Assembly (NCBI GenBank): GCA_045602305.1
Contig: JAZSBJ010000039.1
Location: 1-42,237, forward strand
Length of the DNA stretch: 42,237 bases
Direction of reading: 5' to 3'
DNA from: Eubacteriales bacterium
Lineage (GTDB): Bacteria; Bacillota; Clostridia; Oscillospirales; CAG-272
A program made the translations under genes and the position numbers. The notes beneath the pieces were generated by a model, which worked only from the letters and a program-made list of their open reading frames with translations, was not told the origin of the DNA and ran no database searches. This document shows positions 1 through 42,237 of the stretch, piece by piece (positions within the stretch are counted from its first letter, which is position 1; every line of letters starts with the position of its first letter).

Positions 1-221
1 ATACCTGCCTTCTTGAAGTGACCGAGCTCAGGCTTGGTCAGATGCTTTTCCTTCGCGTCGCAGTATGCGAGCTGGACTGCATCGTAGCCGTCGTTCTCTA
101 CGGTCTTCTTCTGCGCGATCTCGCAAGGACCTGCTTCAATCAGGGGTACGGGAATCACTTTGCCGACTTCATCGAAGATCTGCGTCATGCCCACCTTCTT
201 ACCGTTAATGCCTTTTTTCAT
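1..221 (-). CDS. rplC: 50S ribosomal protein L3, N-terminal part (gene continues beyond the left edge)
   Basis: My own reverse-strand translation from the ATG at 219-221 gives [53 protein letters not shown]..., the conserved L3 N-terminus. It lies directly downstream of rpsJ, as in S10 operons. It is absent from the ORF track because it is truncated. Confidence 0.9.
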
Positions 222-332
222 TTTTTCCTCCGTTCGTTAGTGGTTGGTGCGCTTGAATTTTCGGTTTCCCGATCGCACCAACGTGACCACGGATCGTGGT
301 TAAAATTTGTTTGCCTCCTGCGGAATGAGGAC

Positions 333-641
333 TTACGCCTTGATCTCGATCTCAACGCCGGCGGGAAGCTCGAGGTTCATGAGATCCTCGATGGTCTTCT
401 GCTGTGGGTTCAGAATGTCGACCAGACGCTTGTGGGTACGAGTCTCGAACTGCTCGCGGCTGTCCTTGTACTTGTGTACCGCACGAAGGATGGTGATGAT
501 CTCTTTTTCGGTAGGCAGCGGGATAGGACCCGAAACTGCACCGCCGTTTCTCTTAGCAACTTCCACAACCTTTGCCGCAGCAGCATCTACGAGGGTGTGA
601 TCGTAGCTCTTGAGCTTCACTCTGATTTTTTCCTTTGCCAT
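333..641 (-). CDS. rpsJ: 30S ribosomal protein S10
   Basis: 102-aa [18 protein letters not shown]...[26 protein letters not shown]... is a typical S10. An AGGAGG Shine-Dalgarno (revcomp of cctcct at 651-656) lies 9 nt upstream of the ATG. Confidence 0.97.
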
Positions 642-877
642 TTGAATTGCCTCCTTCTAAAATTTCTTTTTCAGGGGGGCGATTGCCATTCACACTGCGC
701 CGCGCGTTTCAAACGCCTACGAATGAAAGCCGGGAAACAGCCTTTCCGCAAAGCTAAGACCCGGGGGAACGGTTTGACGCACGCGACGAATGTTTTCGCC
801 CGATTTGTCGGACATACTCCACGAAAATTACCCGCTTTCGCGGCAACCTCTCGCTTCAACGCATATCAAGCCTTACT

Positions 878-906
878 ATTATACAGTATTTTTCGCAAAA
901 AAGCAA
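878..906 (-). promoter_or_regulatory. Candidate sigma-A promoter of the S10 operon (-35 TTGCTT, 17-nt spacer, -10 TATAAT)
   Basis: On the minus strand, TTGCTT is at 906-901 and TATAAT at 883-878, separated by exactly 17 nt. This implies a ~235-nt leader before rpsJ. Confidence 0.55.
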
Positions 907-1058
907 GTGTTTTTTCGTTTTTTTGATTGTAATACCAAGAAAATTTTGCACATTTTTGCATTATTTTTTTGGTTATGTTGCACAAACAGAAAAACCGTTA
1001 CATTTTATTCATATGTGTGCGTTACAATAGGATTATCCAAGAAAAAAGAGGAAAATTT

Positions 1059-2075
1059 ATGAATCTTACTTCAAAAAAGGTCATTTCTCTCGCTCTCGCG
1101 ATCGCGGGCGCCTTTTTGCTCCTTTGCACGGGCTTTTATACCTTTGCGCTTTTAAACGGATACATTCCCTCGACGGGACATTTTGCGGAAAGCGTTTTTT
1201 CGGACGTTTTTCTTCCTTTATTATATATATTAGGGATCGTTTCGTTTGCGGTCTTCGGTTTTCTCTTCCGAAGCACCCTCTCGGACCGCCATATGACGGC
1301 AACCTTCCCCACCTTTTTCGCATCGGGCTTTGCTGCTCTCGTGTTTGGCGTATGGCTTTTTAACTTTGCCTTGCATTTCTTCCGCGAAGCGCACGCGACG
1401 CCTGCCACCCTTTTCGGCATTCTGCTTATGGTGTTTGCCGTTGCCGCCATTTTCTATTTCTTGCTGAACACGCGCCCCGTGCCCACGTCCCGCACGACCT
1501 CTGTGCTTCTCGGTATGGGTGCCGCGCTCTTTTTCCTCGCCTATGCGTTTTTTGCATACTTCGATACCACCTTCGCATTAAACAGCCCCATCAAGCTCTT
1601 GGATCAGATCACGGTGCTTGTCACGATGTTCTTTTTCCTTATCGAGCTTCGCTTCTGCTTTAACGCCGTTTCGGAAGCCGTTTACGTTCCCGTTTGTATG
1701 GCGACCGTTCTGCTCGCGGGTGCGGGCGGTATCGGCGCTTTGATCTACAACGCGGTGGACGGCCGTCCCTTGATCGTTCACGTCGCGCACGACTTCTTGC
1801 TCCTCGCCGTGGCGCTTTATGCCGTAGCGCGGCTCGTGTCCTTCTTACAAAAGCCGCTTTCGGCGAGCGACGGGGGAGAAGAGCAGCCCACCTTTGAAGC
1901 AGACGGCAATATTGCCCTTCCCTCTCGCACGGACCCCACGCAGGAAACCTTTGATTTTGACAAAGAAAACACGGACGAGACCCAAGAGGAAAGCACGCCC
2001 GCGCCCGCCAAGGAAGAGGAGCTTTCTCTCCCCGAGGATGAGGCGGCAATTGATTTTGATTCTGAGGAGTCTTAA
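1059..2075 (+). CDS. Hypothetical polytopic membrane protein with an acidic C-terminal tail
   Basis: The ORF frame is open from 969, but the ATG at 1059 follows an AGAGGAAAA ribosome-binding site. The product MNLTSKKVISLALAIAGAFLLL... has about 8 hydrophobic segments and ends in a D/E-rich tail (...EEELSLPEDEAAIDFDSEES). I recognise no family. Confidence 0.6.
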   Translation: MNLTSKKVISLALAIAGAFLLLCTGFYTFALLNGYIPSTGHFAESVFSDVFLPLLYILGIVSFAVFGFLFRSTLSDRHMTATFPTFFASGFAALVFGVWLFNFALHFFREAHATPATLFGILLMVFAVAAIFYFLLNTRPVPTSRTTSVLLGMGAALFFLAYAFFAYFDTTFALNSPIKLLDQITVLVTMFFFLIELRFCFNAVSEAVYVPVCMATVLLAGAGGIGALIYNAVDGRPLIVHVAHDFLLLAVALYAVARLVSFLQKPLSASDGGEEQPTFEADGNIALPSRTDPTQETFDFDKENTDETQEESTPAPAKEEELSLPEDEAAIDFDSEES

Positions 2076-2080
2076 GTCGA

Positions 2081-4633
2081 GTGATGAAAAAATCCTTAGT
2101 TATTGACGGAAACAGTATTTTAAACCGTGCCTTTTACGGCATTCGCCCCTTATATACCAAAAGCGGCAAGCCAACCAACGCCATCTACGGGATGTTAAAC
2201 ATCGTGCTTCGGCATCTTGAAGCCCTAAAGCCCGATTACGCGGCGGTCGCCTTTGATTTGAAGGCACCGAACTTCCGCAAGCAACGCTTCTCGTATTATA
2301 AGGAAGGCCGCCACGAAACGCCCGAAGAGCTTCTTTTGCAATTTGACGACGCCAAGGAGTGCCTAAGACTGCTCGGCTTTCACACCCTAGAGCTGGAAGG
2401 CTACGAGGCGGACGACATTCTCGGTACCGTTGCACGCCTTGGGGGCGAGGCAGAGGACACCCACACCTACGTACTTTCGGGTGACCGCGACCTTTTACAG
2501 CTGATCGACGACCGCACCACCGTCCTTTTGGCAAGCACGGGAGATACGCTCTCCTTTGACCGCGACGCGTTTTTCGCCAAGTACGGCATTGAGCCCTCGG
2601 AGTTCGTGGACCTTAAGGCACTAATGGGGGATTCCTCGGATAATATCCCGGGGGTGCCCGGCGTGGGCGAAAAGACGGCAAGCCGTTTGATCGCAGAATT
2701 TCATTCCATTCAAAAGCTCTATGATAACCTAGATAGCCCCTCCATTGCCAAGGGCGTGCGCGCAAAGCTCGAGGCGGGCAAGGCATCTGCTGAGGACTCG
2801 CGCTTTCTCGCTGAGGTCTGCAAAAGCGTTCCGCTTGCCTTGACGCTTGCCGACCTTACCTACGATGGCGTTTGCCCCAAAATGTACGACAAGTGCCGTG
2901 AGCTTGAGTTTTCGGCACTCATCAAAAAGCTCTCGCTCGTGCCCACGGACGAAGATTGCACCGAGGGGGCGGTCGCGGGAGAATTCTCTGTCCCCGTCCC
3001 AAAGGACGCGGACGAAAAAGCCCTTCTTGCCGCACTTAAAGATGTCCAGCGGTTTGCCGTTCTTTTAACGGATGACGCGCTCCTTTTCTCAAACGGCAAG
3101 GAAGCCTACCGCTACACGGGGGCGCTTTCCCCCATCGCTTCGCTGTTTGAGGGGAACGCTCGCGTTGTGACCTTTGACGGCAAGGCGCTTTTGCACCGTC
3201 TTTGGAAAGAGGGGGTGGGGCGTCAGCTTGTCCCGCGCGACTTGCTTTTGTACGCGTATATTCTGCACAGCGGCGACGGCAGCCACGCGCCCGACGCGCT
3301 TGCGCTTCGCTATCTTGAAACGGCGATTCCCGAGGGCGAAAGCGGCGTTTCTCTGTTCCTTGCGCTGGAAGAGGCGCTCGCAAAGGAGATCGACAAGATC
3401 GACTGCCGCGCTCTGCTTGAGGAGATTGAGCTTCCCCTCTCTCCCGTCCTTGCCCGTATGGAAGCGGAAGGCTTCCGCATCGACACGGCGGCGCTTGAGG
3501 CGTTTGGCAACCGCTTGGCTGCCGAAATGGTGCTTTTGACCGAGAGCATCATTTCTCTTGCGGGAATGGAGTTCAACCTAAACTCGCCAAAACAGCTCGC
3601 CGAGGTGCTTTTCACGCATCTGGCTCTGCCCACCAAGGGCGTAAAGAAAAACAAGAACGGATACTCCACGGACGTGGATACCCTTACCGCCTTAAGGCAT
3701 ACCCATCCCATCATTGACGAGATCCTTGAATACCGCAAGGTGAGCAAGCTCTATTCCACCTACGCGCAAGGACTTTTAAAGGTGGCAGATGGCGAGGGCA
3801 ATATCCACACCGAATTCAAGCAAGCGCTCACGGCAACGGGCAGACTTTCCTCTGCCGAGCCGAATCTGCAAAACATTCCCATCCGCACGCCCCTTGGGCG
3901 TGAATTGCGCCGCGTTTTCGTTCCCAAAAAGGAAACGCGCGTTTTGGTGGACGCGGACTACTCGCAGATTGAGCTGCGCCTAATGGCGGCGCTCTCTAAG
4001 GACGAGGATATGTGTGACGCCTTCCTTTCGGGCACGGACATTCACCGCCGTACCGCCGCCGCCGTATTTCATTTGCCCGAGGCGCTCGTTCCCGACGATC
4101 TGCGTGCCCGCGCCAAGGCGGTAAACTTCGGCATCATCTACGGCATCAGCGCCTATTCCCTTTCGGGGGATATCGGCGTGAGCGTAGGAGAGGCAAAGTG
4201 GTATATGGACGACTACTTTGCGATGTTCCCACGCATCAAGAGCTATCTTGACGGGGTGATCGCATCCGCCGAGGAGGACGGCTACACTAAGACCATCTTC
4301 CAAAGACGCCGCTACATTCCCGAGCTTTCGTCGCGCATCTTCGCACAGCGTGCCTTTGGCAAGCGCGTTGCGATGAACAGCCCCATTCAGGGAAGCGCGG
4401 CGGACATCATCAAGCTCGCGATGGTGCGCGTCGACCGCCGATTGCGGGACGAGGGGCTGGATGCCCGCTTGATTTTGCAGGTACACGACGAGCTGATCGT
4501 GGAAGCAGATGCTTCTTGCGCCGAAGCGGTGCGTCAAATTCTTAAAGAAGAAATGGAGGGGGCTGTGTCGCTTGCCGTTCCTCTCACCGTTTCCACCGCC
4601 ATCGGTAAAAACTGGCTGGAAGCCGAGCATTGA
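2081..4633 (+). CDS. polA: DNA polymerase I (5'-3' exonuclease domain, vestigial 3'-5' exo region, family A polymerase domain)
   Basis: 850 aa. The N-terminus LVIDGNSILNRAFYG and GDSSDNIPGVPGVGEKTA match the FEN/5'-nuclease domain. DYSQIELRLMA, AKAVNFGIIYG and QVHDELIVE are Pol A motifs A, B and C. The region where Klenow has the DxE ExoI motif reads FAVLLTDDALL, so proofreading is probably absent, as in Bacillus-type Pol I. The start could be GTG 2081 or ATG 2084. Confidence 0.95.
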   Translation: MMKKSLVIDGNSILNRAFYGIRPLYTKSGKPTNAIYGMLNIVLRHLEALKPDYAAVAFDLKAPNFRKQRFSYYKEGRHETPEELLLQFDDAKECLRLLGFHTLELEGYEADDILGTVARLGGEAEDTHTYVLSGDRDLLQLIDDRTTVLLASTGDTLSFDRDAFFAKYGIEPSEFVDLKALMGDSSDNIPGVPGVGEKTASRLIAEFHSIQKLYDNLDSPSIAKGVRAKLEAGKASAEDSRFLAEVCKSVPLALTLADLTYDGVCPKMYDKCRELEFSALIKKLSLVPTDEDCTEGAVAGEFSVPVPKDADEKALLAALKDVQRFAVLLTDDALLFSNGKEAYRYTGALSPIASLFEGNARVVTFDGKALLHRLWKEGVGRQLVPRDLLLYAYILHSGDGSHAPDALALRYLETAIPEGESGVSLFLALEEALAKEIDKIDCRALLEEIELPLSPVLARMEAEGFRIDTAALEAFGNRLAAEMVLLTESIISLAGMEFNLNSPKQLAEVLFTHLALPTKGVKKNKNGYSTDVDTLTALRHTHPIIDEILEYRKVSKLYSTYAQGLLKVADGEGNIHTEFKQALTATGRLSSAEPNLQNIPIRTPLGRELRRVFVPKKETRVLVDADYSQIELRLMAALSKDEDMCDAFLSGTDIHRRTAAAVFHLPEALVPDDLRARAKAVNFGIIYGISAYSLSGDIGVSVGEAKWYMDDYFAMFPRIKSYLDGVIASAEEDGYTKTIFQRRRYIPELSSRIFAQRAFGKRVAMNSPIQGSAADIIKLAMVRVDRRLRDEGLDARLILQVHDELIVEADASCAEAVRQILKEEMEGAVSLAVPLTVSTAIGKNWLEAEH

Positions 4634-4692
4634 TGTGAAAACTTCCCTTTTTGGCTAGGCGAAAAAAAAGTAAAAAAATTCGTCCAAGCCTA

Positions 4693-4721
4693 TTGCTTTT
4701 TTGAAAGTTATATGTTATAAT
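4693..4721 (+). promoter_or_regulatory. Candidate promoter of rpmB (-35 TTGCTT, 17-nt spacer, extended -10 TGtTATAAT)
   Basis: TTGCTT at 4693-4698 and TATAAT at 4716-4721, preceded by TGT at 4713-4715. Confidence 0.6.
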
Positions 4722-4790
4722 ACTATCTGTTGATTTATGAAAGATGGTCGCTTCGGCGGCTGATGTGAAACGATTAGGAGGTAATGTCCA

Positions 4791-4976
4791 ATGGCAAAGT
4801 GTAGTGTATGCGGCAAGGGTGTTGTGTTTGGTAACACCGTTTCGCACTCTCACCGTAAGTGCAACAGAACCTGGAAGCCTAACATCCGCAAGGTAAAGGC
4901 TGTGGTCAACGGAACGAACAAGACCGTTTACGTTTGCTCCCGTTGCCTGCGTTCCGGCAAGGTTGAGCGCGCGTAA
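4791..4976 (+). CDS. rpmB: 50S ribosomal protein L28
   Basis: 61 aa, MAKCSVCGKGVVFGNTVSHSHRKCNRTWKPNIRKVKA..., a canonical L28. A GGAGG ribosome-binding site lies 8 nt upstream. Confidence 0.95.
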   Translation: MAKCSVCGKGVVFGNTVSHSHRKCNRTWKPNIRKVKAVVNGTNKTVYVCSRCLRSGKVERA

Positions 4977-4990
4977 GTGCTCTATAAAAA

Positions 4991-5016
4991 GCGCCCCTCA
5001 TCGGGGCGCTTTTTAT
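4991..5016. terminator. Bidirectional intrinsic terminator between the convergent rpmB and permease genes
   Basis: GCGCCCC (4991-4997), a 5-nt loop, then GGGGCGC (5003-5009). An A-run precedes it and a T-run follows. Confidence 0.85.
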
Positions 5017-6047
5017 TTTTCTTCTTCCTTGGCAGGGCGCAAGAACATTTCGTAGAGCAAGAGCGTTAAGGCGGGGAAAATAAGAATTCCCAAGAACCCG
5101 AAAAGGCGCGCGCCCGCGTAAAGCGCGAGAAGCGTCAAAAGAGGATGCACGCCGTAGCCGCGCCCAAGCAATCGCGGCTCAAGGAACTGCCGCAAAACGG
5201 TGATGACGCCAAAGAGGATCAAAAGTCCGATGCCGAGAAATCGCTCCCCTGCCAAAAGCGAAACGATCCCCCACGGCACAAGAAAGAGCCCGACACCCAA
5301 AACGGGCAAAAAATCGAGCAAGGCGATCAGCATTGACAAAAGCAAAGGATACTTCACATTTAAAAGAAGAAAGCCGATAAGAAGGAGCGCGAAGGCGATC
5401 AAGGTGAGCGTTCCTTGGGCACGAAGCACCGAGAGCGCGGCGCGCAATGCCGAATCCTTGAAAAAGCGGACCACGCGCGAAAGGCTTGCGGAAAGACGCT
5501 TTGAAAGACTTTCGTGTATGCGGTCAAGGTCAAGGCAAAAATAGACTGCCGCGATGACGCCCACCCCCAAAGAGAAAAAGAATGCGGGCAAGACGTCCGC
5601 AAGCGAGGCAACCACGCTTGGGAGCGCGGAAAGAAGGAGAGAGAGCCCCTCTTCCAAAGATCCGTTGGATGCAAGCGCATCTCCAACGATGGGAATGGCG
5701 GCAAGCCACGCGCGGATCTCCTCGGTAAGGCGCTCCCCTTCCCCCTCGAAGCGACCGAGGAAAAGGGAGATCTCGCGAAAGGCACCCTTGAGCGCCAAAA
5801 CGAGAAGCACGCCAAGCAACAACGCGGAAAGCACCACGAGGAGCAGCCGTGCAATACCAAGCGGCAGACGTGTTCGCTCGTTGAGCCATTTGGCGGGACG
5901 CCGCACGAGCATTGCAAGCCCCCACCCAAGCACGAAGGGAAAAAGAACCCCTGCAAGATATTTAAAAAACAGATAAAAGAGCGCGCCGCCGCCAAGCAAA
6001 AGCACGACGAGCGCCGCAAAGTGTGTAATTTTGTTTTGCATTGCCAC
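5013..6047 (-). CDS. AI-2E family (PerM/YtvI-like) integral membrane permease
   Basis: 344 aa with about 8 TM segments. The overall pattern (N-terminal TM pair, a long central loop, and a C-terminal cluster ...FLPVLGVGLFLVPWGIVSLL... with the G-rich, proline-containing helix) matches the UPF0118/AI-2E family as I remember it. No profile search was possible. Confidence 0.7.
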   Translation of the reverse strand: MAMQNKITHFAALVVLLLGGGALFYLFFKYLAGVLFPFVLGWGLAMLVRRPAKWLNERTRLPLGIARLLLVVLSALLLGVLLVLALKGAFREISLFLGRFEGEGERLTEEIRAWLAAIPIVGDALASNGSLEEGLSLLLSALPSVVASLADVLPAFFFSLGVGVIAAVYFCLDLDRIHESLSKRLSASLSRVVRFFKDSALRAALSVLRAQGTLTLIAFALLLIGFLLLNVKYPLLLSMLIALLDFLPVLGVGLFLVPWGIVSLLAGERFLGIGLLILFGVITVLRQFLEPRLLGRGYGVHPLLTLLALYAGARLFGFLGILIFPALTLLLYEMFLRPAKEEEK

Positions 6048-6113
6048 TCCCCCTTTTTACAGTATAGGGAAAAGCAGAAAAAATATACAATGCAAAGAAA
6101 AGTTTACAAGAGA

Positions 6114-6139
6114 AAGAAGGATGCCTTAGCATCCTTCTT
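6114..6139 (-). terminator. Hairpin terminator downstream of the cyclophilin gene
   Basis: AAGAAGGATGC (6114-6124), loop CTTA, GCATCCTTCTT (6129-6139). A pyrimidine/T-rich tail follows on the minus strand. Confidence 0.6.
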
Positions 6140-6143
6140 TTGC

Positions 6144-6617
6144 TTATTCCTCAATATAAACGCGCTTCATCATTTGGGGAATGCGCGGACGGTCAGAATA
6201 ATCCGTGGGGACAGAGGCGATCTCGTCTACGACATCAATCCCCTCAACGACCTTGCCAAACGCGGCGTAGGAGCCGTCAAGATGGGGCGCATCCTCGTGC
6301 ATAATAAAGAACTGCGAGGAAGCGGAGTTGGGCATCTGCGAGCGCGCCATCGAAATAACGCCGCGTGTGTGCTTTAAGGGGTTGTTATAGCCGTTCATTC
6401 GGAACTCGCCCTTGATCTGCTCACCCGAGCCGCCCATACCCGTACCCGTGGGGTCGCCACCTTGGATCATAAAGCCGGGGATCACGCGGTGGAAGATGAG
6501 TCCGTCGTAAAAGCCCTCGCGGACGAGCTTTTCGAAATTTGCGGCGGTGATGGGCGCCGCCTCACTGTCAAGCGCGAGCTTGATCTTTTTTCCGTTTTCC
6601 ATTTCAATTACGATCAT
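6144..6617 (-). CDS. ppiB: Peptidyl-prolyl cis-trans isomerase, cyclophilin type
   Basis: 157 aa containing FHRVIPGFMIQGGDPTGTG and SQFFI, the cyclophilin signature blocks. Confidence 0.93.
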   Translation of the reverse strand: MIVIEMENGKKIKLALDSEAAPITAANFEKLVREGFYDGLIFHRVIPGFMIQGGDPTGTGMGGSGEQIKGEFRMNGYNNPLKHTRGVISMARSQMPNSASSQFFIMHEDAPHLDGSYAAFGKVVEGIDVVDEIASVPTDYSDRPRIPQMMKRVYIEE

Positions 6618-6692
6618 AAAAGCATTTCCTTTCTGCTCAAAAAAGATTCCGTTCCCATTGTATCAAAAAGCGCGCTTTTTGTCAAGAACCTC

Positions 6693-6721
6693 TTGACCTC
6701 ACGATGGATTTTTGATAAAAT
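6693..6721 (+). promoter_or_regulatory. Candidate promoter of the sbcD/sbcC-like pair (-35 TTGACC, 17-nt spacer, -10 TAAAAT)
   Basis: TTGACC at 6693-6698 and TAAAAT at 6716-6721. Confidence 0.5.
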
Positions 6722-6752
6722 AATATTAGACTTAAAAAAAGGGGGGGTTCCC

Positions 6753-7832
6753 TTGAAAATTTTACATATGGCGGACTGTCATCTTGACTCCGTGATGGAG
6801 CAGCATCTGCCCGCACGCGTCGCAAAGGCACGCCGTCGCGAGCTGCTTTTGACCTTTTCCTCGGTCATTGCCGCCGCAGAGCGTGAGGGTGCGTCCCTCG
6901 TTTTGATTGCGGGTGACCTCTTTGACACGGACACGCCCTCGGCGGGTGCTGTGCGTTACGTTTTGGACTGCATTTCCGCACACGGGGACATCTCCTTTGT
7001 CTATATTGAGGGAAATCACGACAAGGGCGCCCTTGCCGATATGCCCTTGCCCCAAAATCTCTCCCGCGTTGTGGCGGGGACGAGCGAGATCTTCGCCTTT
7101 GACGGTGTCACGCTCTACGCCGCAGGCTTTGGTGTCAAGGAAGAGGTGCTTGCATCCTTTGCTTGCCGTGAAGAGGAAACGAATATTCTTCTTTTGCACG
7201 GTACGCTTTCCACCTCGCGCACCGACGCGCGTGAGGAGATCATTCCCCGCGCCGTGCTGGACGGCAAAAAGATCGATTACCTTGCGCTCGGACATTTCCA
7301 TTCGCACACGGCAATGCGCCTCTCGCGCGGTGGGCTCGCTTGCTATGCGGGCACGCCCGAGGGACGCGGCTTTGACGAAACGGGAAAATGCGGCGTCGTT
7401 TTGCTCGACACCGACACGCTCAAGGCGGATTTTCTCACCACCGCACAGCGCACCCTGCACAACGTTGAGGTGGACGTCACGGGGGCAATTACGCTCCCCG
7501 AGATCGAACGGCGCGTCAATGCCGCCGTGAGTGCGATCTCCGAAAACGATATGGTGCGTCTAAGCCTCGTGGGCGAGGTCGAGGAGCATTTTCTTAAAGA
7601 CCCCGAGCAGATCAAGGTTTTGCTCGACGGGCGCTTCTTCTTTGCTAAAATCAAGGATAGCATCCGCTTGCGCCTGCGGGCAGACCGCTATCGCAACGAC
7701 GTTTCCCTGCGCGGTGAATTTGTGCGGCGCGTTTACGCCGATACGACGCTCTCCGAAGAGGACAAGGAGCGCGTCCTCTCCTTTGGTTTACGCGCCCTTG
7801 AGGGGGAAATGCCTGAGGATGTTTCTTACTAA
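6753..7832 (+). CDS. Metallophosphoesterase DNA-repair exonuclease, SbcD/YhaO-like
   Basis: Calcineurin-like phosphoesterase motifs HMADCHLD, IAGDLFD and IEGNHDK. I place the start at TTG 6753 (GGGGGG ribosome-binding site at 6741-6747) or ATG 6768. The track ORF start at 6462 overlaps the ppiB gene. Confidence 0.85.
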   Translation: MKILHMADCHLDSVMEQHLPARVAKARRRELLLTFSSVIAAAEREGASLVLIAGDLFDTDTPSAGAVRYVLDCISAHGDISFVYIEGNHDKGALADMPLPQNLSRVVAGTSEIFAFDGVTLYAAGFGVKEEVLASFACREEETNILLLHGTLSTSRTDAREEIIPRAVLDGKKIDYLALGHFHSHTAMRLSRGGLACYAGTPEGRGFDETGKCGVVLLDTDTLKADFLTTAQRTLHNVEVDVTGAITLPEIERRVNAAVSAISENDMVRLSLVGEVEEHFLKDPEQIKVLLDGRFFFAKIKDSIRLRLRADRYRNDVSLRGEFVRRVYADTTLSEEDKERVLSFGLRALEGEMPEDVSY

Positions 7833-7855
7833 ATCGGAAAGGAAGTTTTTTTACT

Positions 7856-10459
7856 TTGAAACTTATCAGCTGTCAAATTGTAAACTTTGGTTGCCTTTCC
7901 GATTTTTCCGTTTCCTTTGACGACGGGCTGAATATCCTATATGCCCAAAACGGCAGAGGAAAAAGCACCTTTGCCGCATTCTTGAAGGCGATGTTCTACG
8001 GACTTCCCTCTAACCGCCGTGCGGGGCTCGACAACGAGCGCCGCCGCTATACGCCTTGGCAGGGCGGCTCGTTTGGCGGCTCGCTTTGCTTTGCGGTGGA
8101 AAAGACCGAATATCGCCTAGAGCGCTTCTTTGGCGCAAAGGAAAAGGACGACCGCTTTGCACTATATCATCTTGCGACGGGCAACCCCTCGACGCGCTAT
8201 TCCGCGGCGATTGGGGAAGAGCTATTCGGTGTGGATGCGGACGGCTTTGAAAGAAGCCTTTACATTTCGCAATCGCTTCCCTTCTTGCCCCCCGACAACA
8301 ACAGCATCCGTGCGCGATTGGGCGCACTTCTCGACGCCTCGGACGACCTTGGTAAATTTGAAAAGGCGGACGAGCTTTTGGACGACGCGCGCCGTCATTA
8401 CCGCGCGCAGGGAGAAAGAGGACTGATTCCCGAGCTTTCCCTTGCGATCCGCGAAAAGGAAACGGCGATCGCTGATGCGCGCACGGCTGAGGAAACTGCA
8501 CGCGCGCTTGCCGAGGAGAGGCAAGCCATTGAAGAAAAGAAGGGCGAGATTGCCGCCGCCCTCACCGAAGCGCGCGAAAAGCGCATTGAAGCGGAAAAGC
8601 GCCGCATTTGGGATGAGCAAAGCGCAAGCTATCGCTCCTTGCTTGATTTAAGAGAAGCAACGAGAGGACAGCTTCTTCCCTTTGAAGAGTTCTTTGCGCC
8701 CCATTTGCCGACCGATGAAGAATTGCTTGCCGCCGAGCAGGACGAAACGGAAACGACAACGCTCTCGGCACAGCTTGCACACGCCCGCCTTTCCGAGGAA
8801 GAAGAGGCGACTTTAGCCCGTCTTTCGGCAAGGTACGGCGAAAACGCACCCGACGGCACCTTTATGGACGGCTTGCGCGACACACTCACCGCTTGGCGGC
8901 GCGCCAAGGAAAAGCGGCGCGCGACCGAGGCACGCATTCAAGCGCAAAAGGACCCCGTGTATCTGCGCTTTGAGGCGCACACGCCCACCGAGGGAGAAAG
9001 AGCCGCCATTCGCGCGGCAAAGGACGCACTTGAGGACGCAGGGGCATATCTCTATGCCGATGCAAAGCCCGAACGCCCCTCGCTCTCTCTCATTCTCTCC
9101 GCAGTTGGCAGTGGCTTATTTGCCGCCGTTTCCGTTTTGGGCTTTGTTTTATCCCTGCTCGCGCTTGCCATTCCCGCACTCGTTTTGACCGTTGCCTCTT
9201 TCGTTTTTCTCGTCTTGCAGTGGAAGAAAAGAGGACGCCCGACATCAAGCGGTGCTTCGCGGTTGGAAGAATACCGCGTGCGGCAACGCAGGCTTGCGTT
9301 TCTTCTCACCCCCTTTGGCTACACCGAAAAGGACCCGCTTCTCTGTGCCGCACGCTTCTTTGACGATCTTGCAAGATACGAAATGAGCCGCGAGGAAGAG
9401 GCGGCGCTTCGCCAAGCCCTTGAGGAGCAAAGCCAAAAGGAGAGCGTTGCCTTGATGGCGCTCACCGCCTATTTTAAGGAAGCGGACGTTCCCGACCCCG
9501 AGGCTGAGGCGTCACGCATCGAAGCCGAGATCCCCATTCTTAAGCTACTTCTTCAAAAGAGAGCCGATCTTGCCACGCGCCGCACGCTTTTGAGCGCATC
9601 GCTTGACGCGGCTGCGGGACGCTTGCAAGCATTTCTTTCGCATTACCCTGCCTTAGAGGGCGTGCCCCCGCGCACGGCGCTTGATACCGTAAAGCAAAAT
9701 ATGCTTCTCTCCAAGCAGGCACTCGACGCGTACACCGCGGCGCGCAACCGCGTGGCAAACTATCTGCAAAACACGCGCTTCGACCCCGATGCGCCCCCGC
9801 CCCCCTATCAGGGTGACGCGCGCGGGCTTGAGGAAGCCGAGCAAGCGCTCCAAAGAGCGCTGACCGACCTTGAAGCTCTCTCCTCGGTAAAGGCGAACGA
9901 GCGCGCGCATCTGCTTGAAATCGCGGCGACCATTCCCACGCTCATCGCGGAAAAGGAAGCGCTGGAGAAGGAGAAGGCAGAGGCAGAGCATACGCTCTCC
10001 CTCATCCTCACGACCAAAACCCTCTTGAAGGACGCCAAGGACGATCTCGCCACGCGCTATTTGCGCGATATGGAGATGCACTTCGACCGCTATTATCAAA
10101 AGCTCACCGTAGACCCGAGCGCGGAAATGCCCGCCGACGGCTCTCGCGTTACGAGCTTTTCGATGGATACTTCCCTCGCCCTCTCTTGCGAAGCATACGG
10201 AGAAAGGCGCCCCGTCGGCGTTCTGTCGCGCGGTGAGCGCGATCTCGCTTTCTTTGCGGCGCGGCTTTCCTTGCTCGAATCCATCTTCCATAAGGAAGCT
10301 CCCTTCCTGCTTCTTGACGATCCCTTCATCAATCTTGACGACGGGAACTACGAGAAGGCGGCAAGACTCCTTTCTCAGCTCGCAGAGCGCTATCAGATCG
10401 TTTACACCGTTTGCTCCGTTTCGCGCCTGCCCGCCGAGCTTCCCCTTAAGAAAATATAA
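7856..10459 (+). CDS. SMC/SbcC-like AAA ATPase, YhaN/SbcE-like, with a central pair of TM helices
   Basis: 867 aa. N-terminal Walker A is AQNGRGKSTF. Long coiled-coil-type E/A/R/L-rich arms follow. The C-terminus has LSRGERDLAFFAARL (signature-like) and FLLLDDPFINLD (Walker B). The hydrophobic stretch LSLILSAVGSGLFAAVSVLGFVLSLLALAIPALVLTVASFVFLVLQW lies mid-protein. TTG start with a GGAAAGGAAG ribosome-binding site. Confidence 0.85.
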   Translation: MKLISCQIVNFGCLSDFSVSFDDGLNILYAQNGRGKSTFAAFLKAMFYGLPSNRRAGLDNERRRYTPWQGGSFGGSLCFAVEKTEYRLERFFGAKEKDDRFALYHLATGNPSTRYSAAIGEELFGVDADGFERSLYISQSLPFLPPDNNSIRARLGALLDASDDLGKFEKADELLDDARRHYRAQGERGLIPELSLAIREKETAIADARTAEETARALAEERQAIEEKKGEIAAALTEAREKRIEAEKRRIWDEQSASYRSLLDLREATRGQLLPFEEFFAPHLPTDEELLAAEQDETETTTLSAQLAHARLSEEEEATLARLSARYGENAPDGTFMDGLRDTLTAWRRAKEKRRATEARIQAQKDPVYLRFEAHTPTEGERAAIRAAKDALEDAGAYLYADAKPERPSLSLILSAVGSGLFAAVSVLGFVLSLLALAIPALVLTVASFVFLVLQWKKRGRPTSSGASRLEEYRVRQRRLAFLLTPFGYTEKDPLLCAARFFDDLARYEMSREEEAALRQALEEQSQKESVALMALTAYFKEADVPDPEAEASRIEAEIPILKLLLQKRADLATRRTLLSASLDAAAGRLQAFLSHYPALEGVPPRTALDTVKQNMLLSKQALDAYTAARNRVANYLQNTRFDPDAPPPPYQGDARGLEEAEQALQRALTDLEALSSVKANERAHLLEIAATIPTLIAEKEALEKEKAEAEHTLSLILTTKTLLKDAKDDLATRYLRDMEMHFDRYYQKLTVDPSAEMPADGSRVTSFSMDTSLALSCEAYGERRPVGVLSRGERDLAFFAARLSLLESIFHKEAPFLLLDDPFINLDDGNYEKAARLLSQLAERYQIVYTVCSVSRLPAELPLKKI

Positions 10460-10475
10460 AAATAGCAAAAGAAAA

Positions 10476-10500
10476 ACGCCCCAAGGGGCGTATTTCTTTT
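10476..10500. terminator. Bidirectional terminator between convergent genes
   Basis: ACGCCCC (10476-10482), AA, GGGGCGT (10485-10491), flanked by an A-run and a T-rich tail. Confidence 0.8.
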
Positions 10501-10523
10501 CTTTCAGTTAATTACAAAGCTAT

Positions 10524-11585
10524 TTACCAACTTTTAAGAGGTGTAAATGCAGGATTGGGAACCGCAACCTCAATCTCTGCGCTTGCCACACTAAGCGGAA
10601 AGGGGTTCTCGTTTATGCTACGTGCTACAGTGACAGACGCTTTTTCGTCTAAAACAAACGCTTTTTCGATCGCCTTCTCCAAGCGTATTGCAAGCACATC
10701 GCAAAGTGCCATTTCTTCACAGCAATCTGCCATTTCCGGAAAACGGTTTTCCGAAAATCCAAAACTCTTTTCTGCTCGGTTTTTATCTTTTCCCAAAACT
10801 GCAACCTTAAAGAAATCAACGTTGAATAGGAAAGAAACACGAATGTTTTCTATGTTCGAGGACCTGTCTGCCACCTCATAGCGCTCCTTAAAGCAACCAA
10901 AGAGCCAATCGGCAATCTTATCCGTTAGCGGGCTTTGCGAAAAAAGTGCGGCACGCTCATCCATTCGAGCAAGGAACGCCGCTTTATAGCTTTCAATTTC
11001 ATCCATCGCTTGCTTTTCTTTTTTTCGAAACTCACTTTCGATCATATGACGCTTTTCTTCATACTTTTCCTCACATTCACGCAAAATTCCGTGAAGACGC
11101 TTGGTTAAACGCTTGTCAAGCCAGCTGTGAACGAGCAAAAACACAGGATATCCGATTGGACAAAGAATAATTGCATAAGTATATGCAACGATAGGACGAA
11201 GAAGCAACATAATGATTGGGAAACTAACGGCACCGCCAAGAGCACAGCTTAAGGCGCCGGAAACGCCCTTGTCGTTGCCAAAGACAGCCAACTGTTCCCA
11301 CAAGCCGAAAAATCCAATGATGGCACCAATAACAATCCCCACCGGGATCATCCAAAGCACCGAACTCTTTAATTTGAAAAAGCCAACAGCTCGAATATAT
11401 CCTCGAAAACTCCTTTCACATTCCAAAGAAAAAGCACCGACTGCCTTTTCTCTTGCTTCTTTTTCACCCTTTTTCTCTGCCTTTTTTTGAAGCTCTCCTA
11501 TTTTGTGGTTTGTTTTCTCCAAAGCGTCGTTGATTTCTTGTTCCTTTTGCTCCGCAAAATTTTGCGGAAATTCTGTAAAATCCAT
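10524..11585 (-). CDS. Hypothetical membrane protein: N-terminal K/E-rich helix, about 4 TM segments, soluble C-terminal domain
   Basis: The ORF is open to 11597 (GTG), but the ATG at 11585 has the better AAAGGTGA ribosome-binding site. The gene is visibly AT-richer than its neighbours. I recognise no family motif. Confidence 0.6.
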   Translation of the reverse strand: MDFTEFPQNFAEQKEQEINDALEKTNHKIGELQKKAEKKGEKEAREKAVGAFSLECERSFRGYIRAVGFFKLKSSVLWMIPVGIVIGAIIGFFGLWEQLAVFGNDKGVSGALSCALGGAVSFPIIMLLLRPIVAYTYAIILCPIGYPVFLLVHSWLDKRLTKRLHGILRECEEKYEEKRHMIESEFRKKEKQAMDEIESYKAAFLARMDERAALFSQSPLTDKIADWLFGCFKERYEVADRSSNIENIRVSFLFNVDFFKVAVLGKDKNRAEKSFGFSENRFPEMADCCEEMALCDVLAIRLEKAIEKAFVLDEKASVTVARSINENPFPLSVASAEIEVAVPNPAFTPLKSW

Positions 11586-11706
11586 AAGATTGATCACCTT
11601 TCGCTATTTTTACTTCTGTTTTGGAATTAATTTTATTATAATTCTGTTTTGGAATTTTGTCAAGTCCTTTTCGGGATATAATTCTAAAAAAGGATAAAGG
11701 GTGGCG

Positions 11707-11949
11707 ATGCAGATGAAACTTCGTAAAAAATCATATGGCGATGCAAATCTTATAGGAAGGAATGTCGAGCATCTTCGCAAGGCAAGGGGTATCAAGCAAA
11801 AGGATTTTATTGCAAAGATCCAAATTGAAGGATGCGATATGAACCCTACCAGTTATTCAAAGTTAGAAGGACAGTTGCGAAGCGTAACGGACAAGGAGCT
11901 TTTTGTGATTGCAAAACTTTTGGGCGTAGCTATGGAAGAGCTCTTTTAA
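11707..11949 (+). CDS. XRE (Cro/C1-type) helix-turn-helix transcriptional regulator
   Basis: About 80 aa. GRNVEHLRKARGIKQKDFIAKI...YSKLEGQLRSVTDKELFVIAKLLGVAMEELF is a typical HTH_3 layout. An AAAGG ribosome-binding site lies 6 nt before the ATG at 11707; the frame also opens at GTG 11701. Confidence 0.85.
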   Translation: MQMKLRKKSYGDANLIGRNVEHLRKARGIKQKDFIAKIQIEGCDMNPTSYSKLEGQLRSVTDKELFVIAKLLGVAMEELF

Positions 11950-11970
11950 ATTTGCACCCTTTAGTAATAC

Positions 11971-12012
11971 AAAAACCACAAGGCGAGAGATAACTTCGCC
12001 TTGTGGTTTTTT
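11971..12012. terminator. Strong hairpin terminator after the XRE gene
   Basis: AAAAACCACAAGGCGA (11971-11986), a 10-nt loop, TCGCCTTGTGGTTTTT (11997-12012). Confidence 0.85.
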
Positions 12013-12056
12013 ATAAAGTGTTTTTTGTCTACGGTTATGTCAAAAGATGTCGCGGC
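11980..12056. repeat. Copy 1 of a ~75-nt imperfect direct repeat (hairpin plus TTTTTTGTnTnCGGTTATGnCAAAA tail)
   Basis: By eye it aligns with 12238-12313: AAGGCGAGAGAT...CGCCTT...TTTTTTGTCTACGGTTATGTCAAAAGATGTCGCGGC against AAGGCGAGAGATG...CGCCTT...TTTTTTGTTTGCGGTTATGCCAAAATGCGTCAGCGCC. Confidence 0.7.
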
Positions 12057-12237
12057 TTTTGCTACAGCTCTGTTTTTAGGCAAAAGGGCTAGGCGGATTT
12101 TGAGCAGAATTTTTCGTTCTCGAGCGTGAGGCGTATATGCATACGTCGAGCGATGAGAACGAAAAAAGCAAACAAAAATTAAATTCCAATGGAGAAAACC
12201 GCAAGGTTTTCAACCTTAGACAATGCAAGAAATATAA

Positions 12238-12313
12238 AAGGCGAGAGATGAACTCTCGCCTTTGTTTTGAAAAATATTTTTTGTTTGCGGTTATGCCAAA
12301 ATGCGTCAGCGCC
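12238..12313. repeat. Copy 2 of the ~75-nt imperfect direct repeat. Its hairpin (12238-12263) doubles as the terminator of the five-gene operon.
   Basis: AAGGCGAGAG (12238-12247), loop ATGAA, CTCTCGCCTT (12253-12262). On the minus strand it is followed by TTTTATATTT, immediately 3' of the stop codon at 12314-12316. Confidence 0.7.
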
Positions 12314-15300
12314 TTAGTCCTCGGGGAAGAGGAACTGGAGCGTCAGGTTGCGGCTGTTGGGCCACAGCTGAACGCTTCTGTCAAGGAGCTTGTTGGCTTG
12401 CTTGTTCTTTCCGTCCTTGTTTACAAGGGCGCGAGCCTTTTCCTTGACGGCGTGGATACCGCCATCCGTCCAAAGATAACGGACGACCATATCGTACACG
12501 TTCTTATCCGCGCAACGGAATACCGCACAGGGCGCCGCCTTTTCAAAGGGACGCTCGCTGACTGCCTTAGCAAAGACCTTGGCAATCTGCTCCTCGTTGT
12601 ACGAGGTGAGATATCCGCCGTGGAAGCGGCAGTATTCGTGCTTGGTGGCACGGAATTCCTCAAGATCTCCAAAGAGCTCGGGGTCGGGCTCACGGACTGC
12701 CTTATCCTCGCCAAGCATATTCTCCTTGGCGGTGACGCAGAAGTAGCCGTAGCCGACGACGTTCTGATCGGCGTCACCTCTCTTGGTGTTCGAGGGATCG
12801 CCCCAAGTCACGTCGAGATAGTAGCAATACTTGCCGAGCTTAACGACGTTCCAAGCGTGCGTCTTGCTGACGACCTGACCGCAACAGATACCGACCGACT
12901 GCAAGAGGTACTGTGTCGCAACCGCATAACCGACGCATACGACCTTGTGGTCGACGAGCGCGCTATGCAAGGAGCGAAGCGTATCCTCTTCGCGCACATT
13001 CTGCCCTGCACCGCTGTCAAGACCGACACCGTCGTAGTCGAGGTTGAGGATCAAGCGGCGGTAGATGGTGAGCATCGCTTCGTAGGGATCCGTCTTTCTC
13101 GTGATGCCCTTGGTAAAGAACTTAACGTGGGCGCGAAGCTCTTTTCTGTGCTTCTGCACACGCGCAACGTCCACCTTACCGTCGGCACCGAGGCAACGGA
13201 AGCAGAGCGACAGGCTCTTGACCTTATCGCCCACGTGGCTGTAACGGAAGGTTTCCGTCCAGAAGAATTCGGGATAATCGTAAAGCACGAAGTAGAAGAT
13301 ACGGCGCACGGTCGCAAGCGGCATATCGTAGCACGGAATGGGCTCGTCGCTAAAGTCGGAGATGTGGCGCGCGATCTCGTTGTAAAGACGGATCTGAGGA
13401 TTTCTATCCTCTTCCGCCTCGTGCGGGATCAGCTCGCTTCCCGTCTTGAGCTTTGCGAGCTTGCCGTTCTTCTCGGCTTCGGGCTCCTTCGGTCTTTGCA
13501 TTCCGTCGGAAGCAGAGGAAGTATCGCCCTCGTCGGCACCTGCGTCGGCATCGCCCTCGTCGGGTGTGGTATCTCTTCCGTCGTTGCTATCGTCGTCGCT
13601 GGCGTGCTTGCCGCGCAGATAACGCTTCCAGAAGCGCGGTACGCGGTCGGGATCGTAGAGGGCATCGAGTCCCTCGTTGCCCGATTCGTCATCGTCGCCG
13701 GGGGTGGGAAGGATCTCTTCGGGACCGTCGGGAATGGCGTTTTCCACCACGAAGTCGAAGGAATTTCTGCCCGCATTGTCTGCGATATACTGCTTGATCT
13801 GTTCCACGAGAGGCAACCAGCTATCGGCGATCGCCGCACGGGTAAATTCCGCGCGCTCTGCGGCACCGATGCTGTCGAGGTAGCAAAGCTCCTCGTAGTA
13901 GAGCTGGGCGACTGCGGCAGTCGTGACACAGTTTTCATCTCTGTGCCATACCGAAAGGAGACCGCGCAACACCGCGACAAACATACAGTCACGCGGCAGG
14001 TCGCACTCGACCTCTACGCGGCGATCGGCATACGAGAGGCGGTAGAAATACTCGCTGAGCTCTTGTCCCTCTTCGAGCGAGAAGGGATCTGCGAGCGCAA
14101 AGCCCACGTTCTTCGGAAGCTCTCGGTCGGGGTACTTCTCTGCCCAATAGCTCTTGACCTCGTCGACCATACGGGAGAGGTCCTTATCCTCGCTGACCGC
14201 TTCGACCTGACAGTCAAAGCAGATGTATCTGTGCTCGTCGTAGATCGCATAGCGTCCCGTAACGAGAGGACGCTTACAGAAGGAGCAGTGCGTGGGCTTT
14301 TGCACCTCTTCCTCTTCCTTATCCTCACCGATCTTGCGCTCACAGTTGGCAAGAAGTGCAAGGCTTCCGTCGAGGTCGTATACCGAGGGCAGAGTGTCCG
14401 CGCCAAAGTAGATGTAATGTGCGTCCCCTGCGGGAAGCGTGGGATGCTCCTTGAGCCACTTGAGGTAGTCGAAGATGTAGGAGAACAGCTCCTCCATAAT
14501 GCGCGCACCGCCGTCGTACAGACGGTCGAGAATGCCCACATCCTCATCCGCGTCGTTCACGATGAGGAACTCTGCGACCTTCTCATCCTTTGCGGCGGGG
14601 CTATCTACGATATAGGGGTACAGCGTTTCAACGCATCCCTCGTAGCTCTCGTTGACCGACGCCTTCTCGGTGGGAGAAAGCAGAACGGGACAAACCGCAA
14701 CGCAACGGTAGGTTTCGGGGAACATCGTGCGAAGGAACTCGTTGAGCACGGCAGCAAGGAGCTTTCTCGTGCCGTCCGAGCATTTCTCGCGCGATACGAG
14801 GCGCACCGTGAGGATCTTTCCTGCCGAGAGGCGTCTTGCCTGCTCGTTCACCGTACGCTCGTCGAGATTCGGGTTACCGCCGACGCCTTCCTTAAAGTTG
14901 AGCGTCTGGCTGTTTGCCATCAAGCGATAGAAGCCGTAGGTTTCGCCAAGGATCTCCGCCTTTTCGTATCCGACGTCGATCTCCGCCAGCGTACCCGTGC
15001 TATAGTGATGCACACCGTGAAGCGCGCCCGTATCGGCACGGTCCTTCATCGTGTAGCGGCGAAGGAATGCCGTATCAAGGCAGGAGTTGTTGGTGATGTT
15101 TTCCTGACGCAGGTAAATGGTGCGGCGGTCGGGCGAAATCTTATCGATTTCATACTCGTGGTTGTCAAAAATGATGTACTGACCGGGCAAATACTGCTGA
15201 TATACACGGTCGGGGAAGGTATCGAGCGAGCCGATAACGGTACCGTGGAGCGAAAGCTCGACACGGGTATTGTTGGAGAGCAGCTTCTCGAACACCTCTT

Positions 15301-17770
15301 CAATGCGCAGGAAGGAAACGTGCAGCTCGGTATGAAGCTCGTAGCCGTCCTTGCGCTCGGGCTGAATGATGCTGTAGAAGTTGTATACGGGCTTCTTGGC
15401 GACGGTGTATTCTACTACCTTGCCGCCACTCTTGCTTTCGCGCTTCTCTGCGATCATCTTGGGATCGGACATCAGCTCGGAGAGCAAGAACGCCACGCGG
15501 GCATTGAGGTCGTACGCGGGCTTTGCACCCTTTTCCTTCATCGCGGCGTCAATGCGCTCGGAGAAGCGGGAAATTGGCATACCCGACGCGCTTGCCGTTG
15601 CCTCGCAAAGCAGGCGCAGAAGCAGAATCTTATCGGTGTCCGCGTGCTCGGTCGCACGGGGCTTGATGAGGTCGGACTGGTTGACGTACATTTCCACGCG
15701 GTCGCCGAAATACTCACGGAGCAGATACGGGCGGCTGAGAATGTGCAGAATGGACGCTTCTCTGCCGTGGAAACGGGTGTACGCATAGATGGCGGCGGCA
15801 AGGTTGCAACGGTCATCGGTGCAGATCATATAGTTGACGTTCGGCACCTGCTTGTGGAAGAGGTTGATCTCCACGTCGTGCGCCTTGAAGTTCTGCTTTT
15901 CCGCAGGGCTAAGCGGAACGCTCGTCAGAATACGAATGCCGTCCACGCGCGCCCCGTACGCCGCCTCGGCGATGAGGGACTCGATGGTCGTTTCGCTTTG
16001 ACCGTCCTTGTTGTAGAGGACGTTGCTCTCACGGTTCCAAAGCATATAGGAAACGTGCTCGTTTTCCTCTGCACTGTTGCAATCCACGATCTCCTCGTCA
16101 ATGCAGAAGAACTTGCGAAGGCTTGCGGAGAAGCCCTGAAGCACGTCGCGCGAGAGGAACATAAAGCGGATCTTTCCATCCGTCGCCTCTTGCAAGCGGC
16201 ACGCCATAATGGTGCAAAGGTAGCTGTTGAGGTTGAGGATCTTGTCGGCGTCCACGAAAACGGCGTTGCAGGCTTCCTCAAAGAAATAAGGATAGTTTTC
16301 GACAAGGTTGTCGGTTGCAAAGTCCTCGGGTACACCGACGAGGACGTCTGCCTCGTTGATGTGATGGGAGTCTGCACTGTAAACGCGCCAGGTTTCCTCG
16401 CGCGTGACACCCGTGATCTCGGTCAAGCGGTTACCGATGTATTGCTGAAGACCGACCACCTTGCTTCTGTCGGAAACGATAAAGATGATTCTCTGTCCCG
16501 AAAGAAGTCGCATATAGGTATAGGAGATGATATACTCGCCCAGCTGAGAATAGAAGGAAGAACCGAAATACACGTGTCGCTCGTTGAACACCGCGTCAAG
16601 ACCACTCATATAGTTTTGAATGACCTTGCCGTAGTTGTTCTTCATATACGAGCTGATATACCCCAGCGCGTCCTTGTAGATCTCGTTGGTACAGAGATAC
16701 TCAGCCACCTCTTTGGACTCGGTGGCGGGGAAATAGCGAATGCTGTGGTTCTTGGCAAAGCGGCGCAGAATGTCGCAACGCAGCTTGTCAAGACCAATCT
16801 TCTTTTTCTCTTTTTCTTCCTTTTCCTCGATCTTGATCTTACGCTTGGTTTCCACGGGGGGCTTGCAGGGCGCACGGAAGGTGTTGCAAAGCTCTTGCAA
16901 GAGGATAATGGAAACAAAAGGATAGATGTACATCTTCGCCGTTACCCAGTTGAGAATGGTGTAAACGATCTCGGGCAGGGGGAAGAATACGGCGAGAAGC
17001 AGAAGGAAGAACAAAACGGCGTACAGCGCTTCTACAACGTAGATGAAGAACTGCACGACCGCCGTTGCGGCGTGCACGAAGCGGCGCGCGTGCTTGAAAT
17101 CGGGGGCTTCAAAGAAAAGACCCCAAAAACCCATATAAATACGGTAAAGGAAGGGATGGTCCTTACGGAACTTCTCGTCCTCGGCGTGCGTCTTGCGCTC
17201 GGCAAGCGCCTTTTCTTCCTCGTCGGCGGCAGACTTTTCTTCCTCGTCATCCGTCTTCTTGCGGCGTGCGCGGAAGAAGACCGAGATGCGGCGGGGCTTT
17301 TTCTTGGTTTCGCCTTCGTCGCCCGTGGCAGCGTCCTCGCCGTCCGTCTTTTTCTTCTTTTTAGACTTCTTCTTTTTCTTGCGGAAGCCAAAGATAACAC
17401 CGAGCGCACCCTTTACAAACGCCTTTAAGAACAGAAGCAAATAAAGCGTCACGAGGTTCAAAAGCAGAACCTTAAAGAGCACCGAGCTTCCAAAGGTGAG
17501 AGAGGCGGATGCTCGCGAGAGCAGCTTTGCGATAAAGGGCACGGATGCAATCGCATTTGCCACCGAGAAGATGGCGCCGTATACCACGGCGAGCGCCACG
17601 AACTCAAGAACCGTCAAAAGAACGAAAAATGCGTTCAGTCGGTTGTTGGGCGCGTCATAGCGAAGTCCGTAGAAGGTGGAGAAGCGTCTTAACTTCTTGG
17701 GAAGCGGGAGAAGCGGGAGAAAGAGGAGCAATACCGAACAAATGATAATAAGGATCTTTACAGCTGTCAT
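12314..17770 (-). CDS. Giant (1,818 aa) polytopic membrane protein. Contains a degenerate SF2-helicase-like module, a CxxC...CxxC zinc ribbon, an acidic linker and a C-terminal transglutaminase-like cysteine protease core.
   Basis: - N-terminal ~310 aa has several TM helices split by a K-rich then D/E-rich loop (RKKKKKSKKKKKTDGEDAATGDEGE...).
- Helicase-like blocks: RIIFIVSDRSKV (Ia-like), VLVGVPEDF (Ib-like), AVFVDADKIL (DEAD-like), FMFLSRD (III-like), YMICTDDRCNLAAAI (V-like), FHGRE (VI-like). No GxGKT Walker A is present anywhere.
- Zinc ribbon HCSFCKRP...YICFDCQ at nt 14207-14290.
- TGase core VVCVGYAV...THAWNVV...YYLDVTWGD.
- The ATG lies 5 nt after the upstream stop. Confidence 0.9.
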   Translation of the reverse strand: MTAVKILIIICSVLLLFLPLLPLPKKLRRFSTFYGLRYDAPNNRLNAFFVLLTVLEFVALAVVYGAIFSVANAIASVPFIAKLLSRASASLTFGSSVLFKVLLLNLVTLYLLLFLKAFVKGALGVIFGFRKKKKKSKKKKKTDGEDAATGDEGETKKKPRRISVFFRARRKKTDDEEEKSAADEEEKALAERKTHAEDEKFRKDHPFLYRIYMGFWGLFFEAPDFKHARRFVHAATAVVQFFIYVVEALYAVLFFLLLLAVFFPLPEIVYTILNWVTAKMYIYPFVSIILLQELCNTFRAPCKPPVETKRKIKIEEKEEKEKKKIGLDKLRCDILRRFAKNHSIRYFPATESKEVAEYLCTNEIYKDALGYISSYMKNNYGKVIQNYMSGLDAVFNERHVYFGSSFYSQLGEYIISYTYMRLLSGQRIIFIVSDRSKVVGLQQYIGNRLTEITGVTREETWRVYSADSHHINEADVLVGVPEDFATDNLVENYPYFFEEACNAVFVDADKILNLNSYLCTIMACRLQEATDGKIRFMFLSRDVLQGFSASLRKFFCIDEEIVDCNSAEENEHVSYMLWNRESNVLYNKDGQSETTIESLIAEAAYGARVDGIRILTSVPLSPAEKQNFKAHDVEINLFHKQVPNVNYMICTDDRCNLAAAIYAYTRFHGREASILHILSRPYLLREYFGDRVEMYVNQSDLIKPRATEHADTDKILLLRLLCEATASASGMPISRFSERIDAAMKEKGAKPAYDLNARVAFLLSELMSDPKMIAEKRESKSGGKVVEYTVAKKPVYNFYSIIQPERKDGYELHTELHVSFLRIEEVFEKLLSNNTRVELSLHGTVIGSLDTFPDRVYQQYLPGQYIIFDNHEYEIDKISPDRRTIYLRQENITNNSCLDTAFLRRYTMKDRADTGALHGVHHYSTGTLAEIDVGYEKAEILGETYGFYRLMANSQTLNFKEGVGGNPNLDERTVNEQARRLSAGKILTVRLVSREKCSDGTRKLLAAVLNEFLRTMFPETYRCVAVCPVLLSPTEKASVNESYEGCVETLYPYIVDSPAAKDEKVAEFLIVNDADEDVGILDRLYDGGARIMEELFSYIFDYLKWLKEHPTLPAGDAHYIYFGADTLPSVYDLDGSLALLANCERKIGEDKEEEEVQKPTHCSFCKRPLVTGRYAIYDEHRYICFDCQVEAVSEDKDLSRMVDEVKSYWAEKYPDRELPKNVGFALADPFSLEEGQELSEYFYRLSYADRRVEVECDLPRDCMFVAVLRGLLSVWHRDENCVTTAAVAQLYYEELCYLDSIGAAERAEFTRAAIADSWLPLVEQIKQYIADNAGRNSFDFVVENAIPDGPEEILPTPGDDDESGNEGLDALYDPDRVPRFWKRYLRGKHASDDDSNDGRDTTPDEGDADAGADEGDTSSASDGMQRPKEPEAEKNGKLAKLKTGSELIPHEAEEDRNPQIRLYNEIARHISDFSDEPIPCYDMPLATVRRIFYFVLYDYPEFFWTETFRYSHVGDKVKSLSLCFRCLGADGKVDVARVQKHRKELRAHVKFFTKGITRKTDPYEAMLTIYRRLILNLDYDGVGLDSGAGQNVREEDTLRSLHSALVDHKVVCVGYAVATQYLLQSVGICCGQVVSKTHAWNVVKLGKYCYYLDVTWGDPSNTKRGDADQNVVGYGYFCVTAKENMLGEDKAVREPDPELFGDLEEFRATKHEYCRFHGGYLTSYNEEQIAKVFAKAVSERPFEKAAPCAVFRCADKNVYDMVVRYLWTDGGIHAVKEKARALVNKDGKNKQANKLLDRSVQLWPNSRNLTLQFLFPED
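12812..12937 (-). other. Predicted transglutaminase-like catalytic triad (Cys 12935-12937, His 12857-12859, Asp 12812-12814)
   Basis: Codons were located by hand: TGC in D-H-K-V-V-C-V-G-Y, CAC in T-H-A-W-N, GAC in Y-L-D-V-T-W. The spacing (C, 26 aa, H, 15 aa, D) and context (G-x-C-x-G-[FY]-A ... H-A-W ... D) fit the transglutaminase-core superfamily. Confidence 0.75.
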
Positions 17771-17775
17771 TGCTC

Positions 17776-19767
17776 TTACATTCTCCTTTCTTCAAAGATG
17801 TCTTCGATCACGTCAATGGTGAAGACCTTGTAAATGCGGTTTAGGCGGAAGGATTCGTTGATCTTGAACTCGTCGTCATCGAGGGCGGCCCCACCGTCCG
17901 CCTTGTGGGCGATCTGCATACTCGTGAGCATACCGAGCAGAACGTCGCGCACACGCTCAAGCATCTCTCGATGCTCTTCGATGTGGCGGTTGATCTCACG
18001 GTTTGCTTCGTAAAGGATCGCAAGCTCGGCAAGCTCGTAGTGAATGCTCTCCACCGCAGGCAAATATGCGGTGTAGCGCTTGCGCAAGCGGAAAATGCTT
18101 TGTCTTTGCTTGACAAGGCAGGCTTCGTGCAGGTCCGTCATCTCCAGCTTTGCAGAACGGATATCTCGCAAAATGGGAATCACGTGAAGCAAAGCGGAAA
18201 GCACGAACACACCGCCGAACACGGCAAGAGCAATCGAGAGAAGCACCGTTGCGCCAAGGTTCGAATCCTTGATCTGGAACACGAAATAGGGCACGAGCAT
18301 CGCAAGCATCACAAGGAAGAAGCAAACGATGTTGGTGCGAACGTATTTCTCGATGCGTGCCTTGCCCGAAAGATATTTATCTCTTGCATCGTTCGCCTTA
18401 GCAAACTCCTCGGTGTAATCTGCGCCGTCGTAATCGGCGTCGATCGCTGCCTTGAGAATGCGGCGCATCGTGACCTTTTTCTTCTCTACCGCGTTCTCAT
18501 ATTCAAGTCCCGAGGGATACTTGCTTTGCTTTTTCGCCTCGCGAAGCAAAAGTCTTGTATCCTGCTCGGTGGCGTGGTTTCTCATCTCGTCGCGGCGTTG
18601 CTTGTATTCGCTCATATAGCCCGCAAGCTCGCGCTTTTCTTCCTCGCTCTTGGTTCCTGGGGGAACGGACGCCATCTTTTTGATGGCGGCATAGCGGTCT
18701 TCAAAGCTCGTCCCCTTTGCTGCTGCGATGACTTCCATTTTTTCTTCATCGCTCATCGCATCCACGCAAATGTCGTCCGAAACGCTCTCGCGGGTTTCGA
18801 GCACGTAGAAGCCGTTGGCAGTACCACTTTGACGAACAAGCTCCAAGGCGCTTTGCACCTTGCCATAGGAATGGCGAAGCGTGTCAAAGAAGCGCTCCTT
18901 GTTCATCTGGGGCACGTCTACCACGTCATCTCTGCGGTCAACCGAAAGCTCAACCTCCTGCTCGTAGGCGCGAATCAGTGCCAAGGAGAGGTTAAGGTTA
19001 TCAAAGGCGGCACGGCTCTCGCTTCTTGCGGACGCCGTTCCCGCTACGTAGGTGCGGGAGCGCGAGCCGAAGGCGCGGTACGCGATATCGTATTTTTCCG
19101 CAAGGTTGCGGTAGAAGGTGTCGAAGCTCGCTTCCTTCTTTTTTCCGATGTCCTTGCAGAAATCCTCGGCACGGAACACGAGCTTTCCACCGCGATACTC
19201 TGCCGAGAAGGTTTCATAGAGCGTGGGCCCCTTTTCTTCGGGGGCGGGCTCTTCCTTTTTCGATGCCTTCTTTTCACCCTTTGCGGGGGCTTCCGTTTCG
19301 CGAGGGGCGCGCTTTTCCGCCACAATACGGTCGTGCTCGTCTTCCAGACCTAAAAGAAGCGCAAGCTGTTCCTTTTCCGCCGCATTCTCGCGAATGGTAT
19401 TCTTTTCGGTGTACTGAATGTAGAACACCTCCATACCGTCAAAGCCGAGCTGGGCGCGGCGAAGCGGCGTGTAGAGATGGTCGTTCAAATATATTTCTAT
19501 CAGCGACTTGTAAATAGCGAGATATTCGCTGACGGGATTCTCCTCGGGAAAGAGCGTTTTTTCAAACGCCAAAAAGTCAACAAGCACCACCACGCGGTAT
19601 TCGCCCGCGGTCATCGGCTGTTGACGCTTTACGATCTCCTCGGCACAGTCCTCAATGTTAGCAAGAGGACTCCGCATCCAAGCGATCTTATTATATCCGA
19701 CGAGCTCAAAAAGCAGATCGGTCTTGAGAACCTTATTCTCCGATGTATTGATTACGTAGGTTAACAT
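17776..19767 (-). CDS. Hypothetical 663-aa protein with a transmembrane hairpin (aa ~478-532, nt 18172-18336) between large charged, helix-rich regions
   Basis: AAAGGA ribosome-binding site. No recognisable family motif. TM segments are TNIVCFFLVMLAMLVPYFVFQI and ATVLLSIALAVFGGVFVLSALLHVIPIL. The stop is 5 nt before the next ATG, suggesting translational coupling. Confidence 0.8.
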   Translation of the reverse strand: MLTYVINTSENKVLKTDLLFELVGYNKIAWMRSPLANIEDCAEEIVKRQQPMTAGEYRVVVLVDFLAFEKTLFPEENPVSEYLAIYKSLIEIYLNDHLYTPLRRAQLGFDGMEVFYIQYTEKNTIRENAAEKEQLALLLGLEDEHDRIVAEKRAPRETEAPAKGEKKASKKEEPAPEEKGPTLYETFSAEYRGGKLVFRAEDFCKDIGKKKEASFDTFYRNLAEKYDIAYRAFGSRSRTYVAGTASARSESRAAFDNLNLSLALIRAYEQEVELSVDRRDDVVDVPQMNKERFFDTLRHSYGKVQSALELVRQSGTANGFYVLETRESVSDDICVDAMSDEEKMEVIAAAKGTSFEDRYAAIKKMASVPPGTKSEEEKRELAGYMSEYKQRRDEMRNHATEQDTRLLLREAKKQSKYPSGLEYENAVEKKKVTMRRILKAAIDADYDGADYTEEFAKANDARDKYLSGKARIEKYVRTNIVCFFLVMLAMLVPYFVFQIKDSNLGATVLLSIALAVFGGVFVLSALLHVIPILRDIRSAKLEMTDLHEACLVKQRQSIFRLRKRYTAYLPAVESIHYELAELAILYEANREINRHIEEHREMLERVRDVLLGMLTSMQIAHKADGGAALDDDEFKINESFRLNRIYKVFTIDVIEDIFEERRM

Positions 19768-19816
19768 TCTTTAGGTCCTTTCTTGAAGGAGTAGATCGGG
19801 AAATGAAAAGGGGGAC

Positions 19817-19890
19817 GCGCCCCGCCGCGTACGTCCTTTGGGGACGCACGCGGAAAGCGCGGGGCGCCTTTTTGACGGCGTTGCCGTCAA
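19817..19890 (-). terminator. Two intra-operon hairpins after the second tubulin-like gene; possible partial terminator, attenuator or mRNA-stabilising structure
   Basis: - Minus-strand hairpin 1: TTGACGGC/GCCGTCAA (19890-19872).
- Hairpin 2 (19867-19817), two-tier, about 20 bp: GCGCCCCGC + CGCGTGCGTCC, loop CCAAA, GGACGTACGCG + GCGGGGCGC. It is followed by GTCCCCCTTTTCATTT. Confidence 0.5.
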
Positions 19891-19896
19891 GGAAAA

Positions 19897-22800
19897 TTAT
19901 TCTTCGGAAGCGGGTGCCTCAGCCACAGGTGCTGCGGGAGCAACGGGGGCTACGGGAGCTTCCTTCTTGGGGGTATCTAAGCCGCGGCTCTTGCGGACGT
20001 TGCCCACGCAACGGTCCATACGTTCGGCTTGGAATGCATTGAAGTCGAAGGCTCTCTTTGCCCACTTGCCCTTGCCGGGCTCTGCGGAAGGAACGATCTC
20101 CATAAAGCAGCCTGCACGGTTTGCAAAGTTGAACATCATCTTTGCGGTATCGAGTGCGGTTGCCTCGGGAATGTCCTCGTCGCAGAACATTTCAGCAACG
20201 AAGTAGTCAAGCTCCCACATATAAACCTCGGCAAAGAGGTCGTCGGACGAGCTGACAACACGCTCACAGAGATCCCAAAGGAGATCGCTGACGACAGCGA
20301 GGATCTTCTCGGCGTCGTTGCAGTCGTAGCCGCCGCGGCTCTCCTCCTCAACCTTGATGGCGTATGCGAACTCGAATACGCTCTTGTTGAGCTTCTTTTG
20401 GAGAACCGTCTTTGCGGAAGAGCCTGCCGATGCGTTGGCAAGCATCGTTTCGAAGATGTTTCTTCTGAGCATCGAGAGATACTTGGTGGTGGTCAGCTTT
20501 GCCTTTGCGGCAGGGATCTCGTGTGCAAAGCCCGTCTTGGGAAGCACGGAGAGCTGATCCTCGACGTTGCGGTCGAACTCAGCGCACCACTTCTCGATCT
20601 TATCCTCTTGAGGACGGAGCCAAGCGATCAGTCCGATGAGGTTGTTCTCGTCGACAAACTTGCCGTCGCCAACGATCTTCTCGCCCGCATAGCGGAACGC
20701 CTTGTCGGAGTACTCGGCGCTGTAGGACACCTCGCCGTTCATAATCGCATAAAGGAGCGCCTTAAAGAGCTTCTTATCTGCCTCAGCCTCGAGATCGGGG
20801 TTGATGAAGGGCAGGTAGCCGCGCTTGTGCCAGTTGAAGCCAAGGTGGGGGAACATACTGTCGTTCTTCTGATCCTCACCGATCTTAACTGCCTCAAGGT
20901 AACGCTTGTAGTAGCCGTCTTCTCCGCTCTTCTCGTTCACCTTAACGATATCCACCGAGTTAACGCTCATAAGCGCGCGGCAGATAAAGATGGTATTCTG
21001 GGGAACGGTGTCCTCGATACGAACGAAGGATTCGGGGCAGAATCTCGTAACGAGGTCGTCGGTGCAAGCCGCACTCGGTGCAATGCCGAAGCGGTCGGTG
21101 TTCTTTTGGAGATAATCCTCTACCTTCTTGGGAGCGAGCACGACGCCCTGCGTCTTGTGCATACCGCCCGACTTGACCTGAAGGGCAGGCTTCGCCATTT
21201 CGAAGGCGGTGAGGATCGCTGCCTTTGCGGCGTCGTATTCCTTGCCGCGGTTCTCCTCGGCAAGCACCTCGAATACGTTTCTTCCGCAGAGGGAGATGCA
21301 GTAATCGCTCTTCTTGATCTGCTCGAGGTTGGACTTCTTCATCGTGTCGAAGACGGCAGTCGCGTCAACGCGATCCTCTTCTTCCATCGTGCCCTTCTTC
21401 GCGCAGGACATCTTATAGGCGATCTCGAACACGCCTGCACCTGCAATCGAGATGCCCTCGCGCTCGTCTGCCATATTGTCTTCCATCAAAAGCTCGTAGT
21501 GACGGCGGCGCTGTTCTACGGATGCACCGACGTATACGCAAGAGGTGTCGGCACCCTTTGCCTTATCCTCTTCGGCTCTCTTGACCTTATCCTTAAGGCG
21601 ATCCTTCTGCTCTGCAAAGCGGCCGAAGAATGCGCGGTAGCTCTCGATCATCGCGTCGATACGGCTCTTGAGCGTTTCGATGGTCTTGCGAATGATCATC
21701 TCGCCTGCATCCTTCATCAGGGTGGTGAGGAGCATATCGCCGTCCTTCTTGAGTGCTTCGCTATCTACGGAGTAGTCGGTCTTCTGTGCCTTGAAGCCCT
21801 CGGCAAAGGAAGAATCAAGCATCGTGGAGAAGCGCGAGCTTTCGCCCTTCAAGTATGCACTCTTTGCGGCGCGGCTTCCAAGGTCGAGCGTGTCGATGTC
21901 GGCGCACTCAAGGAAGTCGTGAGGAAGATTGCCGATCTCATAGGAGCCGACGTCCTTCCACTCCTTGCCCTCAAGGGCGGCACCCTCTGCCTCAAGAAGC
22001 AGACGGAAGGAGCAAAGCTGAAGCATTGCGGCAACGGGATGGATGTAGTAGCCGTCCTTTGCGAGAACGTTCTCAACAAAGGAGAGCTTGCGGTTTGCGG
22101 TGGGATCCTTCTTGGGATCCATAGGAAGGATAGCGTCTGCTACGACGTTGAGCTGACTGTTGATCTCGTCGACTGCCAGCTTGTAGTATGCGTTGAGCGC
22201 CTTATCGTAGATCTCGTTTGCGATCTCCACGACCTGACCTGCCTTGCTTTCCTTTTCGCCCTTACCTGCGAAAAGACCTGCCGCGGGAATGACGTCGATG
22301 TCGCTGATGACGTCGATGTACTTCTTATTTTCGGGCGCAAGTGCCTTGAGGGCTTCCTTGGTCGCCTTCCAATATTCGCCGAGAATGTCGAGCGTGACAA
22401 ACTCGTCACCCTTTTGTACCGTGGGCTTCACGGCGTTCTTGAGCATCTCGGTGATGTTGCAGGTGGGCGTGCGTGCCTCTGCCTCTTGTGCGTCGGTGTA
22501 GAGCTTTGCGTAATCCTTTACCGTCAGGTGATACTCCTTACGCATCTCCTTTGCCTTTTGACGCTTCTCTGCGATCTGCGTTTCGGTTGCGGTGTGCAGA
22601 ACGAGCCAAGCACCCTCGGCATCGGACTGCGTCTTACGCCAAGCAAAGTACTCCAGCATCTCGTCGATGGGGTAGTGGATCTCGGAAGAGCCGATGCCCG
22701 CGAACATACAGTTGTGTCCCGTTTCGTTGGCACGCTTCTTTTCCTCGTTGGACCAGATGGAGTCAAGCTCGCCGCCTGCCTTGGTACAGATGAGGGAGTA

Positions 22801-23688
22801 AAGGGTGTTTGCAAGTGCCTCGTCGTGCGCGATGATGGAAGAAACGTTGACGATCTTCTCCATCATACAAACGCGCTCGAAGGGAGCCGCCTCAGGCGTC
22901 CAGAATGCGGGATCCTGAGAATCGAAGAGCACGCCCACGGGGCTATCCTTGGTGCCGATGTGGAAGCGGACGGGAGTACGTCCTGCACGGGCAACCTCGC
23001 CTCTGCCATTGTCGTAGGTAGATGCATTCAGTCCGTATACGACCTGGTTGATGGCGTTCAGCTCGCGAAGGATCGCGTATGCGTTCGCATAGATGCTCGT
23101 GATGTTGGTGCGGTCACCACTCTGTTTGCCCTCGTAGATGTCGGGGCAAGCGAGAAGGGCGCGCGCGTGGATGGTGGTCTTCTCACCGAACTTCTCACGG
23201 ATGAGCTTCTTGACGTAGAGCGTCAGAGGAATAAAGCTACCCGAGCCCGTGCCGCCTGCAAGAGAGGCAACGGTGTAGATGTCGATGTCGATCGAGGGGT
23301 TGGTCTTGTCGGCAAGTCTTTCGATCGCCTGCTCAAGAACGGTTCTCTGTCTTCCGTTCATTGCATTGAGGAAGGCAAGATAGGACTGTTTTCTCCACTG
23401 ACCTGCACCGATCGAGATGTTGTTGCTGTCAAAAATGGAGTCTGCGGGGAAGAAATCGCCCCAAACGGATTCGCCAAGGCGCTCCTTGACCGTTTTTACG
23501 GTCACGTTATCCGAGAGAGAAACGATGGTTGCGGCATCGATGTTCTTTTCGTCAGCCATATTGGTATCGAGCACGATGGAAACGATGTTGACATCGCCCT
23601 GCTTACCCATCTTGTCGATCTTCTTTTGCAGCATATTTGCCGCACGGCTGCCGGTACCACCGACGCCAAGGATGAGGACACTCTTCAT
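19897..23688 (-). CDS. Giant tubulin/FtsZ-superfamily GTPase-like protein, paralog B (1,263 aa)
   Basis: - N-terminus MKSVLILGVGGTGSRA resembles the FtsZ T1 loop GVGGGGxN.
- ASLAGGTGSGS at aa 141-151 contains AGGTGSG, which matches the PROSITE tubulin signature [SAG]-G-G-T-G-[SA]-G.
- About 900 further residues have no motif I recognise.
- Pro/Ala/Glu-rich C-terminal tail ...KKEAPVAPVAPAAPVAEAPASEE.
- AAGGAGA ribosome-binding site. Confidence 0.85.
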   Translation of the reverse strand: MKSVLILGVGGTGSRAANMLQKKIDKMGKQGDVNIVSIVLDTNMADEKNIDAATIVSLSDNVTVKTVKERLGESVWGDFFPADSIFDSNNISIGAGQWRKQSYLAFLNAMNGRQRTVLEQAIERLADKTNPSIDIDIYTVASLAGGTGSGSFIPLTLYVKKLIREKFGEKTTIHARALLACPDIYEGKQSGDRTNITSIYANAYAILRELNAINQVVYGLNASTYDNGRGEVARAGRTPVRFHIGTKDSPVGVLFDSQDPAFWTPEAAPFERVCMMEKIVNVSSIIAHDEALANTLYSLICTKAGGELDSIWSNEEKKRANETGHNCMFAGIGSSEIHYPIDEMLEYFAWRKTQSDAEGAWLVLHTATETQIAEKRQKAKEMRKEYHLTVKDYAKLYTDAQEAEARTPTCNITEMLKNAVKPTVQKGDEFVTLDILGEYWKATKEALKALAPENKKYIDVISDIDVIPAAGLFAGKGEKESKAGQVVEIANEIYDKALNAYYKLAVDEINSQLNVVADAILPMDPKKDPTANRKLSFVENVLAKDGYYIHPVAAMLQLCSFRLLLEAEGAALEGKEWKDVGSYEIGNLPHDFLECADIDTLDLGSRAAKSAYLKGESSRFSTMLDSSFAEGFKAQKTDYSVDSEALKKDGDMLLTTLMKDAGEMIIRKTIETLKSRIDAMIESYRAFFGRFAEQKDRLKDKVKRAEEDKAKGADTSCVYVGASVEQRRRHYELLMEDNMADEREGISIAGAGVFEIAYKMSCAKKGTMEEEDRVDATAVFDTMKKSNLEQIKKSDYCISLCGRNVFEVLAEENRGKEYDAAKAAILTAFEMAKPALQVKSGGMHKTQGVVLAPKKVEDYLQKNTDRFGIAPSAACTDDLVTRFCPESFVRIEDTVPQNTIFICRALMSVNSVDIVKVNEKSGEDGYYKRYLEAVKIGEDQKNDSMFPHLGFNWHKRGYLPFINPDLEAEADKKLFKALLYAIMNGEVSYSAEYSDKAFRYAGEKIVGDGKFVDENNLIGLIAWLRPQEDKIEKWCAEFDRNVEDQLSVLPKTGFAHEIPAAKAKLTTTKYLSMLRRNIFETMLANASAGSSAKTVLQKKLNKSVFEFAYAIKVEEESRGGYDCNDAEKILAVVSDLLWDLCERVVSSSDDLFAEVYMWELDYFVAEMFCDEDIPEATALDTAKMMFNFANRAGCFMEIVPSAEPGKGKWAKRAFDFNAFQAERMDRCVGNVRKSRGLDTPKKEAPVAPVAPAAPVAEAPASEE
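23239..23259 (-). other. Tubulin/FtsZ G-box (T4 loop) signature AGGTGSG in paralog B
   Basis: Codons mapped by hand: gca ggc ggc acg ggc tcg ggt on the minus strand. Confidence 0.85.
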
Positions 23689-23768
23689 TTTTGTTCTCCT
23701 TGTTTCTTTGTTTATTTATTTTTGTTTTTTTAAATAATGAAGACTTTGAAAACTTGAAATCGGGAAAA

Positions 23769-26700
23769 TTATGCGTTTGCCTGTTCCTCATCCGATACGA
23801 TGGGAGCCGCCTTTTGGGGCTCTCCCTCGCTCTTGGCGCGGTTTTTGGCTACGCGATCCAAGGACGAGATTCGCTCGTTAAGAAATTCGGAGAGATTGAA
23901 ATCTCTCTTTTCCCACTTTTGACTGGGATCTCGGCTGGGGACGATCTCCATAAAGCTGCCCGCGCGGTTGGCAAAGTGCAAGAGCGCCTTGACAACGGCG
24001 ATGCGGTCGGCTTCATCCTCAGGCATATCGTCGTCCATATACATCTCCGCAACGAAATAGTCAAGCTCCCACTCGTAAACTTCCTTGAATTGGTCCTTGT
24101 CGCTGCTGATGACACGCTCACACAGCTCCCAAAGGAGATCGCTGACGACCGTGAGGATCTTTTCGCCGTCGTTACAGTCGTAGCCGTAATGACCCTCTTC
24201 CTCGGTCTTGATGCGATATGCAAATTCAAAGATGTTCATATCGAGCTTCTTCTTGATCTTTGCATACTTCTTCTCGTCCTCGGGGCGCAGAGCTTCCTTG
24301 CCCGTCGTCTTGAAGAGGTTTTCAAAGATGTTTCTGCGAAGCATCTTAAGATACTTGGTCTGCGTCAGAGCCGTCTTTGCTCTGCCGATCTGATGCACGA
24401 ATCCTGCGGACGGAAGCGATGCAAGCTGCTCCTCAACGTCGCGGTCGAACGCTTCGCTCCACTGCTCGATCTTATCGTCCTGCGGACGGAGCCAAGCGAT
24501 GAGTCCGACGAGGTTGTTGTCGTCCACGAACTTACCGTCGCCCACGATCTTCTCGCCGTCGTAACGGAAGGCAAGGTCGCCGTATTCCTTCTTGAAGGAA
24601 AGCTCGCCGTTCAAGAGAGCGTAAAGCAGTGCCTTGATCATCTTCTTGTCGGCGGCAATCTCAAGCTCGGAATTGATGTAGGGAAGGTATCCGCGCTTAT
24701 GCCAGTTGAAGCCAAGGTGCGGCAGCTTGCTGTCGTCGGTGTAGCCCGAGCCGTCACCGCACTTGGAGTAGTCGGAACCTGCCATACGAACGGTATCAAG
24801 ATAATACTTGTAATAGCCGTCCTCAAGGTTGCTTTCGTTGACCTTGATGATGTCGATGGAGTCAACGCTCATCAAAGCGCGGCAGACGTAAATGGTGTTT
24901 CCGGGAATGCCCGCTTCCAAGCGCACGAGGGCGTTTTGGCACCATTTGCCGATGAGGTCGTCTGCACAAGCACGCGCGTCGCCGCCACCGATGGAAATAT
25001 CAAAGGTGGAGCTGTTGGCTTCGAGATACTCCTCGAGCTTTTCGGGAACGAGAACGACTGCCTGTTCCTTCTGCATACCCGTTTCCTTAACGCGTAGCGC
25101 AGGCTTTGCCATTTCGTATGCGATGGAGATGATCTTGCGACCGACCTCGCTCTCCGCACCCGTGTTTTCGTCCGCGATCACCTCAAGGACGTTCTTTGCG
25201 GCGATCTCTTGATAATAATCGGAGCGCTTGATGGCTGCCTTGTTGGCGTCGTACATTGCGGAGAAGACACCCGTTGCGTCGATCTTGATGTCGTCCTCTG
25301 CCTTAAAGCGCTTGGCGCACGCCATACCGTAGGTGATGGTAAAGACGCCCTGCCCTGCAATGCCGTTGTCTGCGGCACCCGACATCATATCGCCAACGAG
25401 GCGCTCATAATGCTTTCTGCGGCTCTCAACCGAGGCGCCGACGTAAATGCAAGAGGTTTCCGAGGAGCGCGAGCGCTCAAGCTCTGCTCTCTTGACGCGG
25501 TCTGCAAGACGCGTCTTTTGCTCGGTGAAGCGACGGAAGAAGGAGCGATAGGACTCGATGAGCGCATTTGCGCGGTCCGCGACTGCCGTAAGCACGCGGC
25601 GCAGAAGAAGCATCGTCGCCTGATTCTTGAGCGAGGTCAAAAGCAGGTCGCCGTCCTTGATGATCGCCTTATTGTCCGTTTCGTAATCCGTTCTTTCCTT
25701 GGCGTACGCAACTCTGCCCGCTTCGGTGAGAAGCTCGACGAAGCGTGCCTTTTCCTTTTTGAGGTAGGCGCTTCTCGATGCTCTTGCACCAAGGTCGAGC
25801 ACGCTCGTATCGTCGGTGCAGTCGAGAATTTGGAAGGGCAAGGAGCCGATCTCAAAGGAAGAAAGGTCGGGCCACTCGATGCTGTCCATTCTTCCCAGCT
25901 CGTCCTCGATCGCCAAGCGGAGCTTACAAAGCTGCATCATTGCCGCGACGGGGTGGATGTGCACGCCGCCACGCAGAAGCACGTTGTTCACAAAGGAAAG
26001 CGAAAGGTTTGCCGTGGGATCCTTTTTAAGATCGAGGGGCAAGACCGCGTCGGCGCAAACGCCCGACTGACTGCGGATCGCCTCAACCGCTTTTCTGTAA
26101 TAATCGTTTAAGTAATCGTAAACCTCTTCCGCATTGTTGCAGACCTGCTGTGCGGCGGTTTCCTTGGCACCCTTTGAGGAGAAGAGGACGGGGTTCTTTA
26201 CGGGATTGATGTCCGACGCGATCTGTGCGGCGATGTCGCTGTGATCGGGCACGAGCGCTTCCAGCGCCAGCTTTAAGCGCTTAAAGTATTCGTCAAAGAC
26301 GAATTTTTGCTCTTCCTTGCCGTCGCGGCGCTCGTAATACCTCGTCGCGGCGCGGATGATCTCGGTGATGTTGCCCGTTTCGGTGCGCTCTTCGGCGCGC
26401 TGCGCCTCGAGGAAGAGCTTGGCGTACTCCTCGGTGGTGAGGTGGTATTCCTTACGCATCTCCTTGGCGAGCTTGCGCTTTTCGGTGATCTGCGACTCGG
26501 TGGCGTTGTAAAGGGAAAGCCATTCGCCCTCTACGTCGTCACGCGTTTTGCGCCACGCGAAATATTCAAGAAGCGTATCAATCGGATATTGGATCTCAGA
26601 AGAGCCTATGCCGGCGTACATACAATTATGTCCCGTTTCGCCTGCACGCTTCTTTTCCTCGTTGGACCAAATGCCGTCAAGCTCTCCGCCGGCTCTCGTG

Positions 26701-27599
26701 CAGATAAGCGAATAAAGAATGTTCGCCATCGCCTCGTCGTGTGCGGCGACCGAGGAAACGTTGATAATCTTCTCCATCAAGCACACACGCTCAAAGGGTG
26801 CGGCGGTGGGAGAATGATATTTTTTGTTTTTGGAATCGAACAGAACGCCGACAGGGCTCTCCTCACTTCCAAGACGGAAGTTGACGGGGGTTCTTCCGCG
26901 GCGTGCGCTTTCGCCCTTACCGCTGTCGTACTCCTCGCCGTTGAGTCCGTATACGACCTGGTTGATACCGTTCAGCTCACGCAGAATGGCATATGCATTT
27001 GCGTAAATGCTCGTGATATTCATACGGTCGCCGTTCTGCTTTGCCTCGTAAATATCGGGGCACGCAAGCATTGCTCTTGCTCTGACAGTCGCATTGGGGA
27101 ACATCTGACGCAGTCTTTTCTTGACGTACAGCGTCAGGGGAATAAAGCTACCCGAGCCCGTGCCACCCGCAAGGGAAGCAACGGTGTAAATGTCGATCGA
27201 GAAGGTCGCCTGCGTTTGGTCAACGAGCTTCTGCAAGGCGCTGTCGAGGTCGTTGCGGCGAATGGTGTCGTTCATCGCGTTGAGAAATGCGAGATACGAC
27301 TGCTTGCGCCACTGCCCTGCACCGATGGAAAGATTGTTCTCGTCGTACTTATGGTCCTTCGGGAACCACTCGTTGCATTGCGCACCGAGGCGATTGCGGA
27401 CCATACCTACCGTTGCATTCTCCGAAAGAGAGATGACGGATGCCGAGTCGATATTCTTTTCATCCGCGGCGTTGGTATCAAAGACGACGGAAACGATCTT
27501 GACGTCTTCCGTCTGCCCTGCGCGGGTGATCTTCTTTTGCAAGAGGTTAACTGCTCGGCTGCCGGTTCCGCCGACGCCGAGAATAAGAACGCTCTTCAT
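23769..27599 (-). CDS. Giant tubulin/FtsZ-superfamily GTPase-like protein, paralog A (1,276 aa)
   Basis: Same N-terminal GVGGTGSR and ASLAGGTGSGSFIPLTLYVKK blocks as paralog B. It is collinear with B over the full length, roughly two-thirds identical by eye in the first ~400 aa, with many synonymous differences at the DNA level. Acidic tail ...KAAPIVSDEEQANA. AAGGAGA ribosome-binding site. Confidence 0.85.
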   Translation of the reverse strand: MKSVLILGVGGTGSRAVNLLQKKITRAGQTEDVKIVSVVFDTNAADEKNIDSASVISLSENATVGMVRNRLGAQCNEWFPKDHKYDENNLSIGAGQWRKQSYLAFLNAMNDTIRRNDLDSALQKLVDQTQATFSIDIYTVASLAGGTGSGSFIPLTLYVKKRLRQMFPNATVRARAMLACPDIYEAKQNGDRMNITSIYANAYAILRELNGINQVVYGLNGEEYDSGKGESARRGRTPVNFRLGSEESPVGVLFDSKNKKYHSPTAAPFERVCLMEKIINVSSVAAHDEAMANILYSLICTRAGGELDGIWSNEEKKRAGETGHNCMYAGIGSSEIQYPIDTLLEYFAWRKTRDDVEGEWLSLYNATESQITEKRKLAKEMRKEYHLTTEEYAKLFLEAQRAEERTETGNITEIIRAATRYYERRDGKEEQKFVFDEYFKRLKLALEALVPDHSDIAAQIASDINPVKNPVLFSSKGAKETAAQQVCNNAEEVYDYLNDYYRKAVEAIRSQSGVCADAVLPLDLKKDPTANLSLSFVNNVLLRGGVHIHPVAAMMQLCKLRLAIEDELGRMDSIEWPDLSSFEIGSLPFQILDCTDDTSVLDLGARASRSAYLKKEKARFVELLTEAGRVAYAKERTDYETDNKAIIKDGDLLLTSLKNQATMLLLRRVLTAVADRANALIESYRSFFRRFTEQKTRLADRVKRAELERSRSSETSCIYVGASVESRRKHYERLVGDMMSGAADNGIAGQGVFTITYGMACAKRFKAEDDIKIDATGVFSAMYDANKAAIKRSDYYQEIAAKNVLEVIADENTGAESEVGRKIISIAYEMAKPALRVKETGMQKEQAVVLVPEKLEEYLEANSSTFDISIGGGDARACADDLIGKWCQNALVRLEAGIPGNTIYVCRALMSVDSIDIIKVNESNLEDGYYKYYLDTVRMAGSDYSKCGDGSGYTDDSKLPHLGFNWHKRGYLPYINSELEIAADKKMIKALLYALLNGELSFKKEYGDLAFRYDGEKIVGDGKFVDDNNLVGLIAWLRPQDDKIEQWSEAFDRDVEEQLASLPSAGFVHQIGRAKTALTQTKYLKMLRRNIFENLFKTTGKEALRPEDEKKYAKIKKKLDMNIFEFAYRIKTEEEGHYGYDCNDGEKILTVVSDLLWELCERVISSDKDQFKEVYEWELDYFVAEMYMDDDMPEDEADRIAVVKALLHFANRAGSFMEIVPSRDPSQKWEKRDFNLSEFLNERISSLDRVAKNRAKSEGEPQKAAPIVSDEEQANA
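27150..27170 (-). other. Tubulin/FtsZ G-box signature AGGTGSG in paralog A
   Basis: Codons mapped by hand: gcg ggt ggc acg ggc tcg ggt on the minus strand. Confidence 0.85.
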
Positions 27600-27669
27600 T
27601 GTTTTTCTCCTTACCTAAGGTTTGGGGTGTATACCCCCTCAAGCGGTACGCCGAGGGGATGTGCCCCGA

Positions 27670-30600
27670 TTATTTGTACTTTCCGACCGCACGCGCGGAA
27701 ACGAAAAGATAAAATTTGGTTTTGAGGACCAAGCCTCTCGTGCCCGTCAAGGGCTGATCGATGCTTGCCTTTGCCGTTTTGGGCGTGATCTTGACCTTCA
27801 CGCTCGAAAGGGCGGTTTTGTTGAATGTGAAGCTCGCACCGGGCTTCAGCGACGCCCAGCCCTTGTTCTTCAGGGTGGACGAAACAATGGCACCGCTGGG
27901 CTTTAATTCACCCTCAAGGCACTTGATGCCCGCCGCGGTACAAACGCCCGCGTTTTGGTGGTACTTCAGCGTTCCCTCGGACGTCGTGATGTCCTTGGAC
28001 CAGAAGCAAAGACCGACGAAGGGTAAAAACCGCTTTAGGATGAGATAGTCGAAAAGCCCTAAGCGCTTGACGACGATGACCTTGCCCTTAAGCTCGGTTT
28101 CGTCCACCGTGTAATCCAGAATGGGAACACGGACGAACACACCCTTGGGAATGCGCTTGACCTTGCCAAAGGTGAGGGCAAGCACGATGAGCTGAATGAT
28201 GTAAAGGATCAAGAGGATGCGCCAGATGTAGGACACGATGCTCGCCTTTGCAAGAGAAATGGTGCCGACGGCGTTTACACTGCCGTAATGGACGTCCATA
28301 TCCAAGGCGTCACCGAACACGAGCATCGAGGTCACAAGTCCGCGGAGCAGGAAGAACTGCCCGCCCGTCGGAAGAACGGTGAGGACGGGAACGCCGCCAA
28401 CGCTTTCGACCGTTAAGGTCGCGCGCACGGGCGAGAGGAAGGTCTTGTAGGCGCTGTGATCGAGGTAAAGCGTGCCGTCCTCAAGTGCTGCGGTAAGCTC
28501 TTCCTCGGAGAGAGGAATGCCGTCGCGCAAAACCTTAAAGGAGATGGTGCTTTGATTTTTCTTGAGGGCGAAGCGGTCCACGCTGCCCGTGGGGGCGAGG
28601 GGTACCACCTCAAAAACGGTATCCGTGAGCTTGATCGCTTTTTCGAGCTTGCATTCCACGGTTTCTACCGTTGCGCCGCGGAAGGTCGCCGTCAAGAGCA
28701 CGTCGTGCTCGCCCGTCTTTTTCGCAAGCTCGCCAAGCGACGCTGCCGTGGGAGCGTAGGTGAGGACGTTGCCATCGCACACGGCGTGCTTCGTCACGTC
28801 TACACCGCCGACCGTGAGGCGGTAGGTGAGAAGCGCGTTATCAAAGGGGATCTTGGTTTCCTGCGCCGTCAGCTCGAAGCGGAAGGCGTCTTGGTTGTCA
28901 AGGATCTCGTGAAGCGTGCAGGAAAGATTGCCTGCACCCGTGTTCGTAAGGACGAGTCCCGAGGGGTAGTAGCCGATGGGCACGTCAACCGTTCTCGGGT
29001 TCCCTTCCGCGTCCTTAACCGAAGCGGTGACGGTATAGGTGCCGTATTCCTTACCCGAAAGGTCTAAGGTAACGGTGAAGGTACCGTTCGCGTTTTTGTC
29101 CATACGGAAGTTTTGGAATTCACTTCCGTCCTCGGTCGTCACCGCCACCGTGGGGCGGAAGGTTTCGAGGACAGAAAGCGCGGTGATTTTCTGGTTGTCG
29201 CTAAAGACGGAGAAGGTGGTCTTATAGGTCGTCGTGTTTTGGATGTCTACGTCCCCGTGCTCAATGCGGAAGAAGGACGGGTTTTCCAAAACGACGCAGG
29301 GGAAGGCTGCATAGAGTGTGTACTGCCCGTCGAGCATACTGACCGAGATGCCGATCTCCTTTTTTCCCTCGGCAAGCGTGACAGGTTCGCCGGGCTCGTA
29401 GCTCTTGGTGTCGTAGGTCACGCGCGCAGATGTGGTACCGCCAATGGCAGAAGGATCGATGACCTTGCCCGTATCCTGCTCCACGATCTTGTAGGAGAGA
29501 TACACGGTATCGCCCTTTTTCATATGGCTGTTGATGTATGCGGCGTCGACCGCCTTGCGTCCTCCGCCGTCGTTCACCTCAATGAGGGGCTCAAGCGTCA
29601 GCGCTGGCTCAAGCAGCACCGAGATCACGGCGTTGGCGCCGGGGGCTTCGTCCAGTGTGAGAACGATCTCGCCGCCCGAGAAGGTGCCGCTGGTACCGCG
29701 GCTGAGGACGGTGGTGAAGCCGCCCTTCATCTCGTTGACGGGGGAATCAAACGCCGCCTCTTGGCTCACCGAAACGGCGGCGCCGTTGTAGGTGGGAAGA
29801 ATGCTTTCATCGGGGCGTGCGTTGGTGTTGGTCGCCATTACCGTGACGGTACGCAGGCTGAAGCCGACGTCCGAAAGGGGAATTCGGATCGTCTTGCTGT
29901 TTGCGTCTGCGTGGATCGCAAGCGGGTATCTGCCCGTGATGCGGTTGGCAACGCTTTCCATAACGCCGCCGATCTCCGAGGTGTTGGCTGCCTTGTAGGC
30001 GGTGAAGTTCGCCTTATCTTGGAGCGACGAAGCATCCCTTAAGTCAAGCGCGTTGACGTCAAAGCCGATGTAGATGCTTTGGAAAAAGGCGTACTTGGAG
30101 AGATCCTCCTCAAAGAGTGCGGCTGTTTTGTTCACGTCGCCGCCGATTCCCGTGAAGGCACCGTCGGTGAGGACGACGAGGAAGTATTCGTTTTCGCTTT
30201 GCTCGTCCGCAGCCACCTCGGTGGTCAGCTTCATTCCGTAGCGGTTGACGAGCTGATCGACCGCGACCTCAATGCCCTTGGGGGGCGTCTGTCCCGTGGG
30301 GTTTTGTGCAAAGAAGCTCGTGTTGATGACACGGCGAATCTCCGCTTCCCTATCCTCAGCGCTGAGGTTGACCTCAATGACGCTCGAATCGGTGTAGTCC
30401 TTCACATTATCGGTCGAGCCGGATTTGTTCATCGGTGTGATGATCAGCTTATCGTTTTTGCCAAGCGTTGTCATCAGCGTTTGGAGCGCGTACTTGGCGT
30501 ACTCCCAGCGATAGACCGTGCCGCCGTCGTTTTTCATCGAGCCCGAGTTGTCGAAAAGGACCGAAACGATCTTGTTCTTCGTGTAGCTCGCTTGCTCTTC

Positions 30601-30687
30601 CTTGGCGGTGACGGAGCCTGCAGGCAGAAGCGGCAAAAGCAAAACCGCCGCAAGCAGAACCGACAAAAGCCTGATCTTGAGTTTCAT
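27670..30687 (-). CDS. Secreted, single-pass membrane-anchored von Willebrand factor A (vWA) domain protein (1,005 aa)
   Basis: - Signal peptide MKLKIRLLSVLLAAVLLLPLLPAGSVTA.
- MIDAS motif in VSVLFDNSGSM (DxSxS, nt 30538-30552), with the later LVVLTDG strand typical of vWA.
- About 600 aa of T/V/G-rich, beta-type sequence.
- One TM helix IVSYIWRILLILYIIQLIVLALTF (nt 28168-28239).
- A 165-aa basic C-terminal tail (nt 27673-28167). Confidence 0.88.
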   Translation of the reverse strand: MKLKIRLLSVLLAAVLLLPLLPAGSVTAKEEQASYTKNKIVSVLFDNSGSMKNDGGTVYRWEYAKYALQTLMTTLGKNDKLIITPMNKSGSTDNVKDYTDSSVIEVNLSAEDREAEIRRVINTSFFAQNPTGQTPPKGIEVAVDQLVNRYGMKLTTEVAADEQSENEYFLVVLTDGAFTGIGGDVNKTAALFEEDLSKYAFFQSIYIGFDVNALDLRDASSLQDKANFTAYKAANTSEIGGVMESVANRITGRYPLAIHADANSKTIRIPLSDVGFSLRTVTVMATNTNARPDESILPTYNGAAVSVSQEAAFDSPVNEMKGGFTTVLSRGTSGTFSGGEIVLTLDEAPGANAVISVLLEPALTLEPLIEVNDGGGRKAVDAAYINSHMKKGDTVYLSYKIVEQDTGKVIDPSAIGGTTSARVTYDTKSYEPGEPVTLAEGKKEIGISVSMLDGQYTLYAAFPCVVLENPSFFRIEHGDVDIQNTTTYKTTFSVFSDNQKITALSVLETFRPTVAVTTEDGSEFQNFRMDKNANGTFTVTLDLSGKEYGTYTVTASVKDAEGNPRTVDVPIGYYPSGLVLTNTGAGNLSCTLHEILDNQDAFRFELTAQETKIPFDNALLTYRLTVGGVDVTKHAVCDGNVLTYAPTAASLGELAKKTGEHDVLLTATFRGATVETVECKLEKAIKLTDTVFEVVPLAPTGSVDRFALKKNQSTISFKVLRDGIPLSEEELTAALEDGTLYLDHSAYKTFLSPVRATLTVESVGGVPVLTVLPTGGQFFLLRGLVTSMLVFGDALDMDVHYGSVNAVGTISLAKASIVSYIWRILLILYIIQLIVLALTFGKVKRIPKGVFVRVPILDYTVDETELKGKVIVVKRLGLFDYLILKRFLPFVGLCFWSKDITTSEGTLKYHQNAGVCTAAGIKCLEGELKPSGAIVSSTLKNKGWASLKPGASFTFNKTALSSVKVKITPKTAKASIDQPLTGTRGLVLKTKFYLFVSARAVGKYK

Positions 30688-30735
30688 AAAGTCTTCCTTC
30701 CCAATCTTGTTGATTTCAAAGTGAAATGCGCTCGC

Positions 30736-30753
30736 GCGCGTAGCGCTACGCGC
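30736..30753. promoter_or_regulatory. Perfect 18-bp GC-rich palindrome GCGCGTAGCGCTACGCGC in the AT-rich leader of the vWA/tubulin-like operon
   Basis: Its reverse complement is identical to itself. It lies 49 nt upstream of the vWA start codon and downstream of the candidate -10. Confidence 0.6.
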
Positions 30754-30800
30754 CTATATATTTAATAATATCACCGTATAGGGATACAATCCTAACCTAT

Positions 30801-30829
30801 ATTATACAAATATTCTCGAGCAAATGCAA
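30801..30829 (-). promoter_or_regulatory. Candidate promoter of the five-gene operon (-35 TTGCAT, 17-nt spacer, -10 TATAAT)
   Basis: On the minus strand, TATAAT is at 30806-30801 and TTGCAT at 30829-30824. The -35 is weak, matching the consensus at 3 of 6 positions. Confidence 0.45.
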
Positions 30830-30978
30830 CACTTTTCGCAAGATTTTCATTATTTTTGTCAATTTGTCGAAATATTTGTTCATATCTTGTGCGTTTTGCC
30901 TACATTCTGCCTTGAATTATCTTCCTTCATTTCCGTTTTTTGTAAGCATTGCATTACATTTCCGGCAAAAACAAAAAA

Positions 30979-31008
30979 AGACCGAATTTTTCGTTTCGGT
31001 CTTTTTTG
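30979..31008. terminator. Bidirectional terminator after metA, insulating it from the downstream operon
   Basis: GACCGAA (30980-30986), an 8-nt loop, TTCGGTC (30995-31001), flanked by an A7 run and a T6 run. Confidence 0.8.
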
Positions 31009-31026
31009 TAAGGATTTGTTTGCTTT

Positions 31027-31953
31027 TTACTCCTGCACGTCCATCGTATCGAGGTCGTATGGCGTGGTCTGGTAAACGTAGTAGTTGAGCCAGTTGGAGT
31101 AAAGAAGATTGGCGTGCGCGCGCCAAAGAACGAGGGGCGGATTCTCGTGATTGTCGTTCGGAAAATAGTTTTCGGGGACGCGAATGGGCTTGCCTTGCGA
31201 GAGATCGCGAAAGAATTCCTTGGCAAGCGTGTGCGGGTCGTATTCCGAGTGTCCCGTGATAAACACCTGTCTTCCCTCTTTCGCAATCACAGCGTACACA
31301 CCCGCCTTAGGCGAAGTGGAAAGCACGGTGAGCGCGGGGTGGGCGGAGATCTCCTCTTCCCTTACCTCGGTGTGGCGGGAGTGCGGCACGTAGAAGGTGT
31401 CGTCAAAGCCGCGGAACAGCATACATTTGCGGTCAAGCACCGTATGCTCAAACACGCCGAACATTTTTTCGGAAAGCGGATACTTCCCTATGCCGTAATG
31501 GTAGTAGAGCGCCGCCTGCGCCCCCCAACAAATGTGGAAGGTGCTATGCACGTTTTTCTTGCTCCACTCCATTACCGCACAAAGCTCATCCCAATACTCG
31601 ACCTCCTCGAACGCCATCTGCTCTACGGGCGCACCCGTGATGATCAGACCGTCGAACTTTTGATCCTTGACGTCCTCAAAGGTCTTATAAAAGGCGAGCA
31701 TATGCTCTTCCGAGGTGTTCTTTGACTTGTGCGTTTTGGTGTGTAAAAGGGTTAATTCGACCTGAAGCGGTGAGTTACCGAGCAGGCGCGAGAGCTGTGT
31801 TTCGGTGTCGATCTTGGTCGGCATCAAATTCAAAACGGCGATCTGCAAAGGACGAATGTCCTGCGTCTGCGCGCGCGTTTCGGTCATAACGAAGATGTTT
31901 TCTTCCGCCAAGGTTTTGGTGGCGGGCAGCTCGTTAGGAATGCGGATCGGCAT
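31027..31953 (-). CDS. metA: Homoserine O-acyltransferase, MetA family (O-acetyl/O-succinyl)
   Basis: 308 aa. [11 protein letters not shown]...ENIFVM...[18 protein letters not shown] is the canonical MetA N-terminus. Confidence 0.93.
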
Positions 31954-31989
31954 AGCGCATCGCTCCTTTCTTTGCTTTTTTCGGTGGGT

Positions 31990-33276
31990 TTAGATGGCGG
32001 CGAGTGCCTGCTCAATGTCTGCGATCAGGTCCTCAGCGGCTTCAAGACCGCAAGAAAATCTGACGAGATCGGCAGAAACGCCGCAAGCCTCAAGCTCCGC
32101 GTCGGAGAGCTGACGGTGGGTGGTGGATGCGGGGTGCAAGCAGCAGCTGCGCGCGTCCGCTACGTGGGTTTCGATGGCGGCGATGCGAAGACCCGTCATA
32201 AATTTCTCTGCGGCAGCTCTGCCGCCCTTAACGCCAAAGCTGACGACACCGCAGGTGCCGTTCGGCATATACTTCTTGGCAAGCGCGTAGTCGGCGTCGC
32301 CCTCAAGAGAAGGATACTTTACCCAAGCGATCTTCTCGTGCGAGGCGAGGAAGCGCGCAACGGCGAGTCCGTTCTCGGCGTGCTTCTTCATACGGACGTG
32401 CAGGCTCTCAAGTCCAAGGCCGAGAATAAAGGCGCTCATCGGCGATTGCGTCGTACCGAGGTCACGCATCAGCTGTGCGGTCGCCTTGGTGATGAACGCG
32501 CCCTCTTTGCCAAATCGCTCGGCATAGGTGATGCCGTGATAGCTGTCGTCGGGCGTTGTGAGTCCGGGGAAACGGTCGGCGTGCGCCATCCAGTCAAACT
32601 TACCGCCGTCCACGATCGCGCCGCCGACACAAGAGCCGTGGCCGTCCATATACTTGGTGGTCGAGTGCGTCACGATGTCCGCGCCCCATTCGAGGGGACG
32701 GCAATGGGCGGGGGGTGCGAAGGTGTTGTCGATGATGAGGGGAACGCCGTGCGCGTGCGCCACCTTAGCGAAAAGCTCGATGTCAAGCACGTTGAGTGCG
32801 GGGTTGGCGATGGTTTCGCCAAAGAGCGCCTTGGTGTTCGGACGGAAGGCGGCGGCAAGCTCCTCTTCGCTCGCGCTTGGCGAAACGAAGGTAAAGTCGA
32901 TGCCCATTTTCTTCATCGTCACCGAGAAAAGATTAAAGGTGCCGCCGTAGATGGCAGAGGAAGCCACCACGTGGTCGCCTGCATTTGCAATGTTAAACAC
33001 GGCAAAAAAGTTTGCCGCTTGACCCGAGGACGTAAGCATTGCGGCAGTGCCGCCTTCCATCGCGCAAATTTTCGCCGCCACCGTGTCGCAGGTGGGGTTT
33101 TGCAGACGGGAGTAGAAATAACCCGATGCCTCAAGGTCAAAGAGCTTGCCCATATCCTCGCCCGTAGCGTATTTGAAGGTCGTGCTTTGCACGATGGGGA
33201 TTTGTCTGGGCTCACCGTTGCCGGGCGTATAGCCGCCCTGTACGCACACGGTATCAATGTGCTGTTTCTTTTCCAT
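31990..33276 (-). CDS. metY: O-acetylhomoserine sulfhydrylase (aminocarboxypropyltransferase), PLP-dependent
   Basis: 428 aa. The blocks YSRLQNPT, SSGQAA and the PLP-lysine context HSTTKYMDGHG are typical of MetY/Cys-Met metabolism enzymes. Confidence 0.9.
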   Translation of the reverse strand: MEKKQHIDTVCVQGGYTPGNGEPRQIPIVQSTTFKYATGEDMGKLFDLEASGYFYSRLQNPTCDTVAAKICAMEGGTAAMLTSSGQAANFFAVFNIANAGDHVVASSAIYGGTFNLFSVTMKKMGIDFTFVSPSASEEELAAAFRPNTKALFGETIANPALNVLDIELFAKVAHAHGVPLIIDNTFAPPAHCRPLEWGADIVTHSTTKYMDGHGSCVGGAIVDGGKFDWMAHADRFPGLTTPDDSYHGITYAERFGKEGAFITKATAQLMRDLGTTQSPMSAFILGLGLESLHVRMKKHAENGLAVARFLASHEKIAWVKYPSLEGDADYALAKKYMPNGTCGVVSFGVKGGRAAAEKFMTGLRIAAIETHVADARSCCLHPASTTHRQLSDAELEACGVSADLVRFSCGLEAAEDLIADIEQALAAI

Positions 33277-33364
33277 AACCTGACTTCCTTTCTAGGAAAT
33301 AACTTTAAATGTAAAGTTTGGTTGTCGTTGTTAAAAACAAATATTTACATTTTAAGAGGAAATC

Positions 33365-33390
33365 AAGGCTGTTTGCGTACAAACAGCCTT
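33365..33390 (-). terminator. Hairpin after ilvE (possible weak or bidirectional terminator)
   Basis: AAGGCTGTTT (33365-33374), a 6-nt loop, AAACAGCCTT (33381-33390). The T-run is better on the plus strand (GTGTTTTTTG) than on the minus strand (GATTTCCTCTT). Confidence 0.5.
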
Positions 33391-33404
33391 GTGTTTTTTG
33401 TAAA

Positions 33405-34472
33405 TCAGACCTCGACTCTCCAGCCGAAGGGATCGGGGCGGCGGCCCCACTGGATGCCCGTGATCTCGTCGTAGAGCTTTTGGGTAAGCTCGCCGATCTC
33501 ACCGCCGCCGATCTGCATCACGTCGTCCATATAACGGAGCTTGCCGACAGGGGAAACGACAGCGGCAGTACCCGTACCGAAGACTTCCTCAAGGGAGCCG
33601 TCCTTTGCGGCGGCGACCAGCTCGTCGACCGAAATGCGGCGTTCCTCGACCTCATACCCCCAGCTGCGGCAAAGGGTGAGCACGGAGTTACGGGTAACGC
33701 CGGGGAGAATGCTGCCGTTGAGCATCGGCGTGACGATCTTGCCTGCGATCTTGAAGAAGATGTTCATAGCGCCAACCTCTTCAATATATTTTCTCTCTAC
33801 GCCGTCCAGCCACAGAACCTGCGAATAGCCGTCGTCGTGTGCCTTGACCTGCGCGATGAGAGATGCGGCGTAGTTACCGCCCGTCTTGGCGAAGCCCATA
33901 CCGCCTTTGACGGCACGGACGTACTCGTCCTCGATCCAAATACCGACGGGAGCAAGTCCACTCTCATAGTATGCGCCCGAGGGAGAAAGAATGACCATAA
34001 AGAGATAGGTCTTAGAGGGTGCCACGCCCAGAAAATCGTCCGTCGCGATCACAAAGGGACGAATGTAGAGCGAGGTGCCGGGCTCGGTGGGGATCCAATC
34101 CTTATCCACCTCGACCACAGCGCGGACAGCTTCTACGAAATCCTCTTCGGGAATGTTGGGGATGCAAAGACGGTCGTTGGACTGATTGGCGCGCTTTGCG
34201 TTCATATCGGGACGGAAAAGGTATGCCTTTCCGTCGTCGCCCATATATGCCTTAAGTCCCTCAAACATCTCCTGTCCGTAATGGAATACCATCGACGCGG
34301 GAGAAAGAGAAAGATTCTGATAGGGGACGATGCGTGCGTCGTGCCAGCCCTTTCCTTCCGTATAGTTCATCACGAACATATGGTCGGTAAAGATATGACC
34401 GAAGCCAAGCTTTTCGCCCTTTGCGGGCTTCGCCTTGGGCGCAGTCGTTTTTTCGATCTTGATGTTCAGCAT
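33405..34472 (-). CDS. ilvE: Branched-chain amino acid aminotransferase
   Basis: 355 aa from the ATG at 34472: MLNIKIEKT...GFGHIFTDHMF...YGQEMFEGLKAY...AKTGGNY...LPGVTR, typical class IV aminotransferase IlvE blocks. The track ORF's extra 44 N-terminal residues lack a ribosome-binding site. Confidence 0.9.
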   Translation of the reverse strand: MLNIKIEKTTAPKAKPAKGEKLGFGHIFTDHMFVMNYTEGKGWHDARIVPYQNLSLSPASMVFHYGQEMFEGLKAYMGDDGKAYLFRPDMNAKRANQSNDRLCIPNIPEEDFVEAVRAVVEVDKDWIPTEPGTSLYIRPFVIATDDFLGVAPSKTYLFMVILSPSGAYYESGLAPVGIWIEDEYVRAVKGGMGFAKTGGNYAASLIAQVKAHDDGYSQVLWLDGVERKYIEEVGAMNIFFKIAGKIVTPMLNGSILPGVTRNSVLTLCRSWGYEVEERRISVDELVAAAKDGSLEEVFGTGTAAVVSPVGKLRYMDDVMQIGGGEIGELTQKLYDEITGIQWGRRPDPFGWRVEV

Positions 34473-34497
34473 TTCTTTTTGCCTTCTTTCTATCGAA

Positions 34498-35033
34498 TTA
34501 TTCTTCGTAATTGTAGCCCGTTTCGATCGCCTTGAGGTTGATCTCAAGAAGATCGGCGTGCTTTGCCGATACGACCTTGGAAAGCGCATCGCGGATGCCT
34601 TCATAGGACACCATACCCGTTTCGCGGATGAGCTTGCCCACCATAATCATATTGGCGAGCGTGGGGAAGCCTGCCTCCTTGGCAAGGCGGGTCGCGGGAA
34701 TGTAGAACGCATCCACATCCGCTCTCTTTACCTTGCGCTCAATGAGGGTGGAATCCACAAAGATCTTGCCGCCCGCGACGGTTGCGTCCTCGTACTTGTC
34801 GAGCGAGGGCAGGTTCATTACCATCAAAACGTCGGGGTTGGACACGATGGGAGAGCCGACGGGCTCGTCACTGATGATGACCGAGCAGTTTGCCGTACCG
34901 CCGCGCATTTCGGGACCGTAAGAGGGGAGCCAGCTTAACTGCTTGCCCTCAAGGAGCCCCTTATATGCGAGAAACTTGCCTGCGAACAGAACGCCCTGTC
35001 CGCCAAAGCCTGCAATCAAAAGGTTGGTCGTTT

Positions 35034-35037
<4 letters not shown>
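34498..35037 (-). CDS. 2-oxoacid:ferredoxin oxidoreductase, gamma subunit
   Basis: 179 aa. [14 protein letters not shown]...[14 protein letters not shown] is the conserved gamma-subunit signature. Its start overlaps the beta subunit stop (ATGA). Confidence 0.9.
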
Positions 35038-35789
<752 letters not shown>

Positions 35790-35792
35790 TGC

Positions 35793-36848
35793 TTATTCTC
35801 CTTTCACCATCGCCACGATCTTGGCATAGACCTCTTCGGGCGTGGGGATCATACCGCCTGCGCGGTTGCAAAGGTAGACGGGTCTTGCACAGCGAATGGC
35901 AAGCTCGATGTCCTCGATCATCTGACCCATCGAAAGCTCAACGGAAAGGAACGCCTTGACCGTCTTTGCCGCCTCGGCAAAGGCGCGCTTCGGGAAGGGC
36001 CAAAGGGTGATGGGGCGGATCATACCGACCTTCATACCGTTTGCACGCGCTTCGTTGACGGCGTTTTTCGCAACGCGGGAAGCGATACCGAAGGCAACGA
36101 CGCAATACTCGGCGTCGTCCATCAAGTAGGACTCGTAGCGTGCCTCGGTTTCTTCGATCTTTGCGTAACGCTCGTAGCGCTTAAAGTTCTCTTCCTCGAG
36201 CTTTTCGGGCTTAAGGAAAAGGGAGTTTACGATGTTGTGCGTTCTCTTGCATTCGGTGCCCGTAAGCGCCCAAGGCTTTTCAAAAGTGCGTGTCTCGCCC
36301 GTAGGAAGCTCTACAGGCTCCATCATCTGACCCATCGTACCGTCGGCAAGGATCATCGAGGTCATACGGTATTCGTCTGCCTTTTCAAAGCCGAGAACGG
36401 TGAGGTCTGCCATCTCCTGCACAGAGGCAGGGGCGTACACGAGCATATGGTAGTCGCCGTGACCGCCACCGCGCGTTGCTTGGAAGTAGTCGGACTGGGA
36501 AGGCTGAATGCCGCCAAGACCGGGGCCGCCGCGCTGTACGTTGACGATGAGGGCGGGCAGGTCTGCGCCTGCAAGATAGGAGAGGCCCTCGCTCTTAAGC
36601 GAGATTCCGGGGCTGGAAGAAGAGGTCATAACGCGAAGGCCTGCGCCCGCAACGCCGTAGACCATATTGATTGCGGAGATCTCGCTCTCCGCTTGGAGAA
36701 ATACGCCGCCGATCTTAGGCATACGCTTTGCCATATACGCGGCAATTTCCGTTTGGGGGGTGATGGGATAGCCGAAATAATGACGGCAGCCCGCAAGGAT
36801 CGCCGCCTCGGCGATTGCCTCGTTACCCTTCATAAGTACCTTAGCCAT
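35793..36848 (-). CDS. 2-oxoacid:ferredoxin oxidoreductase, alpha subunit
   Basis: 351 aa. MKGNEAIAEAAILAGCRHYFGYPITPQTEI is the typical alpha-subunit N-terminus. Confidence 0.9.
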   Translation of the reverse strand: MAKVLMKGNEAIAEAAILAGCRHYFGYPITPQTEIAAYMAKRMPKIGGVFLQAESEISAINMVYGVAGAGLRVMTSSSSPGISLKSEGLSYLAGADLPALIVNVQRGGPGLGGIQPSQSDYFQATRGGGHGDYHMLVYAPASVQEMADLTVLGFEKADEYRMTSMILADGTMGQMMEPVELPTGETRTFEKPWALTGTECKRTHNIVNSLFLKPEKLEEENFKRYERYAKIEETEARYESYLMDDAEYCVVAFGIASRVAKNAVNEARANGMKVGMIRPITLWPFPKRAFAEAAKTVKAFLSVELSMGQMIEDIELAIRCARPVYLCNRAGGMIPTPEEVYAKIVAMVKGE

Positions 36849-36860
36849 TGTCTTACCTCC

Positions 36861-37067
36861 TTATTTCTCGACGCGGATGACGCAGTCGGGGCACATCGTT
36901 GCACAGAACGCGCAGCCGATGCACTTCGATTCGTCGGTCATCTCCGCAGGGGAATGTCCTTTTTTGTTGATCTTGTCCTTTGCGATCACAAGGATCTTTT
37001 TGGGGCAGGCGGAAACGCAAAGTCCGCAGCCCTTGCAAAGGTCGGTGTCAAATGTCACTTTAGCCAT
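36861..37067 (-). CDS. 2-oxoacid:ferredoxin oxidoreductase, delta subunit (2x[4Fe-4S] ferredoxin)
   Basis: 68 aa with two CxxCxxCxxxCP motifs (CKGCGLCVSACP and CIGCAFCATMCP). Confidence 0.9.
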   Translation of the reverse strand: MAKVTFDTDLCKGCGLCVSACPKKILVIAKDKINKKGHSPAEMTDESKCIGCAFCATMCPDCVIRVEK

Positions 37068-37083
37068 TTTAATATCCGTCCTT

Positions 37084-37740
37084 TTATGTTATTTTTTTCT
37101 GTAAGCGAATGGAAAACGCCTCGGGGATCGCATCGCCTAAGCGTGCGTCCGTAGCGGTAAAGAGGAGAGGGAGCGAAGAGAGCCTTGAAAGCCGTTCGGC
37201 TTCCGCTTGCTTGGCAAGGATATCGCCCGCCGTCGTTTCTTCTCCAAGGTTTGAGTTGTGTACGATCGCGGTAAAGGGGATTCCGCACGCCGCCTCGATC
37301 TCGCGCATCACCTCAAGCGCGGCTTCCGCCGTCGGGGTGAGGGGGCGGTAAAAGTTGGCGACGAAGATGCTTTCATAATTTCCCTCTTCCAAAATGGCGG
37401 GGGCGTATCTGCCGAGCGCGAGCGCGCCACGGTCATCGCCGCCCACGTCAAGGACCGCATAACGGCTCTTGTCCTCGGTGAGCGCATATAGCTCTGCGGG
37501 CAGGGCGGGAAGGTCCACGTTGCTGTTGGCGTATGCAGAGGAGATCAGGCGAATGCCTGCGGAAAGAAAATCCTCGGCACTGTCCTTGGTGCGGAAATAC
37601 GGATTGACGATGTCAAGGTCCGCAATGGTGACGGGGTGTCCCTTTTCCGCGAGATGTAACGCATAGTTTACAGCAATGTTGGTTTTCCCGCTGCCGTAAT
37701 GTCCCGAAAAGAGGGTAACTCGTTTGGGTGTCAGTTTCAT
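37084..37740 (-). CDS. P-loop NTPase of the MinD/ParA/CooC-like (SIMIBI) type, function unknown
   Basis: 218 aa. The N-terminal Walker A is LFSGHYGSGKTNIAVNYA, followed by IADLDIVNPYF, which resembles the switch region of MinD/CooC-type ATPases. Confidence 0.6.
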   Translation of the reverse strand: MKLTPKRVTLFSGHYGSGKTNIAVNYALHLAEKGHPVTIADLDIVNPYFRTKDSAEDFLSAGIRLISSAYANSNVDLPALPAELYALTEDKSRYAVLDVGGDDRGALALGRYAPAILEEGNYESIFVANFYRPLTPTAEAALEVMREIEAACGIPFTAIVHNSNLGEETTAGDILAKQAEAERLSRLSSLPLLFTATDARLGDAIPEAFSIRLQKKIT

Positions 37741-37752
37741 TTTCTTTGCTAA

Positions 37753-40053
37753 TTACAGCTTGTTGCGAATAATTTTTCCACTCGTCGTTTTGGGAAGCTC
37801 CTCGCGGAACACGACGATACGGGGATATTTGTAAGGAGCCGTCTTTTGCTTGACGTAGTCCTGGATCTCCTTTTTGAGGTCATCCGAGGGCTCGGTGCCC
37901 TTCGTCAAGACGATGGACGCCTTGACCACCTGACCTCTTACGGGATCGGGGGCGGCGGAAACACCGCACTCAAGCACGTAGGGAAGCTCCATAATGACGT
38001 TCTCGATCTCGAAGGGACCGATGCGGTAGCCCGAGGACTTGATGACGTCATCCACTCTGCCGACGTACCAATAGAAGCCGTCCTCATCGCGCCACGCGGT
38101 ATCGCCCGTGTGGTAAAGACCGTCGTGCCAAGCCTCGCGCGTTTTCTCCTCGTCGAGGTAGTAGCCTGCGAAAAGACCGCAAGGCGCGCCGTTTTCGGTA
38201 TGTACCACGATCTCACCCGTTTCACCGATGCCCACGCTCTTGCCGTCGGGGTCAACGATATCCACGTCGTAAAGGGGCACGGGCTTCCCCATCGAGCCGA
38301 GCTTGTGCGCGTCACCCACAAGGTTACCGATCATCAGAGTGCCCTCGGACTGACCGAAGCCTTCCATAATCTTAACGCCCATCAAGCGCTCGAGCTGACG
38401 GAACACCTCGGGGTTGAGTGCCTCGCCCGCCGTGGTTGCACGCTCGACCGAGGTCATATCGTACTTGCTGATATCCTCTTTGATCATCATACGGTACATC
38501 GTGGGGGGCGCGCAGAAGGTGGTGATGTGATATTTTGCGAACAGGGGGAGAATGTCTGCCGCCGAGAAGCGGTCAAAGTCGTAAACGAAGGTGGCACCCT
38601 CTGCCATCCACTGACCGTAGAGCTTGCCCCACATTGCCTTTGCCCAGCCCGTGTCCGAGATGGTAAAGTGGAGTCCTTCGGGGTTGACTCCGTGCCAATA
38701 TTTGGCGGTGAGGAAGTGACCGAGCGCATACTTGTAGTTGTGTGCGGCGATCTTGGGATAGCCCGTCGTGCCCGAGGTGAAGAACATCAGCATCAGATCG
38801 CTACCTGCGGGCGTTTCCTCGGTGCGGTCGAAATGGGTGCTGTAGAGCTTATATTCCTCGTCGAAACTGCGCCAGCCCTCTCGCGTGCCGCCGACCATAA
38901 TGCGGTTGACGACGTTCGGGCATTCGGCAAGTGCCGCCTCGGCTTCCAGCACAGTTTCCTCGTCCGAGGTGCAAAGGAGCGCGGATACGCCCGCCGCCCC
39001 GAAGCGATAGGAGAAGTCGTGCGACTTTAACTGATTGGTTGCGGGAATCGCGATGGCGCCGAGCTTGTTAAGACCGAGCATCGCAAACCAGAACTGATAG
39101 TGACGCTTGAGAACCAGCATCACGCGGTCGCCCTTCTTGATGCCGAGCGACTTAAAGTAGTTGGCACACTGCGCCGACGCACGCTTCATATCGAGGAAGG
39201 TGAAGCGGCGCTCGTTCTTTTCCTTGTCAAGATAGAGCATCGCGAGTTTTTCGGGCTTGGTCTTTGCCAGCTCATCCACGATGTCGTATGCAAAGTTAAA
39301 GGTTTCGGGGTTCTTGAAGGAGATCTTCTTAAGAACACCGTTTTCGTCCTCGACGGCGTCCACCCACTTGTCGTAAACGCGCTCCGTGGGCTCGGATACC
39401 ACCTTACGGCGCGGCTTATCCACAACGGATGCCTTTGCCGTTTCAAGCTCGGGAATGGGTTCACCCGAGGGGTTGAGGACCATTGCGTAGAAGGTACAGT
39501 CTTTTCCGCCCACAGCCTTCATACCGTGGGGGGTGGAGCTGTCGTAATAGATGCTGTCGCCCTCGTGAAGGGTGACCTTGTAGTCGCCCACCTGCACGCA
39601 AAGCGATCCCGAAATGACGATGTCGCACTCCTGACCGTCGTGCGTGGTAAGCTCGATCTCAGCGTCCTCGGCGCCCTTCGTATACGCGGCTCTGACGAAC
39701 AGAGGCTCGGCAATACGGTTACGGAAGGCAGAGGCAAGGTTAAAATACACCATACCGTGTGCCTGCTCGATGCGCTGTCCTTCCCCGTTTCTCGTTACGG
39801 TGTAGGCGGCGAGGCGAGGGCTCGTACCCTCGATAATATCCGTCACGTCCACGTTGAACGCCTGCGCGCAGCGGTAGATAAACGCGAAATTTAAATCGCT
39901 CTCTCCCTTTTCGCACGCAAGGTATTCCTGCTCGCTGACGCCCGTCTTTTTCGCCATCTCGCGGACGGTCAGCTGCTCGATTTCGCGAAGCTCGCGAATA
40001 CGCGCCGCCATTTCCTTGATCTTGGCGTCAAGACTCTTGTTTTGATTTTCCAT
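37753..40053 (-). CDS. Fusion protein: XRE-type HTH, cupin domain and AMP-forming acyl-CoA synthetase (ANL superfamily, medium/short-chain type)
   Basis: - 766 aa.
- aa ~15-70 (nt ~39843-40011): IRELREIEQLTVREMAKKTGVSEQEYLACEKGESD, an HTH_3 motif.
- aa ~95-195 (nt ~39468-39770): beta-rich cupin-like region (...DIVISGSLCVQVGDYKVTLHEGDSIYYDSSTPHGM).
- Ligase motifs: FFTSGTTGYPK, YGQSE-type GFGQSEG, YHTGD, SSGYRIGPFEIE and the terminal TTSGKI. Confidence 0.88.
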   Translation of the reverse strand: MENQNKSLDAKIKEMAARIRELREIEQLTVREMAKKTGVSEQEYLACEKGESDLNFAFIYRCAQAFNVDVTDIIEGTSPRLAAYTVTRNGEGQRIEQAHGMVYFNLASAFRNRIAEPLFVRAAYTKGAEDAEIELTTHDGQECDIVISGSLCVQVGDYKVTLHEGDSIYYDSSTPHGMKAVGGKDCTFYAMVLNPSGEPIPELETAKASVVDKPRRKVVSEPTERVYDKWVDAVEDENGVLKKISFKNPETFNFAYDIVDELAKTKPEKLAMLYLDKEKNERRFTFLDMKRASAQCANYFKSLGIKKGDRVMLVLKRHYQFWFAMLGLNKLGAIAIPATNQLKSHDFSYRFGAAGVSALLCTSDEETVLEAEAALAECPNVVNRIMVGGTREGWRSFDEEYKLYSTHFDRTEETPAGSDLMLMFFTSGTTGYPKIAAHNYKYALGHFLTAKYWHGVNPEGLHFTISDTGWAKAMWGKLYGQWMAEGATFVYDFDRFSAADILPLFAKYHITTFCAPPTMYRMMIKEDISKYDMTSVERATTAGEALNPEVFRQLERLMGVKIMEGFGQSEGTLMIGNLVGDAHKLGSMGKPVPLYDVDIVDPDGKSVGIGETGEIVVHTENGAPCGLFAGYYLDEEKTREAWHDGLYHTGDTAWRDEDGFYWYVGRVDDVIKSSGYRIGPFEIENVIMELPYVLECGVSAAPDPVRGQVVKASIVLTKGTEPSDDLKKEIQDYVKQKTAPYKYPRIVVFREELPKTTSGKIIRNKL

Positions 40054-40082
40054 AGCTTCTCCTTTGCCGAGGGGGAAAAGGA

Positions 40083-40378
40083 ATAAACAAAGCCCGCCTC
40101 AAAGACTTAAGATACTTTGAGACGAGCTATAATTTCTTATATCCCGCGGTACCACTCAAATTGCGTTCAAGCGAACGCCACTCTCGGACTCCAACGAAGT
40201 CCTATGCCTTAACGCAGCAGTCACGGAGAGGTTCTACGGCGTCCCTACGGAGCGCTTTCTTCCTCTCGGCTCGGAAGCTACAAGCAAAAGCAAGGTCTTT
40301 ACCGACTTGCACCTACCGTCGGCTCTCTGCAAAAGCCATTTGCTCTGCCCTCTTCGTCACAGCCTTTTATTCCTTTAT
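40083..40378 (-). promoter_or_regulatory. T-box riboswitch leader (tRNA-sensing transcription attenuator) with intrinsic terminator
   Basis: All elements are read on the minus strand.
- Stem I base and K-turn: GGC-UGUGAC-GAAG ... CUUC-C-GA-GCC.
- AG bulge AGAGAG (40328-40323).
- Distal loop GGUAGGUGCAA (40317-40307).
- F-box-like GCGUUA (40215-40210).
- Stem III GCGUUC-GCUU-GAACGC (40178-40163).
- T-box AAUUUGAGUGGUACCGCGGGA (around 40160-40143).
- Antiterminator: UUUGAG/CUCAAA plus GCGGG/CUCGU, flanking the bulge UGGUACC.
- Competing terminator: GCUCGUCUCAAAG...CUUUGAGGCGGGC (40127-40092) followed by UUUGUUUAUU. Confidence 0.9.
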
Positions 40379-40384
40379 GGTAAC

Positions 40385-40413
40385 AGTATATCAAGTCTTT
40401 CGGGGTTTGTCAA
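40385..40413 (-). promoter_or_regulatory. Near-consensus sigma-A promoter driving the T-box leader (-35 TTGACA, 17-nt spacer, -10 TATACT)
   Basis: On the minus strand, TTGACA is at 40413-40408 and TATACT at 40390-40385, separated by exactly 17 nt. Confidence 0.8.
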
Positions 40414-40462
40414 GTCTTTTTTTGTTTTTTTATATCCTTAAATATAAAAATTTGGCAACTCC

Positions 40463-42237
40463 TTACAGCTTGTTGTGCATAATCTTACCGCTGATGGTCT
40501 TGGGAAGCTCATCGCGGAACACAACGATACGGGGGTACTTGTAGGGGGCCGTATGCGTCTTGACGTATTCTTGGATCTCACGCTTCAGCTCTTCCGAGGG
40601 CTCGGTGCCCTTGGTGAGAACGATGGACGCCTTAACGACCTGACCTCTCACTTCGTCAGGCTCGGCAGAAACGCCACACTCAAGGACGTAGGGGAGCTCC
40701 ATTATGACGTTTTCGATCTCAAACGGACCGATGCGGTAGCCCGAGGACTTGATGACGTCGTCGATACGGCTCACGTAATGGAAGAAGCCGTCCTCGTCGC
40801 GCCAAGCGACGTCGCCCGTGTGATACATACCGTCGTGCCAGACCTCACGCGTTTTTTCCTCGTCGCCGTAGTAGCCGAGGAAGAGTCCGCAAGGCACGCG
40901 CTTATCGGTACGCACGACGATCTCTCCGTTTTCACCCGTGCCGACACTGTTGCCGTCCGCGTCCACGATGTCGATGTCGTAGAGGGGCATAGCACGCCCC
41001 ATCGAGCCGAGCTTGGGGGTGGTGCCCGCCATATTGGCGATGGTGAGGGTGGTTTCGGTCTGACCAAAGCCTTCCATTACGGAAAGTCCCGTTGCCTTTT
41101 TAAACTGCGAGAACACCTCGGGGTTGAGTGCCTCGCCCGCCGTCGTTGCGTGGCGGATGGAAGAAAGATCGTACTTTGAGAGATCTTCCTTGATGAGCAT
41201 ACGGTACATCGTGGGGGGCGCGCAGAAGGTGGTGATGTGATACTTGGCAAAGAGAGGAAGAATTTCTGCGGCGTGGAAACGGTCAAAGTCGTAGGTAAAG
41301 ACCGCGCCCTCTGCCATCCACTGACCGTAGAGCTTGCCCCAAAGCGCCTTGCCCCAGCCCGTTTCGGAGATGGTCAAGTGCAGATCGGAGGGGCGAATGT
41401 CGTGCCAATATCTTGCCGTCGGGTAATGACCGAGCGCATACTTGTAGCTGTGCGCGGCGATCTTGGGATAGCCCGTCGTTCCCGAGGTGAAGAACATCAG
41501 CATCGGGTCGGAGCCGCAAGCGGTGTCCTCGGTTCTCTCGTAATGCGTGCTGAAAAGGGCATACTCCTCTTCAAAGGAGTGCCAGCCCTCACGCGTGCCG
41601 CCGACGAGGATCTTGGTTGCAAGGGTGGGGGATTCCTTGGCGGCAACGTCGATCTCCTCTGCCGTATTGTCAGAGCCGACGCAAAGGATCGCCTTTACGC
41701 CTGCCGCATTAAAGCGATAGGAGAAGTCGTGCGACTTCAGCTGGTTGGTTGCGGGGATAGCGATCGCACCCAGCTTGTGAAGACCGAGGATGGCAAACCA
41801 GAAGGTGTAGTGGCGCTTTAAGACCAGCATTACGCGGTCGCCCTTCTCGATGCCGAGGGACTTGAAATAGTTTGCGGCGCGCGCGGACGCACGCTTGATG
41901 TCGCGGAAGGTGAAGCGGCGCTCTACCTTGTCGCTATCCAGGTGAAGCATTGCGAGCTTGTCGGGATATTTGTCCGCAAGCGCGTCCACCGTATCAAAGG
42001 CAAAGTTATATTTTTCCTCGTTTTCAAAGGCGATGTCGGTCAAAACACCCTTTTCGTCCTCGGTGCATTTGATAAAATCGCCGATGAGCAGCTTCTCACG
42101 TCTGCCCGATACGGCAAGGCTCTCTGCCTGCTCCTTTTCATCTGCTCCCTCTTCACCGGGAAGCACGACGGCGCAGAAGACGCACTCGCGCCCGCCAACG
42201 GCGATCATACCGTGGGGGGTGCCGCTTTCGTAATAGA
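40463..42237 (-). CDS. Second HTH(?)-cupin-acyl-CoA synthetase paralog; the 5' end is beyond the right edge
   Basis: The reading frame stays open to the window edge. The last codons translate as ...YYESGTPHGMIAVGGRECVFCAVVL, aligning with the cupin C-terminus (IYYDSSTPHGMKAVGGKDCTFYAMVL) of the downstream paralog. The ligase part is collinear and highly similar (FFTSGTTGYPK, YHTGD, SSGYRIGPFEIE, TISGKI). Confidence 0.88.
   Translation of the reverse strand, partial: YYESGTPHGMIAVGGRECVFCAVVLPGEEGADEKEQAESLAVSGRREKLLIGDFIKCTEDEKGVLTDIAFENEEKYNFAFDTVDALADKYPDKLAMLHLDSDKVERRFTFRDIKRASARAANYFKSLGIEKGDRVMLVLKRHYTFWFAILGLHKLGAIAIPATNQLKSHDFSYRFNAAGVKAILCVGSDNTAEEIDVAAKESPTLATKILVGGTREGWHSFEEEYALFSTHYERTEDTACGSDPMLMFFTSGTTGYPKIAAHSYKYALGHYPTARYWHDIRPSDLHLTISETGWGKALWGKLYGQWMAEGAVFTYDFDRFHAAEILPLFAKYHITTFCAPPTMYRMLIKEDLSKYDLSSIRHATTAGEALNPEVFSQFKKATGLSVMEGFGQTETTLTIANMAGTTPKLGSMGRAMPLYDIDIVDADGNSVGTGENGEIVVRTDKRVPCGLFLGYYGDEEKTREVWHDGMYHTGDVAWRDEDGFFHYVSRIDDVIKSSGYRIGPFEIENVIMELPYVLECGVSAEPDEVRGQVVKASIVLTKGTEPSEELKREIQEYVKTHTAPYKYPRIVVFRDELPKTISGKIMHNKL

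Follow-up and report, generated by a model that had tools for sequence, protein, structure and literature searches.

Operons that pair FtsZl1 (Tubulin_2) genes with vWA genes were published in 2010 by Makarova and Koonin as predictions and were read as a cytoskeletal or membrane-remodelling machine (PMC2875224). Their recurrent partners in that account are kinases, a P-loop GTPase, and OmpA-like proteins; a helicase, a transglutaminase, and a peptidase are absent from it, and the T6-H7 segment was not located in FtsZl1, as is also the case for the proteins described below (PMC2875224). Kaur, Burroughs, Iyer, and Aravind subsequently (2020) predicted Firmicute DO-GTPase/GAP1-N2 conflict systems that contain tubulin genes, and the conflict-system "grammar" that they set out has inactive enzyme modules and peptidases among its variable parts (PMC7159879). 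A third relevant group, the YprA/MrfA (DUF1998) SF2 helicases, is found in MrfAB repair and in the DISARM, Dpd, Druantia, ARMADA, BRIGADE, and TALON defence systems (PMC7797055; bioRxiv 10.1101/2025.09.15.676423); this family is mostly defence linked, and its 2025 survey mentions no branch linked to tubulin, vWA, TGase, or TM segments (bioRxiv 10.1101/2025.09.15.676423).

The five genes analysed here, A to E, lie on the minus strand of the window, that is, the whole 42,237-nt stretch of DNA, as do all of the features whose coordinates are given below. They form a real, strictly conserved operon of uncultured gut Clostridia. ORF calling placed gene A at 27670-30687 (1005 aa), B at 23769-27599 (1276 aa), C at 19897-23688 (1263 aa), D at 17776-19767 (663 aa), and E, a polytopic membrane protein, at 12314-17770 (1818 aa), exactly where the first-pass annotation had put them, and the gaps recomputed from these coordinates are again 70, 80, 129, and 5 nt. 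Its figure of some 5,000 codons must be corrected to about 6,025; its observation of the locus holds nearly base for base, and all of its domain calls, including the riskiest, proved to be right.

The operon is a variant of the FtsZl1-vWA class, which is itself known only from computational predictions. As in that class, B and C start with a divergent tubulin/FtsZ GTPase domain that carries T1 and T4, continue into a long helical or coiled-coil stretch, and end in a C-terminal domain rich in alpha helices. Next to them, again as in that class, lie a vWA gene with an intact MIDAS and signal and TM segments, and TM proteins specific to the lineage. T6-H7/T7 is unrecognisable both here and in the published operons, and the two sets are known from computation alone. 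Unlike the published operons, the partners here are a TM-hairpin protein (D) and a giant protein (E) whose TM region is fused to a dead helicase of the YprA type, a zinc module, and a TGase-like domain; in addition, the tubulin-like gene is duplicated in the window's clade. The locus had been proposed as an undescribed system, which is correct for this architecture, in which the D and E partners appear to be undescribed, but not for the class, since FtsZl1-vWA operons and Firmicute systems with twin tubulins and vWA had already been predicted.

The order A-B-C-D-E holds in all 28 of the complete cassettes, which come from independent, species-level MAGs of gut Clostridia; A is directly upstream of B in every locus, and all of the incomplete cassettes are accounted for by contig ends. 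Identity of the E proteins among five-gene cassettes drops to about 35%. A gene set and order that recur 28 times are not due to chance, and the co-conservation on which the proposal had been staked beforehand was found decisively. The five-gene form is patchily distributed: of 185,579 species representatives, roughly 40 were found to have it. A shorter version of four genes, only one of them tubulin-like, is more widespread; the homologous four-gene core was seen in five further loci, and E-like clusters number 708 and are clade-wide. It is concluded that the conserved core consists of four genes and that the tubulin duplication is a clade-specific elaboration.

The cassette occupies a stable chromosomal site, with metA on one side, sbcC/polA on the other, and the S10 operon nearby, and every long contig inspected carried one cassette. 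Its divergence keeps step with that of the adjoining housekeeping genes, indicating vertical inheritance in the window's sub-clade, and most of the flanks sampled hold metabolic or housekeeping genes, among them the S10 operon, PolA, the SpoIIIA operon, and spoIIAA/AB/sigF. A search of phages, plasmids, and viral contigs found no copy. Together with the vertical divergence, this result upholds the initial view that the locus is not a recent mobile insertion.

Hydropathy and motifs give protein A a signal peptide, an extracellular part made up of a vWA/MIDAS domain (residues about 37-260; 29908-30579) and Ig-like beta domains, one TM anchor (residues about 817-839; 28171-28239; hydropathy, 2.36), and, after it, a K/R-rich cytoplasmic tail of about 166 aa, in agreement with its earlier description as an exported protein with one TM helix and a long cytoplasmic tail. 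The DxSxS...T...D pattern is invariant, with D46, S48, S50, T134, and D175 unchanged across 28 orthologs, so that the vWA-type MIDAS called at first pass is intact. Matches to VWA profiles were weak (VWA_2 E value of 0.014 for the window protein; E <= 0.01 in 4 of the 28 orthologs, the best being 3.7e-4), and a PDB profile search with the A family matched no vWA structure. The vWA region is homologous to that of the sister-cassette gene (hhalign E value, 1e-22), whose product keeps DNSGSM. Motifs and subthreshold profile matches are therefore the basis on which A is assigned as a putative vWA protein. Weak Big_13 and intimin-like matches fall at residues about 450-570, and Pfam gave no fn3 match in A. 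This protein is the fastest evolving of the five: across the same genome pairs, its identity is 37-69% and that of B to E is 59-89%.

Both B and C carry GVGGTGSR and AGGTGSG, as had been noted. The Pfam comparison recommended at that stage placed both proteins in Tubulin_2 (PF13809), FtsZl1, with E values of 2.4e-36 (126.2 bits) for B and 7.4e-32 (111.4 bits) for C against a cut-off of 27 bits, and PF13809 is already annotated, as a precomputed match, on their homologs. The structural comparison, carried out for B, gave the tubulin/FtsZ fold: an AF2 model (pLDDT, 85.7) matched CetZ (E value, 1.2e-4), gamma-tubulin, BtubB, FtsZ, and TubZ in Foldseek with a probability of 1.0 over about 350-400 columns. 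In B this domain spans residues 1-360 (26520-27599) and contains T1 (GVGGTGS) and T4 (AGGTGSG); it is followed in the model by long helices at 476-519 and 639-707 and then, as far as residue 1200, by a domain made up largely of helices and some beta strands, giving a layout of N-terminal tubulin-like GTPase domain, long helical stalk, and C-terminal alpha/beta domain. The equivalent domain of C (residues 1-360; 22609-23688) was delimited by its profile match and by alignment to B. Both proteins are cytoplasmic, with long helical stalks.

The description of B and C as twins is apt for the window, where they are 59% identical, but not for most lineages, which have a degenerate second copy. T1 and T4 are invariant in all first-position (B) orthologs, whereas the second-position (C) orthologs of most other lineages are shorter and have a degenerate T1 and sometimes a degenerate T4. 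This pattern, canonical for C in the window and degenerate in most lineages, suggests that the first and second copies may form an alpha/beta-like pair. B has intact GTP-binding loops and is a putative GTP-binding protein. Alignments of the T7-equivalent loop of B and C contained no conserved acidic residue; since no canonical T7 catalytic acid is evident, the case for a polymerisation step coupled to GTP hydrolysis is weakened.

Protein D opens with a conserved N-terminal domain, followed by a polar linker and a helical middle region; a TM hairpin comes next, and a helical domain forms the C terminus. The hairpin (residues 479-536; 18160-18333), one of the features originally reported, is borne out by hydropathy values of 2.4 and 2.6, has K/R residues on both sides, and is kept in sister cassettes. 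No Pfam or PDB match and no recognisable domain were found in D, relatives of which are limited to 83 representatives among 1.84 billion proteins.

The N-terminal region of protein E (residues 1-297; 16880-17770) has about five TM helices and a K-rich cytoplasmic linker, as judged from hydropathy and positive-inside charges, in keeping with the polytopic N terminus assigned to it at the outset. Using the same hydropathy heuristics and positive-inside charges, D and E are predicted to reside in the membrane with their bulk in the cytoplasm; the 35 Cys residues and zinc ribbon of the soluble part of E were also counted toward a cytoplasmic placement. Residues about 325-1150 (14321-16798) form an SF2 helicase-fold module of RecA1, RecA2, helical, and OB/CON-like beta regions, which the first-pass annotation had described as helicase-like and Walker-A-less and which its fold now narrows to the YprA/MrfA type. 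The AF2 model of this module (pLDDT, 85.8) has a secondary-structure order that fits YprA/MrfA, and its best Foldseek match was MrfA (6znp_A; E value, 1.3e-21; 898 columns; TM-score on the target, 0.55). Searches with the DEAD, Helicase_C, and DUF1998 Pfam models and a PDB profile search gave no sequence-level helicase match. In all family members, the invariant S405-F406-Y-S408-E-L-G-E-Y stands in place of motif I, and motif II reads D507-A-D509; with neither a Walker-A lysine nor a DExH glutamate, the module is predicted to be ATPase dead.

The zinc ribbon of E (C1162, C1165, C1184, and C1187; 14210-14287) sits where the DUF1998 zinc module would, and we infer from this position that the four Cys residues are equivalent to the DUF1998 cluster. 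They are unchanged in 34 family members, which bears out the original call, and a weak ClpX zinc-finger match falls at the same place. E agrees with YprA/MrfA in overall fold and in domain order (RecA1, RecA2, helical, beta-rich OB/CON-like, 4-Cys zinc). It differs from these helicases in having no GKT, DAD in place of DExH, no sequence-profile match, and no associated nuclease, and in the fusion of the module to an N-terminal polytopic anchor and a C-terminal TGase-like domain.

The latter domain, a TGase-like thiol peptidase or transamidase domain at residues about 1488-1780 (12431-13309), has the Cys-His-Asp triad of the TGase-like superfamily (Transglut_core, 9crn_A). An E-family profile matched PDB 9crn_A with an E value of 4.6e-26, C1612, H1638, and D1653 line up residue for residue with the triad of that structure, and the triad is invariant in 34 E-family sequences; the core had been recognised correctly. 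Transglut_core was matched in 19 of 24 E-family members (best E value, 2e-6), and the window protein scored 17.3 bits, below the Pfam cut-off of 23. Judging from these residues, the domain is predicted to be catalytically intact, that is, live and protease-like. In two sister loci (L045 and L078), the C-terminal position of the TGase-like domain is taken by a zincin-like (metallopeptidase-like) module, with the remainder of E conserved (hhalign E value, 1.7e-51), and because this one module is swapped and the other parts are kept, we take the peptidase to be the output of the system. Two known arrangements offer possible thematic parallels: MoxR-vWA-like-TgpA membrane TGase operons combine an NTPase, a vWA protein, and a membrane-anchored TGase-like protein, and eukaryotic vasohibins are TGase-fold tubulin carboxypeptidases, in which a TGase-fold peptidase is paired with a tubulin-family protein. 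The domain in E is predicted to be cytoplasmic and lies at the end of a 1.8-kaa multidomain protein, and its NTPase partner is tubulin-like rather than AAA+.

The best explanation of these data, although one that we hold at slightly less than an even chance, is that the operon encodes a membrane-embedded complex for signalling and effector action, which belongs to the FtsZl1-vWA class, resides on the chromosome, and is inherited vertically. We postulate that the MIDAS of A would bind a surface ligand or perturbation, that this signal would trigger or position the GTP-dependent assembly of a B/C heteropolymer on a membrane platform formed by D and E, and that assembly would switch on or localise the thiol peptidase (or transamidase) of E, with the dead helicase acting not as a motor but as a sensor or scaffold that binds nucleic acid or protein. 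As has been suggested for related tubulin/vWA systems, its role would most likely be a conflict-type response, to invaders or in envelope surveillance, with lineage-specific envelope remodelling nearly as likely. A conflict role is favoured by the defence links of the YprA family (bioRxiv 10.1101/2025.09.15.676423), by the fit of inactive modules and swappable effectors to the published "grammar" (PMC7159879), by the rapid evolution of the ectodomain protein A, and by the neighbours of some loci, since CARF nuclease and TIR genes adjoin some sister loci and a TIR-LRR gene adjoins one main-clade locus. It is weakened by the stable housekeeping site, by the absence from phages, plasmids, and viral contigs, and by the PADLOC results, in which A to E had zero matches at E <= 0.1 in PADLOC-DB 2.0 and the core proteins of sister cassettes had no match; furthermore, defence-type neighbours, present in about 3 of 12 loci, are not clearly above chance.

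The same observations can be turned toward a housekeeping, lineage-specific cytoskeletal or membrane-remodelling machine, in which the polymer would shape or remodel the membrane or envelope (in a variant of septation, in sporulation, or in organising vesicles or a surface layer) and the TGase-like domain of E would process or cross-link structural substrates. Exactly such a role has been proposed for the class (PMC2875224), and the stable chromosomal position, divergence that follows the housekeeping genes, flanks that include sporulation operons, S10, and PolA, a single cassette on each long contig inspected, a large, clade-wide family of 708 E-like clusters, and the lack of PADLOC matches and of MGE association all point the same way. 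A dead YprA-type helicase and a peptidase that can be swapped between TGase-like and zincin types are hard to reconcile with a structural machine, however, and the patchiness of the five-gene form, the fast-evolving ectodomain of A, and the CARF/TIR genes beside some sister loci also argue against it, so that we regard this machine as a tentative proposition, well short of an even chance. Should E instead be a working, membrane-anchored helicase or translocase of the YprA/MrfA type that serves DNA uptake, repair, or segregation, with the tubulin-like proteins positioning DNA in the manner of TubZ/PhuZ, then its closest fold match, a DNA-bound repair helicase, the presence of TubZ among the fold matches of B, and the proximity of SbcCD and PolA in the window would be accounted for. 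The Walker-A lysine and DExH glutamate are missing in every E-family member, which makes ATP-driven translocation very unlikely, SbcCD and PolA are not kept beside the cassette elsewhere, and no centromere-binding partner and no plasmid or phage context were found; such a DNA-handling machine is accordingly highly improbable.

Membership in the "GTPase-centric" DO-GTPase/GAP1-N2 conflict systems of Kaur et al. deserves separate consideration, since these systems likewise have two tubulin-like genes with long coiled-coil or helical regions, an extracellular TM-anchored vWA protein, many TM components in a membrane-proximal setting, inactive enzyme modules, variable peptidases, a mode of action predicted to depend on the regulated assembly of a complex resembling a cytoskeleton, and Firmicute hosts (PMC7159879). 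The defining components are absent here, and the possibility, to which we give very little weight, is thereby largely refuted: the cassette has no P-loop GTPase and no Pfam match to a DO-GTPase, the five proteins gave no Pfam match to the defining parts, and neither 29 D-family nor 24 E-family members matched any of these parts, GAP1-N2, -M, and -C included, at E <= 0.01. Pfam gave no fn3 match; A does carry Ig-like beta domains. The single vWA gene has no YtkA fusion, the large module of E has an SF2 helicase fold and not that of a TRAFAC GTPase, and the locus occupies a stable housekeeping site as opposed to a "mobile gene neighbourhood."

The four-gene core of surface vWA receptor, tubulin-superfamily GTPase, TM-hairpin adaptor, and giant E protein with its dead YprA helicase and peptidase may be a previously unrecognised, widespread Clostridial system in which a tubulin-like polymer switches or scaffolds a membrane-anchored peptidase, a generalisation that we consider possible but doubtful. 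If it is true, it could take two forms. The core could be a new class of surface-triggered anti-invader immunity, where an inactivated defence-type helicase senses nucleic acid at the DNA entry site, or it could be the bacterial equivalent of a eukaryotic arrangement in which tubulin is paired with a TGase-fold peptidase that acts on tubulin tails; E would then process the C-terminal tails of B and C, which are often acidic.

The 5' leader (30688-30800) contains a GC-rich palindrome (30736-30753) and a ribosome-binding site, GGGAAGGAAG, and matched no family in Rfam. The promoter that had been placed in this region persists as an extended -10 candidate read by eye (TTGCAT-17 nt-TGTATAAT; about 30801-30829), downstream of the metA terminator, but was not among the results of a consensus scan because its -35 hexamer matches at only three of six positions. 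Both of the terminator-like hairpins previously said to bracket the operon were recovered (31007-30974 and 12263-12237, minus strand); the one that closes it (12237-12263) resembles an intrinsic terminator, with an 11-bp stem that includes six GC pairs and a T-rich tail, and begins 51 nt past the E stop codon. The GC content of the operon, 0.52-0.58, matches that of its flanks, as had been stated. The D and E reading frames, which are 5 nt apart in the window, overlap in other loci.

In this analysis, we have found that the five minus-strand genes A to E form a real and strictly conserved cassette, which the first-pass annotation described accurately. The complete set occurs with identical gene order and orientation in 28 loci, a co-occurrence that the annotation had put forward as its own check, and every incomplete cassette ends at a contig edge. 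In the window, A (27670-30687, 1005 aa) encodes the vWA surface protein, B (23769-27599, 1276 aa) and C (19897-23688, 1263 aa) the tubulin-like proteins, D (17776-19767, 663 aa) the TM-hairpin protein and E (12314-17770, 1818 aa) the giant membrane protein. These coordinates match exactly those read earlier from the sequence, and the gaps of 70, 80, 129 and 5 nt between the genes are reproduced from them; the sole numerical slip was the length of the unit, given as about 5,000 codons and actually about 6,025. Terminator-like hairpins lie at both borders, as had been reported, at 31007-30974 and 12263-12237, and the GC content of the operon is similar to that of its flanks, in keeping with the native composition claimed for it. 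For the proposed promoter and leader, a candidate extended -10 promoter (TTGCAT-17-TGTATAAT, ~30829-30801) can be read by eye, but it was not listed by a consensus scan. The leader also contains a GC-rich palindrome, seen by eye, and the 5' UTR gave no Rfam match to a riboswitch or known leader RNA.

B and C belong to Pfam family Tubulin_2 (PF13809), the FtsZl1 family (E = 2.4e-36 and 7.4e-32, respectively), and also match PF00091 weakly. An AlphaFold2 model of B residues 1-1200, based on a 90-sequence alignment (pLDDT 85.7), matched CetZ, gamma-tubulin, BtubB, FtsZ and TubZ in Foldseek with a probability of 1.00 over approximately 350 to 400 columns; together, the profile and fold matches confirm the earlier reading of these genes as tubulin-like. 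Searches of the PDB with the B sequence and the B-family profile returned nothing relevant. Beyond the tubulin domain, the model contains long helices (e.g., 476-519 and 639-707), and its alpha/beta C-terminal domain had no PDB match. The first tubulin-like gene has canonical T1 and T4 loops in all loci; across most lineages the second gene encodes a shorter protein (870 to 1170 aa) whose T1 loop, and in some cases also T4, is degenerate, an arrangement that resembles an alpha/beta-type pair. The window's sub-clade has two canonical copies, which share 59% identity. Among the tubulin-like proteins, no T7-like acidic residue stands out as conserved, which echoes PMC2875224 and is a caveat on every polymer model of B and C. 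The last ~25 residues are often acidic and of low complexity in B (23769-23860), C (19897-19990) and their orthologs, with a mean net charge of -2 and a negative charge in 64% of 80 proteins; by loose analogy with tubulin E-hooks, they could possibly serve as a substrate or docking tail.

The N terminus of E is polytopic, and its charge pattern predicts that the other ~1500 aa are cytoplasmic. Residues 325-1345 were modeled (pLDDT 85.8, pTM 0.82), and their best match was the DUF1998 helicase MrfA (6znp_A, E = 1.3e-21, 898 columns), followed by RecQ, Hel308, Pol-theta helicase, Mtr4 and Lhr. The module had been annotated as SF2 helicase-like and lacking Walker A; the MrfA match shows that call to be correct and sharpens it to YprA/MrfA-like. 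In all family members, motif I is the invariant S405-F406-Y-S408-E-L-G-E-Y, which has no lysine, and motif II is D507-A-D509, which has no glutamate; the ATPase motifs are thus lost in every one of them. When E-family members were scanned one by one against Pfam, no helicase, DUF1998, GAP1 or DO-GTPase match was obtained. Cysteines 1162, 1165, 1184 and 1187 are all invariant. The C-terminal domain aligns with the solved transglutaminase (TGase)-like protein 9crn_A (profile E = 4.6e-26), the residues C1612, H1638 and D1653 are both aligned to it and invariant, and 19 of 24 E-family members match Transglut_core, which substantiates the TGase-like core proposed previously. An NCBIfam scan yielded one TGase-related partial match and nothing else.

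Hydropathy predicts for A a signal peptide, one TM helix (~817-839) and a ~166-aa tail. Its matches to Pfam VWA are weak: A itself is below threshold, and E <= 0.01 is reached by 4 of 28 orthologs. The complete MIDAS (D46, S48, S50, T134 and D175) is invariant in 28 orthologs, in line with the earlier vWA/MIDAS reading. Ig-like beta domains follow the vWA-type region, and the A-family profile found no vWA match in the PDB, only an intimin-like Ig domain. D contains the TM hairpin previously noted, at residues 479-536, and its family profile revealed no recognizable domain in the PDB or Pfam. The possibility that D is a degenerate tubulin or GTPase was rejected, since hhalign detected no relation to the tubulin-like family. 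The D family has only 83 representatives among 1.84 billion proteins.

Among uncultured Clostridia of the gut, the cassette is common, with hosts that span ruminants, rabbits, chickens and humans. When one genome per species was scanned, full-length relatives were identified in ~40 Clostridia MAGs; their taxon labels include Oscillospiraceae, Eubacteriales, Christensenellaceae and Ca. Scatosoma, and among their sources are roe deer, goat, sheep, yak, water buffalo, rabbit, chicken and the Hadza human gut; the identity of E across relatives falls to ~35%. With two divergent E-like proteins in the profile, a search recovered 708 E-like clusters, the top 120 of which measure 1735 to 2051 aa. Five sister loci (L045, L078, L082, L083 and L084) carry a vWA-type gene, one Tubulin_2 gene, a ~700-aa gene and an E-like gene. 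By hhalign, E matches its sister proteins at E = 1.7e-51 over residues 5-1345, A at E = 1e-22 and D at E = 4e-6 and 3e-5; the five-gene form is a clade-specific elaboration of this four-gene core. In two sister loci, L045 and L078, a zincin-like module at the end of the E-like protein replaces the TGase-like domain, a swap that argues that a peptidase is the output of the system.

Several loci depart from the common layout. The single-tubulin cassette at L045 (1209-20052, plus strand) has a zincin-like end of the BSP/DUF6782 type, and a double-AAA+/Peptidase_M41 (FtsH-like) gene that also matches IetA-type PADLOC models lies upstream. Three consecutive tubulin-like genes (1260, 846 and 1286 aa) are found at L012 (3564-13861, plus strand), and in a Christensenellaceae locus (L026, 3-9984, plus strand) two large A-like genes (>988 and 2324 aa) precede the tubulin pair. 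Directly downstream of the L083 cassette, a 1515-aa FtsK/SpoIIIE-family protein, a YukD-like protein and small ~100-aa proteins (15706-21140, plus strand) resemble a type VII secretion locus and are followed by a Ser/Thr kinase.

The cassette belongs to the class of FtsZl1-vWA operons predicted in 2010 (PMC2875224); as partners, that paper names kinases, a GTPase and OmpA-like proteins but no helicase, TGase or peptidase. It is also similar to the Firmicute GAP1-N2/DO-GTPase theme, which combines two tubulin-plus-coiled-coil genes with an extracellular vWA protein (Kaur et al. 2020); however, no Pfam match to the defining DO-GTPase, GAP1 or FNIII components was obtained, and membership in that system was rejected. 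A 2025 survey of the YprA family (bioRxiv 10.1101/2025.09.15.676423) names no tubulin, vWA, TGase or TM-linked branch. The system had been called undescribed: the general tubulin-vWA association is in fact published, but no account of this gene set turned up in full-text searches, nor was any experimental characterization of FtsZl1/Tubulin_2 proteins found in the searched literature. The class is defined by computation only, and the function of the cassette is inferential.

The genomic context bears on that function. The cassette is flanked in the window by housekeeping genes: on one side an S10 leader, PolA, an AI-2E transporter, SbcD, SbcC and an unknown 357-aa gene, and on the other MetA, O-acetylhomoserine (OAH) sulfhydrylase and an aminotransferase. 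The metA-sulfhydrylase flank is common to the window and four related loci (L006, L008, L009 and L010), with SbcC or PolA on the opposite flank. At L009, identities to the window are 92% (MetA), 96% (OAH sulfhydrylase), 69% (A) and 89, 89, 86 and 89% (B to E); at L006, they are 80, 80 and 37% for MetA, the sulfhydrylase and A and 79, 75, 64 and 59% for B to E. The cassette proteins thus diverge in step with their neighbors, which indicates vertical inheritance at a stable site in the window's sub-clade, where the extracellular A is the fastest-evolving cassette protein. MAG SIG648 carries two full cassettes, L006 (75-79% relative to the window) and L009 (89%), on SVRR01000024 and SVRR01000006; two paralogous systems were rejected, since both copies adjoin metA and the sulfhydrylase, and the MAG is most likely a bin mixing two related species. 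No cassette was found on plasmids, phages or IMG/VR viral contigs, so that a mobile-element reading was rejected; together with the in-step divergence, this upholds the earlier statement that the operon is no recent mobile insertion.

This stable locus, vertical descent, housekeeping flanks and lack of a link to mobile elements all speak for a housekeeping envelope or cytoskeletal role, which we rank second, at a somewhat lower likelihood. We lean tentatively toward a role in conflict or surveillance because the helicase family is defense linked, the enzyme module is inactive, effectors are swapped, the ectodomain evolves rapidly and some neighbors are defense genes. Outside the window's sub-clade, other genes flank the cassette, for the most part metabolic or housekeeping ones; defense-type neighbors occur at a minority of loci, and the FtsH-like gene upstream of the L045 cassette is counted among them. 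The four-gene cassette at L078 (747-19710, plus strand) has a Card1/CARF-PD-(D/E)xK nuclease on one side and, on the other, a TIR-RCC1/WD40 protein and a second TIR protein, both ThsB-like, a neighborhood that is defense-island-like. At L080 (3357-5003, plus strand), in the main clade, A is separated from the SpoIIIA operon by genes for a TIR-LRR protein (548 aa) and an unknown 507-aa protein. A PADLOC scan of all five window proteins and the sister-cassette core proteins gave no match.

The domain identities and the conserved gene set and order are established, as is the loss of the helicase ATPase motifs while the peptidase triad, zinc site, MIDAS and GTP loops are kept; membrane topology is predicted from hydropathy and charge only. 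It can be envisioned that the MIDAS of A binds an extracellular ligand and that its tail couples binding to cytoplasmic assembly of B and C, which, on a membrane platform of D and E, would activate or localize the E peptidase, with the dead helicase acting as a binding or sensor module.

FtsZl1/Tubulin_2 is the most divergent branch of the tubulin/FtsZ superfamily, and a compact, strictly conserved set of four to five partner genes makes its function testable. The cassette bears on how a tubulin fold with no recognizable T7 loop is assembled and regulated, including in an alpha/beta-like pair with degenerate GTP loops in one subunit. DISARM, Druantia and ARMADA immunity centers on YprA-type helicases; here, such a helicase is apparently catalytically dead, at the membrane and fused to a peptidase. 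Since the cassette is common in gut Clostridia, it may influence phage-host or host-microbe interactions in the gut. Should it prove to be a defense system, it would extend the known repertoire by a cytoskeletal-polymer switch.

Further features of the window surround the operon. The S10-Clostridia ribosomal-protein leader (796-868, minus strand; Rfam, 44 bits) shows that the S10 operon and the cassette lie no more than ~12 kb apart, which extends the synteny with the related locus L001 (S10 operon, 354-aa gene, PolA, cassette). An 82-aa ORF (11701-11949, plus strand) with a clear XRE/Cro-type helix-turn-helix sequence occupies the AT-rich gap immediately downstream of E, to which it is convergent; it may be a local regulator or have no connection with the cassette. 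The adjacent 357-aa gene is served by a perfect TTGACA-17-TATAAT promoter (11663-11635, minus strand). Long plus-strand ORFs lie in codon register opposite E (12137-17428, 1763 aa) and C (20029-23733, 1234 aa); they were rejected as genes because TTA, CTA and TCA codons are nearly absent (~1 per 1000 codons, with a GC3 of ~0.7), which accounts for their length.

What the first reader, a model, noticed from the sequence alone, without database searches (positions are those of the whole stretch)
12314..17770. 1,818-aa protein combining a polytopic membrane domain, a Walker-A-less helicase-like module, a zinc ribbon and a transglutaminase-like core
**Seen in sequence, from N- to C-terminus.**
- TM helices interrupted by a striking K11-type basic tract followed by a D/E tract.
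- A two-lobed region whose blocks line up with the SF2/DEAD-box motifs: Ia (RIIFIVSDRSKV), Ib (VLVGVPEDF), II (VFVDADKI), III (FLSRD), V (ICTDDRCNLAAAI) and VI (FHGRE). I find no GxGK[TS] P-loop anywhere in the protein.
- CSFC...17 aa...CFDC (nt 14207-14290).
- An approximately 80-aa Asp/Gly/Ser-rich linker (nt ~13480-13700).
- A C-terminal domain with Cys (12935-12937), His (12857-12859) and Asp (12812-12814) in the classic transglutaminase-core context.

**Established knowledge.** Transglutaminase-like domains act as thiol proteases, amidases or cross-linkers. Helicase folds that have lost motif I usually act as nucleic-acid or protein-binding scaffolds or switches rather than motors.

**Inference.** This is the likely effector or regulatory hub of the operon. 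It might, for example, process or cross-link the tubulin-like proteins or envelope targets. I do not recognise this domain combination from any characterised protein.
Basis: partly seen in the sequence, partly recalled or inferred. Interest (0 to 1): 0.78.

Follow-up and report, generated by a model that had tools for sequence, protein, structure and literature searches.

The report
Membrane-anchored dead helicase fused to peptidase
This 1,818-residue gut-Clostridia protein is a membrane anchor joined to an ATPase-dead copy of a DNA-repair/defence helicase, a dead metalloprotease and an apparently active cysteine-protease-like domain; it is the last gene of a conserved, uncharacterised operon built around giant bacterial tubulins.

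Summary
ORF 12314-17770(-) is real and has about 48 full-length homologues in gut and rumen Clostridia.

- **Helicase-like region.** An AlphaFold2 model of aa 300-1150 (pLDDT 86) best matches the MrfA/YprA "DUF1998" helicase (Foldseek E 5e-22, about 900 aligned columns). No sequence search detects this relationship.
- **Lost ATPase motifs.** No member of a 459-cluster superfamily has a Walker A at the motif I site, and motif II is degenerate.
- **Zinc ribbon.** The four cysteines are invariant. The ribbon does not sit inside the MZB-like domain, where the DUF1998 cluster would be.
- **Zincin domain.** It is active (HELTH) in shorter paralogues and dead (RGLLS) here.
- **C-terminal module.** It is TglA-like, and its Cys1612/His1638/Asp1653 triad is conserved in 42 of 42 homologues.
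- **Gene fusion.** In one relative the transglutaminase-like domain is a separate downstream gene.
- **Operon.** The cassette of extracellular vWA protein, tubulin-like protein(s), a 2-TM protein and this protein recurs in every locus with enough flank.

Best reading: a membrane-tethered peptidase output of an FtsZl1-vWA system, with the pseudo-helicase acting as a binding scaffold or switch. Substrate and biological role are unknown. I rate it a new variant of a known kind.

The parts
12314..17770 (-). Whole ORF, 1818 aa. It is the last gene of the operon.
   Evidence: About 48 full-length homologues at 35-99% identity. 47 loci in Clostridia MAGs.
16886..17770 (-). Polytopic membrane domain (aa 1-295, about 5 TM helices). 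It contains a cytoplasmic K-rich then D/E-rich disordered loop at aa 120-215 (nt 17126-17413).
   Evidence: Hydropathy and charge counts. Relatives have 4-6 N-terminal TM segments. Topology (N-terminus out, C-terminus in) is inferred from the positive-inside rule.
16091..16885 (-). K/E-rich linker, long helix plus short strand (NTR-like), and a RecA1-like lobe (aa 296-560). The P-loop position is aa 399-413, HVYFGSSFYSQLGEY (nt 16532-16576). Motif II is VFVDADK.
   Evidence: AlphaFold2 secondary structure. Foldseek match to SF2 helicases. No GK[ST] at this site in the family or superfamily.
15656..16090 (-). RecA2-like lobe (aa 561-705). It carries the superfamily hallmark residues D652, N656, S679, Y682, L684 and R685.
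15455..15655 (-). Small helical domain in the position of the MrfA winged-helix domain (aa 706-772).
   Evidence: secondary structure. The MrfA alignment spans about 900 columns. MrfA domain map from PMC7797055.
14786..15454 (-). Beta-rich region with long antiparallel strands (aa 773-995), in the position of MrfA OB plus CON.
   Evidence: The boundaries are approximate.
14321..14785 (-). Acidic alpha/beta domain (aa 996-1150) in the position of the MrfA MZB domain. It has no four-Cys cluster.
   Evidence: Net charge about -13. Only C1023 and C1027 are partly conserved.
14210..14287 (-). C4 zinc ribbon, CSFC-x18-CFDC (C1162, C1165, C1184, C1187).
   Evidence: Invariant in 49 of 49 superfamily members. 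Weak ClpX zinc-finger similarity (Pfam E 0.0085; PDB 1ovx E 0.14). A low-pLDDT linker precedes it.
13736..14188 (-). Degenerate zincin-like metallopeptidase domain (aa about 1195-1345). The site equivalent to HExxH is R1269-G-L-L-S1273 (nt 13952-13966).
   Evidence: hhalign to the HELTH paralogue P0049 (probability 75%, E 2.6e-5). In the superfamily alignment these columns are H (28 of 49), E (33 of 49) and H (31 of 49), while W1275 is invariant. Paralogues hit DUF6782, BSP and SprT-like. Weak Foldseek hits to selecase and IrrE.
13364..13735 (-). Acidic, disordered Asp/Gly/Glu-rich linker (aa 1346-1469). It contains the conserved island LYDPDRVPRFWKRYLRG (aa 1371-1387, nt 13610-13660).
   Evidence: Composition. 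pLDDT below 50 except over the island. Near-invariant L1371, P1374, P1378, R1379 and K1382.
12317..13363 (-). TglA-like transglutaminase-fold module (aa 1470-1818). The triad is Cys1612 (12935-12937), His1638 (12857-12859) and Asp1653 (12812-12814).
   Evidence: PDB 9crn: E 1.1e-11, 7.1e-27 and 3.5e-49 by profile. Foldseek E 1.4e-13, TM 0.67. Triad present in 42 of 42. NCBIfam MAG6410 3.5e-13.
17776..19767 (-). Upstream partner gene, 663 aa, with two TM helices (aa 479-536). Its stop codon is 5 nt before the start of the target gene.
   Evidence: Present next to the target in every locus. The genes overlap in relatives.
19897..23688 (-). Giant tubulin-like protein B, 1263 aa. The Tubulin_2 GTPase domain is at aa 5-351.
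   Evidence: Pfam PF13809 7.4e-32. Conserved synteny.
23769..27599 (-). Giant tubulin-like protein A, 1276 aa, 57% identical to B.
   Evidence: Pfam PF13809 2.4e-36. blastp.
27670..30687 (-). First operon gene, 1005 aa. It has a signal peptide, a vWA domain (MIDAS DNSGS, LVVLTDG), Ig-like repeats, one TM (about aa 810-839) and a cytoplasmic tail.
   Evidence: Sequence. VWA_2 E 0.001. Weak Ig-like hits. Homologues lie upstream in relatives.
12237..12263 (-). Terminator-like hairpin (11-bp stem plus T tract), about 50 nt after the stop codon. It is the probable operon end.
   Evidence: The next gene (10524-11597) has its own 12-of-12 sigma-70-like promoter.

Best explanation
**Architecture (shown).** The gene encodes the membrane-anchored terminal component of a five-gene operon. 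The other four genes encode an extracellular vWA/Ig/TM protein, two giant FtsZl1-type tubulin-like proteins and a 2-TM protein.

From N- to C-terminus the protein contains:
- about five TM helices with a polybasic/acidic cytoplasmic loop;
- a complete MrfA/YprA-type SF2 helicase chassis (NTR-like, RecA1, RecA2, WH-like, OB/CON-like, MZB-like) that has lost Walker A and the DExH box;
- a C4 zinc ribbon;
- a zincin domain whose HExxH has decayed to RGLLS;
- an acidic disordered linker;
- a TglA-like transglutaminase-fold domain with an intact Cys-His-Asp triad.

**Function (inferred).**
- The helicase chassis does not hydrolyse ATP. It serves as a clamp, scaffold or conformational switch that binds a partner or ligand at the membrane.
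- The catalytic output is proteolysis or a related amide-bond reaction in the cytoplasm, carried out by the transglutaminase-like domain. That domain took over from the ancestral zincin peptidase.
- The protein acts in a complex with the translationally coupled 2-TM protein and the tubulin-like GTPases. The extracellular vWA protein is probably the input.
- The substrate is unknown. Candidates are the flexible C-terminal tails of the tubulin-like proteins or other cassette components.
For: **Fold**
- The AlphaFold2 model of aa 300-1150 has pLDDT 86.3 and pTM 0.86.
- Its top PDB matches are MrfA chains (6znp_A E 5.4e-22, about 900 aligned columns, TM 0.52 on the target). That is about 13 orders of magnitude better than the next SF2 helicases: RecQ1, Pol theta, Hel308, Mtr4 and Brr2.
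- MrfA's domain order (PMC7797055) matches the order of predicted elements.

**Dead ATPase**
- The loop between the first RecA1 strand and helix reads FGSSFYSQLGEY. The superfamily consensus there is [FIV][DN][AD][SP][FL][YF]S[ED][FL]GEY, with no Lys/Thr pair.
- Motif II Asp is present in only 26 of 49 superfamily members.

**Peptidase output**
- The profile search found 459 clusters. Most listed members are about 1270-1320 aa and end in a zinc ribbon plus HELTH. These ends hit the zincin families DUF6782, BSP and SprT-like.
- Two members carry both HELTH and a transglutaminase-like domain.
- The window clade has RGLLS at the aligned site plus the transglutaminase-like domain.
- In L054 a 352-aa Transglut_core gene starts inside the stop codon of the HELVH-type gene. 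This is a split version of the fusion.
- The triad is conserved in 42 of 42 homologues and aligns to TglA.

**Operon membership**
- The tubulin(s), the ~600-760-aa protein and this protein are adjacent in every locus with enough upstream flank, and the large vWA-type gene precedes them wherever the flank reaches that far.
- The gap to the upstream gene is 5 nt, and the two genes overlap in relatives.

**Cytoplasmic location**
- K/R-rich loops flank the TM segments and a zinc ribbon is present.
Against: - No residue-level superposition on MrfA was available. Motif placement rests on predicted secondary-structure order.
- No sequence method links the region to helicases. Common descent from YprA is therefore inferred from fold and architecture only.
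- A non-canonical nucleotide site cannot be excluded, because the cleft residues are highly conserved.
- Transglutaminase-fold enzymes also catalyse cross-linking, deamidation and deglycosylation. 'Peptidase' rests mainly on the displacement of the zincin.
- I found no published function for the closest solved structure, S. pyogenes TglA.
- Topology was not tested with a dedicated predictor.
- No experiment exists for any member.
Confidence: 0.6

Rival explanations
1. The cassette is an antiviral or conflict system. The vWA protein or the pseudo-helicase senses infection, for example DNA entering at the membrane. Tubulin-like polymerisation sets a threshold for the signal. The peptidase is the effector. 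This rival concerns the biological role and is compatible with the molecular reading above.
For: - YprA-like helicases are core parts of DISARM, Druantia, Dpd and ARMADA (preprint 10.1101/2025.09.15.676423).
- Tubulin plus vWA neighbourhoods were proposed as conflict systems (PMC7159879).
- Two distant cassettes sit directly after Card1/CARF-PD-DExK nuclease genes, and one is also next to two TIR genes.
- Others sit beside a D5_N primase or a T4SS coupling protein, which suggests mobile elements.
- One MAG carries two copies.
Against: - No cassette protein hits any of 5027 PADLOC models.
- Flanks of the window-type loci are mostly housekeeping genes: rpsB, tsf, frr, polA and DAHP synthase. In the window they are polA, sbcCD and metA. 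This synteny is kept among relatives.
- The helicase-like core is acidic.
- The CARF association rests on two loci.
Confidence: 0.3
2. The transglutaminase-like domain is a true transamidase. It cross-links Gln and Lys residues, for example the conserved poly-Lys tract or the tubulin-like proteins, to build a stable membrane-attached cytoskeletal lattice.
For: - The Cys-His-Asp triad is the same as in cross-linking transglutaminases.
- Foldseek also lists TG2, TG3 and factor XIII, although weakly.
- A conserved Lys-rich tract lies in the same protein.
- The partners are polymer-forming proteins.
Against: - In paralogues the domain occupies the place of a zincin peptidase.
- The strongest non-TglA structural neighbours are putative cysteine proteases and LapG or PNGase-type hydrolases.
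- No Gln-rich acceptor region was identified.
Confidence: 0.2
3. The helicase-like module is still a motor or nucleic-acid-binding unit that uses a non-canonical nucleotide site. In this reading the protein translocates or anchors DNA or RNA at the membrane.
For: - The full MrfA-like canopy that encircles ssDNA in MrfA is retained.
- RecA2 positions equivalent to motifs V and VI are the most conserved residues in the superfamily.
Against: - No Lys/Thr pair at the P-loop site in any of about 150 inspected members.
- Motif II Asp is variable.
- RecA1, the WH-like domain and the MZB-like domain are net acidic.
- No nuclease or other DNA-related partner is present in the operon.
Confidence: 0.07

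Closest known systems
MrfA/YprA 'DUF1998' SF2 helicases (B. subtilis MrfA, PDB 6znp; relatives DrmA/DrmB, DruE, ARMADA ArmA)
   Same: By far the best structural match, extending beyond the RecA pair into the accessory array. The order is the same: an N-terminal helix/strand element, RecA1, RecA2, a small helical domain, a beta-rich OB/CON-like region and a terminal alpha/beta domain.
   Different: - No Walker A Lys (MrfA K82), no DExH box and no four-Cys cluster in the MZB-like domain.
- No Pfam or PDB sequence hit.
- Membrane-anchored and fused to peptidase domains.
- Encoded with tubulin and vWA genes rather than nucleases or methylases.
Streptococcus pyogenes TglA (PDB 9crn), a stand-alone transglutaminase-like protein
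   Same: The whole C-terminal ~340 aa aligns to almost the whole chain (profile E 3.5e-49; Foldseek TM 0.67). Cys, His and Asp are aligned. A stand-alone version follows the paralogous gene in L054.
   Different: Here it is fused to a 1470-aa membrane/pseudo-helicase protein. I found no paper describing TglA's function in the library.
FtsZl1 (Tubulin_2)-vWA operons (Makarova & Koonin 2010, PMC2875224)
   Same: A Tubulin_2 gene next to a vWA protein with an intact MIDAS motif, a signal peptide and a TM, plus lineage-specific membrane proteins.
   Different: That paper mentions GTPases, kinases and OmpA-type partners. It does not mention a helicase-like or transglutaminase-like component. Here the tubulin-like proteins are about 1270 aa and are duplicated.
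GAP1-N2 GTPase-centric tubulin systems of Firmicutes (Kaur et al. 2020, PMC7159879)
   Same: Two tubulin genes with long C-terminal extensions, plus a vWA protein with TM helices and an extracellular vWA domain.
   Different: Those systems are defined by a GTPase with zinc ribbons, GAP1 and an FNIII-repeat protein. I recognised none of these in this operon. The paper mentions no pseudo-helicase/peptidase protein.
LapG (with LapD) and vasohibins, as functional analogies only
   Same: They are transglutaminase-fold cysteine peptidases. LapG's activity is gated by a membrane signalling protein; LapG appears among weak Foldseek hits. From my own knowledge, vasohibins trim tubulin C-terminal tails.
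   Different: No specific sequence relationship. The analogy to tubulin-tail processing is speculation.

Membership tests
MrfA/YprA (DUF1998) SF2 helicases | Dual RecA-like core plus the family-specific NTR/WH/OB/CON/MZB accessory array | tested here: met
   Foldseek 6znp_A E 5.4e-22, about 900 aligned columns, about 13 orders of magnitude better than other SF2 helicases. The order of predicted elements matches. Fold level only; no coordinates were inspected.
MrfA/YprA (DUF1998) SF2 helicases | Walker A (motif I) GxGK[ST] | tested here: not met
   The site reads FGSSFYSQLGEY. No member of the family or superfamily has GK[ST] there.
MrfA/YprA (DUF1998) SF2 helicases | Motif II DExH (DELH in MrfA) | tested here: not met
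   The sequence is VFVDADK. D507 is present in only 26 of 49 across the superfamily, and there is no Glu or His.
MrfA/YprA (DUF1998) SF2 helicases | Four closely spaced Cys binding zinc inside the MZB/DUF1998 domain | tested here: not met
   No PF09369 hit. Only C1023 and C1027 are partly conserved in the MZB-like domain. The invariant C4 ribbon lies after a disordered linker and belongs with the zincin domain.
MrfA/YprA (DUF1998) SF2 helicases | Detectable sequence homology (DEAD, Helicase_C or DUF1998 HMMs, or PDB helicase sequences) | tested here: not met
   No hit, even at E up to 10 and with two family profiles.
Transglutaminase-like superfamily (PF01841; TglA-like) | Cys-His-Asp catalytic triad in the core motifs | tested here: met
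   C1612, H1638 and D1653 align to 9crn and are conserved in 42 of 42 homologues.
Transglutaminase-like superfamily (PF01841; TglA-like) | Sequence and fold match | tested here: met
   The window protein is below the Pfam cut-off (17.3 versus 23 bits), but a distant orthologue passes (27.4 bits). PDB 9crn: E 1.1e-11 and 3.5e-49 by profile. Foldseek E 1.4e-13.
Transglutaminase-like superfamily (PF01841; TglA-like) | Catalytic activity (peptidase, amidase or transamidase) | not testable with these tools
   Needs biochemistry.
Zincin metallopeptidases (DUF6782/BSP/SprT-like) | HExxH zinc-binding motif | tested here: not met
   The window has R1269-G-L-L-S1273, where paralogues have H-E-L-T-H. It is a degenerate relative, not an active member.
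Zincin metallopeptidases (DUF6782/BSP/SprT-like) | Zincin fold (mixed sheet, active-site helix, second helix) | tested here: inconclusive
   The predicted strand/helix order fits. Foldseek hits to selecase and IrrE are weak (E 0.3-1.8).
ClpX-type C4 zinc finger (PF06689) | CxxC-x(n)-CxxC with an HMM match | tested here: inconclusive
   The four Cys are invariant. HMM E 0.0085, 16.4 bits against a cut-off of 27. PDB 1ovx E 0.14.
FtsZl1-vWA operons | Tubulin_2 gene adjacent to a vWA gene with an intact MIDAS motif, plus membrane-associated partners | tested here: met
   Definition taken from PMC2875224.
GAP1-N2 GTPase-centric tubulin systems | Zinc-ribbon-bearing TRAFAC GTPase, GAP1 and an FNIII-repeat protein | tested here: inconclusive
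   No Pfam GTPase or FNIII hit in the five genes. No HMM for GAP1 was available, so the 663-aa protein could not be tested against it.
Known anti-phage defence systems (PADLOC-DB 2.0) | Match of any cassette protein to a defence-system model | tested here: not met
   No hit for any of the five operon proteins.

The most novel reading that the evidence does not exclude
The four-to-five-gene cassette is a previously undescribed membrane machine. It comprises an extracellular vWA protein, giant FtsZl1 tubulin(s), a 2-TM protein and a TM/pseudo-YprA/zinc-ribbon/peptidase protein. In this reading a helicase chassis borrowed from DNA-targeting immunity has been turned into an ATP-independent sensor or clamp. 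That clamp couples tubulin-like polymerisation to regulated proteolysis, either as a new kind of bacterial immunity or as a bacterial counterpart of enzymatic tubulin-tail processing.
Probability: 0.2. Interest if true: 0.85.

Novelty: new variant of a known kind. Interest (0 to 1): 0.68.

Why it matters
**Bacterial tubulin systems.** FtsZl1/Tubulin_2 systems were predicted in 2010 and still have no known function. This work identifies a large, invariant partner family (459 clusters at 50% identity) and gives it a concrete, testable chemistry. It is a membrane-tethered peptidase whose catalytic domain was swapped from zincin to transglutaminase-like during evolution.

**YprA-like helicases.** As far as the searched literature shows, this is the first YprA/MrfA-like helicase chassis that is ATPase-dead, membrane-anchored and outside a nucleic-acid-targeting context. 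That bears on how this defence-associated helicase family diversified.

**Distribution.** The cassette is widespread in gut and rumen Clostridia.

Tried and rejected
- **Sequence searches for helicase or DUF1998 signal.** Pfam found nothing on the whole protein or on three segments at E up to 10. NCBIfam, and PDB searches with the single sequence and with two family profiles, found no helicase or DUF1998 match; their only real hits are to the C-terminal transglutaminase-like module.
- **PADLOC** on all operon proteins returned nothing.
- **Literature on S. pyogenes TglA/9crn** returned nothing.
- **Literature on tubulin plus transglutaminase, or tubulin-like defence systems,** turned up no description of this architecture.
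- **Residue-level alignment to a real helicase** was not possible. No SF2 helicase ORF was present in the fetched loci, and the tools do not return the MrfA sequence or model coordinates.
- **PDB sequence searches** on the vWA protein, the 663-aa protein and tubulin A found nothing.
- **Downstream 357-aa gene.** I rejected it as part of the system. It is absent even from the 89%-identical locus, has low GC and has its own promoter.
- **Zinc ribbon as the DUF1998 cluster.** Rejected.
- **Defence-island reading for the window itself.** Rejected, because the flanks are housekeeping genes.


Full report
**1. The observation**

ORF 12314-17770 on the minus strand encodes 1818 aa.

- **Membrane domain.** Hydrophobic segments lie in the first ~295 aa. 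They are interrupted by FRKKKKKSKKKKKTDGEDAATGDEGE inside a K/R- and D/E-rich loop at aa 120-215.
- **Helicase-like blocks.** They are at aa 427-438, 476-484, 504-511, 538-542, 649-661 and 667-671.
- **P-loop.** None is present.
- **Zinc ribbon.** CSFC-x18-CFDC at aa 1162-1187.
- **Linker.** An acidic disordered linker.
- **Triad.** Cys1612, His1638 and Asp1653 are at exactly the stated codons.

A search of 5.8 billion proteins returned 48 close homologues (35-99% identity), most of them full length, all unnamed. A scan of GTDB species genomes gave 47 loci, all in gut or rumen Clostridia MAGs labelled Oscillospiraceae, Christensenellaceae, Eubacteriales and others. The closest locus is 89% identical.

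Across 47 aligned homologues the four Cys are present in 45 of 45 sequences and the triad in 42 of 42. No P-loop is conserved.

**2. What the helicase-like region is**

No sequence method sees a helicase. An AlphaFold2 model of aa 300-1150, built on the 47-sequence alignment, is confident (pLDDT 86.3, pTM 0.86).

Foldseek against the PDB gives 360 matches at E ≤ 0.001, and the top 50 are all SF2 helicases. The four MrfA entries lead by a wide margin. 6znp_A scores E 5.4e-22 over about 900 aligned columns, against about 1e-8 for RecQ1, Pol theta, Hel308, Mtr4 and Brr2.

MrfA is NTR-RecA1-RecA2-WH-OB-CON-MZB (PMC7797055). The model has the same order:

| Element in the model | Residues |
|---|---|
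| Long helix plus short strand | aa 306-347 |
| First alpha/beta lobe | to ~aa 560 |
| Second alpha/beta lobe | to ~aa 705 |
| Small helical domain | aa 706-772 |
| Beta-rich region with very long strands | aa 773-995 |
| Acidic alpha/beta domain | aa 996-1150 |

The motif VI call is doubtful.

The loop where Walker A should be, between strand aa 399-402 and helix aa 409-423, reads GSSFYS.

A profile of this module searched against 1.84 billion representative proteins found 459 clusters, 275 of them at E ≤ 1e-10. None of the roughly 110 listed proteins of at least 1,000 aa that I inspected has a Walker A at that site. Across the superfamily the site consensus is acidic and motif II Asp is present in only 26 of 49 members. 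RecA2 residues D652, N656, S679, Y682, L684 and R685 are invariant or nearly so.

The module is therefore a complete MrfA/YprA-like chassis that lost ATPase chemistry early in the history of the family. The recent YprA-family survey does not mention tubulin, transglutaminase or membrane-anchored forms.

**3.

The ribbon is separated from the MZB-like domain by a low-confidence acidic stretch. The MZB-like domain has no conserved four-Cys cluster. The ribbon is therefore not the DUF1998 cluster.

In most listed superfamily members (about 1270-1320 aa) the ribbon is followed about 110 residues later by HELTH. That region hits the zincin families DUF6782, BSP and SprT-like.

hhalign places the paralogue's IAHELTHIWQ on the window's VLRGLLSVWH (probability 75%, E 2.6e-5). 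In a 49-sequence superfamily alignment those columns are mostly H, E and H. The window clade has R, G and S, while W1275 is invariant. The predicted strand/helix order and weak Foldseek hits to selecase and IrrE agree.

The window protein therefore carries a dead zincin domain at aa ~1195-1345.

**4. The C-terminal module**

Residues ~1470-1818 match nearly the whole chain of S. pyogenes TglA (9crn).

| Search | Result |
|---|---|
| Single sequence vs PDB | E 1.1e-11 |
| Family profile A1 vs PDB | E 7.1e-27 |
| Superfamily profile A6 vs PDB | E 3.5e-49 |
| Foldseek vs PDB | E 1.4e-13, TM 0.67 |

The next structural neighbours are a putative cysteine protease (3isr), a bacterial transglutaminase, PNGase and LapG.

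- Two superfamily members have both HELTH and the transglutaminase-like domain.
- In locus L054 a 352-aa Transglut_core gene with its own Cys, His and Asp begins inside the stop codon of a HELVH-type gene.

These arrangements fit a history in which a stand-alone TglA-like gene fused onto the pseudo-helicase/zincin protein and the zincin then decayed, although the order of events was not tested phylogenetically. This is my main reason for reading the transglutaminase-like domain as the catalytic, probably peptidase, output.

**5. Context**

The operon runs from 30687 to 12314.

- **First gene (1005 aa).** It has a signal peptide, a vWA domain with MIDAS DNSGS and LVVLTDG, Ig-like repeats, one TM and a cytoplasmic tail.
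- **Tubulin-like genes.** Two 57%-identical proteins of ~1270 aa, each with an N-terminal Tubulin_2 domain.
- **663-aa protein.** It has two TM helices, and its stop codon is 5 nt before the target's ATG.
- **Boundaries.** A terminator-like hairpin follows the target. The next gene has its own perfect promoter and is absent from relatives.

The tubulin(s), the ~660-aa protein and the target are adjacent in every locus with enough upstream flank. The vWA gene, which lies further upstream, is seen wherever the flank reaches it. This includes a 22%-identical orthologue and HELTH-type relatives.

This fits the FtsZl1-vWA operons of Makarova and Koonin. It also resembles the two-tubulin/vWA neighbourhoods of Kaur et al., but without their defining GTPase, GAP1 and FNIII components.

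Flanks are mostly housekeeping genes. In the window they are polA, sbcCD and metA. A few distant cassettes sit next to CARF nucleases, TIR genes, a D5 primase or a T4SS coupling protein.

**6. Mechanism**

*Shown:* the architecture, the lost ATPase motifs, the dead zincin, the intact triad and the fixed operon.

*Inferred:*
- The large C-terminal part is cytoplasmic (positive-inside rule and zinc ribbon).
- The pseudo-helicase is a binding scaffold or switch.
- The transglutaminase-like domain performs proteolysis or a related reaction.
- The protein works with the coupled 2-TM protein and the tubulin-like GTPases, downstream of the extracellular vWA protein.

The substrate is unknown. The helicase-like core is acidic, which argues mildly against nucleic-acid binding.

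Rivals are a defence-system role (compatible with the molecular reading), true cross-linking, and a residual motor function.

**7. Verdict**

Every domain belongs to a known fold and the operon class was predicted earlier. I found no description of the protein architecture or of its invariant place in the cassette.

I rate it a new variant of a known kind, with interest 0.68.

Noticed in passing
window 10524-11597 (-): A 357-aa multi-TM protein sits directly downstream of the operon in a low-GC stretch (about 0.45). It has its own 12-of-12 sigma-70-like promoter (11663-11635). It is absent from all related loci, including the 89%-identical one. There is a weak Csx27 hit (E 0.012). It looks like a recent insertion.
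   Followed up: partly
window 19897-23688 and 23769-27599 (-): Two tandem giant tubulin-like paralogues (1263 and 1276 aa, 57% identical). Each has about 900 aa of C-terminal extension with no recognisable domain and a flexible Pro/Ala/acidic tail. More distant cassettes have a single copy. The pair is reminiscent of heterodimeric tubulins.
   Followed up: partly
window 13610-13660 (-), aa 1371-1387: A conserved short motif, LYDPxxxPRFWKRYLRG, is embedded in the otherwise disordered acidic linker. It is predicted with high confidence while its surroundings are not. It may be a docking or autoinhibitory peptide.
   Followed up: no
L002 and L004 (same MAG, Oscillospiraceae SIG648): One genome carries two complete copies of the operon, with target proteins 59% and 89% identical to the window's.
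   Followed up: no
L054 13798-14856: A stand-alone 352-aa Transglut_core gene overlaps the stop codon of a HELVH-type pseudo-helicase gene. It is the split form of the fusion seen in the window. The same locus has a T4SS coupling protein and a ClpP-like gene upstream.
   Followed up: partly
L048 747-1961 and L051 850-2076: Two of the distant HELTH-type cassettes are immediately preceded by Card1/CARF-PD-DExK nuclease genes. L048 also has two TIR-domain genes downstream.
   Followed up: partly
L023 16015-19952, L036, L041; L048 14889-16982: In one subclade three further genes of about 410, 285 and 600-700 aa with no Pfam family (only a sub-threshold TrkA_N hit on the largest) follow the target on the same strand. 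The largest is homologous to a 697-aa gene in the distant L048 cassette. This may be an optional extension of the system that is absent from the window.
   Followed up: partly
window 6462-10459 (+) and 2081-4633 (+): sbcD, sbcC and polA lie to the left of the operon, and this arrangement is conserved in the closest relatives. Methionine-biosynthesis and 2-oxoacid:ferredoxin oxidoreductase genes lie to the right.
   Followed up: yes

Follow-up and report, generated by a model that had tools for sequence, protein, structure and literature searches.

Makarova & Koonin (2010, PMC2875224) described the FtsZl1 family together with an operon type in which a vWA gene, FtsZl1, 'B5' and 'B12' follow one another, with single-FtsZl1 examples in Ruminococcus lactaris (RUMLAC_01529-01526) and 'Bacteroides' capillosus (BACCAP_04124-04121). 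Every neighbourhood tabulated in that paper contains one FtsZl1 gene; its table places FtsZl1 beside a cysteine protease in B. caccae and beside MotA/ExbB and OmpA in Deinococcus, and B12 is annotated there as a zincin protease. Few branches of the FtsZ/tubulin superfamily are as diverged as FtsZl1, and neither the searchable literature nor the PDB yielded an experimental or structural study of it.

We analyzed a contig of 42,237 nucleotides from an Eubacteriales bacterium (GCA_045602305.1, JAZSBJ010000039.1; hereafter the window), in which two tandem FtsZl1 genes, paralogs A and B, lie within one chromosomal five-gene operon: vWA, FtsZl1-A, FtsZl1-B, 'B5' and 'B12' (Table 1). The tandem pairing is the new element, as a regular pairing of an intact FtsZl1 with a degenerate or a second intact copy was previously unreported. 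Taken as a whole, the locus is best explained, with somewhat more confidence than doubt, by a tandem FtsZl1 pair that would co-assemble in a membrane-coupled operon, where we infer both the assembly and its mechanism.

Table 1. Features of the operon and its borders (positions are those of the window; aa, residues of the protein).
Feature	Position	Strand	Remarks
metA terminator	30972..31007		candidate promoter lies downstream of it
Candidate operon promoter	30801..30829	-	TTGCAT, 17 nt, extended -10 TGTATAAT; consensus match only
Gene 1, vWA protein	27670..30687	-	1,005 aa; directly upstream of paralog A
Gene 2, FtsZl1/Tubulin_2 paralog A	23769..27599	-	1,276 aa
Paralog A, T1 loop	27558..27578	-	GVGGTGS
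Paralog A, T4 loop	27150..27170	-	AGGTGSG
Paralog A, GTPase domain	26550..27599	-	aa 1-350
Paralog A, candidate T7-like loop	26625..26690	-	aa 304-325
Paralog A, helical and alpha/beta extension			aa 400-1260
Paralog A, disordered tail	23772..23837	-
Gene 3, FtsZl1/Tubulin_2 paralog B	19897..23688	-	1,263 aa; architecture as A
Paralog B, Pro/Ala-rich tail	19900..19983	-	ends SEE
Gene 4	17776..19767	-	663 aa; TM hairpin aa 479-526; invariant N-terminus MxTYVINTSxNK
Gene 5, membrane protein	12314..17770	-	1,818 aa; N-terminal TM helices, large conserved core
Gene 5, Cys4 zinc ribbon	14210..14287	-	C1162/C1165/C1184/C1187
Gene 5, C-terminal transglutaminase-like domain	about 12671..13333	-	C1612/H1638/D1653
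Intrinsic terminator-like hairpin	12237..12263	-	11 bp stem and T-rich tail; 51 nt past the gene 5 stop

Paralogs A and B and their relatives

Both proteins matched the Pfam family Tubulin_2 (PF13809) over profile positions 1-349 of 356, with scores of 126.2 bits (A) and 111.4 bits (B) against a cutoff of 27, and PF00091 matched below threshold at aa 4-177. An AlphaFold2 model of residues 1-430 (pLDDT 83) was compared with the PDB using Foldseek, which returned CetZ, FtsZ and tubulin as best matches with a probability of 1.0 and low TM-scores (0.3-0.43), and the BtubAB chains (5o09) among the fold matches. Alignment to E. coli FtsZ with hhalign ended at residue 162 and the Pfam alignment near residue 177. 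A and B are members of FtsZl1 (Pfam Tubulin_2), with a very diverged FtsZ/tubulin-type GTPase domain and a family-specific extension of about 900 residues; the initial annotation, made from the letters alone, had called them tubulin-like, and the Pfam and Foldseek matches bear this out. A new, undescribed kind of tubulin was ruled out by the PF13809 matches and by the description of the family in 2010.

The T1, T4 and candidate T7-like motifs are identical in A and B, and the window pair therefore lacks the catalytic asymmetry of alpha/beta-tubulin, a parallel that had been drawn initially and fails on this point. The candidate T7-like loop (D308..S312-N313-E314-E315) follows helix 284-300 and was assigned by secondary-structure order only; we tentatively regard as T7 this conserved loop, which is missing from the short copies described below.

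Beyond aa 350 neither protein had a Pfam match, FtsZ_C and Tubulin_C included. Residues 400-1276 of A were modeled with a pLDDT of 86 as helices of 44 and 72 residues and helical bundles; searches of the PDB by fold (best E 0.08) and by sequence both came back without a match. These searches support the earlier suggestion that the extension replaces the canonical FtsZ/tubulin C-terminal domain. The final ~400 aa make up a rare module, which a search of 1.84 billion proteins recovered in no more than 85 cluster representatives. Both C-terminal tails read as initially quoted, the last 17 residues of A being disordered in the model (pLDDT <50). Their sequences are variable, of low complexity and not conserved across orthologs, and for this reason the idea that the acidic tails are specific partner-docking elements is not supported.

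A BLASTP comparison aligned A and B over their full length with 57% identity, 73% positives and 39 gap positions, in keeping with the two collinear ORFs described at the outset, and the four N-terminal blocks noted as identical are present in both proteins. Conservation had been assigned to the N-terminal ~330 aa; it is indeed high over aa 1-400 (66-75% identity) and drops to 39-56% over aa 400-900, but it is not confined to the N-terminus, as the last ~370 aa are 58-69% identical.

Using the Nei-Gojobori method, we obtained for A against B a saturated pS of 0.69, a pN of 0.28 and a dN/dS of about 0.19. In each 100-codon block pS lay between 0.58 and 0.82, which gives no hint of recent gene conversion. 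In the comparison with the orthologs of the related locus L001, dN/dS was 0.066 for A and 0.082 for B. Together with the saturated pS, these low ratios indicate that both copies are maintained by selection, and the claim of a selected, non-recent duplicate thus stands. Orthologs of both A and B were found in L001, L002, L004 and L005, and an NJ tree places the clade of A as sister to that of B (bootstrap 99.5%), which makes the duplication lineage-specific. It predates the split from L001-L005 and L003 but postdates the operon family, and in this sense the word "ancient" is relative.

We counted FtsZl1 copies in 48 related Clostridia loci that were complete on both flanks: 39 carry two copies, 2 carry three, and the 7 with one all belong to a single distant clade. 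One FtsZl1 can therefore suffice. The second copy of most loci is a shorter, faster-evolving protein with degenerate GTP-binding motifs and without the conserved candidate T7 loop; an intact set of T1, T4 and N313 was seen in 61 of 67 long copies but in only 1 of 36 short partner copies. These degenerate partners are nevertheless under purifying selection (dN/dS 0.09-0.29), which is hard to explain for a stand-alone GTPase. The window lineage has two intact copies and no third one, and would thus offer a clean co-expression system.

Membrane-protein genes and the operon

The vWA protein is predicted to be a type I membrane protein, with a signal peptide (aa 1-28), a MIDAS motif (D46-N-S48-G-S50), an Ig-like ectodomain, a TM helix at about aa 812-840 and a cytoplasmic tail of about 165 aa. 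Pfam gave weak Big_13 and MG2 matches and called no vWA domain in this protein at E<=0.01; the vWA assignment follows from the motif, from the gene position and from the fact that Makarova & Koonin (2010) list the equivalent genes under COG2304. Among 57 homologs, the signal peptide was detected in 54, the MIDAS motif in 55 and the C-terminal TM helix in all 57. The tail past the last predicted TM helix measures 159-206 aa in 55 of them, with 120 and 127 aa in the remaining two, and is thus nearly constant at about 175 aa independently of ectodomain size. With a dN/dS of 0.20, the gene evolves at about three times the rate of its neighbours (0.07-0.08), and its product is 69% identical to that of L001, vs 86-89% for the neighbours.

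Gene 4 had no Pfam or PDB match and corresponds to 'B5' by gene order and size rather than by sequence alignment. Gene 5, whose start codon lies 5 nt past the gene 4 stop, corresponds to 'B12' by position, and its profile matched PDB 9crn_A (E 2.9e-40). With the published descriptions of the RUMLAC and BACCAP genes, these tentative assignments agree in protein size, gene order, TM segments and the presence of a Cys4 ribbon. We detected no zincin signal in gene 5, in which only the C-terminal transglutaminase-like domain was found. Membrane partners had been anticipated for the pair, and the vWA, B5 and B12 genes all encode TM segments.

All five genes are preceded by Shine-Dalgarno sites, and the set has one promoter-like and one terminator-like site, the latter marking its end. 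An identical gene order was found in 69 related loci, and dN/dS is 0.07-0.20 across the five genes. The operon is placed between metA and sbcCD, with a Cys/Met-metabolism PLP enzyme and pyruvate:ferredoxin oxidoreductase (POR) genes also among the neighbours; its composition is like that of the host, and metA-operon synteny is retained in L001-L004 and L006. This stable site and host-like composition suggest vertical inheritance. A search of six proteins against the PADLOC-DB defence and PHROGs phage profiles yielded no match.

Proposed assembly and alternative explanations

Among related gut Clostridia, two FtsZl1 copies in this five-gene membrane operon are the rule. We take this pattern, together with the constraint on the motif-degenerate partners, as indirect support for a mixed assembly of two subunits, though not as proof. 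We propose that A and B may co-assemble at the cytoplasmic side of the membrane, as an oligomer or filament of mixed composition that depends on GTP. This assembly would dock to the vWA protein through its constant ~175-aa cytoplasmic tail, to B5 and B12, or to all of these. An exposed, fast-evolving, metal-dependent ligand-binding ectodomain would in this way be coupled to a cytoplasmic GTPase scaffold and to a Cys-His-Asp transglutaminase-like enzyme, possibly for envelope or membrane remodelling or for outside-in signalling. During evolution, the second subunit would have become a non-catalytic partner in most related genomes, and the window lineage would fill the partner role with a younger, fully intact duplicate.

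Alternatively, A and B could be subfunctionalised or redundant and form separate homomers, under other conditions or with other partners, without an obligate heteromer. The identical catalytic motifs by themselves make redundancy or separate homomers equally possible, and the near-equal rates of A and B, the lineage-specific duplication and the distant operons that work with one copy point in the same direction. Against this, tandem copies (two or three) are retained in 41 of 48 loci, the constrained copies without GTPase motifs found in most loci are at odds with independent homomeric GTPases, and the most divergent A/B segment (aa 400-900) is kept distinct in the orthologs of each, so that we consider this explanation unlikely, although it keeps an appreciable chance.

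The operon might also be a sensor-effector module for conflict, defence or proteolytic signalling rather than a cytoskeleton, in which the vWA/Ig protein would sense a ligand or phage, FtsZl1 would act as a nucleotide-dependent switch or oligomerising scaffold without dynamic filaments, and the B12 transglutaminase-like domain would be the effector. The fast evolution of the vWA gene, the intact Cys-His-Asp triad of gene 5 and the protease or MotA/ExbB and OmpA neighbours in the 2010 table are consistent with such a module, as is the recognised prokaryotic theme of a vWA, an NTPase and a transglutaminase-like peptidase in MoxR-vWA-YebA (PMC3495828). We hold it to be improbable given the lack of a PADLOC match, the stable metA-sbcCD synteny and host-like composition that suggest vertical inheritance, and our failure to detect a nuclease, a toxin or any other effector typical of abortive infection; it would in any case be compatible with A/B hetero-assembly.

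A more far-reaching version of co-assembly would see in the operon a transmembrane receptor-to-cytoskeleton machine of gut Clostridia, in which an exported, integrin-like MIDAS/vWA-Ig receptor with a constant cytoplasmic tail is coupled to a membrane-bound, two-subunit FtsZl1 polymer. The polymer would be an obligate catalytic/non-catalytic heteromer that evolved independently of alpha/beta-tubulin and BtubA/B, with the conserved D-S-E-x-S-N loop as T7-like activator; we give this version a still smaller chance. A pair without joint function, in which one member is a recent duplicate or a pseudogene in decay, can practically be dismissed: nothing beyond the duplication itself speaks for it, and it is refuted by two intact, full-length ORFs, the saturated pS with dN/dS <0.1 against orthologs for both, and the orthologs of A and B in four related loci.

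The regular pairing raises the question of whether hetero-oligomeric tubulin-like assemblies have arisen more than once, and of whether FtsZl1 polymerises at all. The conserved vWA-partner architecture suggests a route linking extracellular binding to a cytoplasmic GTPase scaffold, in hosts that are abundant but uncultured gut Clostridia. Were the pairing mere redundancy, the locus would simply add one more case to an operon family that is already known, though uncharacterised.

Comparison with known systems

In MoxR-vWA-YebA, the triad of Zhang & Aravind (2012, PMC3495828), an AAA+ protein serves as NTPase and the vWA protein was proposed to be a cytoplasmic co-chaperone. A vWA protein, an NTPase and a transglutaminase-like Cys-His-Asp domain associated with the membrane also occur together in the operon of the window, but its NTPase is tubulin-like and its vWA protein is exported with a signal peptide.

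The closest resemblance is to the FtsZl1 operons of 2010, with which the window shares an N-terminal diverged FtsZ-like GTPase domain, long helices and a helical C-terminal region without FtsZ_C or Tubulin_C, a vWA gene upstream, and downstream, by position and size, putative equivalents of the ~680-aa protein and of the Zn-finger membrane protein of >1,400 aa that follows it. It departs from them in the length of FtsZl1 (~1,270 aa vs 1,136-1,183 aa) and in its two or three tandem copies, a feature of the window and of 41/48 relatives, in which usually one copy is intact and one degenerate.

As in alpha/beta-tubulin and BtubA/BtubB, paralogous GTPases of the tubulin superfamily are encoded together, and many related loci pair a subunit that retains the catalytic motifs with one that lacks them, reminiscent of the functional asymmetry of alpha/beta-tubulin. 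Unlike in these pairs, there is no tubulin C-terminal domain, sequence similarity stops after T4, an unrelated extension of ~900 aa is present, the operon context is membrane-bound, the window subunits have identical motifs, and the heterodimer is putative.

Plant chloroplast FtsZ1/FtsZ2 and archaeal FtsZ1/FtsZ2 are FtsZ paralog pairs with non-redundant roles, and the chloroplast pair hetero-polymerises. Duplicated FtsZ-type GTPases are retained together here as well, but they have neither FtsZ_C nor the conserved C-terminal peptide, and their operon, flanked by metA and sbcCD, is not a division operon; the features of a canonical division FtsZ were not found (no FtsZ_C, variable tails, no dcw or division neighbours).

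Streptomyces DynA/DynB and Campylobacter DLP1/DLP2 are adjacent dynamin-like paralogs (>600 aa) with helical stalk-like regions that form hetero-oligomers at membranes. Their fold is that of P-loop dynamin, in contrast to the tubulin/FtsZ Rossmann-like fold of A and B, and no dynamin or BDLP structure was among the fold matches listed for either model. In function, such dynamin-like pairs nonetheless come closest as an analogy for a giant GTPase that works as a pair at the membrane.

Paralogs A and B and the operon that holds them

We compared the two FtsZl1 paralogs of the window, A and B, which are adjacent minus-strand open reading frames separated by 80 nt. The two collinear giant frames described in the initial annotation are present and align end to end (57% identity, 73% positives), and the four identical blocks and two low-complexity tails that it quoted were all found, the latter at the C-termini. 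Pfam PF13809 (Tubulin_2) matches residues 5-350 of both proteins (A 126 bits, B 111 bits); the classical Tubulin/FtsZ GTPase model matches them below threshold only, and NCBIfam gave no family match for either. PF13809 is the FtsZl1 family of Makarova and Koonin 2010 (PMC2875224), an equivalence given in PMC9871819, and A and B are members of this family. FtsZl1 proteins were described as a very diverged N-terminal FtsZ-like GTPase bearing a GGGTG(S/T)G loop, followed first by an extended coiled coil and then by a C-terminal region that is helical, with no recognisable T6-H7 or FtsZ/tubulin C-domain; they are linked in operons to vWA and membrane proteins and were predicted to act in membrane remodelling (PMC2875224). 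Our literature search on the function of FtsZl1, Tubulin_2 or FtsZ-like proteins with vWA returned only this 2010 description and a 2023 phylogeny, which used the group solely as a divergent outgroup.

Between A and B, pS is 0.69 (saturated), pN 0.28 and dN/dS about 0.19 (Nei-Gojobori), with pS at 0.58-0.82 across all 100-codon blocks. Against their orthologs in the related locus L001, dN/dS is 0.066 for A and 0.082 for B. The proposal that both copies are kept by selection is thus borne out: purifying selection acts on both, and the saturated pS and low dN/dS against L001 mark them as old and constrained. Nothing in pS, which is uniform along the genes, points to recent gene conversion, and this uniform saturation with the low dN/dS excludes a recent duplicate or a pseudogene as well. 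Identity between A and B is 66-75% over the first 400 residues, as expected from the strong N-terminal conservation first noted, but the last ~370 residues are nearly as conserved (58-69%), and residues 400-900 form the variable part. The tails are variable, and no conserved C-terminal docking peptide was found in them.

Protein-coding features of the window
Feature	Coordinates	Strand	Remarks
vWA protein	27670..30687	-	operon gene 1
FtsZl1 paralog A	23769..27599	-	operon gene 2; ORF, 1,276 aa
FtsZl1 paralog B	19897..23688	-	operon gene 3; ORF, 1,263 aa
TM-hairpin protein	17776..19767	-	operon gene 4; 663 aa
Membrane protein	12314..17770	-	operon gene 5; 1,818 aa
357-aa protein	10524..11597	-	three TM helices; between operon terminator and sbcC
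Small ParA/MinD-like P-loop protein	37084..37740	-	
HTH + cupin + AMP-binding/acyl-CoA synthetase fusion	37753..40053	-	766 aa; unusual

Shine-Dalgarno sites precede all of the five operon genes. A promoter-like site lies downstream of the metA terminator, and gene 5 is followed by a strong terminator-like hairpin. The 2010 supplementary table lists the order vWA, FtsZl1, B5 (~680 aa) and B12 (>1,400 aa, membrane, Zn finger) with one FtsZl1 gene for Ruminococcus lactaris and 'Bacteroides' capillosus, and in none of its FtsZl1 neighbourhoods do two FtsZl1 genes adjoin (PMC2875224). B5 and B12 correspond by position to genes 4 and 5. Because the position after metA is kept in L001-L004 and L006, codon usage is that of the host, and PADLOC and PHROG gave no matches for the operon, it appears to be chromosomal and vertically inherited, not a mobile element; the same observations speak against a prophage or defence-island origin.

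All 57 homologs of the vWA protein follow a single plan, that of a type I membrane protein: a signal peptide (54/57), the DxSxS MIDAS motif (55/57), an ectodomain of very variable length, a single TM helix and then a tail in the cytoplasm. Beyond the final predicted TM helix, the tail measures 159-206 aa in 55/57, whereas whole proteins range from 881 to 2,324 aa. The vWA gene is also the fastest-evolving of the operon (dN/dS 0.20; 69% identity to L001 versus 86-89% for the other four genes). The gene 5 product combines a Cys4 zinc ribbon with a transglutaminase-like domain at the C-terminus, in which the Cys-His-Asp triad is intact; the latter domain alone was matched when the family profile was searched against the PDB (9crn_A, E 2.9e-40), and B5 profiles had no PDB match. 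The zincin (HExxH) annotation of B12 was not reproduced in Pfam scans of 20 homologs. The transglutaminase-like domain belongs to the C-terminal part of gene 5 (12314..13400) in the window and is a separate downstream ORF in the related loci L015 (16541..), L022 (15230..), L025 (16500..), L040 (23898..) and L043 (16915..), and therefore behaves as a detachable module.

Elsewhere in the window, the 357-aa gene lies in a low-GC stretch (GC 0.45), has a GC3 of 0.41 versus ~0.70 in its neighbours and a perfect TTGACA-17-TATAAT promoter-like site (11635..11663), and its product matched no family; it was probably acquired recently. The ParA/MinD-like and fusion genes adjoin each other, lie upstream of the POR genes and have no relation to the FtsZl1 pair. 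Very long ORFs of up to 1,763 aa, among them 12137..17428 (+), 20029..23733 (+) and 34890..37154 (+), lie antisense to real genes. They were rejected as genes, being a by-product of sense-strand codon usage: the sense genes (GC3 about 0.7) almost never use TTA, CTA or TCA (0-6 per gene).

Predicted structures and GTPase motifs

The model of A residues 1-430 (82-sequence alignment) reached a pLDDT of 83, and its best PDB matches were CetZ, FtsZ, tubulin and BtubAB, with a Foldseek probability of 1.0 but TM-scores of 0.3-0.43, so the fold assignment is sound and the domain strongly remodelled. A PDB profile search with FtsZl1 proteins matched no solved structure (best E 0.19). T1 (GVGGTGS), a T2-like DT(N/D), T3 (GAG) and T4 (AGGTGSG) are legible in the sequence. 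A helix at 284-300 precedes a partly low-confidence segment (residues ~300-340, block pLDDT 49-60) with the conserved pattern D308-x-x-x-S312-N313-x-E315, which from the order of secondary-structure elements could be the T7 loop. With hhalign, the family profile aligned to E. coli FtsZ through T4 only, to residue 162 and at low probability, and T7 was therefore not placed by this alignment.

The model of residues 400-1276 (pLDDT 86) shows helices of 44 and 72 residues, a pair of small alpha/beta units and a helical bundle, and its tail is disordered; a PDB fold search with this 877-aa extension found nothing significant (best E 0.08). When 1.84 billion cluster representatives were scanned exhaustively with HMMER (E <= 0.001), the last ~400-residue module was found in 85 proteins only, most of them 1,100-1,350 aa long with the module in the same C-terminal place. 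Nearly all other carriers (82-985 aa) are probably fragments or short paralogs, and two long matches, P0147 (16 matched stretches) and P0164 (12), appear repetitive. Given this distribution, the extension appears specific to this FtsZl1 subfamily.

Intact and degenerate copies across Clostridia

We scanned species-representative genomes and retrieved 69 related loci. Uncultured Clostridia MAGs supplied nearly all of them (Oscillospiraceae, Christensenellaceae, Eubacteriales and other groups), and many record titles mention gut samples such as cecum, colon, rectum, rumen or faeces. The five-gene order is identical wherever contigs are complete. Copy number was counted in the 48 loci with both flanks: two FtsZl1 genes in 39, three ORFs in 2 (L006, with three genes, and L037, with one gene split) and one in 7, all in one distant clade. 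Tandem multiplicity is thus near-universal in the clade to which the window belongs. Contigs L001 (SVRR01000006.1) and L004 (SVRR01000024.1) are assigned to one MAG, SIG648, and both have the metA-operon arrangement with A identities to the window of 89% and 79%; this bin probably mixes two related genomes.

We then classed copies as long (at least 1,170 aa) or short (857-1,166 aa). T1, T4 and N313 are kept together in 61/67 long copies and 1/36 short ones, which have degenerate forms such as GIGQTGC, GGTGSA, GGTSSA and TDYGSG and lack the D-S-E-x-S-N loop. The usual partner copy is motif-degenerate. In most of the pairs compared, the short copy evolves 3-5 times faster, yet short copies are still under purifying selection (dN/dS 0.09-0.29). 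In six Christensenellaceae-type loci (L011, L014, L015, L016, L025 and L050), the acidic tail of the first FtsZl1, a long copy, ends in KRGRGRPxKK. This motif resembles an AT-hook, with DNA or acidic lipids as possible ligands, and the window proteins lack it.

In a bootstrapped neighbour-joining tree, which is distance-based and may be subject to long-branch effects on short copies, the window A and B clades each have 100% support and are sisters at 99.5%, and the short middle gene of L003 (order A, short copy, B) joins them at 99%. On this distance tree, B is ruled out as the ortholog of the widespread short second copy. The tree and the L003 arrangement indicate that the window lineage re-duplicated the intact copy and is now without the degenerate one; the duplication, first described as ancient, is old by its saturated synonymous sites but lineage-specific. 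A short degenerate copy lies between two long ones in L003 (13861..16713) and L006 (8987..11560), which suggests that copies have been gained by duplication and lost again more than once inside the operon.

A possible heteromeric membrane assembly

The simplest explanation for a motif-dead, loop-deleted copy that the operon retains under constraint is that it partners the intact one. We lean towards a reading in which the paralogs co-assemble, the assembly being GTP-dependent and membrane-bound and linking the ectodomain of the vWA protein with B5 and B12. That A and B instead form independent or redundant homomers is unlikely, set against the constrained degenerate partners of related loci. 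We hold it more doubtful still that the operon is a sensor-effector module with no cytoskeletal role, centred on the vWA protein and the transglutaminase-like domain, although such a module would be compatible with hetero-assembly of A and B.

In other phyla, FtsZl1 adjoins MotA/TolQ/ExbB and OmpA-family genes (Deinococcus) or a cysteine protease (Bacteroides caccae) (Makarova & Koonin 2010, Additional file 5). The FtsZl1 family and its vWA operon are already known, and the initial suggestion of an unrecognised tubulin class was not upheld; what appear to be unreported are the systematic occurrence of tandem pairs, the asymmetry between intact and degenerate copies across Clostridia and the intact duplicate that replaces the degenerate copy here. 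The locus offers a clean, testable entry to a branch of the tubulin superfamily that has gone unstudied, in which polymerisation and heteromerisation are still hypothetical. The MotA/OmpA pairing beside the Deinococcus gene is reminiscent of ZorAB in Zorya defence systems.

Follow-up and report, generated by a model that had tools for sequence, protein, structure and literature searches.

The window, by which we mean the whole 42,237-nucleotide stretch of DNA analysed here, carries a minus-strand operon of five genes (Table 1). As the earlier note had read it, the operon is headed by a gene for a vWA membrane protein. The next two genes encode tubulin-like FtsZl1 proteins with Tubulin_2 domains. 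Gaps of 70, 80, 129 and 5 nt separate the genes, no T-run terminator lies between them, and terminator-like hairpins bound the operon (31007-30974 and 12263-12237). The ribosome-binding site, GGAAGGAAG, stands immediately 5' of the vWA-protein gene. The conserved upstream block holds a -10 element TATAAT (30806-30801) and a TTG-type -35 element (30829-30824) with a spacer of 17 nt, and these promoter elements are followed by a conserved near-palindrome, TAGGATTGTATCCCTA. An Rfam scan upstream of the operon gave only sub-threshold matches, on the metA terminator hairpin.

Table 1. Position of the operon, its genes and the parts of the vWA protein in the window.
Feature	Position	Strand	Remarks
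Conserved upstream regulatory block	30790..30945	minus	Alignment of five divergent loci
Gene 1, vWA membrane protein, complete, 1005 aa	27670..30687	minus	ATG at 30687, stop 27670-27672
Signal peptide, aa 1-28	30604..30687	minus	Predicted cleavage between VTA and KEE
vWA domain, aa ~36-252	29932..30582	minus	MIDAS D46/S48/S50 nt 30538-30552, T134 30286-30288, D175 30163-30165
Stalk, ~five Ig-like beta-sandwich domains, aa ~253-812	28252..29931	minus	AlphaFold2, Foldseek, Pfam
Single transmembrane helix, aa 817-840	28168..28239	minus	Followed by GKVKRIPKG (positive-inside)
Cytoplasmic tail domain, aa 841-1005, beta-rich, lysine-rich	27673..28167	minus	Family-restricted, no recognisable fold
Gene 2, tubulin-like FtsZl1, 1276 aa	23769..27599	minus	Tubulin_2 E 2.4e-36
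Gene 3, paralogous FtsZl1, 1263 aa	19897..23688	minus	Tubulin_2 E 7.4e-32; 57% identical to gene 2
Gene 4, 663-aa protein, 2-TM hairpin aa 479-526	17776..19767	minus	Both termini predicted cytoplasmic
Gene 5, 1818-aa polytopic membrane protein	12314..17770	minus	Zinc ribbon C1162-C1187
Terminator-like hairpin closing the operon	12237..12263	minus	

The product of gene 2 retains the T1 (GVGGTG) and T4 (GGTGSG) motifs. In the 663-aa protein the two helices of the hairpin are joined by a loop of 10 aa, and no Walker A motif was seen. The 1818-aa protein combines short loops with a Cys-rich soluble part that contains the zinc ribbon, and has a C-terminal transglutaminase-like Cys-His-Asp core (~aa 1554-1690). 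Neither of these membrane proteins has an extracellular loop longer than ~16 aa, and the vWA protein is predicted to be the only product of the operon with a sizeable extracellular part. PADLOC returned no match for any of the five proteins. The operon is surrounded by metA and genes for an O-acetylhomoserine sulfhydrylase-type enzyme, an aminotransferase and a 2-oxoacid:ferredoxin oxidoreductase, a housekeeping synteny conserved across the window and the loci L001, L084 and L085. We rejected an origin in a phage or mobile element because the flanks are housekeeping genes that are syntenic in relatives. The public sequencing runs that hold the sequence are DNA gut metagenomes only.

Architecture of the vWA protein

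The vWA protein begins with MKLKIRLLSVLLAAVLLLPLLPAGSVTA, followed at the predicted cleavage point by KEE; this segment combines a positively charged n-region with a hydrophobic core (Kyte-Doolittle 2.32), and its -3/-1 residues are small. A comparable hydrophobic N-terminal segment is present in 61 of 69 homologues, and an xSA/AxA c-region is conserved across them. A Sec-type signal peptide is thus strongly predicted to export the N-terminus. Since the signal peptide contains no Cys it is not a lipoprotein signal, and for want of a lipobox Cys we rejected a lipoprotein identity for the protein. A sortase-anchored adhesin was also considered and rejected, as the sequence has no LPxTG and the neighbours are tubulin-like and housekeeping genes.

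Next comes the vWA domain, in which DNSGS forms residues 46-50. This domain has the DxSxS...T...D pattern of a metal-ion-dependent adhesion site (MIDAS), and none of the five MIDAS residues (D46, S48, S50, T134 and D175) varies among 25 full-length homologues or among 25 domain sequences whose identity falls as low as 24%. In the AlphaFold2 model (region pLDDT ~85-93) the strands and helices run E37-44, H59-73, E79-84, E103-105, H112-122, H136-148, E165-173, H184-197, E201-208, E227-232 and H235-250, matching the Rossmann-like alpha/beta order b1-a1-b2-b3-a2-a3-b4-a4-b5-b6-a6. Profile searches were less generous. Pfam VWA_2 scored 20.7 bits on the window protein, under its gathering cut-off of 27, and among 25 homologues VWA_2 matched seven and VWA two at E<0.01. 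NCBIfam gave only sub-threshold repeat or adhesin matches, and a full-length family profile run against PDB sequences found no vWA domain, only a weak Ig-like match. A profile of the domain alone did reach solved vWA domains, those of PTMP1 (5.5e-4) and ITIH4 (8.8e-4), with the MIDAS and LTDG aligned; the best sequence matches are extracellular vWA domains, and NCBI names the homologues 'VWA domain-containing protein'. We take the domain to be divergent but genuine; the sequence support for it is marginal.

The stalk that follows gave weak Pfam matches to Big_13/MG2. Foldseek matched the whole model to multi-Ig surface proteins with E values of 1e-9 to 1e-7, the matches including the Sap S-layer protein, SpaC, titin, cadherins and PrgB, and T, V and G together make up 27.9% of the ectodomain. 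We infer a stalk of ~20-25 nm, which would be long enough to cross a Gram-positive wall. The single transmembrane helix, IVSYIWRILLILYIIQLIVLALTF, comprises residues 817-840, which correspond exactly to nt 28168-28239. The tail beyond it contains 23 K and 6 R and has a net charge of +19, compared with -33 for the ectodomain. The positive-inside rule is obeyed in 63 of 69 homologues; on average, the 15-residue stretch that follows the helix holds 3.2 K/R and the one that precedes it 1.07. Head, stalk, helix and tail form separate parts of the AlphaFold2 model (pLDDT 82.5), and together with the charge pattern this predicts a type-I topology, in which the vWA head faces outwards and the tail lies in the cytoplasm. 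The parts that the earlier note had picked out from the sequence, namely a cleavable-looking signal peptide, an intact MIDAS right after it, a Thr/Val/Gly-rich stretch of stacked beta domains, one hydrophobic helix and a 165-residue lysine-rich tail on the inner side, were all borne out.

Across ~69 homologues the length of the tail stays within 134-201 aa (median 169) while the ectodomain spans ~600 to ~2100 aa. Modelled alone, it gave a pTM of 0.73 and a pLDDT of 75.8, which is moderate confidence. Foldseek found no match to this model in the PDB (best E 1.3, TM<0.2) or among the BFVD viral structures (best E 0.55), Pfam returned only a noise-level 'Enas' match (E 0.079), and a search of 1.84 billion representative proteins located the tail only at the extreme C-terminus of the vWA-protein family. 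Its conservation is low: P847, G849 and R886 alone are invariant across 17 aligned tails, and most tails keep a Y.F motif close to the C-terminus. What is new here is that the tail appears to be a folded, family-restricted domain with no detectable structural relative.

Linkage to tubulin-like genes and comparison with known systems

Clostridia of the gut and rumen supply ~69 homologues with the same five-part architecture. Full-length homologues of 987-1066 aa bear out the window gene as complete. Of 260 species-level matches, 83 loci were fetched, and wherever the downstream DNA was long enough a Tubulin_2 (PF13809, FtsZl1) gene lies 3' of the vWA gene on the same strand; the linkage of the vWA protein to PF13809 genes is near-obligate. 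The cassette order (vWA, two tubulin-like genes, ~660 aa, ~1820 aa) is kept down to ~26% identity, and loci with a single tubulin-like gene also contain window-like homologues of the 1818-aa protein. A search with the tubulin-like N-terminal domain for Bacillus-type operons returned only close Clostridia fragments.

Operons of this kind were described in 2010 by comparative genomics (Makarova and Koonin, Biol Direct 5:33; PMC2875224). In those operons, as here, an intact-MIDAS vWA gene adjoins an FtsZl1 gene in the company of lineage-specific membrane proteins, and the pairing of vWA with PF13809 Tubulin_2 in a predicted operon is present in the window. The authors already noted signal peptides and transmembrane segments on the vWA proteins, and reported that the T6-H7 elements are not recognisable in FtsZl1 proteins (PMC2875224). 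Their Additional file 5 tabulates the gene order of the window operon in an Oscillospiraceae genome, that of 'Bacteroides' capillosus ATCC 29799, as BACCAP_04124 (vWA, 861 aa), BACCAP_04123 (FtsZl1, 1183 aa), BACCAP_04122 (B5, 658 aa) and BACCAP_04121 (B12, 1435 aa), and likewise in Ruminococcus lactaris (PMC2875224). Compared by description, window genes 4 and 5 match B5 and B12 in order and size. The window operon differs from the BACCAP operon in its duplicated FtsZl1 gene, its longer vWA protein and a last gene of 1818 aa with a transglutaminase-like core. A cytoplasmic domain of constant size on a conserved type-I topology, as predicted here, is not described in the 2010 paper (PMC2875224). 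The window gene is therefore a well-documented addition to a known vWA/FtsZl1 operon type.

Extracellular vWA proteins have also been reported beside paired tubulin genes in Firmicutes (Kaur, Burroughs, Iyer and Aravind, 2020, eLife 9:e52696; PMC7159879). Given these two studies (PMC2875224; PMC7159879), in which the vWA proteins of vWA/FtsZl1 operons are already described as exported or bound to the membrane, the statement of the earlier note that an outside-in link to a tubulin-family cytoskeleton would be unusual was overstated. The GAP1-N2 systems of Kaur et al. resemble the window operon in having two tubulin genes with long C-terminal extensions and a membrane protein with an extracellular vWA domain. 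However, they also encode GAP1-N2 and a TRAFAC-clade GTPase with N-terminal zinc ribbons, neither of which was detected in the window operon; indeed, Pfam, NCBIfam and PADLOC revealed no GAP1-type or other P-loop GTPase in the operon proteins or the flanks. Likewise, the FNIII-repeat protein and the second, YtkA-fused vWA gene of those systems have no counterpart in the window operon or its flanks. The window vWA protein has one transmembrane helix after the ectodomain, whereas the vWA protein of the GAP1-N2 systems has several, and its housekeeping neighbourhood is not island-like.

SpaC, the pilus-tip adhesin of Lactobacillus rhamnosus GG (PDB 6m48), shares an exported vWA/MIDAS head and stacked Ig-like domains with our model, and Foldseek aligned the two with E 3.9e-9 over 897 columns. 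Unlike SpaC, the window protein has neither LPxTG nor pilin or sortase genes; a TM helix is predicted to anchor it, its last 165 aa are predicted to lie in the cytoplasm, and tubulin-like GTPases are encoded in the same operon.

An integrin pairs an alpha with a beta subunit, contains beta-propeller, hybrid, PSI and EGF domains, and binds talin through short tails with NPxY motifs. The window protein is like integrins in its predicted type-I single-pass topology and extracellular MIDAS domain; in contrast, it is the product of a single gene, its stalk consists of Ig-like sandwiches only, and its folded tail contains no NPxY motif. The integrin likeness drawn in the earlier note therefore holds for topology alone; a heterodimer, beta-propeller, hybrid and EGF domains, and a short NPxY tail are absent. 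CglB, the vWA adhesin of myxobacterial focal adhesions, is an outer-membrane lipoprotein tied indirectly to MreB through the Glt/Agl complex (PMC9946355). Integrins and CglB resemble the window protein in concept, since in each a MIDAS-type vWA module outside is linked to a cytoskeleton-associated machine inside, but CglB is not a single membrane-spanning polypeptide. We regard the relation of the window protein to both as one of analogy and not of membership.

A proposed role for the vWA protein in an FtsZl1 machine

Does the tail have a partner among the operon products? The distances between tails correlate with those between the first tubulin-like proteins (Pearson 0.82 for the middle third; partial Mantel 0.63, p=0.001; Spearman ~0.6), whereas the correlation with their own ectodomains is lower (Spearman 0.31-0.34). 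Judged from these distances, tail divergence appears to track the adjacent tubulin-like gene better than its own ectodomain. No sub-region of the tubulin-like proteins stood out against the tail once whole-protein distance was controlled. The signal is confounded by position: the coding sequence of the tail lies directly against the first tubulin-like gene, and one recombination tract covering both would produce identical co-variation. Individual homologues differ in where they resemble the window protein: P0012 is 49% identical overall and 73% in the tail, while P0008 is 71% identical in the vWA domain and 29% in the tail. On identity values, the vWA protein evolves faster than the other operon members: in L001 it is 47% identical to the window protein, compared with 79%, 75% and 62% for its partners.

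We propose, with a probability of about 0.55, that the vWA protein serves a vWA/FtsZl1 machine as the subunit that spans the membrane and faces the cell exterior. It is strongly predicted that a MIDAS-competent head on a stalk of ~five Ig-like domains lies outside, that one helix crosses the membrane, and that a folded, basic, family-restricted domain of ~165 aa lies in the cytoplasm. The gene would be co-transcribed, as the predicted operon suggests, with two FtsZl1 paralogues and two membrane-anchored cytoplasmic proteins, one of which carries the transglutaminase-like cysteine-peptidase core. The metal ion of the head may engage an acidic side chain on a ligand outside the cell, for which the wall, a neighbouring cell, a host surface or an invader are candidates, and the tail may dock the first FtsZl1 paralogue, or its complex with other partners, at the membrane. 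If the head binds ligand and the tail docks FtsZl1, the state of the ligand outside and the assembly of the GTPase inside would be coupled, in either an outside-in or an inside-out direction. The proposal of the earlier note that the protein tethers or regulates tubulin-like polymers from outside the cell survives in part: the sole large extracellular part and the co-varying tail are in its favour, and against it FtsZl1 polymerisation has never been demonstrated (PMC2875224). It may instead be the 2-TM and polytopic proteins that act as tethers to the membrane. A bolder version, in which a one-polypeptide integrin analogue passes a MIDAS ligand signal through its single helix to an undescribed cytoplasmic fold that directly nucleates, anchors or releases a heteromeric FtsZl1 assembly, and so equips gut Clostridia with a membrane-located, ligand-gated tubulin-like cytoskeleton, is tentative and on balance we doubt it.

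Kaur et al. (2020) proposed a biological-conflict (anti-phage or anti-invader) function for their systems, and the cassette could be read in the same way, with the vWA ectodomain sensing an invader, the GTPases setting an NTP-dependent assembly threshold and the transglutaminase-like peptidase acting as effector. This differs from our proposal in biological role and not in topology. The Firmicutes systems that combine two tubulin-coiled-coil genes with a vWA protein outside the cell (PMC7159879), the rapid evolution of the vWA protein, the mosaic of identity in the tail and the peptidase-like core on the last gene are all in keeping with it. However, the PADLOC result, the missing GAP1-type/P-loop GTPase, second vWA gene and FNIII-repeat gene, and the position of the operon in conserved housekeeping synteny, not in a variable island, lead us to consider it unlikely.

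Alternatively, the vWA protein may be simply a surface adhesin or wall-associated protein anchored by its TM helix, sharing its regulation with the tubulin-like system but physically uncoupled from it, with the 2-TM and polytopic proteins as the true tethers and a tail that only anchors or sorts the adhesin. The ectodomain does resemble Gram-positive adhesins as well as S-layer proteins, two further products of the operon are anchored in the membrane and have large cytoplasmic portions, and the sequence of the tail is weakly conserved. Yet a foldable tail of constant length beneath an ectodomain that varies three-fold would be needless for a mere anchor, the strict first-gene place beside FtsZl1 down to ~25% identity argues for a stoichiometric partnership, and tail divergence tracks the first tubulin-like protein; we hold this account to be improbable. 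Far less credible is a cytoplasmic vWA domain, in which the N-terminal segment would be no export signal and the protein would serve as an intracellular peptide-binding GTPase co-factor in the manner of MoxR-vWA. Although many prokaryotic vWA proteins are cytoplasmic NTPase partners (PMC7159879; PMC2875224), the three regions of the signal peptide are kept in the family, K/R residues are enriched after the helix over those before it, the fold of the ectodomain matches proteins that are all extracellular, and the closest vWA sequences are extracellular as well.

FtsZl1 proteins form the most divergent branch of the tubulin/FtsZ superfamily, and the literature searched contained no experimental work on them, fifteen years after they were first described. 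One reviewer, in the open review of the 2010 paper, pointed to an inside/outside problem, namely how an exported vWA protein could act with a cytoplasmic FtsZl1 protein (PMC2875224). A vWA protein that crosses the membrane and carries a folded cytoplasmic domain, as predicted here, is a concrete answer to that problem. If the tail does not bind the tubulin-like proteins, the window protein would be no more than a conventional vWA surface adhesin from an operon type already described. If it does, it would provide a direct link between the envelope and a tubulin in bacteria, and a handle on the role of cassettes that are widespread in gut Clostridia.

Topology and fold of the vWA protein

The vWA gene is a single ORF with exactly the limits that the earlier note had assigned to it (see table). 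That note had read from its 1005-aa product a signal peptide, a vWA domain with an intact DNSGS MIDAS, a stretch of stacked beta (Ig-like) domains, one strongly hydrophobic helix and a lysine-rich tail of 165 residues, and each of these elements is present. Residues are numbered here from the initiator Met; positions in alignment A1 and in the first structure model, both built without it, are one lower. In the N-terminal sequence (MKLKIRLLSVLLAAVLLLPLLPAGSVTA followed by KEE), the n-, h- and c-regions of Sec signal peptides can all be recognised, and a lipobox Cys is lacking. The sole other strongly hydrophobic segment is the helix of residues 817-840, located where it had been placed and followed directly by GKVKRIPKG. 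The tail beyond it contains 23 Lys and 6 Arg (net charge +19), and the 786-aa ectodomain has a net charge of -33. No LPxTG motif was found in the protein. Among 69 distinct homologues, taken from the related loci of the GTDB species scan described below, all of which have one TM segment since a C-terminal TM segment was the criterion for inclusion, 61 have an N-terminal hydrophobic signal segment and 68 have D-x-S-x-S, at a median of 20 residues beyond the N-terminal hydrophobic core. In 63 of them, the 15 residues that follow the TM segment contain more Lys and Arg than the 15 that precede it; the means are 3.2 and 1.07.

By itself, the sequence evidence for vWA identity is marginal. Pfam VWA was not reported at E<0.01 on the whole protein, the isolated domain scored 20.7 bits against VWA_2, below the 27-bit cut-off, and a full-length family profile searched against solved proteins matched no vWA structure; singly, 7 of 25 homologues matched VWA_2, and two homologues are named 'VWA domain-containing protein' by NCBI. 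Given that the five MIDAS positions (D46, S48 and S50, within DNSGS at residues 46-50, T134 and D175) do not vary among 25 full-length homologues (27-87% identical) or among a further 25 domain sequences with identities as low as 24%, that AlphaFold2 on the family alignment (mean pLDDT 82.5) arranged the strands and helices of residues ~36-252 in the canonical vWA order, and that a domain-only profile reached the solved vWA domains of mussel PTMP1 (5.5e-4), ITIH4 (8.8e-4), CACHD1 (0.11) and CLCA1 (0.42) with the MIDAS and LTDG motifs aligned, we consider the vWA identity settled. The same model has about five beta-sandwich domains over residues ~253-812, in agreement with the proposed Ig-like stack. 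As a whole, it matches extracellular multi-Ig proteins, including the Bacillus anthracis S-layer protein Sap (9e-10), the vWA-bearing pilus adhesin SpaC (3.9e-9), titin, cadherins, PrgB and complement C3.

The operon and its relatives

Features of the vWA operon and its surroundings
Feature	Position	Strand	Description
Terminator-like hairpin	31007-30974		Strong; at the metA end
Conserved promoter region	30790-30945	minus	Upstream of vWA gene
Palindrome	30736-30753		18 bp, perfect; GCGCGTAGCGCTACGCGC
vWA gene	30687-27670	minus	1005 aa
TM helix of vWA protein	28168-28239	minus	IVSYIWRILLILYIIQLIVLALTF
Spacer hairpin	27600-27669	minus	GC-rich; -26.7 kcal/mol, z -2.5; no T-run
Operon gene 2	23769-27599	minus	1276 aa; N-terminal Tubulin_2 (PF13809), Pfam E 2.4e-36
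Operon gene 3	19897-23688	minus	1263 aa; N-terminal Tubulin_2 (PF13809), Pfam E 7.4e-32
Operon gene 4	17776-19767	minus	663 aa; no family match
Operon gene 5	12314-17770	minus	1818 aa; weak Pfam Transglut_core; NCBIfam transglutaminase-related, 3.5e-13
Terminator-like hairpin	12263-12237		Operon end
Consensus promoter	11663-11635	minus	TTGACA-17-TATAAT, of the 357-aa ORF
357-aa ORF	10524-11597	minus	Directly beyond operon terminator; no Pfam match

The vWA gene, whose ATG is preceded by the ribosome-binding site GGAAGGAAG, is followed by four genes on the same strand with gaps of 70, 80, 129 and 5 nt. On its 5' side, a 339-nt intergenic region separates it from metA. Within that region, a block of ~150 nt is more conserved than coding sequence, in a comparison of loci whose vWA proteins are just 46-69% identical. 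This block contains the invariant stretches GGCAAAAC..ACAAGA and GTTG..TTT-17-TATAAT, and after these comes a conserved near-palindrome, TAGGATTGTATCCCTA. The arrangement resembles a regulated promoter equipped with an operator; Rfam gave no match to the region. The perfect palindrome in the 5' leader is specific to the window and is missing from the four related loci aligned. The hairpin in the 70-nt spacer before the first tubulin-like gene may act in processing or stability of the mRNA and thereby set how much vWA protein is made relative to the downstream proteins.

This is a known operon type, previously described computationally. Makarova and Koonin, 2010 (PMC2875224) defined FtsZl1, now Pfam Tubulin_2, found a vWA protein with an intact MIDAS encoded in most FtsZl1 operons, and observed that some of these proteins carry signal peptides and/or TM segments. 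The role they suggested is membrane remodelling, and a reviewer of that work noted that an exported vWA protein and a cytoplasmic FtsZl1 occupy different compartments. Additional file 5 of the paper gives the order vWA(861)-FtsZl1(1183)-B5(658)-B12(1435) in 'Bacteroides' capillosus, now Oscillospiraceae, and the identical order in Ruminococcus lactaris, which is the single-tubulin form of the cassette in the window. Kaur et al., 2020 (PMC7159879, section 29) described Firmicutes systems with two tubulin and two vWA genes, one vWA protein being extracellular, together with GAP1-N2 and GTPase components, and read them as conflict systems. The operon studied here lacks their GTPase, GAP1, FNIII and second-vWA components. 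The literature searched contained neither experiments on FtsZl1 or its vWA partner nor a solved structure.

Scanning one genome per GTDB species gave 260 loci with relatives of the vWA protein, the best 80 of which all come from gut or rumen Clostridia MAGs (Oscillospiraceae, Christensenellaceae, Lachnospiraceae, Acutalibacteraceae and Coprobacillus). In a tblastn comparison of the five window proteins with all fetched loci, a tubulin-like gene is next on the same strand wherever the downstream sequence suffices. The window operon is a two-tubulin cassette (vWA, two tubulin-like proteins, ~660 aa, ~1820 aa), an arrangement kept down to ~26% vWA identity. Single-tubulin cassettes, of which L050 and L064 are related examples, encode a vWA protein of ~880 aa, one Tubulin_2 protein of ~1200 aa and a ~750-aa protein, with a relative of the 1818-aa protein next in some loci.

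The two tubulin-like proteins of the window are paralogous along their whole length, with 57% identity across ~1270 aa. Both retain the T1 (GVGGTG) and T4 (GGTGSG) GTP-binding signatures intact. These features suggest a heteromeric pair, as in alpha/beta-tubulin or BtubA/B. In the 663-aa protein, two TM segments joined by a 10-aa loop form a hairpin, which should leave both of its large ends in the cytoplasm. In the 1818-aa protein, 6-7 N-terminal TM segments with loops that are either of at most 16 aa or strongly basic precede 1527 residues with 37 Cys, a zinc ribbon (CxxC...CxxC, aa 1162-1187) and a C-terminal transglutaminase-like Cys-His-Asp core (VCVGYA...THAWN...DVTWGD). This part most likely lies in the cytoplasm, where the protein probably serves the system as a peptidase or cross-linking effector. 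Because of these predicted topologies, the vWA protein is the sole operon component with a substantial extracellular part.

Housekeeping genes lie on both sides of the operon. One flank encodes metA, a Cys/Met-metabolism PLP enzyme, a class IV aminotransferase, 2-oxoacid:ferredoxin oxidoreductase subunits and acyl-CoA synthetases; the other flank has DNA polymerase I, SbcCD-like genes, a cyclophilin and an AI-2E transporter. Together with the metA-side synteny shared with the related loci L001, L084 and L085, and with the lack of any PADLOC model matching the operon proteins, this argues against a mobile defence island. The operon may have a defensive role.

The cytoplasmic tail and the tubulin-like proteins

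Across the 69 homologues the tail is 134-201 aa long (median 169), while the sequence N-terminal to the TM segment varies between ~600 and ~2100 aa. This constancy, and a tail-only AlphaFold2 model with pLDDT 75.8 and pTM 0.73, indicate a folded cytoplasmic domain and not a spacer. Since neither the PDB (best E 1.3) nor BFVD (best E 0.55) contains a structural relative of the model, and an exhaustive search of 1.84 billion representative proteins with the tail profile gave just 30 matches, all of them either at the extreme C-terminus of proteins of 736-1242 aa or in short, probably fragmentary proteins of 91-307 aa, the tail is, as modelled, a family-restricted domain and a fold orphan. A 2324-aa homologue in a Christensenellaceae MAG (L036, ORF containing 3123-5060) has the same signal peptide, MIDAS motif and single TM segment and a tail of 166 aa; the stalk can therefore expand more than three-fold with the tail unchanged.

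The vWA protein is the fastest-evolving member of the operon: between the window and L001 it is 47% identical, versus 79% and 75% for the tubulin-like proteins and 62% for the 663-aa protein. Within it, the tail behaves as a separate unit, judging by homologues such as P0012, with 73% identity in the tail versus 49% overall, and P0008, with 29% in the tail versus 71% in the vWA domain. Over 30 cassettes, tail distances correlate more closely with the first tubulin-like protein (Pearson 0.82 for its middle third; partial Mantel controlling for the ectodomain 0.63, p=0.001; Spearman ~0.6) than with the protein's own ectodomain (Spearman 0.31-0.34), and poorly with the second tubulin-like paralogue. 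Co-adaptation between the tail and the first tubulin-like protein would explain this pattern. However, a recombination tract over the contiguous tail and tubulin DNA would do so equally well, and no sub-region of the tubulin-like protein stood out as co-varying specially with the tail; for both reasons we regard the co-variation as a lead and not as proof. Tails also fall into discrete sequence types whose distribution departs from the ectodomain phylogeny (L084 and L086 versus L004 and L085), and where the operon is of 'type B', divergence is greater in the tail and both tubulin-like genes than in the ectodomain and the 663-aa protein, which suggests block exchange or co-evolution of a contiguous tail-tubulin segment.

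The earlier note had proposed the vWA protein as a link from outside the cell to tubulin-like polymers. This proposal is supported in part. The transmembrane-coupler design is real, conserved and the system's only external face; contact between the tail and the tubulin-like proteins is what we infer, and the polymers are putative. The likeness to integrins holds as an analogy of topology and nothing beyond. New here is a cytoplasmic domain that is constant across the family, has an orphan fold and diverges in step with the adjacent tubulin-like gene, and this domain gives a specific experimental handle on the 15-year-old puzzle of how an exported vWA protein and a cytoplasmic FtsZl1 belong to one system.

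Follow-up and report, generated by a model that had tools for sequence, protein, structure and literature searches.

The window, by which we mean the whole 42,237-nucleotide stretch of DNA that was analysed, carries on its minus strand a leader with its own promoter followed by seven genes, which encode a three-domain fusion protein, a P-loop NTPase, the four subunits of a 2-oxoisovalerate:ferredoxin oxidoreductase (VOR) and the aminotransferase IlvE. Upstream of the leader lies a second gene for the same kind of fusion. The features are as follows.

40463..42237, minus strand: fusion paralogue A (HTH-cupin-ligase), truncated at the window and contig end
40413..40083, minus strand: T-box leader including its promoter (sequence, coordinates checked)
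40385..40413, minus strand: sigma-70-type promoter, TTGACA, 17 nt, (TG)ATATACT (consensus scan)
40262..40364, minus strand: Stem I (Rfam alignment and covariation in 59 leaders)
40328-40323, minus strand: AGAGAG bulge (Rfam alignment, sequence)
40317-40307, minus strand: distal loop GGUAGGUGCAA (Rfam alignment, sequence)
40279..40281, minus strand: assigned specifier GUA (Val), then the purine G40278, then the CUUC strand of P2 (coordinates, Rfam alignment, orthologues)
40173..40261, minus strand: Stem II, Stem IIA, IIA/B pseudoknot, extra hairpin and Stem III (covariation)
40162-40145, minus strand: T-box sequence AAUUUGAGUGGUACCGCG (sequence)
40115..40162, minus strand: T-box sequence plus antiterminator (folding, covariation)
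40082..40127, minus strand: intrinsic terminator, 13-14 bp stem plus UUUGUUUAUU (folding, orthologue pairing)
40053, minus strand: start codon ATG, preceded by the RBS AAGGAG (sequence)
37753..40053, minus strand: Gene 1, fusion paralogue B, 766 aa, with XRE-type HTH, cupin and AMP-forming acyl-CoA synthetase (Pfam)
37084..37740, minus strand: Gene 2, 218-aa P-loop NTPase of the SIMIBI class, Mrp/MinD/HypB-like (Pfam, AF2)
34498..37067, minus strand: Genes 3-6, four-subunit VOR (Pfam, NCBIfam)
37067..36861, minus strand: VOR delta (Fer4)
36848..35793, minus strand: VOR alpha (POR_N + PFOR_II)
35789..35034, minus strand: VOR beta (TPP_enzyme_C)
35037..34498, minus strand: VOR gamma (POR)
33405..34472, minus strand: Gene 7, IlvE branched-chain amino-acid aminotransferase (NCBIfam)
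33364..33391, minus strand: 12-bp hairpin 3' of ilvE (terminator-like scan, sequence)

In the consensus scan, the promoter matched 11 of 12 consensus positions and carried a TG extension, with the -35 element TTGACA at 40413-40408, the -10 element TATACT at 40390-40385 and a 17-nt spacer between them. The pattern TTGACa-N17-TGaTAnaaT is retained in the consensus of the class-B leaders (72 loci). Stem I consists of P1 (GGC/GCC), a K-turn, P2 (GAAG/CUUC), the specifier loop, P3 (GCAGAG/UUUUGC), the AGAGAG bulge and the distal loop; the K-turn, UGUGAC/CGA, flanks GAAG/CUUC (40361-40352) and is seen as UGA...GA in the Rfam alignment. Stem II (GAGAGG/CCUCUC, with a GAAGAAA...AGUAGA internal motif), the IIA/B pseudoknot (UGCU/GGCA), a lineage-specific extra hairpin (GGACU/AGUCC) and Stem III (GCGUUC/GAACGC) follow. 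In the antiterminator, UUUGAG/CUCAAA and GCGGG/CUCGU enclose the 7-nt bulge UGGUACC, and the terminator consists of the stem GCUCGUCUCAAAG/CUUUGAGGCGGGC (40127-40092) and the UUUGUUUAUU tract (40091-40082). The strand 40127-40115 is common to both hairpins, being the 3' strand of the antiterminator and the 5' strand of the terminator, and the two are therefore mutually exclusive. In folding, the terminator reached -21.1 kcal/mol (z = -6.7; no shuffle was as stable), whereas the antiterminator was weaker, at -12.2 kcal/mol including the 7-nt bulge.

Is this leader a T-box by the standard of the Rfam family? A scan of the whole window at the gathering threshold listed no T-box, a result that we rejected, because the leader was missed for a score sitting exactly on the cutoff: a local scan with RF00230 gave 93.0 bits over the full model (1-219), with E = 4.3e-21 and a gathering cutoff of 93 bits. 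The orthologous leaders mostly lie under that cutoff, at 74-92 bits. By statistics the match is unambiguous, and by the formal cutoff it is borderline. When the whole leader, or Stem I by itself, was folded for minimum free energy, the T-box fold was not recovered, which is expected because Stem I is rich in motifs, and comparative analysis was therefore used. Across 59 distinct orthologous leaders, the named structure was 93.4% paired, compared with 37-47% when the 3' partners were slid; compensatory changes were present in 40 of 58 pairs, and none of 500 shuffles reached any of the five measures. P1 and P2 were 100% paired in these leaders, the distal helix 95%, Stem II 99% (with five of its six pairs covarying), antiterminator helices 12 and 13 99.7% and the terminator 98.7%. 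Covariation was also seen in Stem I helices 1-6, the IIA/B pseudoknot (3/4 pairs), the extra hairpin (5/5) and Stem III (4/6). Furthermore, the T-box core was invariant in 74 of the 80 loci, and UGGU was present in all 72 B-type leaders.

The structure of the leader is thus far beyond chance, and comparative sequence evidence indicates that 40413..40083 is a classical transcription-attenuation T-box leader with its own promoter and an ordinary T-box mechanism. A sequence-only reading had already pointed to the near-consensus promoter, to the full series of T-box hallmarks and to the exclusivity of the two hairpins, all of which were borne out here; it had named the absence of a significant RF00230 hit as the finding that would speak against it, and the hit obtained has an E value of 4e-21.

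Which tRNA would the leader read? In the family register, the specifier loop has AGG on its 5' side and UUGUAG on its 3' side, and the Rfam alignment puts GUA, followed by G, at the RF00230 specifier triplet. The S-turn consensus AGUA/GAA, which is typical of T-boxes without strictly defining them, is absent from the loop, with AGUA aligning to GGCA and GAA to GCU. The class-B orthologous leaders carry GUA in 70 of 72 cases and GUC in the other two, and a purine, G or A, always comes next. These counts are columns of per-class MAFFT alignments; two regex- or anchor-based extractors were dropped because several solutions per leader gave noisy counts. The equivalent column served as an internal control, with AUC in 53/53 true A leaders and CUC or CUG in 22/22 C leaders, and AUC, GUA and CUC align to the same Rfam model position both within one locus and in the nearest relative. 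The same positional rule is used in TBDB, where valine T-boxes prefer a specifier with 3'-A or 3'-C (PMC7778990). The valine (GUA) assignment, which had been offered earlier with a flag of uncertainty, is strongly supported by these alignments.

Two other ways of reading the loop were set aside. The tandem UUGCUU UUGCUU allows an alternative register for the helix above the specifier loop, but the family alignment supports GCAGAG/UUUUGC, and both registers leave GUA-G at the 3' end of the loop. A UGU (Cys) frame was rejected since locus L002 reads GGUAG, and since tRNA-Cys carries U73, which would need UGGA and not UGGU.

At the other end of the tRNA, UGGU would pair with a 3' end ACCA, which implies the discriminator A73, as had been proposed. 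A search for tRNA genes in the window and 50 loci did not find tRNA-Val(UAC); the one tRNA-Val that turned up, a tRNA-Val(CAC) of this lineage, has the discriminator A73, which fits UGGU.

The genes behind the leader form a tightly packed operon (40053..33405, 6.65 kb) that, by its layout, is placed under the control of this valine T-box. The order ligase, P-loop NTPase, VOR and ilvE is conserved across most of the 80 loci. The Pfam domains of Gene 1 are HTH_19/HTH_3, Cupin_2, AMP-binding and AMP-binding_C. Its best NCBIfam match is MbcS (NF047394), with a full-length alignment at 439 bits, below the equivalog cutoff of 850, and its closest solved structure is 3ETC, MacsMa (E = 9e-190); searching the PDB sequences with the HTH-cupin module by itself gave no informative match. 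MbcS of S. aureus acts selectively on 2-methylbutyrate and isobutyrate but poorly on isovalerate (PMC10026030), and MacsMa prefers 2-methylbutyrate (PMC10455477). Although not filed as MbcS, the Gene 1 ligase probably works like MbcS and Macs, and we predict that it is an isobutyrate-CoA ligase.

Gene 2 gave weak ParA/CbiA matches alone in Pfam, and its relatives, where named, are called 'hypothetical protein'; the family is unannotated. The best fold match of its AF2 model (pLDDT 84) is the ATPase-type HypB 5AUQ, with a TM of about 0.5. The gene is kept between the ligase and VOR in most loci, and its product is possibly a maturation factor for VOR. VOR alpha passes NCBIfam NF005507 VorB (537 bits vs. 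a cutoff of 399), and IlvE passes both NF009897 (507 bits vs. 307) and TIGR01123 ilvE_II (422 vs. 250). The listed ilvE reading frame reaches 34604; the true start is likely 34472, with an AGGAGG RBS ahead, because of the translation and because the family alignment begins at ORF residue 52. The 12-bp hairpin after ilvE is the probable operon end, with a U-tract on the minus strand that is moderate only.

The specifier matches the genes downstream, a valine codon standing ahead of VorB (2-oxoisovalerate) and IlvE. An operon of acyl-CoA ligase, 2-oxoacid oxidoreductase and ilvE had been read from the sequence, and the gene families agree with it. An HTH-cupin-acyl-CoA ligase in first position had also been called a non-standard T-box target, which we uphold; yet the gene would fit a biosynthetic logic because it would activate isobutyrate.

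The 'ligase' upstream of the leader is not a separate kind of gene but a second HTH-cupin-ligase paralogue, a relation that the sequence-only reading had missed; its frame runs to the window edge through the cupin sequence YYESGTPHGMIAVGG. Paralogues A and B share 70% identity across 589 aa. Their orthology is split 62/62 and 79/80, such that the two ligases fall into distinct groups of orthologues, and each group goes with a specifier of its own. In relatives, an Ile (AUC) T-box precedes fusion A; in L081, the nearest relative, fusion A is complete and lies behind such an Ile T-box. A third T-box, Leu (CUC/CUG), controls a neighbouring unit with a LeuA-like gene and a different (TIM-barrel) ligase fusion. 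Judged by its codons and its neighbours, the valine T-box is one module of a codon-matched Ile/Val/Leu T-box set, and the ligase of paralogue A is predicted to activate 2-methylbutyrate. Most of the finding's interest comes from this set. Six loci have no Val T-box at all, and the A and B genes are adjacent there; an Ile T-box is ahead of A in the three of them with enough upstream sequence. The pairing of codon and ligase thus does not hold everywhere. VOR and IlvE, which the modules would share, sit behind the Val terminator, which counts against their serving module A under isoleucine starvation alone.

How would such a switch work? We consider it quite probable that a tRNA-Val-specific T-box couples valine starvation to an operon (ligase, VOR, IlvE) that would convert isobutyrate to valine. 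The switching steps are established knowledge for T-boxes and are read here from the sequence. By default, the nascent leader would form the strong terminator, and RNA polymerase would halt ahead of the first gene. Under valine shortage, uncharged tRNA-Val(UAC) would bind Stem I, with its anticodon on GUA and its elbow on the AGAGAG bulge and distal loop, and the free 3' end ACCA would pair with UGGU, stabilising the weaker antiterminator and allowing read-through.

AMP-forming ligases run in the activating direction. In the first step of the proposed pathway, the MbcS/Macs-like ligase would turn exogenous isobutyrate into isobutyryl-CoA. The four-subunit VOR, using reduced ferredoxin and CO2, would then convert isobutyryl-CoA to 2-oxoisovalerate by reductive carboxylation, possibly helped in its maturation by the co-transcribed SIMIBI P-loop NTPase, and IlvE would transaminate 2-oxoisovalerate to valine. 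We infer the anabolic direction because induction by an uncharged tRNA makes sense only for supplying that amino acid; for VOR, which is reversible, this direction is an argument from regulation. The carboxylation of isoacids to branched-chain amino acids (BCAA) is a known rumen route (PMC7356843).

Could the operon instead serve purposes other than valine synthesis? VOR is best known from amino-acid fermentation and can run either way, and the operon might be oxidative, taking valine through 2-oxoisovalerate to isobutyryl-CoA for energy or lipid primers; alternatively, the ligase might scavenge isobutyrate for fatty-acid primers, since the named family that matches best, MbcS, has its role in fatty-acid synthesis (PMC10026030). 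However, a switch turned on at uncharged tRNA-Val would in these cases deplete or bypass the very amino acid in short supply, and an AMP-forming ligase would be pointless where the catabolic route already yields acyl-CoA. The co-transcribed order of ligase, VOR and IlvE fits a route from acid to amino acid, and the parallel Ile and Leu T-box modules, including the LeuA-like biosynthetic gene, point to biosynthesis. We thus regard the oxidative and primer explanations as unlikely and prefer valine supply.

It is considerably less probable that the T-box is real but reads another tRNA, either tRNA-Leu through CUU/UUG or tRNA-Ile, or that it responds to all three BCAA. The CUU and UUG triplets are indeed within the window's specifier loop (UUGCUUGUAG) and had earlier been kept as a leucine alternative; A73 is common to tRNA-Leu, tRNA-Ile and tRNA-Val, so that UGGU does not discriminate among them, and VOR and IlvE usually work on each of the three branched-chain substrates. 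We nevertheless rejected CUU/UUG, because those loop bases vary freely across species: the positions 5' of GUA read UUU, CU, GG, AU and others, whereas GUA/GUC is kept in 72/72 leaders, its sole third-position change being the synonymous A to C. The dedicated Ile (AUC) and Leu (CUC/CUG) T-boxes in the same loci argue, moreover, for a division of labour.

The least probable explanation of all, that the leader is a decaying or non-functional relic and that the HTH-cupin domain exerts the real control as a transcription factor, draws on the score exactly at the cutoff with orthologues below it, on the missing S-turn consensus and on the common one-component regulator layout of an XRE-type HTH with a cupin sensor, but the specifier, the T-box core, the terminator complementarity and 40 covarying pairs are kept across 59 species-level leaders, no class shows a conserved operator-like motif for the HTH domain in its promoter or leader consensus, and the HTH-cupin module could add a second layer of control without replacing the T-box.

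With valine supply as the preferred reading of the operon, a wider and more tentative model can be drawn, which we think possible but less likely than not. Many uncultured gut and rumen Clostridia might possess a modular, codon-addressed salvage of branched-chain fatty acids (BCFA) to BCAA, with one CoA ligase per isoacid (AUC for 2-methylbutyrate, GUA for isobutyrate, CUC/CUG with the TIM-barrel ligase for isovalerate) and a shared VOR and IlvE, in which the fused HTH-cupin module would sense the acid and turn the ligases into bifunctional enzyme-regulators, so that expression would need both starvation and substrate. If true, such salvage would explain the classical isoacid requirement at the genetic level, and its T-boxes would form a regulon of a new type.

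In the literature searched, which included the Wels 2008 survey and whose scope left Vitreschak 2008 and Gutierrez-Preciado 2009 outside, we found no work that places a T-box ahead of genes for VOR or an acyl-CoA ligase, and the regulon and its codon-matched modular layout appear undescribed. The leaders mostly score under the Rfam gathering threshold, and the regulon is therefore invisible to routine MAG annotation. The T-box specifier acts here as a functional annotation, naming the amino acid that the downstream genes should supply: VOR, usually annotated as catabolic, would be assigned, together with a branched short-chain ligase and IlvE, to valine supply, and the paralogous modules likewise to isoleucine and leucine. 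Gut and rumen Clostridia thereby offer candidate genes for a pathway, the reductive carboxylation of isoacids to BCAA, that has been known since rumen labelling in the 1960s but is genetically poorly defined. It also bears on isoacid feed supplements and on BCFA cross-feeding in the human gut.

Compared with classical RF00230 leaders (tyrS and glyQS of B. subtilis, and the Val leaders in TBDB), the leader has the same full Stem I, Stem II, IIA/B pseudoknot and Stem III, a 14-nt T-box sequence with the UGGN bulge, a competing terminator and antiterminator, and a specifier that occupies positions 2-4 counted from the loop's 3' end, with a purine after it. The choice of GUA/GUC fits the 3'-A/3'-C preference of the TBDB Val T-boxes (PMC7778990). 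Unlike the classical leaders, it stands at the Rfam cutoff with its orthologues under it, is without the AGUA/GAA S-turn consensus and has, between IIA/B and Stem III, an extra hairpin that is conserved and covaries. Its genes, moreover, encode neither an aminoacyl-tRNA synthetase nor a transporter and do not form a de novo biosynthesis operon.

The Leu T-box of the B. subtilis ilv-leu operon is alike in that starvation for a BCAA is coupled to genes making that BCAA, including a branched-chain aminotransferase, and the same holds for other T-boxes on de novo BCAA biosynthesis genes, for which PMC3766115 cites surveys. The route, however, differs: here it would be BCFA salvage through an acyl-CoA ligase and a VOR that depends on ferredoxin, in place of the acetolactate route, and three specifiers (Ile, Val, Leu) are spread over adjacent modules.

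Among the enzymes, MbcS (S. aureus) and MacsMa (M. acetivorans, 3ETC), which both prefer 2-methylbutyrate and/or isobutyrate, align end to end with the ligase domain of Gene 1 (~245-766). Unlike them, Gene 1 carries an N-terminal XRE-HTH and cupin module of about 200 residues, and, unlike MbcS, it would serve amino-acid and not lipid synthesis.

As for the pathway, rumen bacteria were reportedly found by Allison and Bryant in the 1960s to carboxylate branched-chain fatty acids reductively to BCAA, and Tersteegen et al. are said to have described an anabolic VOR of Methanothermobacter in 1997. The predicted course here is alike, from acid to acyl-CoA to 2-oxoacid to amino acid, with the 2-oxoacid:ferredoxin oxidoreductase reversed. 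Labelling defined the rumen route, and for Clostridia it came largely without genes or regulation assigned to it; the locus described here offers a complete set of candidate genes for it, together with an RNA switch specific for one amino acid.

How T-boxes work in general is well established. Reading the minus strand over 40560..39900, we recovered every leader motif that a sequence-only reading had listed, including its promoter. The leader elements from Stem I to the terminator stem were placed by locating motifs in the sequence.

Features of the T-box leaders and the genes that follow them
40413-40408 and 40390-40385 (-): promoter, TTGACA, 17-nt spacer, TATACT; 11 of 12 positions match, with a TG extension
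40328-40323 (-): AGAGAG of Stem I, with a K-turn; 40317-40307 (-): distal loop GGUAGGUGCAA
40281-40279 (-): specifier GUA
40162-40145 (-): T-box sequence AAUUUGAGUGGUACCGCG
40127-40092 (-): terminator stem GCUCGUCUCAAAG/CUUUGAGGCGGGC, then UUUGUUUAUU
40053 (-): start codon ATG, preceded by the ribosome-binding site AAGGAG
37753..40053 (-): fusion B, XRE-type HTH, cupin and AMP-forming ligase (domain search)
37084-37740 (-): P-loop protein, 218 aa, SIMIBI-class NTPase of an unannotated family
Downstream (-): VOR (2-oxoisovalerate:ferredoxin oxidoreductase), delta, alpha, beta and gamma subunits; alpha passes NCBIfam VorB (537 vs 399 bits)
Downstream (-): IlvE, branched-chain aminotransferase (507 bits vs cutoff 307)
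40463-42237 (-): fusion A, HTH-cupin-acyl-CoA ligase, 70% identical to fusion B, cut by the window/contig end
L081:6962-7196, L076:6073-6318 (related loci in other genomes): Ile T-boxes ahead of fusion A; 53 loci in all
L015:15721-19926, L076:15752-15986: Leu T-box unit; 22 loci

Folding gave -21.1 kcal/mol for the terminator (z = -6.7) and -12.2 kcal/mol for the antiterminator, in which the canonical 7-nt UGGUACC bulge is present. The two structures have one strand in common and are mutually exclusive, as had been proposed, which is the expected default-off design. A 9-nt string, AAGACUUGA, occurs twice at 40385-40420 (-), overlapping the -35 and -10 hexamers (AAAGACTTGACA...AAAGACTTGATATACT); this repeat is not kept in the class consensus, and the duplication may be chance.

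The whole-window Rfam scan at the gathering threshold did not return RF00230. A local scan, a check proposed in the sequence-only reading, gave a significant full-length match (model 1-219) at 40369..40115 scoring 93.0 bits (E = 4.3e-21); the gathering score is 93 bits, which places the leader exactly on the curated cutoff, and despite this cutoff-level score, the match is statistically unambiguous. RF00230 also calls full-length T-boxes in all three leader classes, namely those of fusion A (class A, 80-91 bits), fusion B (class B, 74-92 bits) and the Leu T-box unit (class C, 112-117 bits). The class A and B T-boxes of L015, L052, L076 and L081 scored 74-92 bits (E 1e-14 to 1e-19), below the gathering score, so that standard annotation will miss them; their specifier loops lack the AGUA/GAA S-turn consensus. 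The window leader belongs to the T-box family by every structural feature tested, with a borderline Rfam score and without the S-turn consensus.

The 766-aa fusion B product has many full-length relatives (72-97% identity), and pattern matching against a single genome for each GTDB species yielded at least 80 distinct loci. All 80 matches listed come from uncultured gut or rumen Clostridia (labeled Acutalibacteraceae, Oscillospiraceae, Christensenellaceae and similar), and 74 of them carry an exact copy of the T-box core, GUGGUACCGCG, 80-190 nt ahead of the gene. We aligned 59 distinct leaders, the window's own among them (alignment A2), and wrote onto them a structure comprising Stem I P1-P5, Stem II, Stem IIA, the IIA/B pseudoknot, Stem III and the antiterminator, plus a single hairpin handled by Rfam as an insertion. 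Standard pairs filled 93.4% of the A2 cells, compared with 37-47% when the 3' partners were slid by 1-3 columns. Both sides changed in 40 of 58 pairs, three of the four pseudoknot pairs covaried, and none of 500 shuffles reached any of five measures; the terminator was 98.7% paired across orthologous leaders. The leader is a conserved, selected RNA structure and no chance resemblance, and the T-box architecture read from the sequence came through the covariation check. The extra hairpin, GGACU/AGUCC at 40173-40200 (-) (A2 columns 192-220), follows the IIA/B pseudoknot and precedes Stem III; the Rfam consensus lacks it, but these leaders keep it, with 5/5 pairs covarying, and the class A and C consensus shows a sequence like it.

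Which codon does the leader read? The Rfam alignment places GUA, then G, at the model's specifier triplet, though the helix above the specifier loop then contains three non-canonical pairs. A tandem UUGCUU UUGCUU in the window above the loop permits two helix registers; the family alignment favors GCAGAG/UUUUGC, leaving a small loop (5' AGG and 3' UUGUAG), and the loop ends in GUA-G under either register. In per-class alignments of 72 related leaders, the first two specifier positions are G and U in all 72, and the third is A in 70 and C in 2, giving GUA or its synonym GUC. A purine follows in all 72 class B leaders (G 60, A 12), and on the 5' side of the codon the bases differ between leaders. 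Both the Rfam register and this orthologous comparison, which the sequence-only reading had suggested, uphold its valine specifier. The Leu alternatives that it had entertained, CUU and UUG, are eliminated by the variable bases 5' of GUA, and a UGU frame is ruled out by GGUAG in L002. TBDB has an identical positional rule for the specifier, and Val specifiers prefer 3'-A/3'-C (PMC7778990). From the UGGU bulge, a tRNA with an A73 discriminator is predicted; these contigs yielded a single tRNA-Val gene (L024, anticodon CAC), whose 3' end reads ...UCUCC-A-CCA.

The gene upstream of the T-box is no plain ligase but a second HTH-cupin-ligase fusion, whose reading frame is still in cupin sequence where the window stops; the window is a complete contig of 42,237 nt. 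By tblastn synteny, most loci listed have a second fusion-type gene ~2.6 kb upstream. Upstream-position genes are closer to the window's fusion A in 62/62 cases, and B-position genes to fusion B in 79 of the 80 loci listed; the paralogues form two old orthologous groups. In relatives, a separate promoter and T-box precede fusion A, and the structurally equivalent column of this T-box holds AUC (Ile) in 53/53 true cases; the base after it is A, C or G, and so not a purine in every case. A third T-box, ~7 kb downstream or divergent, carries CUC (19) or CUG (3), both Leu, in 22 loci. Within the single locus L076, Rfam independently aligned AUC, GUA and CUC to one model position. Three branched-chain codons, with synonymous variation only, at one structural position in three neighboring leaders provide the strongest internal check on the specifier assignment.

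The Leu T-box controls a 461-aa LeuA-like synthase and a fusion protein of 835 aa in which a xylose-isomerase-like TIM barrel (AP_endonuc_2) is joined to an AMP-forming ligase. L081, the nearest relative with a longer contig (89% protein, 80-85% DNA identity), has the order T-box(Ile)-fusion A, T-box(Val)-fusion B, then the same genes as the window. Its LeuA-like unit (L081:318-807) has a consensus promoter and a ~270-nt leader ending in a hairpin and U-tract; this leader gave no RF00230 match at E <= 0.001 and has no T-box core, and is thus of a different kind.

From 40053 to 33405, the regulated genes are separated by 4-25 nt or overlap slightly, and the VorB and IlvE scores and the domains of fusion B bear out the fusion-ligase, 2-oxoacid oxidoreductase and ilvE operon of the sequence-only reading. 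In L010, L058 and L073, ilvE lies before the P-loop gene, not after VOR. The P-loop gene is kept between ligase and VOR genes in most loci listed; its AF2 model (pLDDT 84) resembles SIMIBI NTPases, most closely the Mrp/MinD-type ATPase HypB (TM ~0.5), and our guess is that it helps mature the Fe-S enzyme. A PDB sequence search found no informative solved relative of the HTH-cupin module, and inspection of the leader and promoter consensus showed no conserved operator.

AMP-forming ligases serve acid activation only, and methanogens have an anabolic VOR. Carboxylation of isoacids to branched-chain amino acids (BCAA) is reportedly the subject of classical work by Allison and Bryant. Valine supply should rise when uncharged tRNA-Val opens the switch, and the gene order ligase, VOR, IlvE would correspond to isobutyrate -> isobutyryl-CoA -> 2-oxoisovalerate -> valine; we infer that the pathway at this locus runs towards valine supply. 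Isoacid carboxylation to BCAA is a recognized rumen route (PMC7356843). The best family for the fusion B ligase domain is MbcS, under its cutoff (439 vs 850), and the closest solved structure is 3ETC (E 9e-190; second-best, 1e-101), which is MacsMa and prefers 2-methylbutyrate (PMC10455477). MbcS acts selectively on 2-methylbutyrate and isobutyrate, and isovalerate is a poor substrate for it (PMC10026030). Such selectivity would fit two ligases of this type under Ile and Val T-boxes and another type under the Leu T-box, where the TIM-barrel/ligase gene adjoins the LeuA-like gene.

No terminator lies between fusion A and the B promoter, so A transcripts would run into the Val terminator. If only Ile were short, the common VOR and IlvE would have to rely on leak or co-starvation. 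Six loci (L050, L053, L056, L061, L062, L073) lack a T-box between genes A and B; in L050, L061 and L073 an Ile T-box precedes A, and the whole ligase-VOR operon would be under Ile control.

Elsewhere in the window, metY (O-acetylhomoserine sulfhydrylase) and metA follow ilvE at 31027-33276 (-); in relatives the position of this pair within the locus changes (L031, L040, L061, L080), lying after ilvE, before fusion A, or within the operon between the P-loop and VOR delta genes. Very large ORFs (1005, 1276, 1263, 663, 1818 and 357 aa) with almost no Pfam matches occupy 10524-30687 (-); those of 1276 and 1263 aa are paralogues encoded in tandem, each with Tubulin_2 at the N-terminus (E 2e-36, 7e-32), and L081 has the 1005-aa gene in synteny. 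At 796-868 (-), a match to the S10-Clostridia ribosomal protein leader (RF03136, 44.2 bits, above cutoff) supports a Clostridia origin of the contig.

Full-text literature searches and the Wels 2008 survey turned up no T-box reported to regulate VOR or acyl-CoA ligase genes, the survey coverage being incomplete. This kind of T-box is already known, and the regulon seen here is apparently undescribed. The RNA is ordinary; its specifier provides a codon-level functional label for a widespread, unannotated isoacid-to-BCAA salvage locus.
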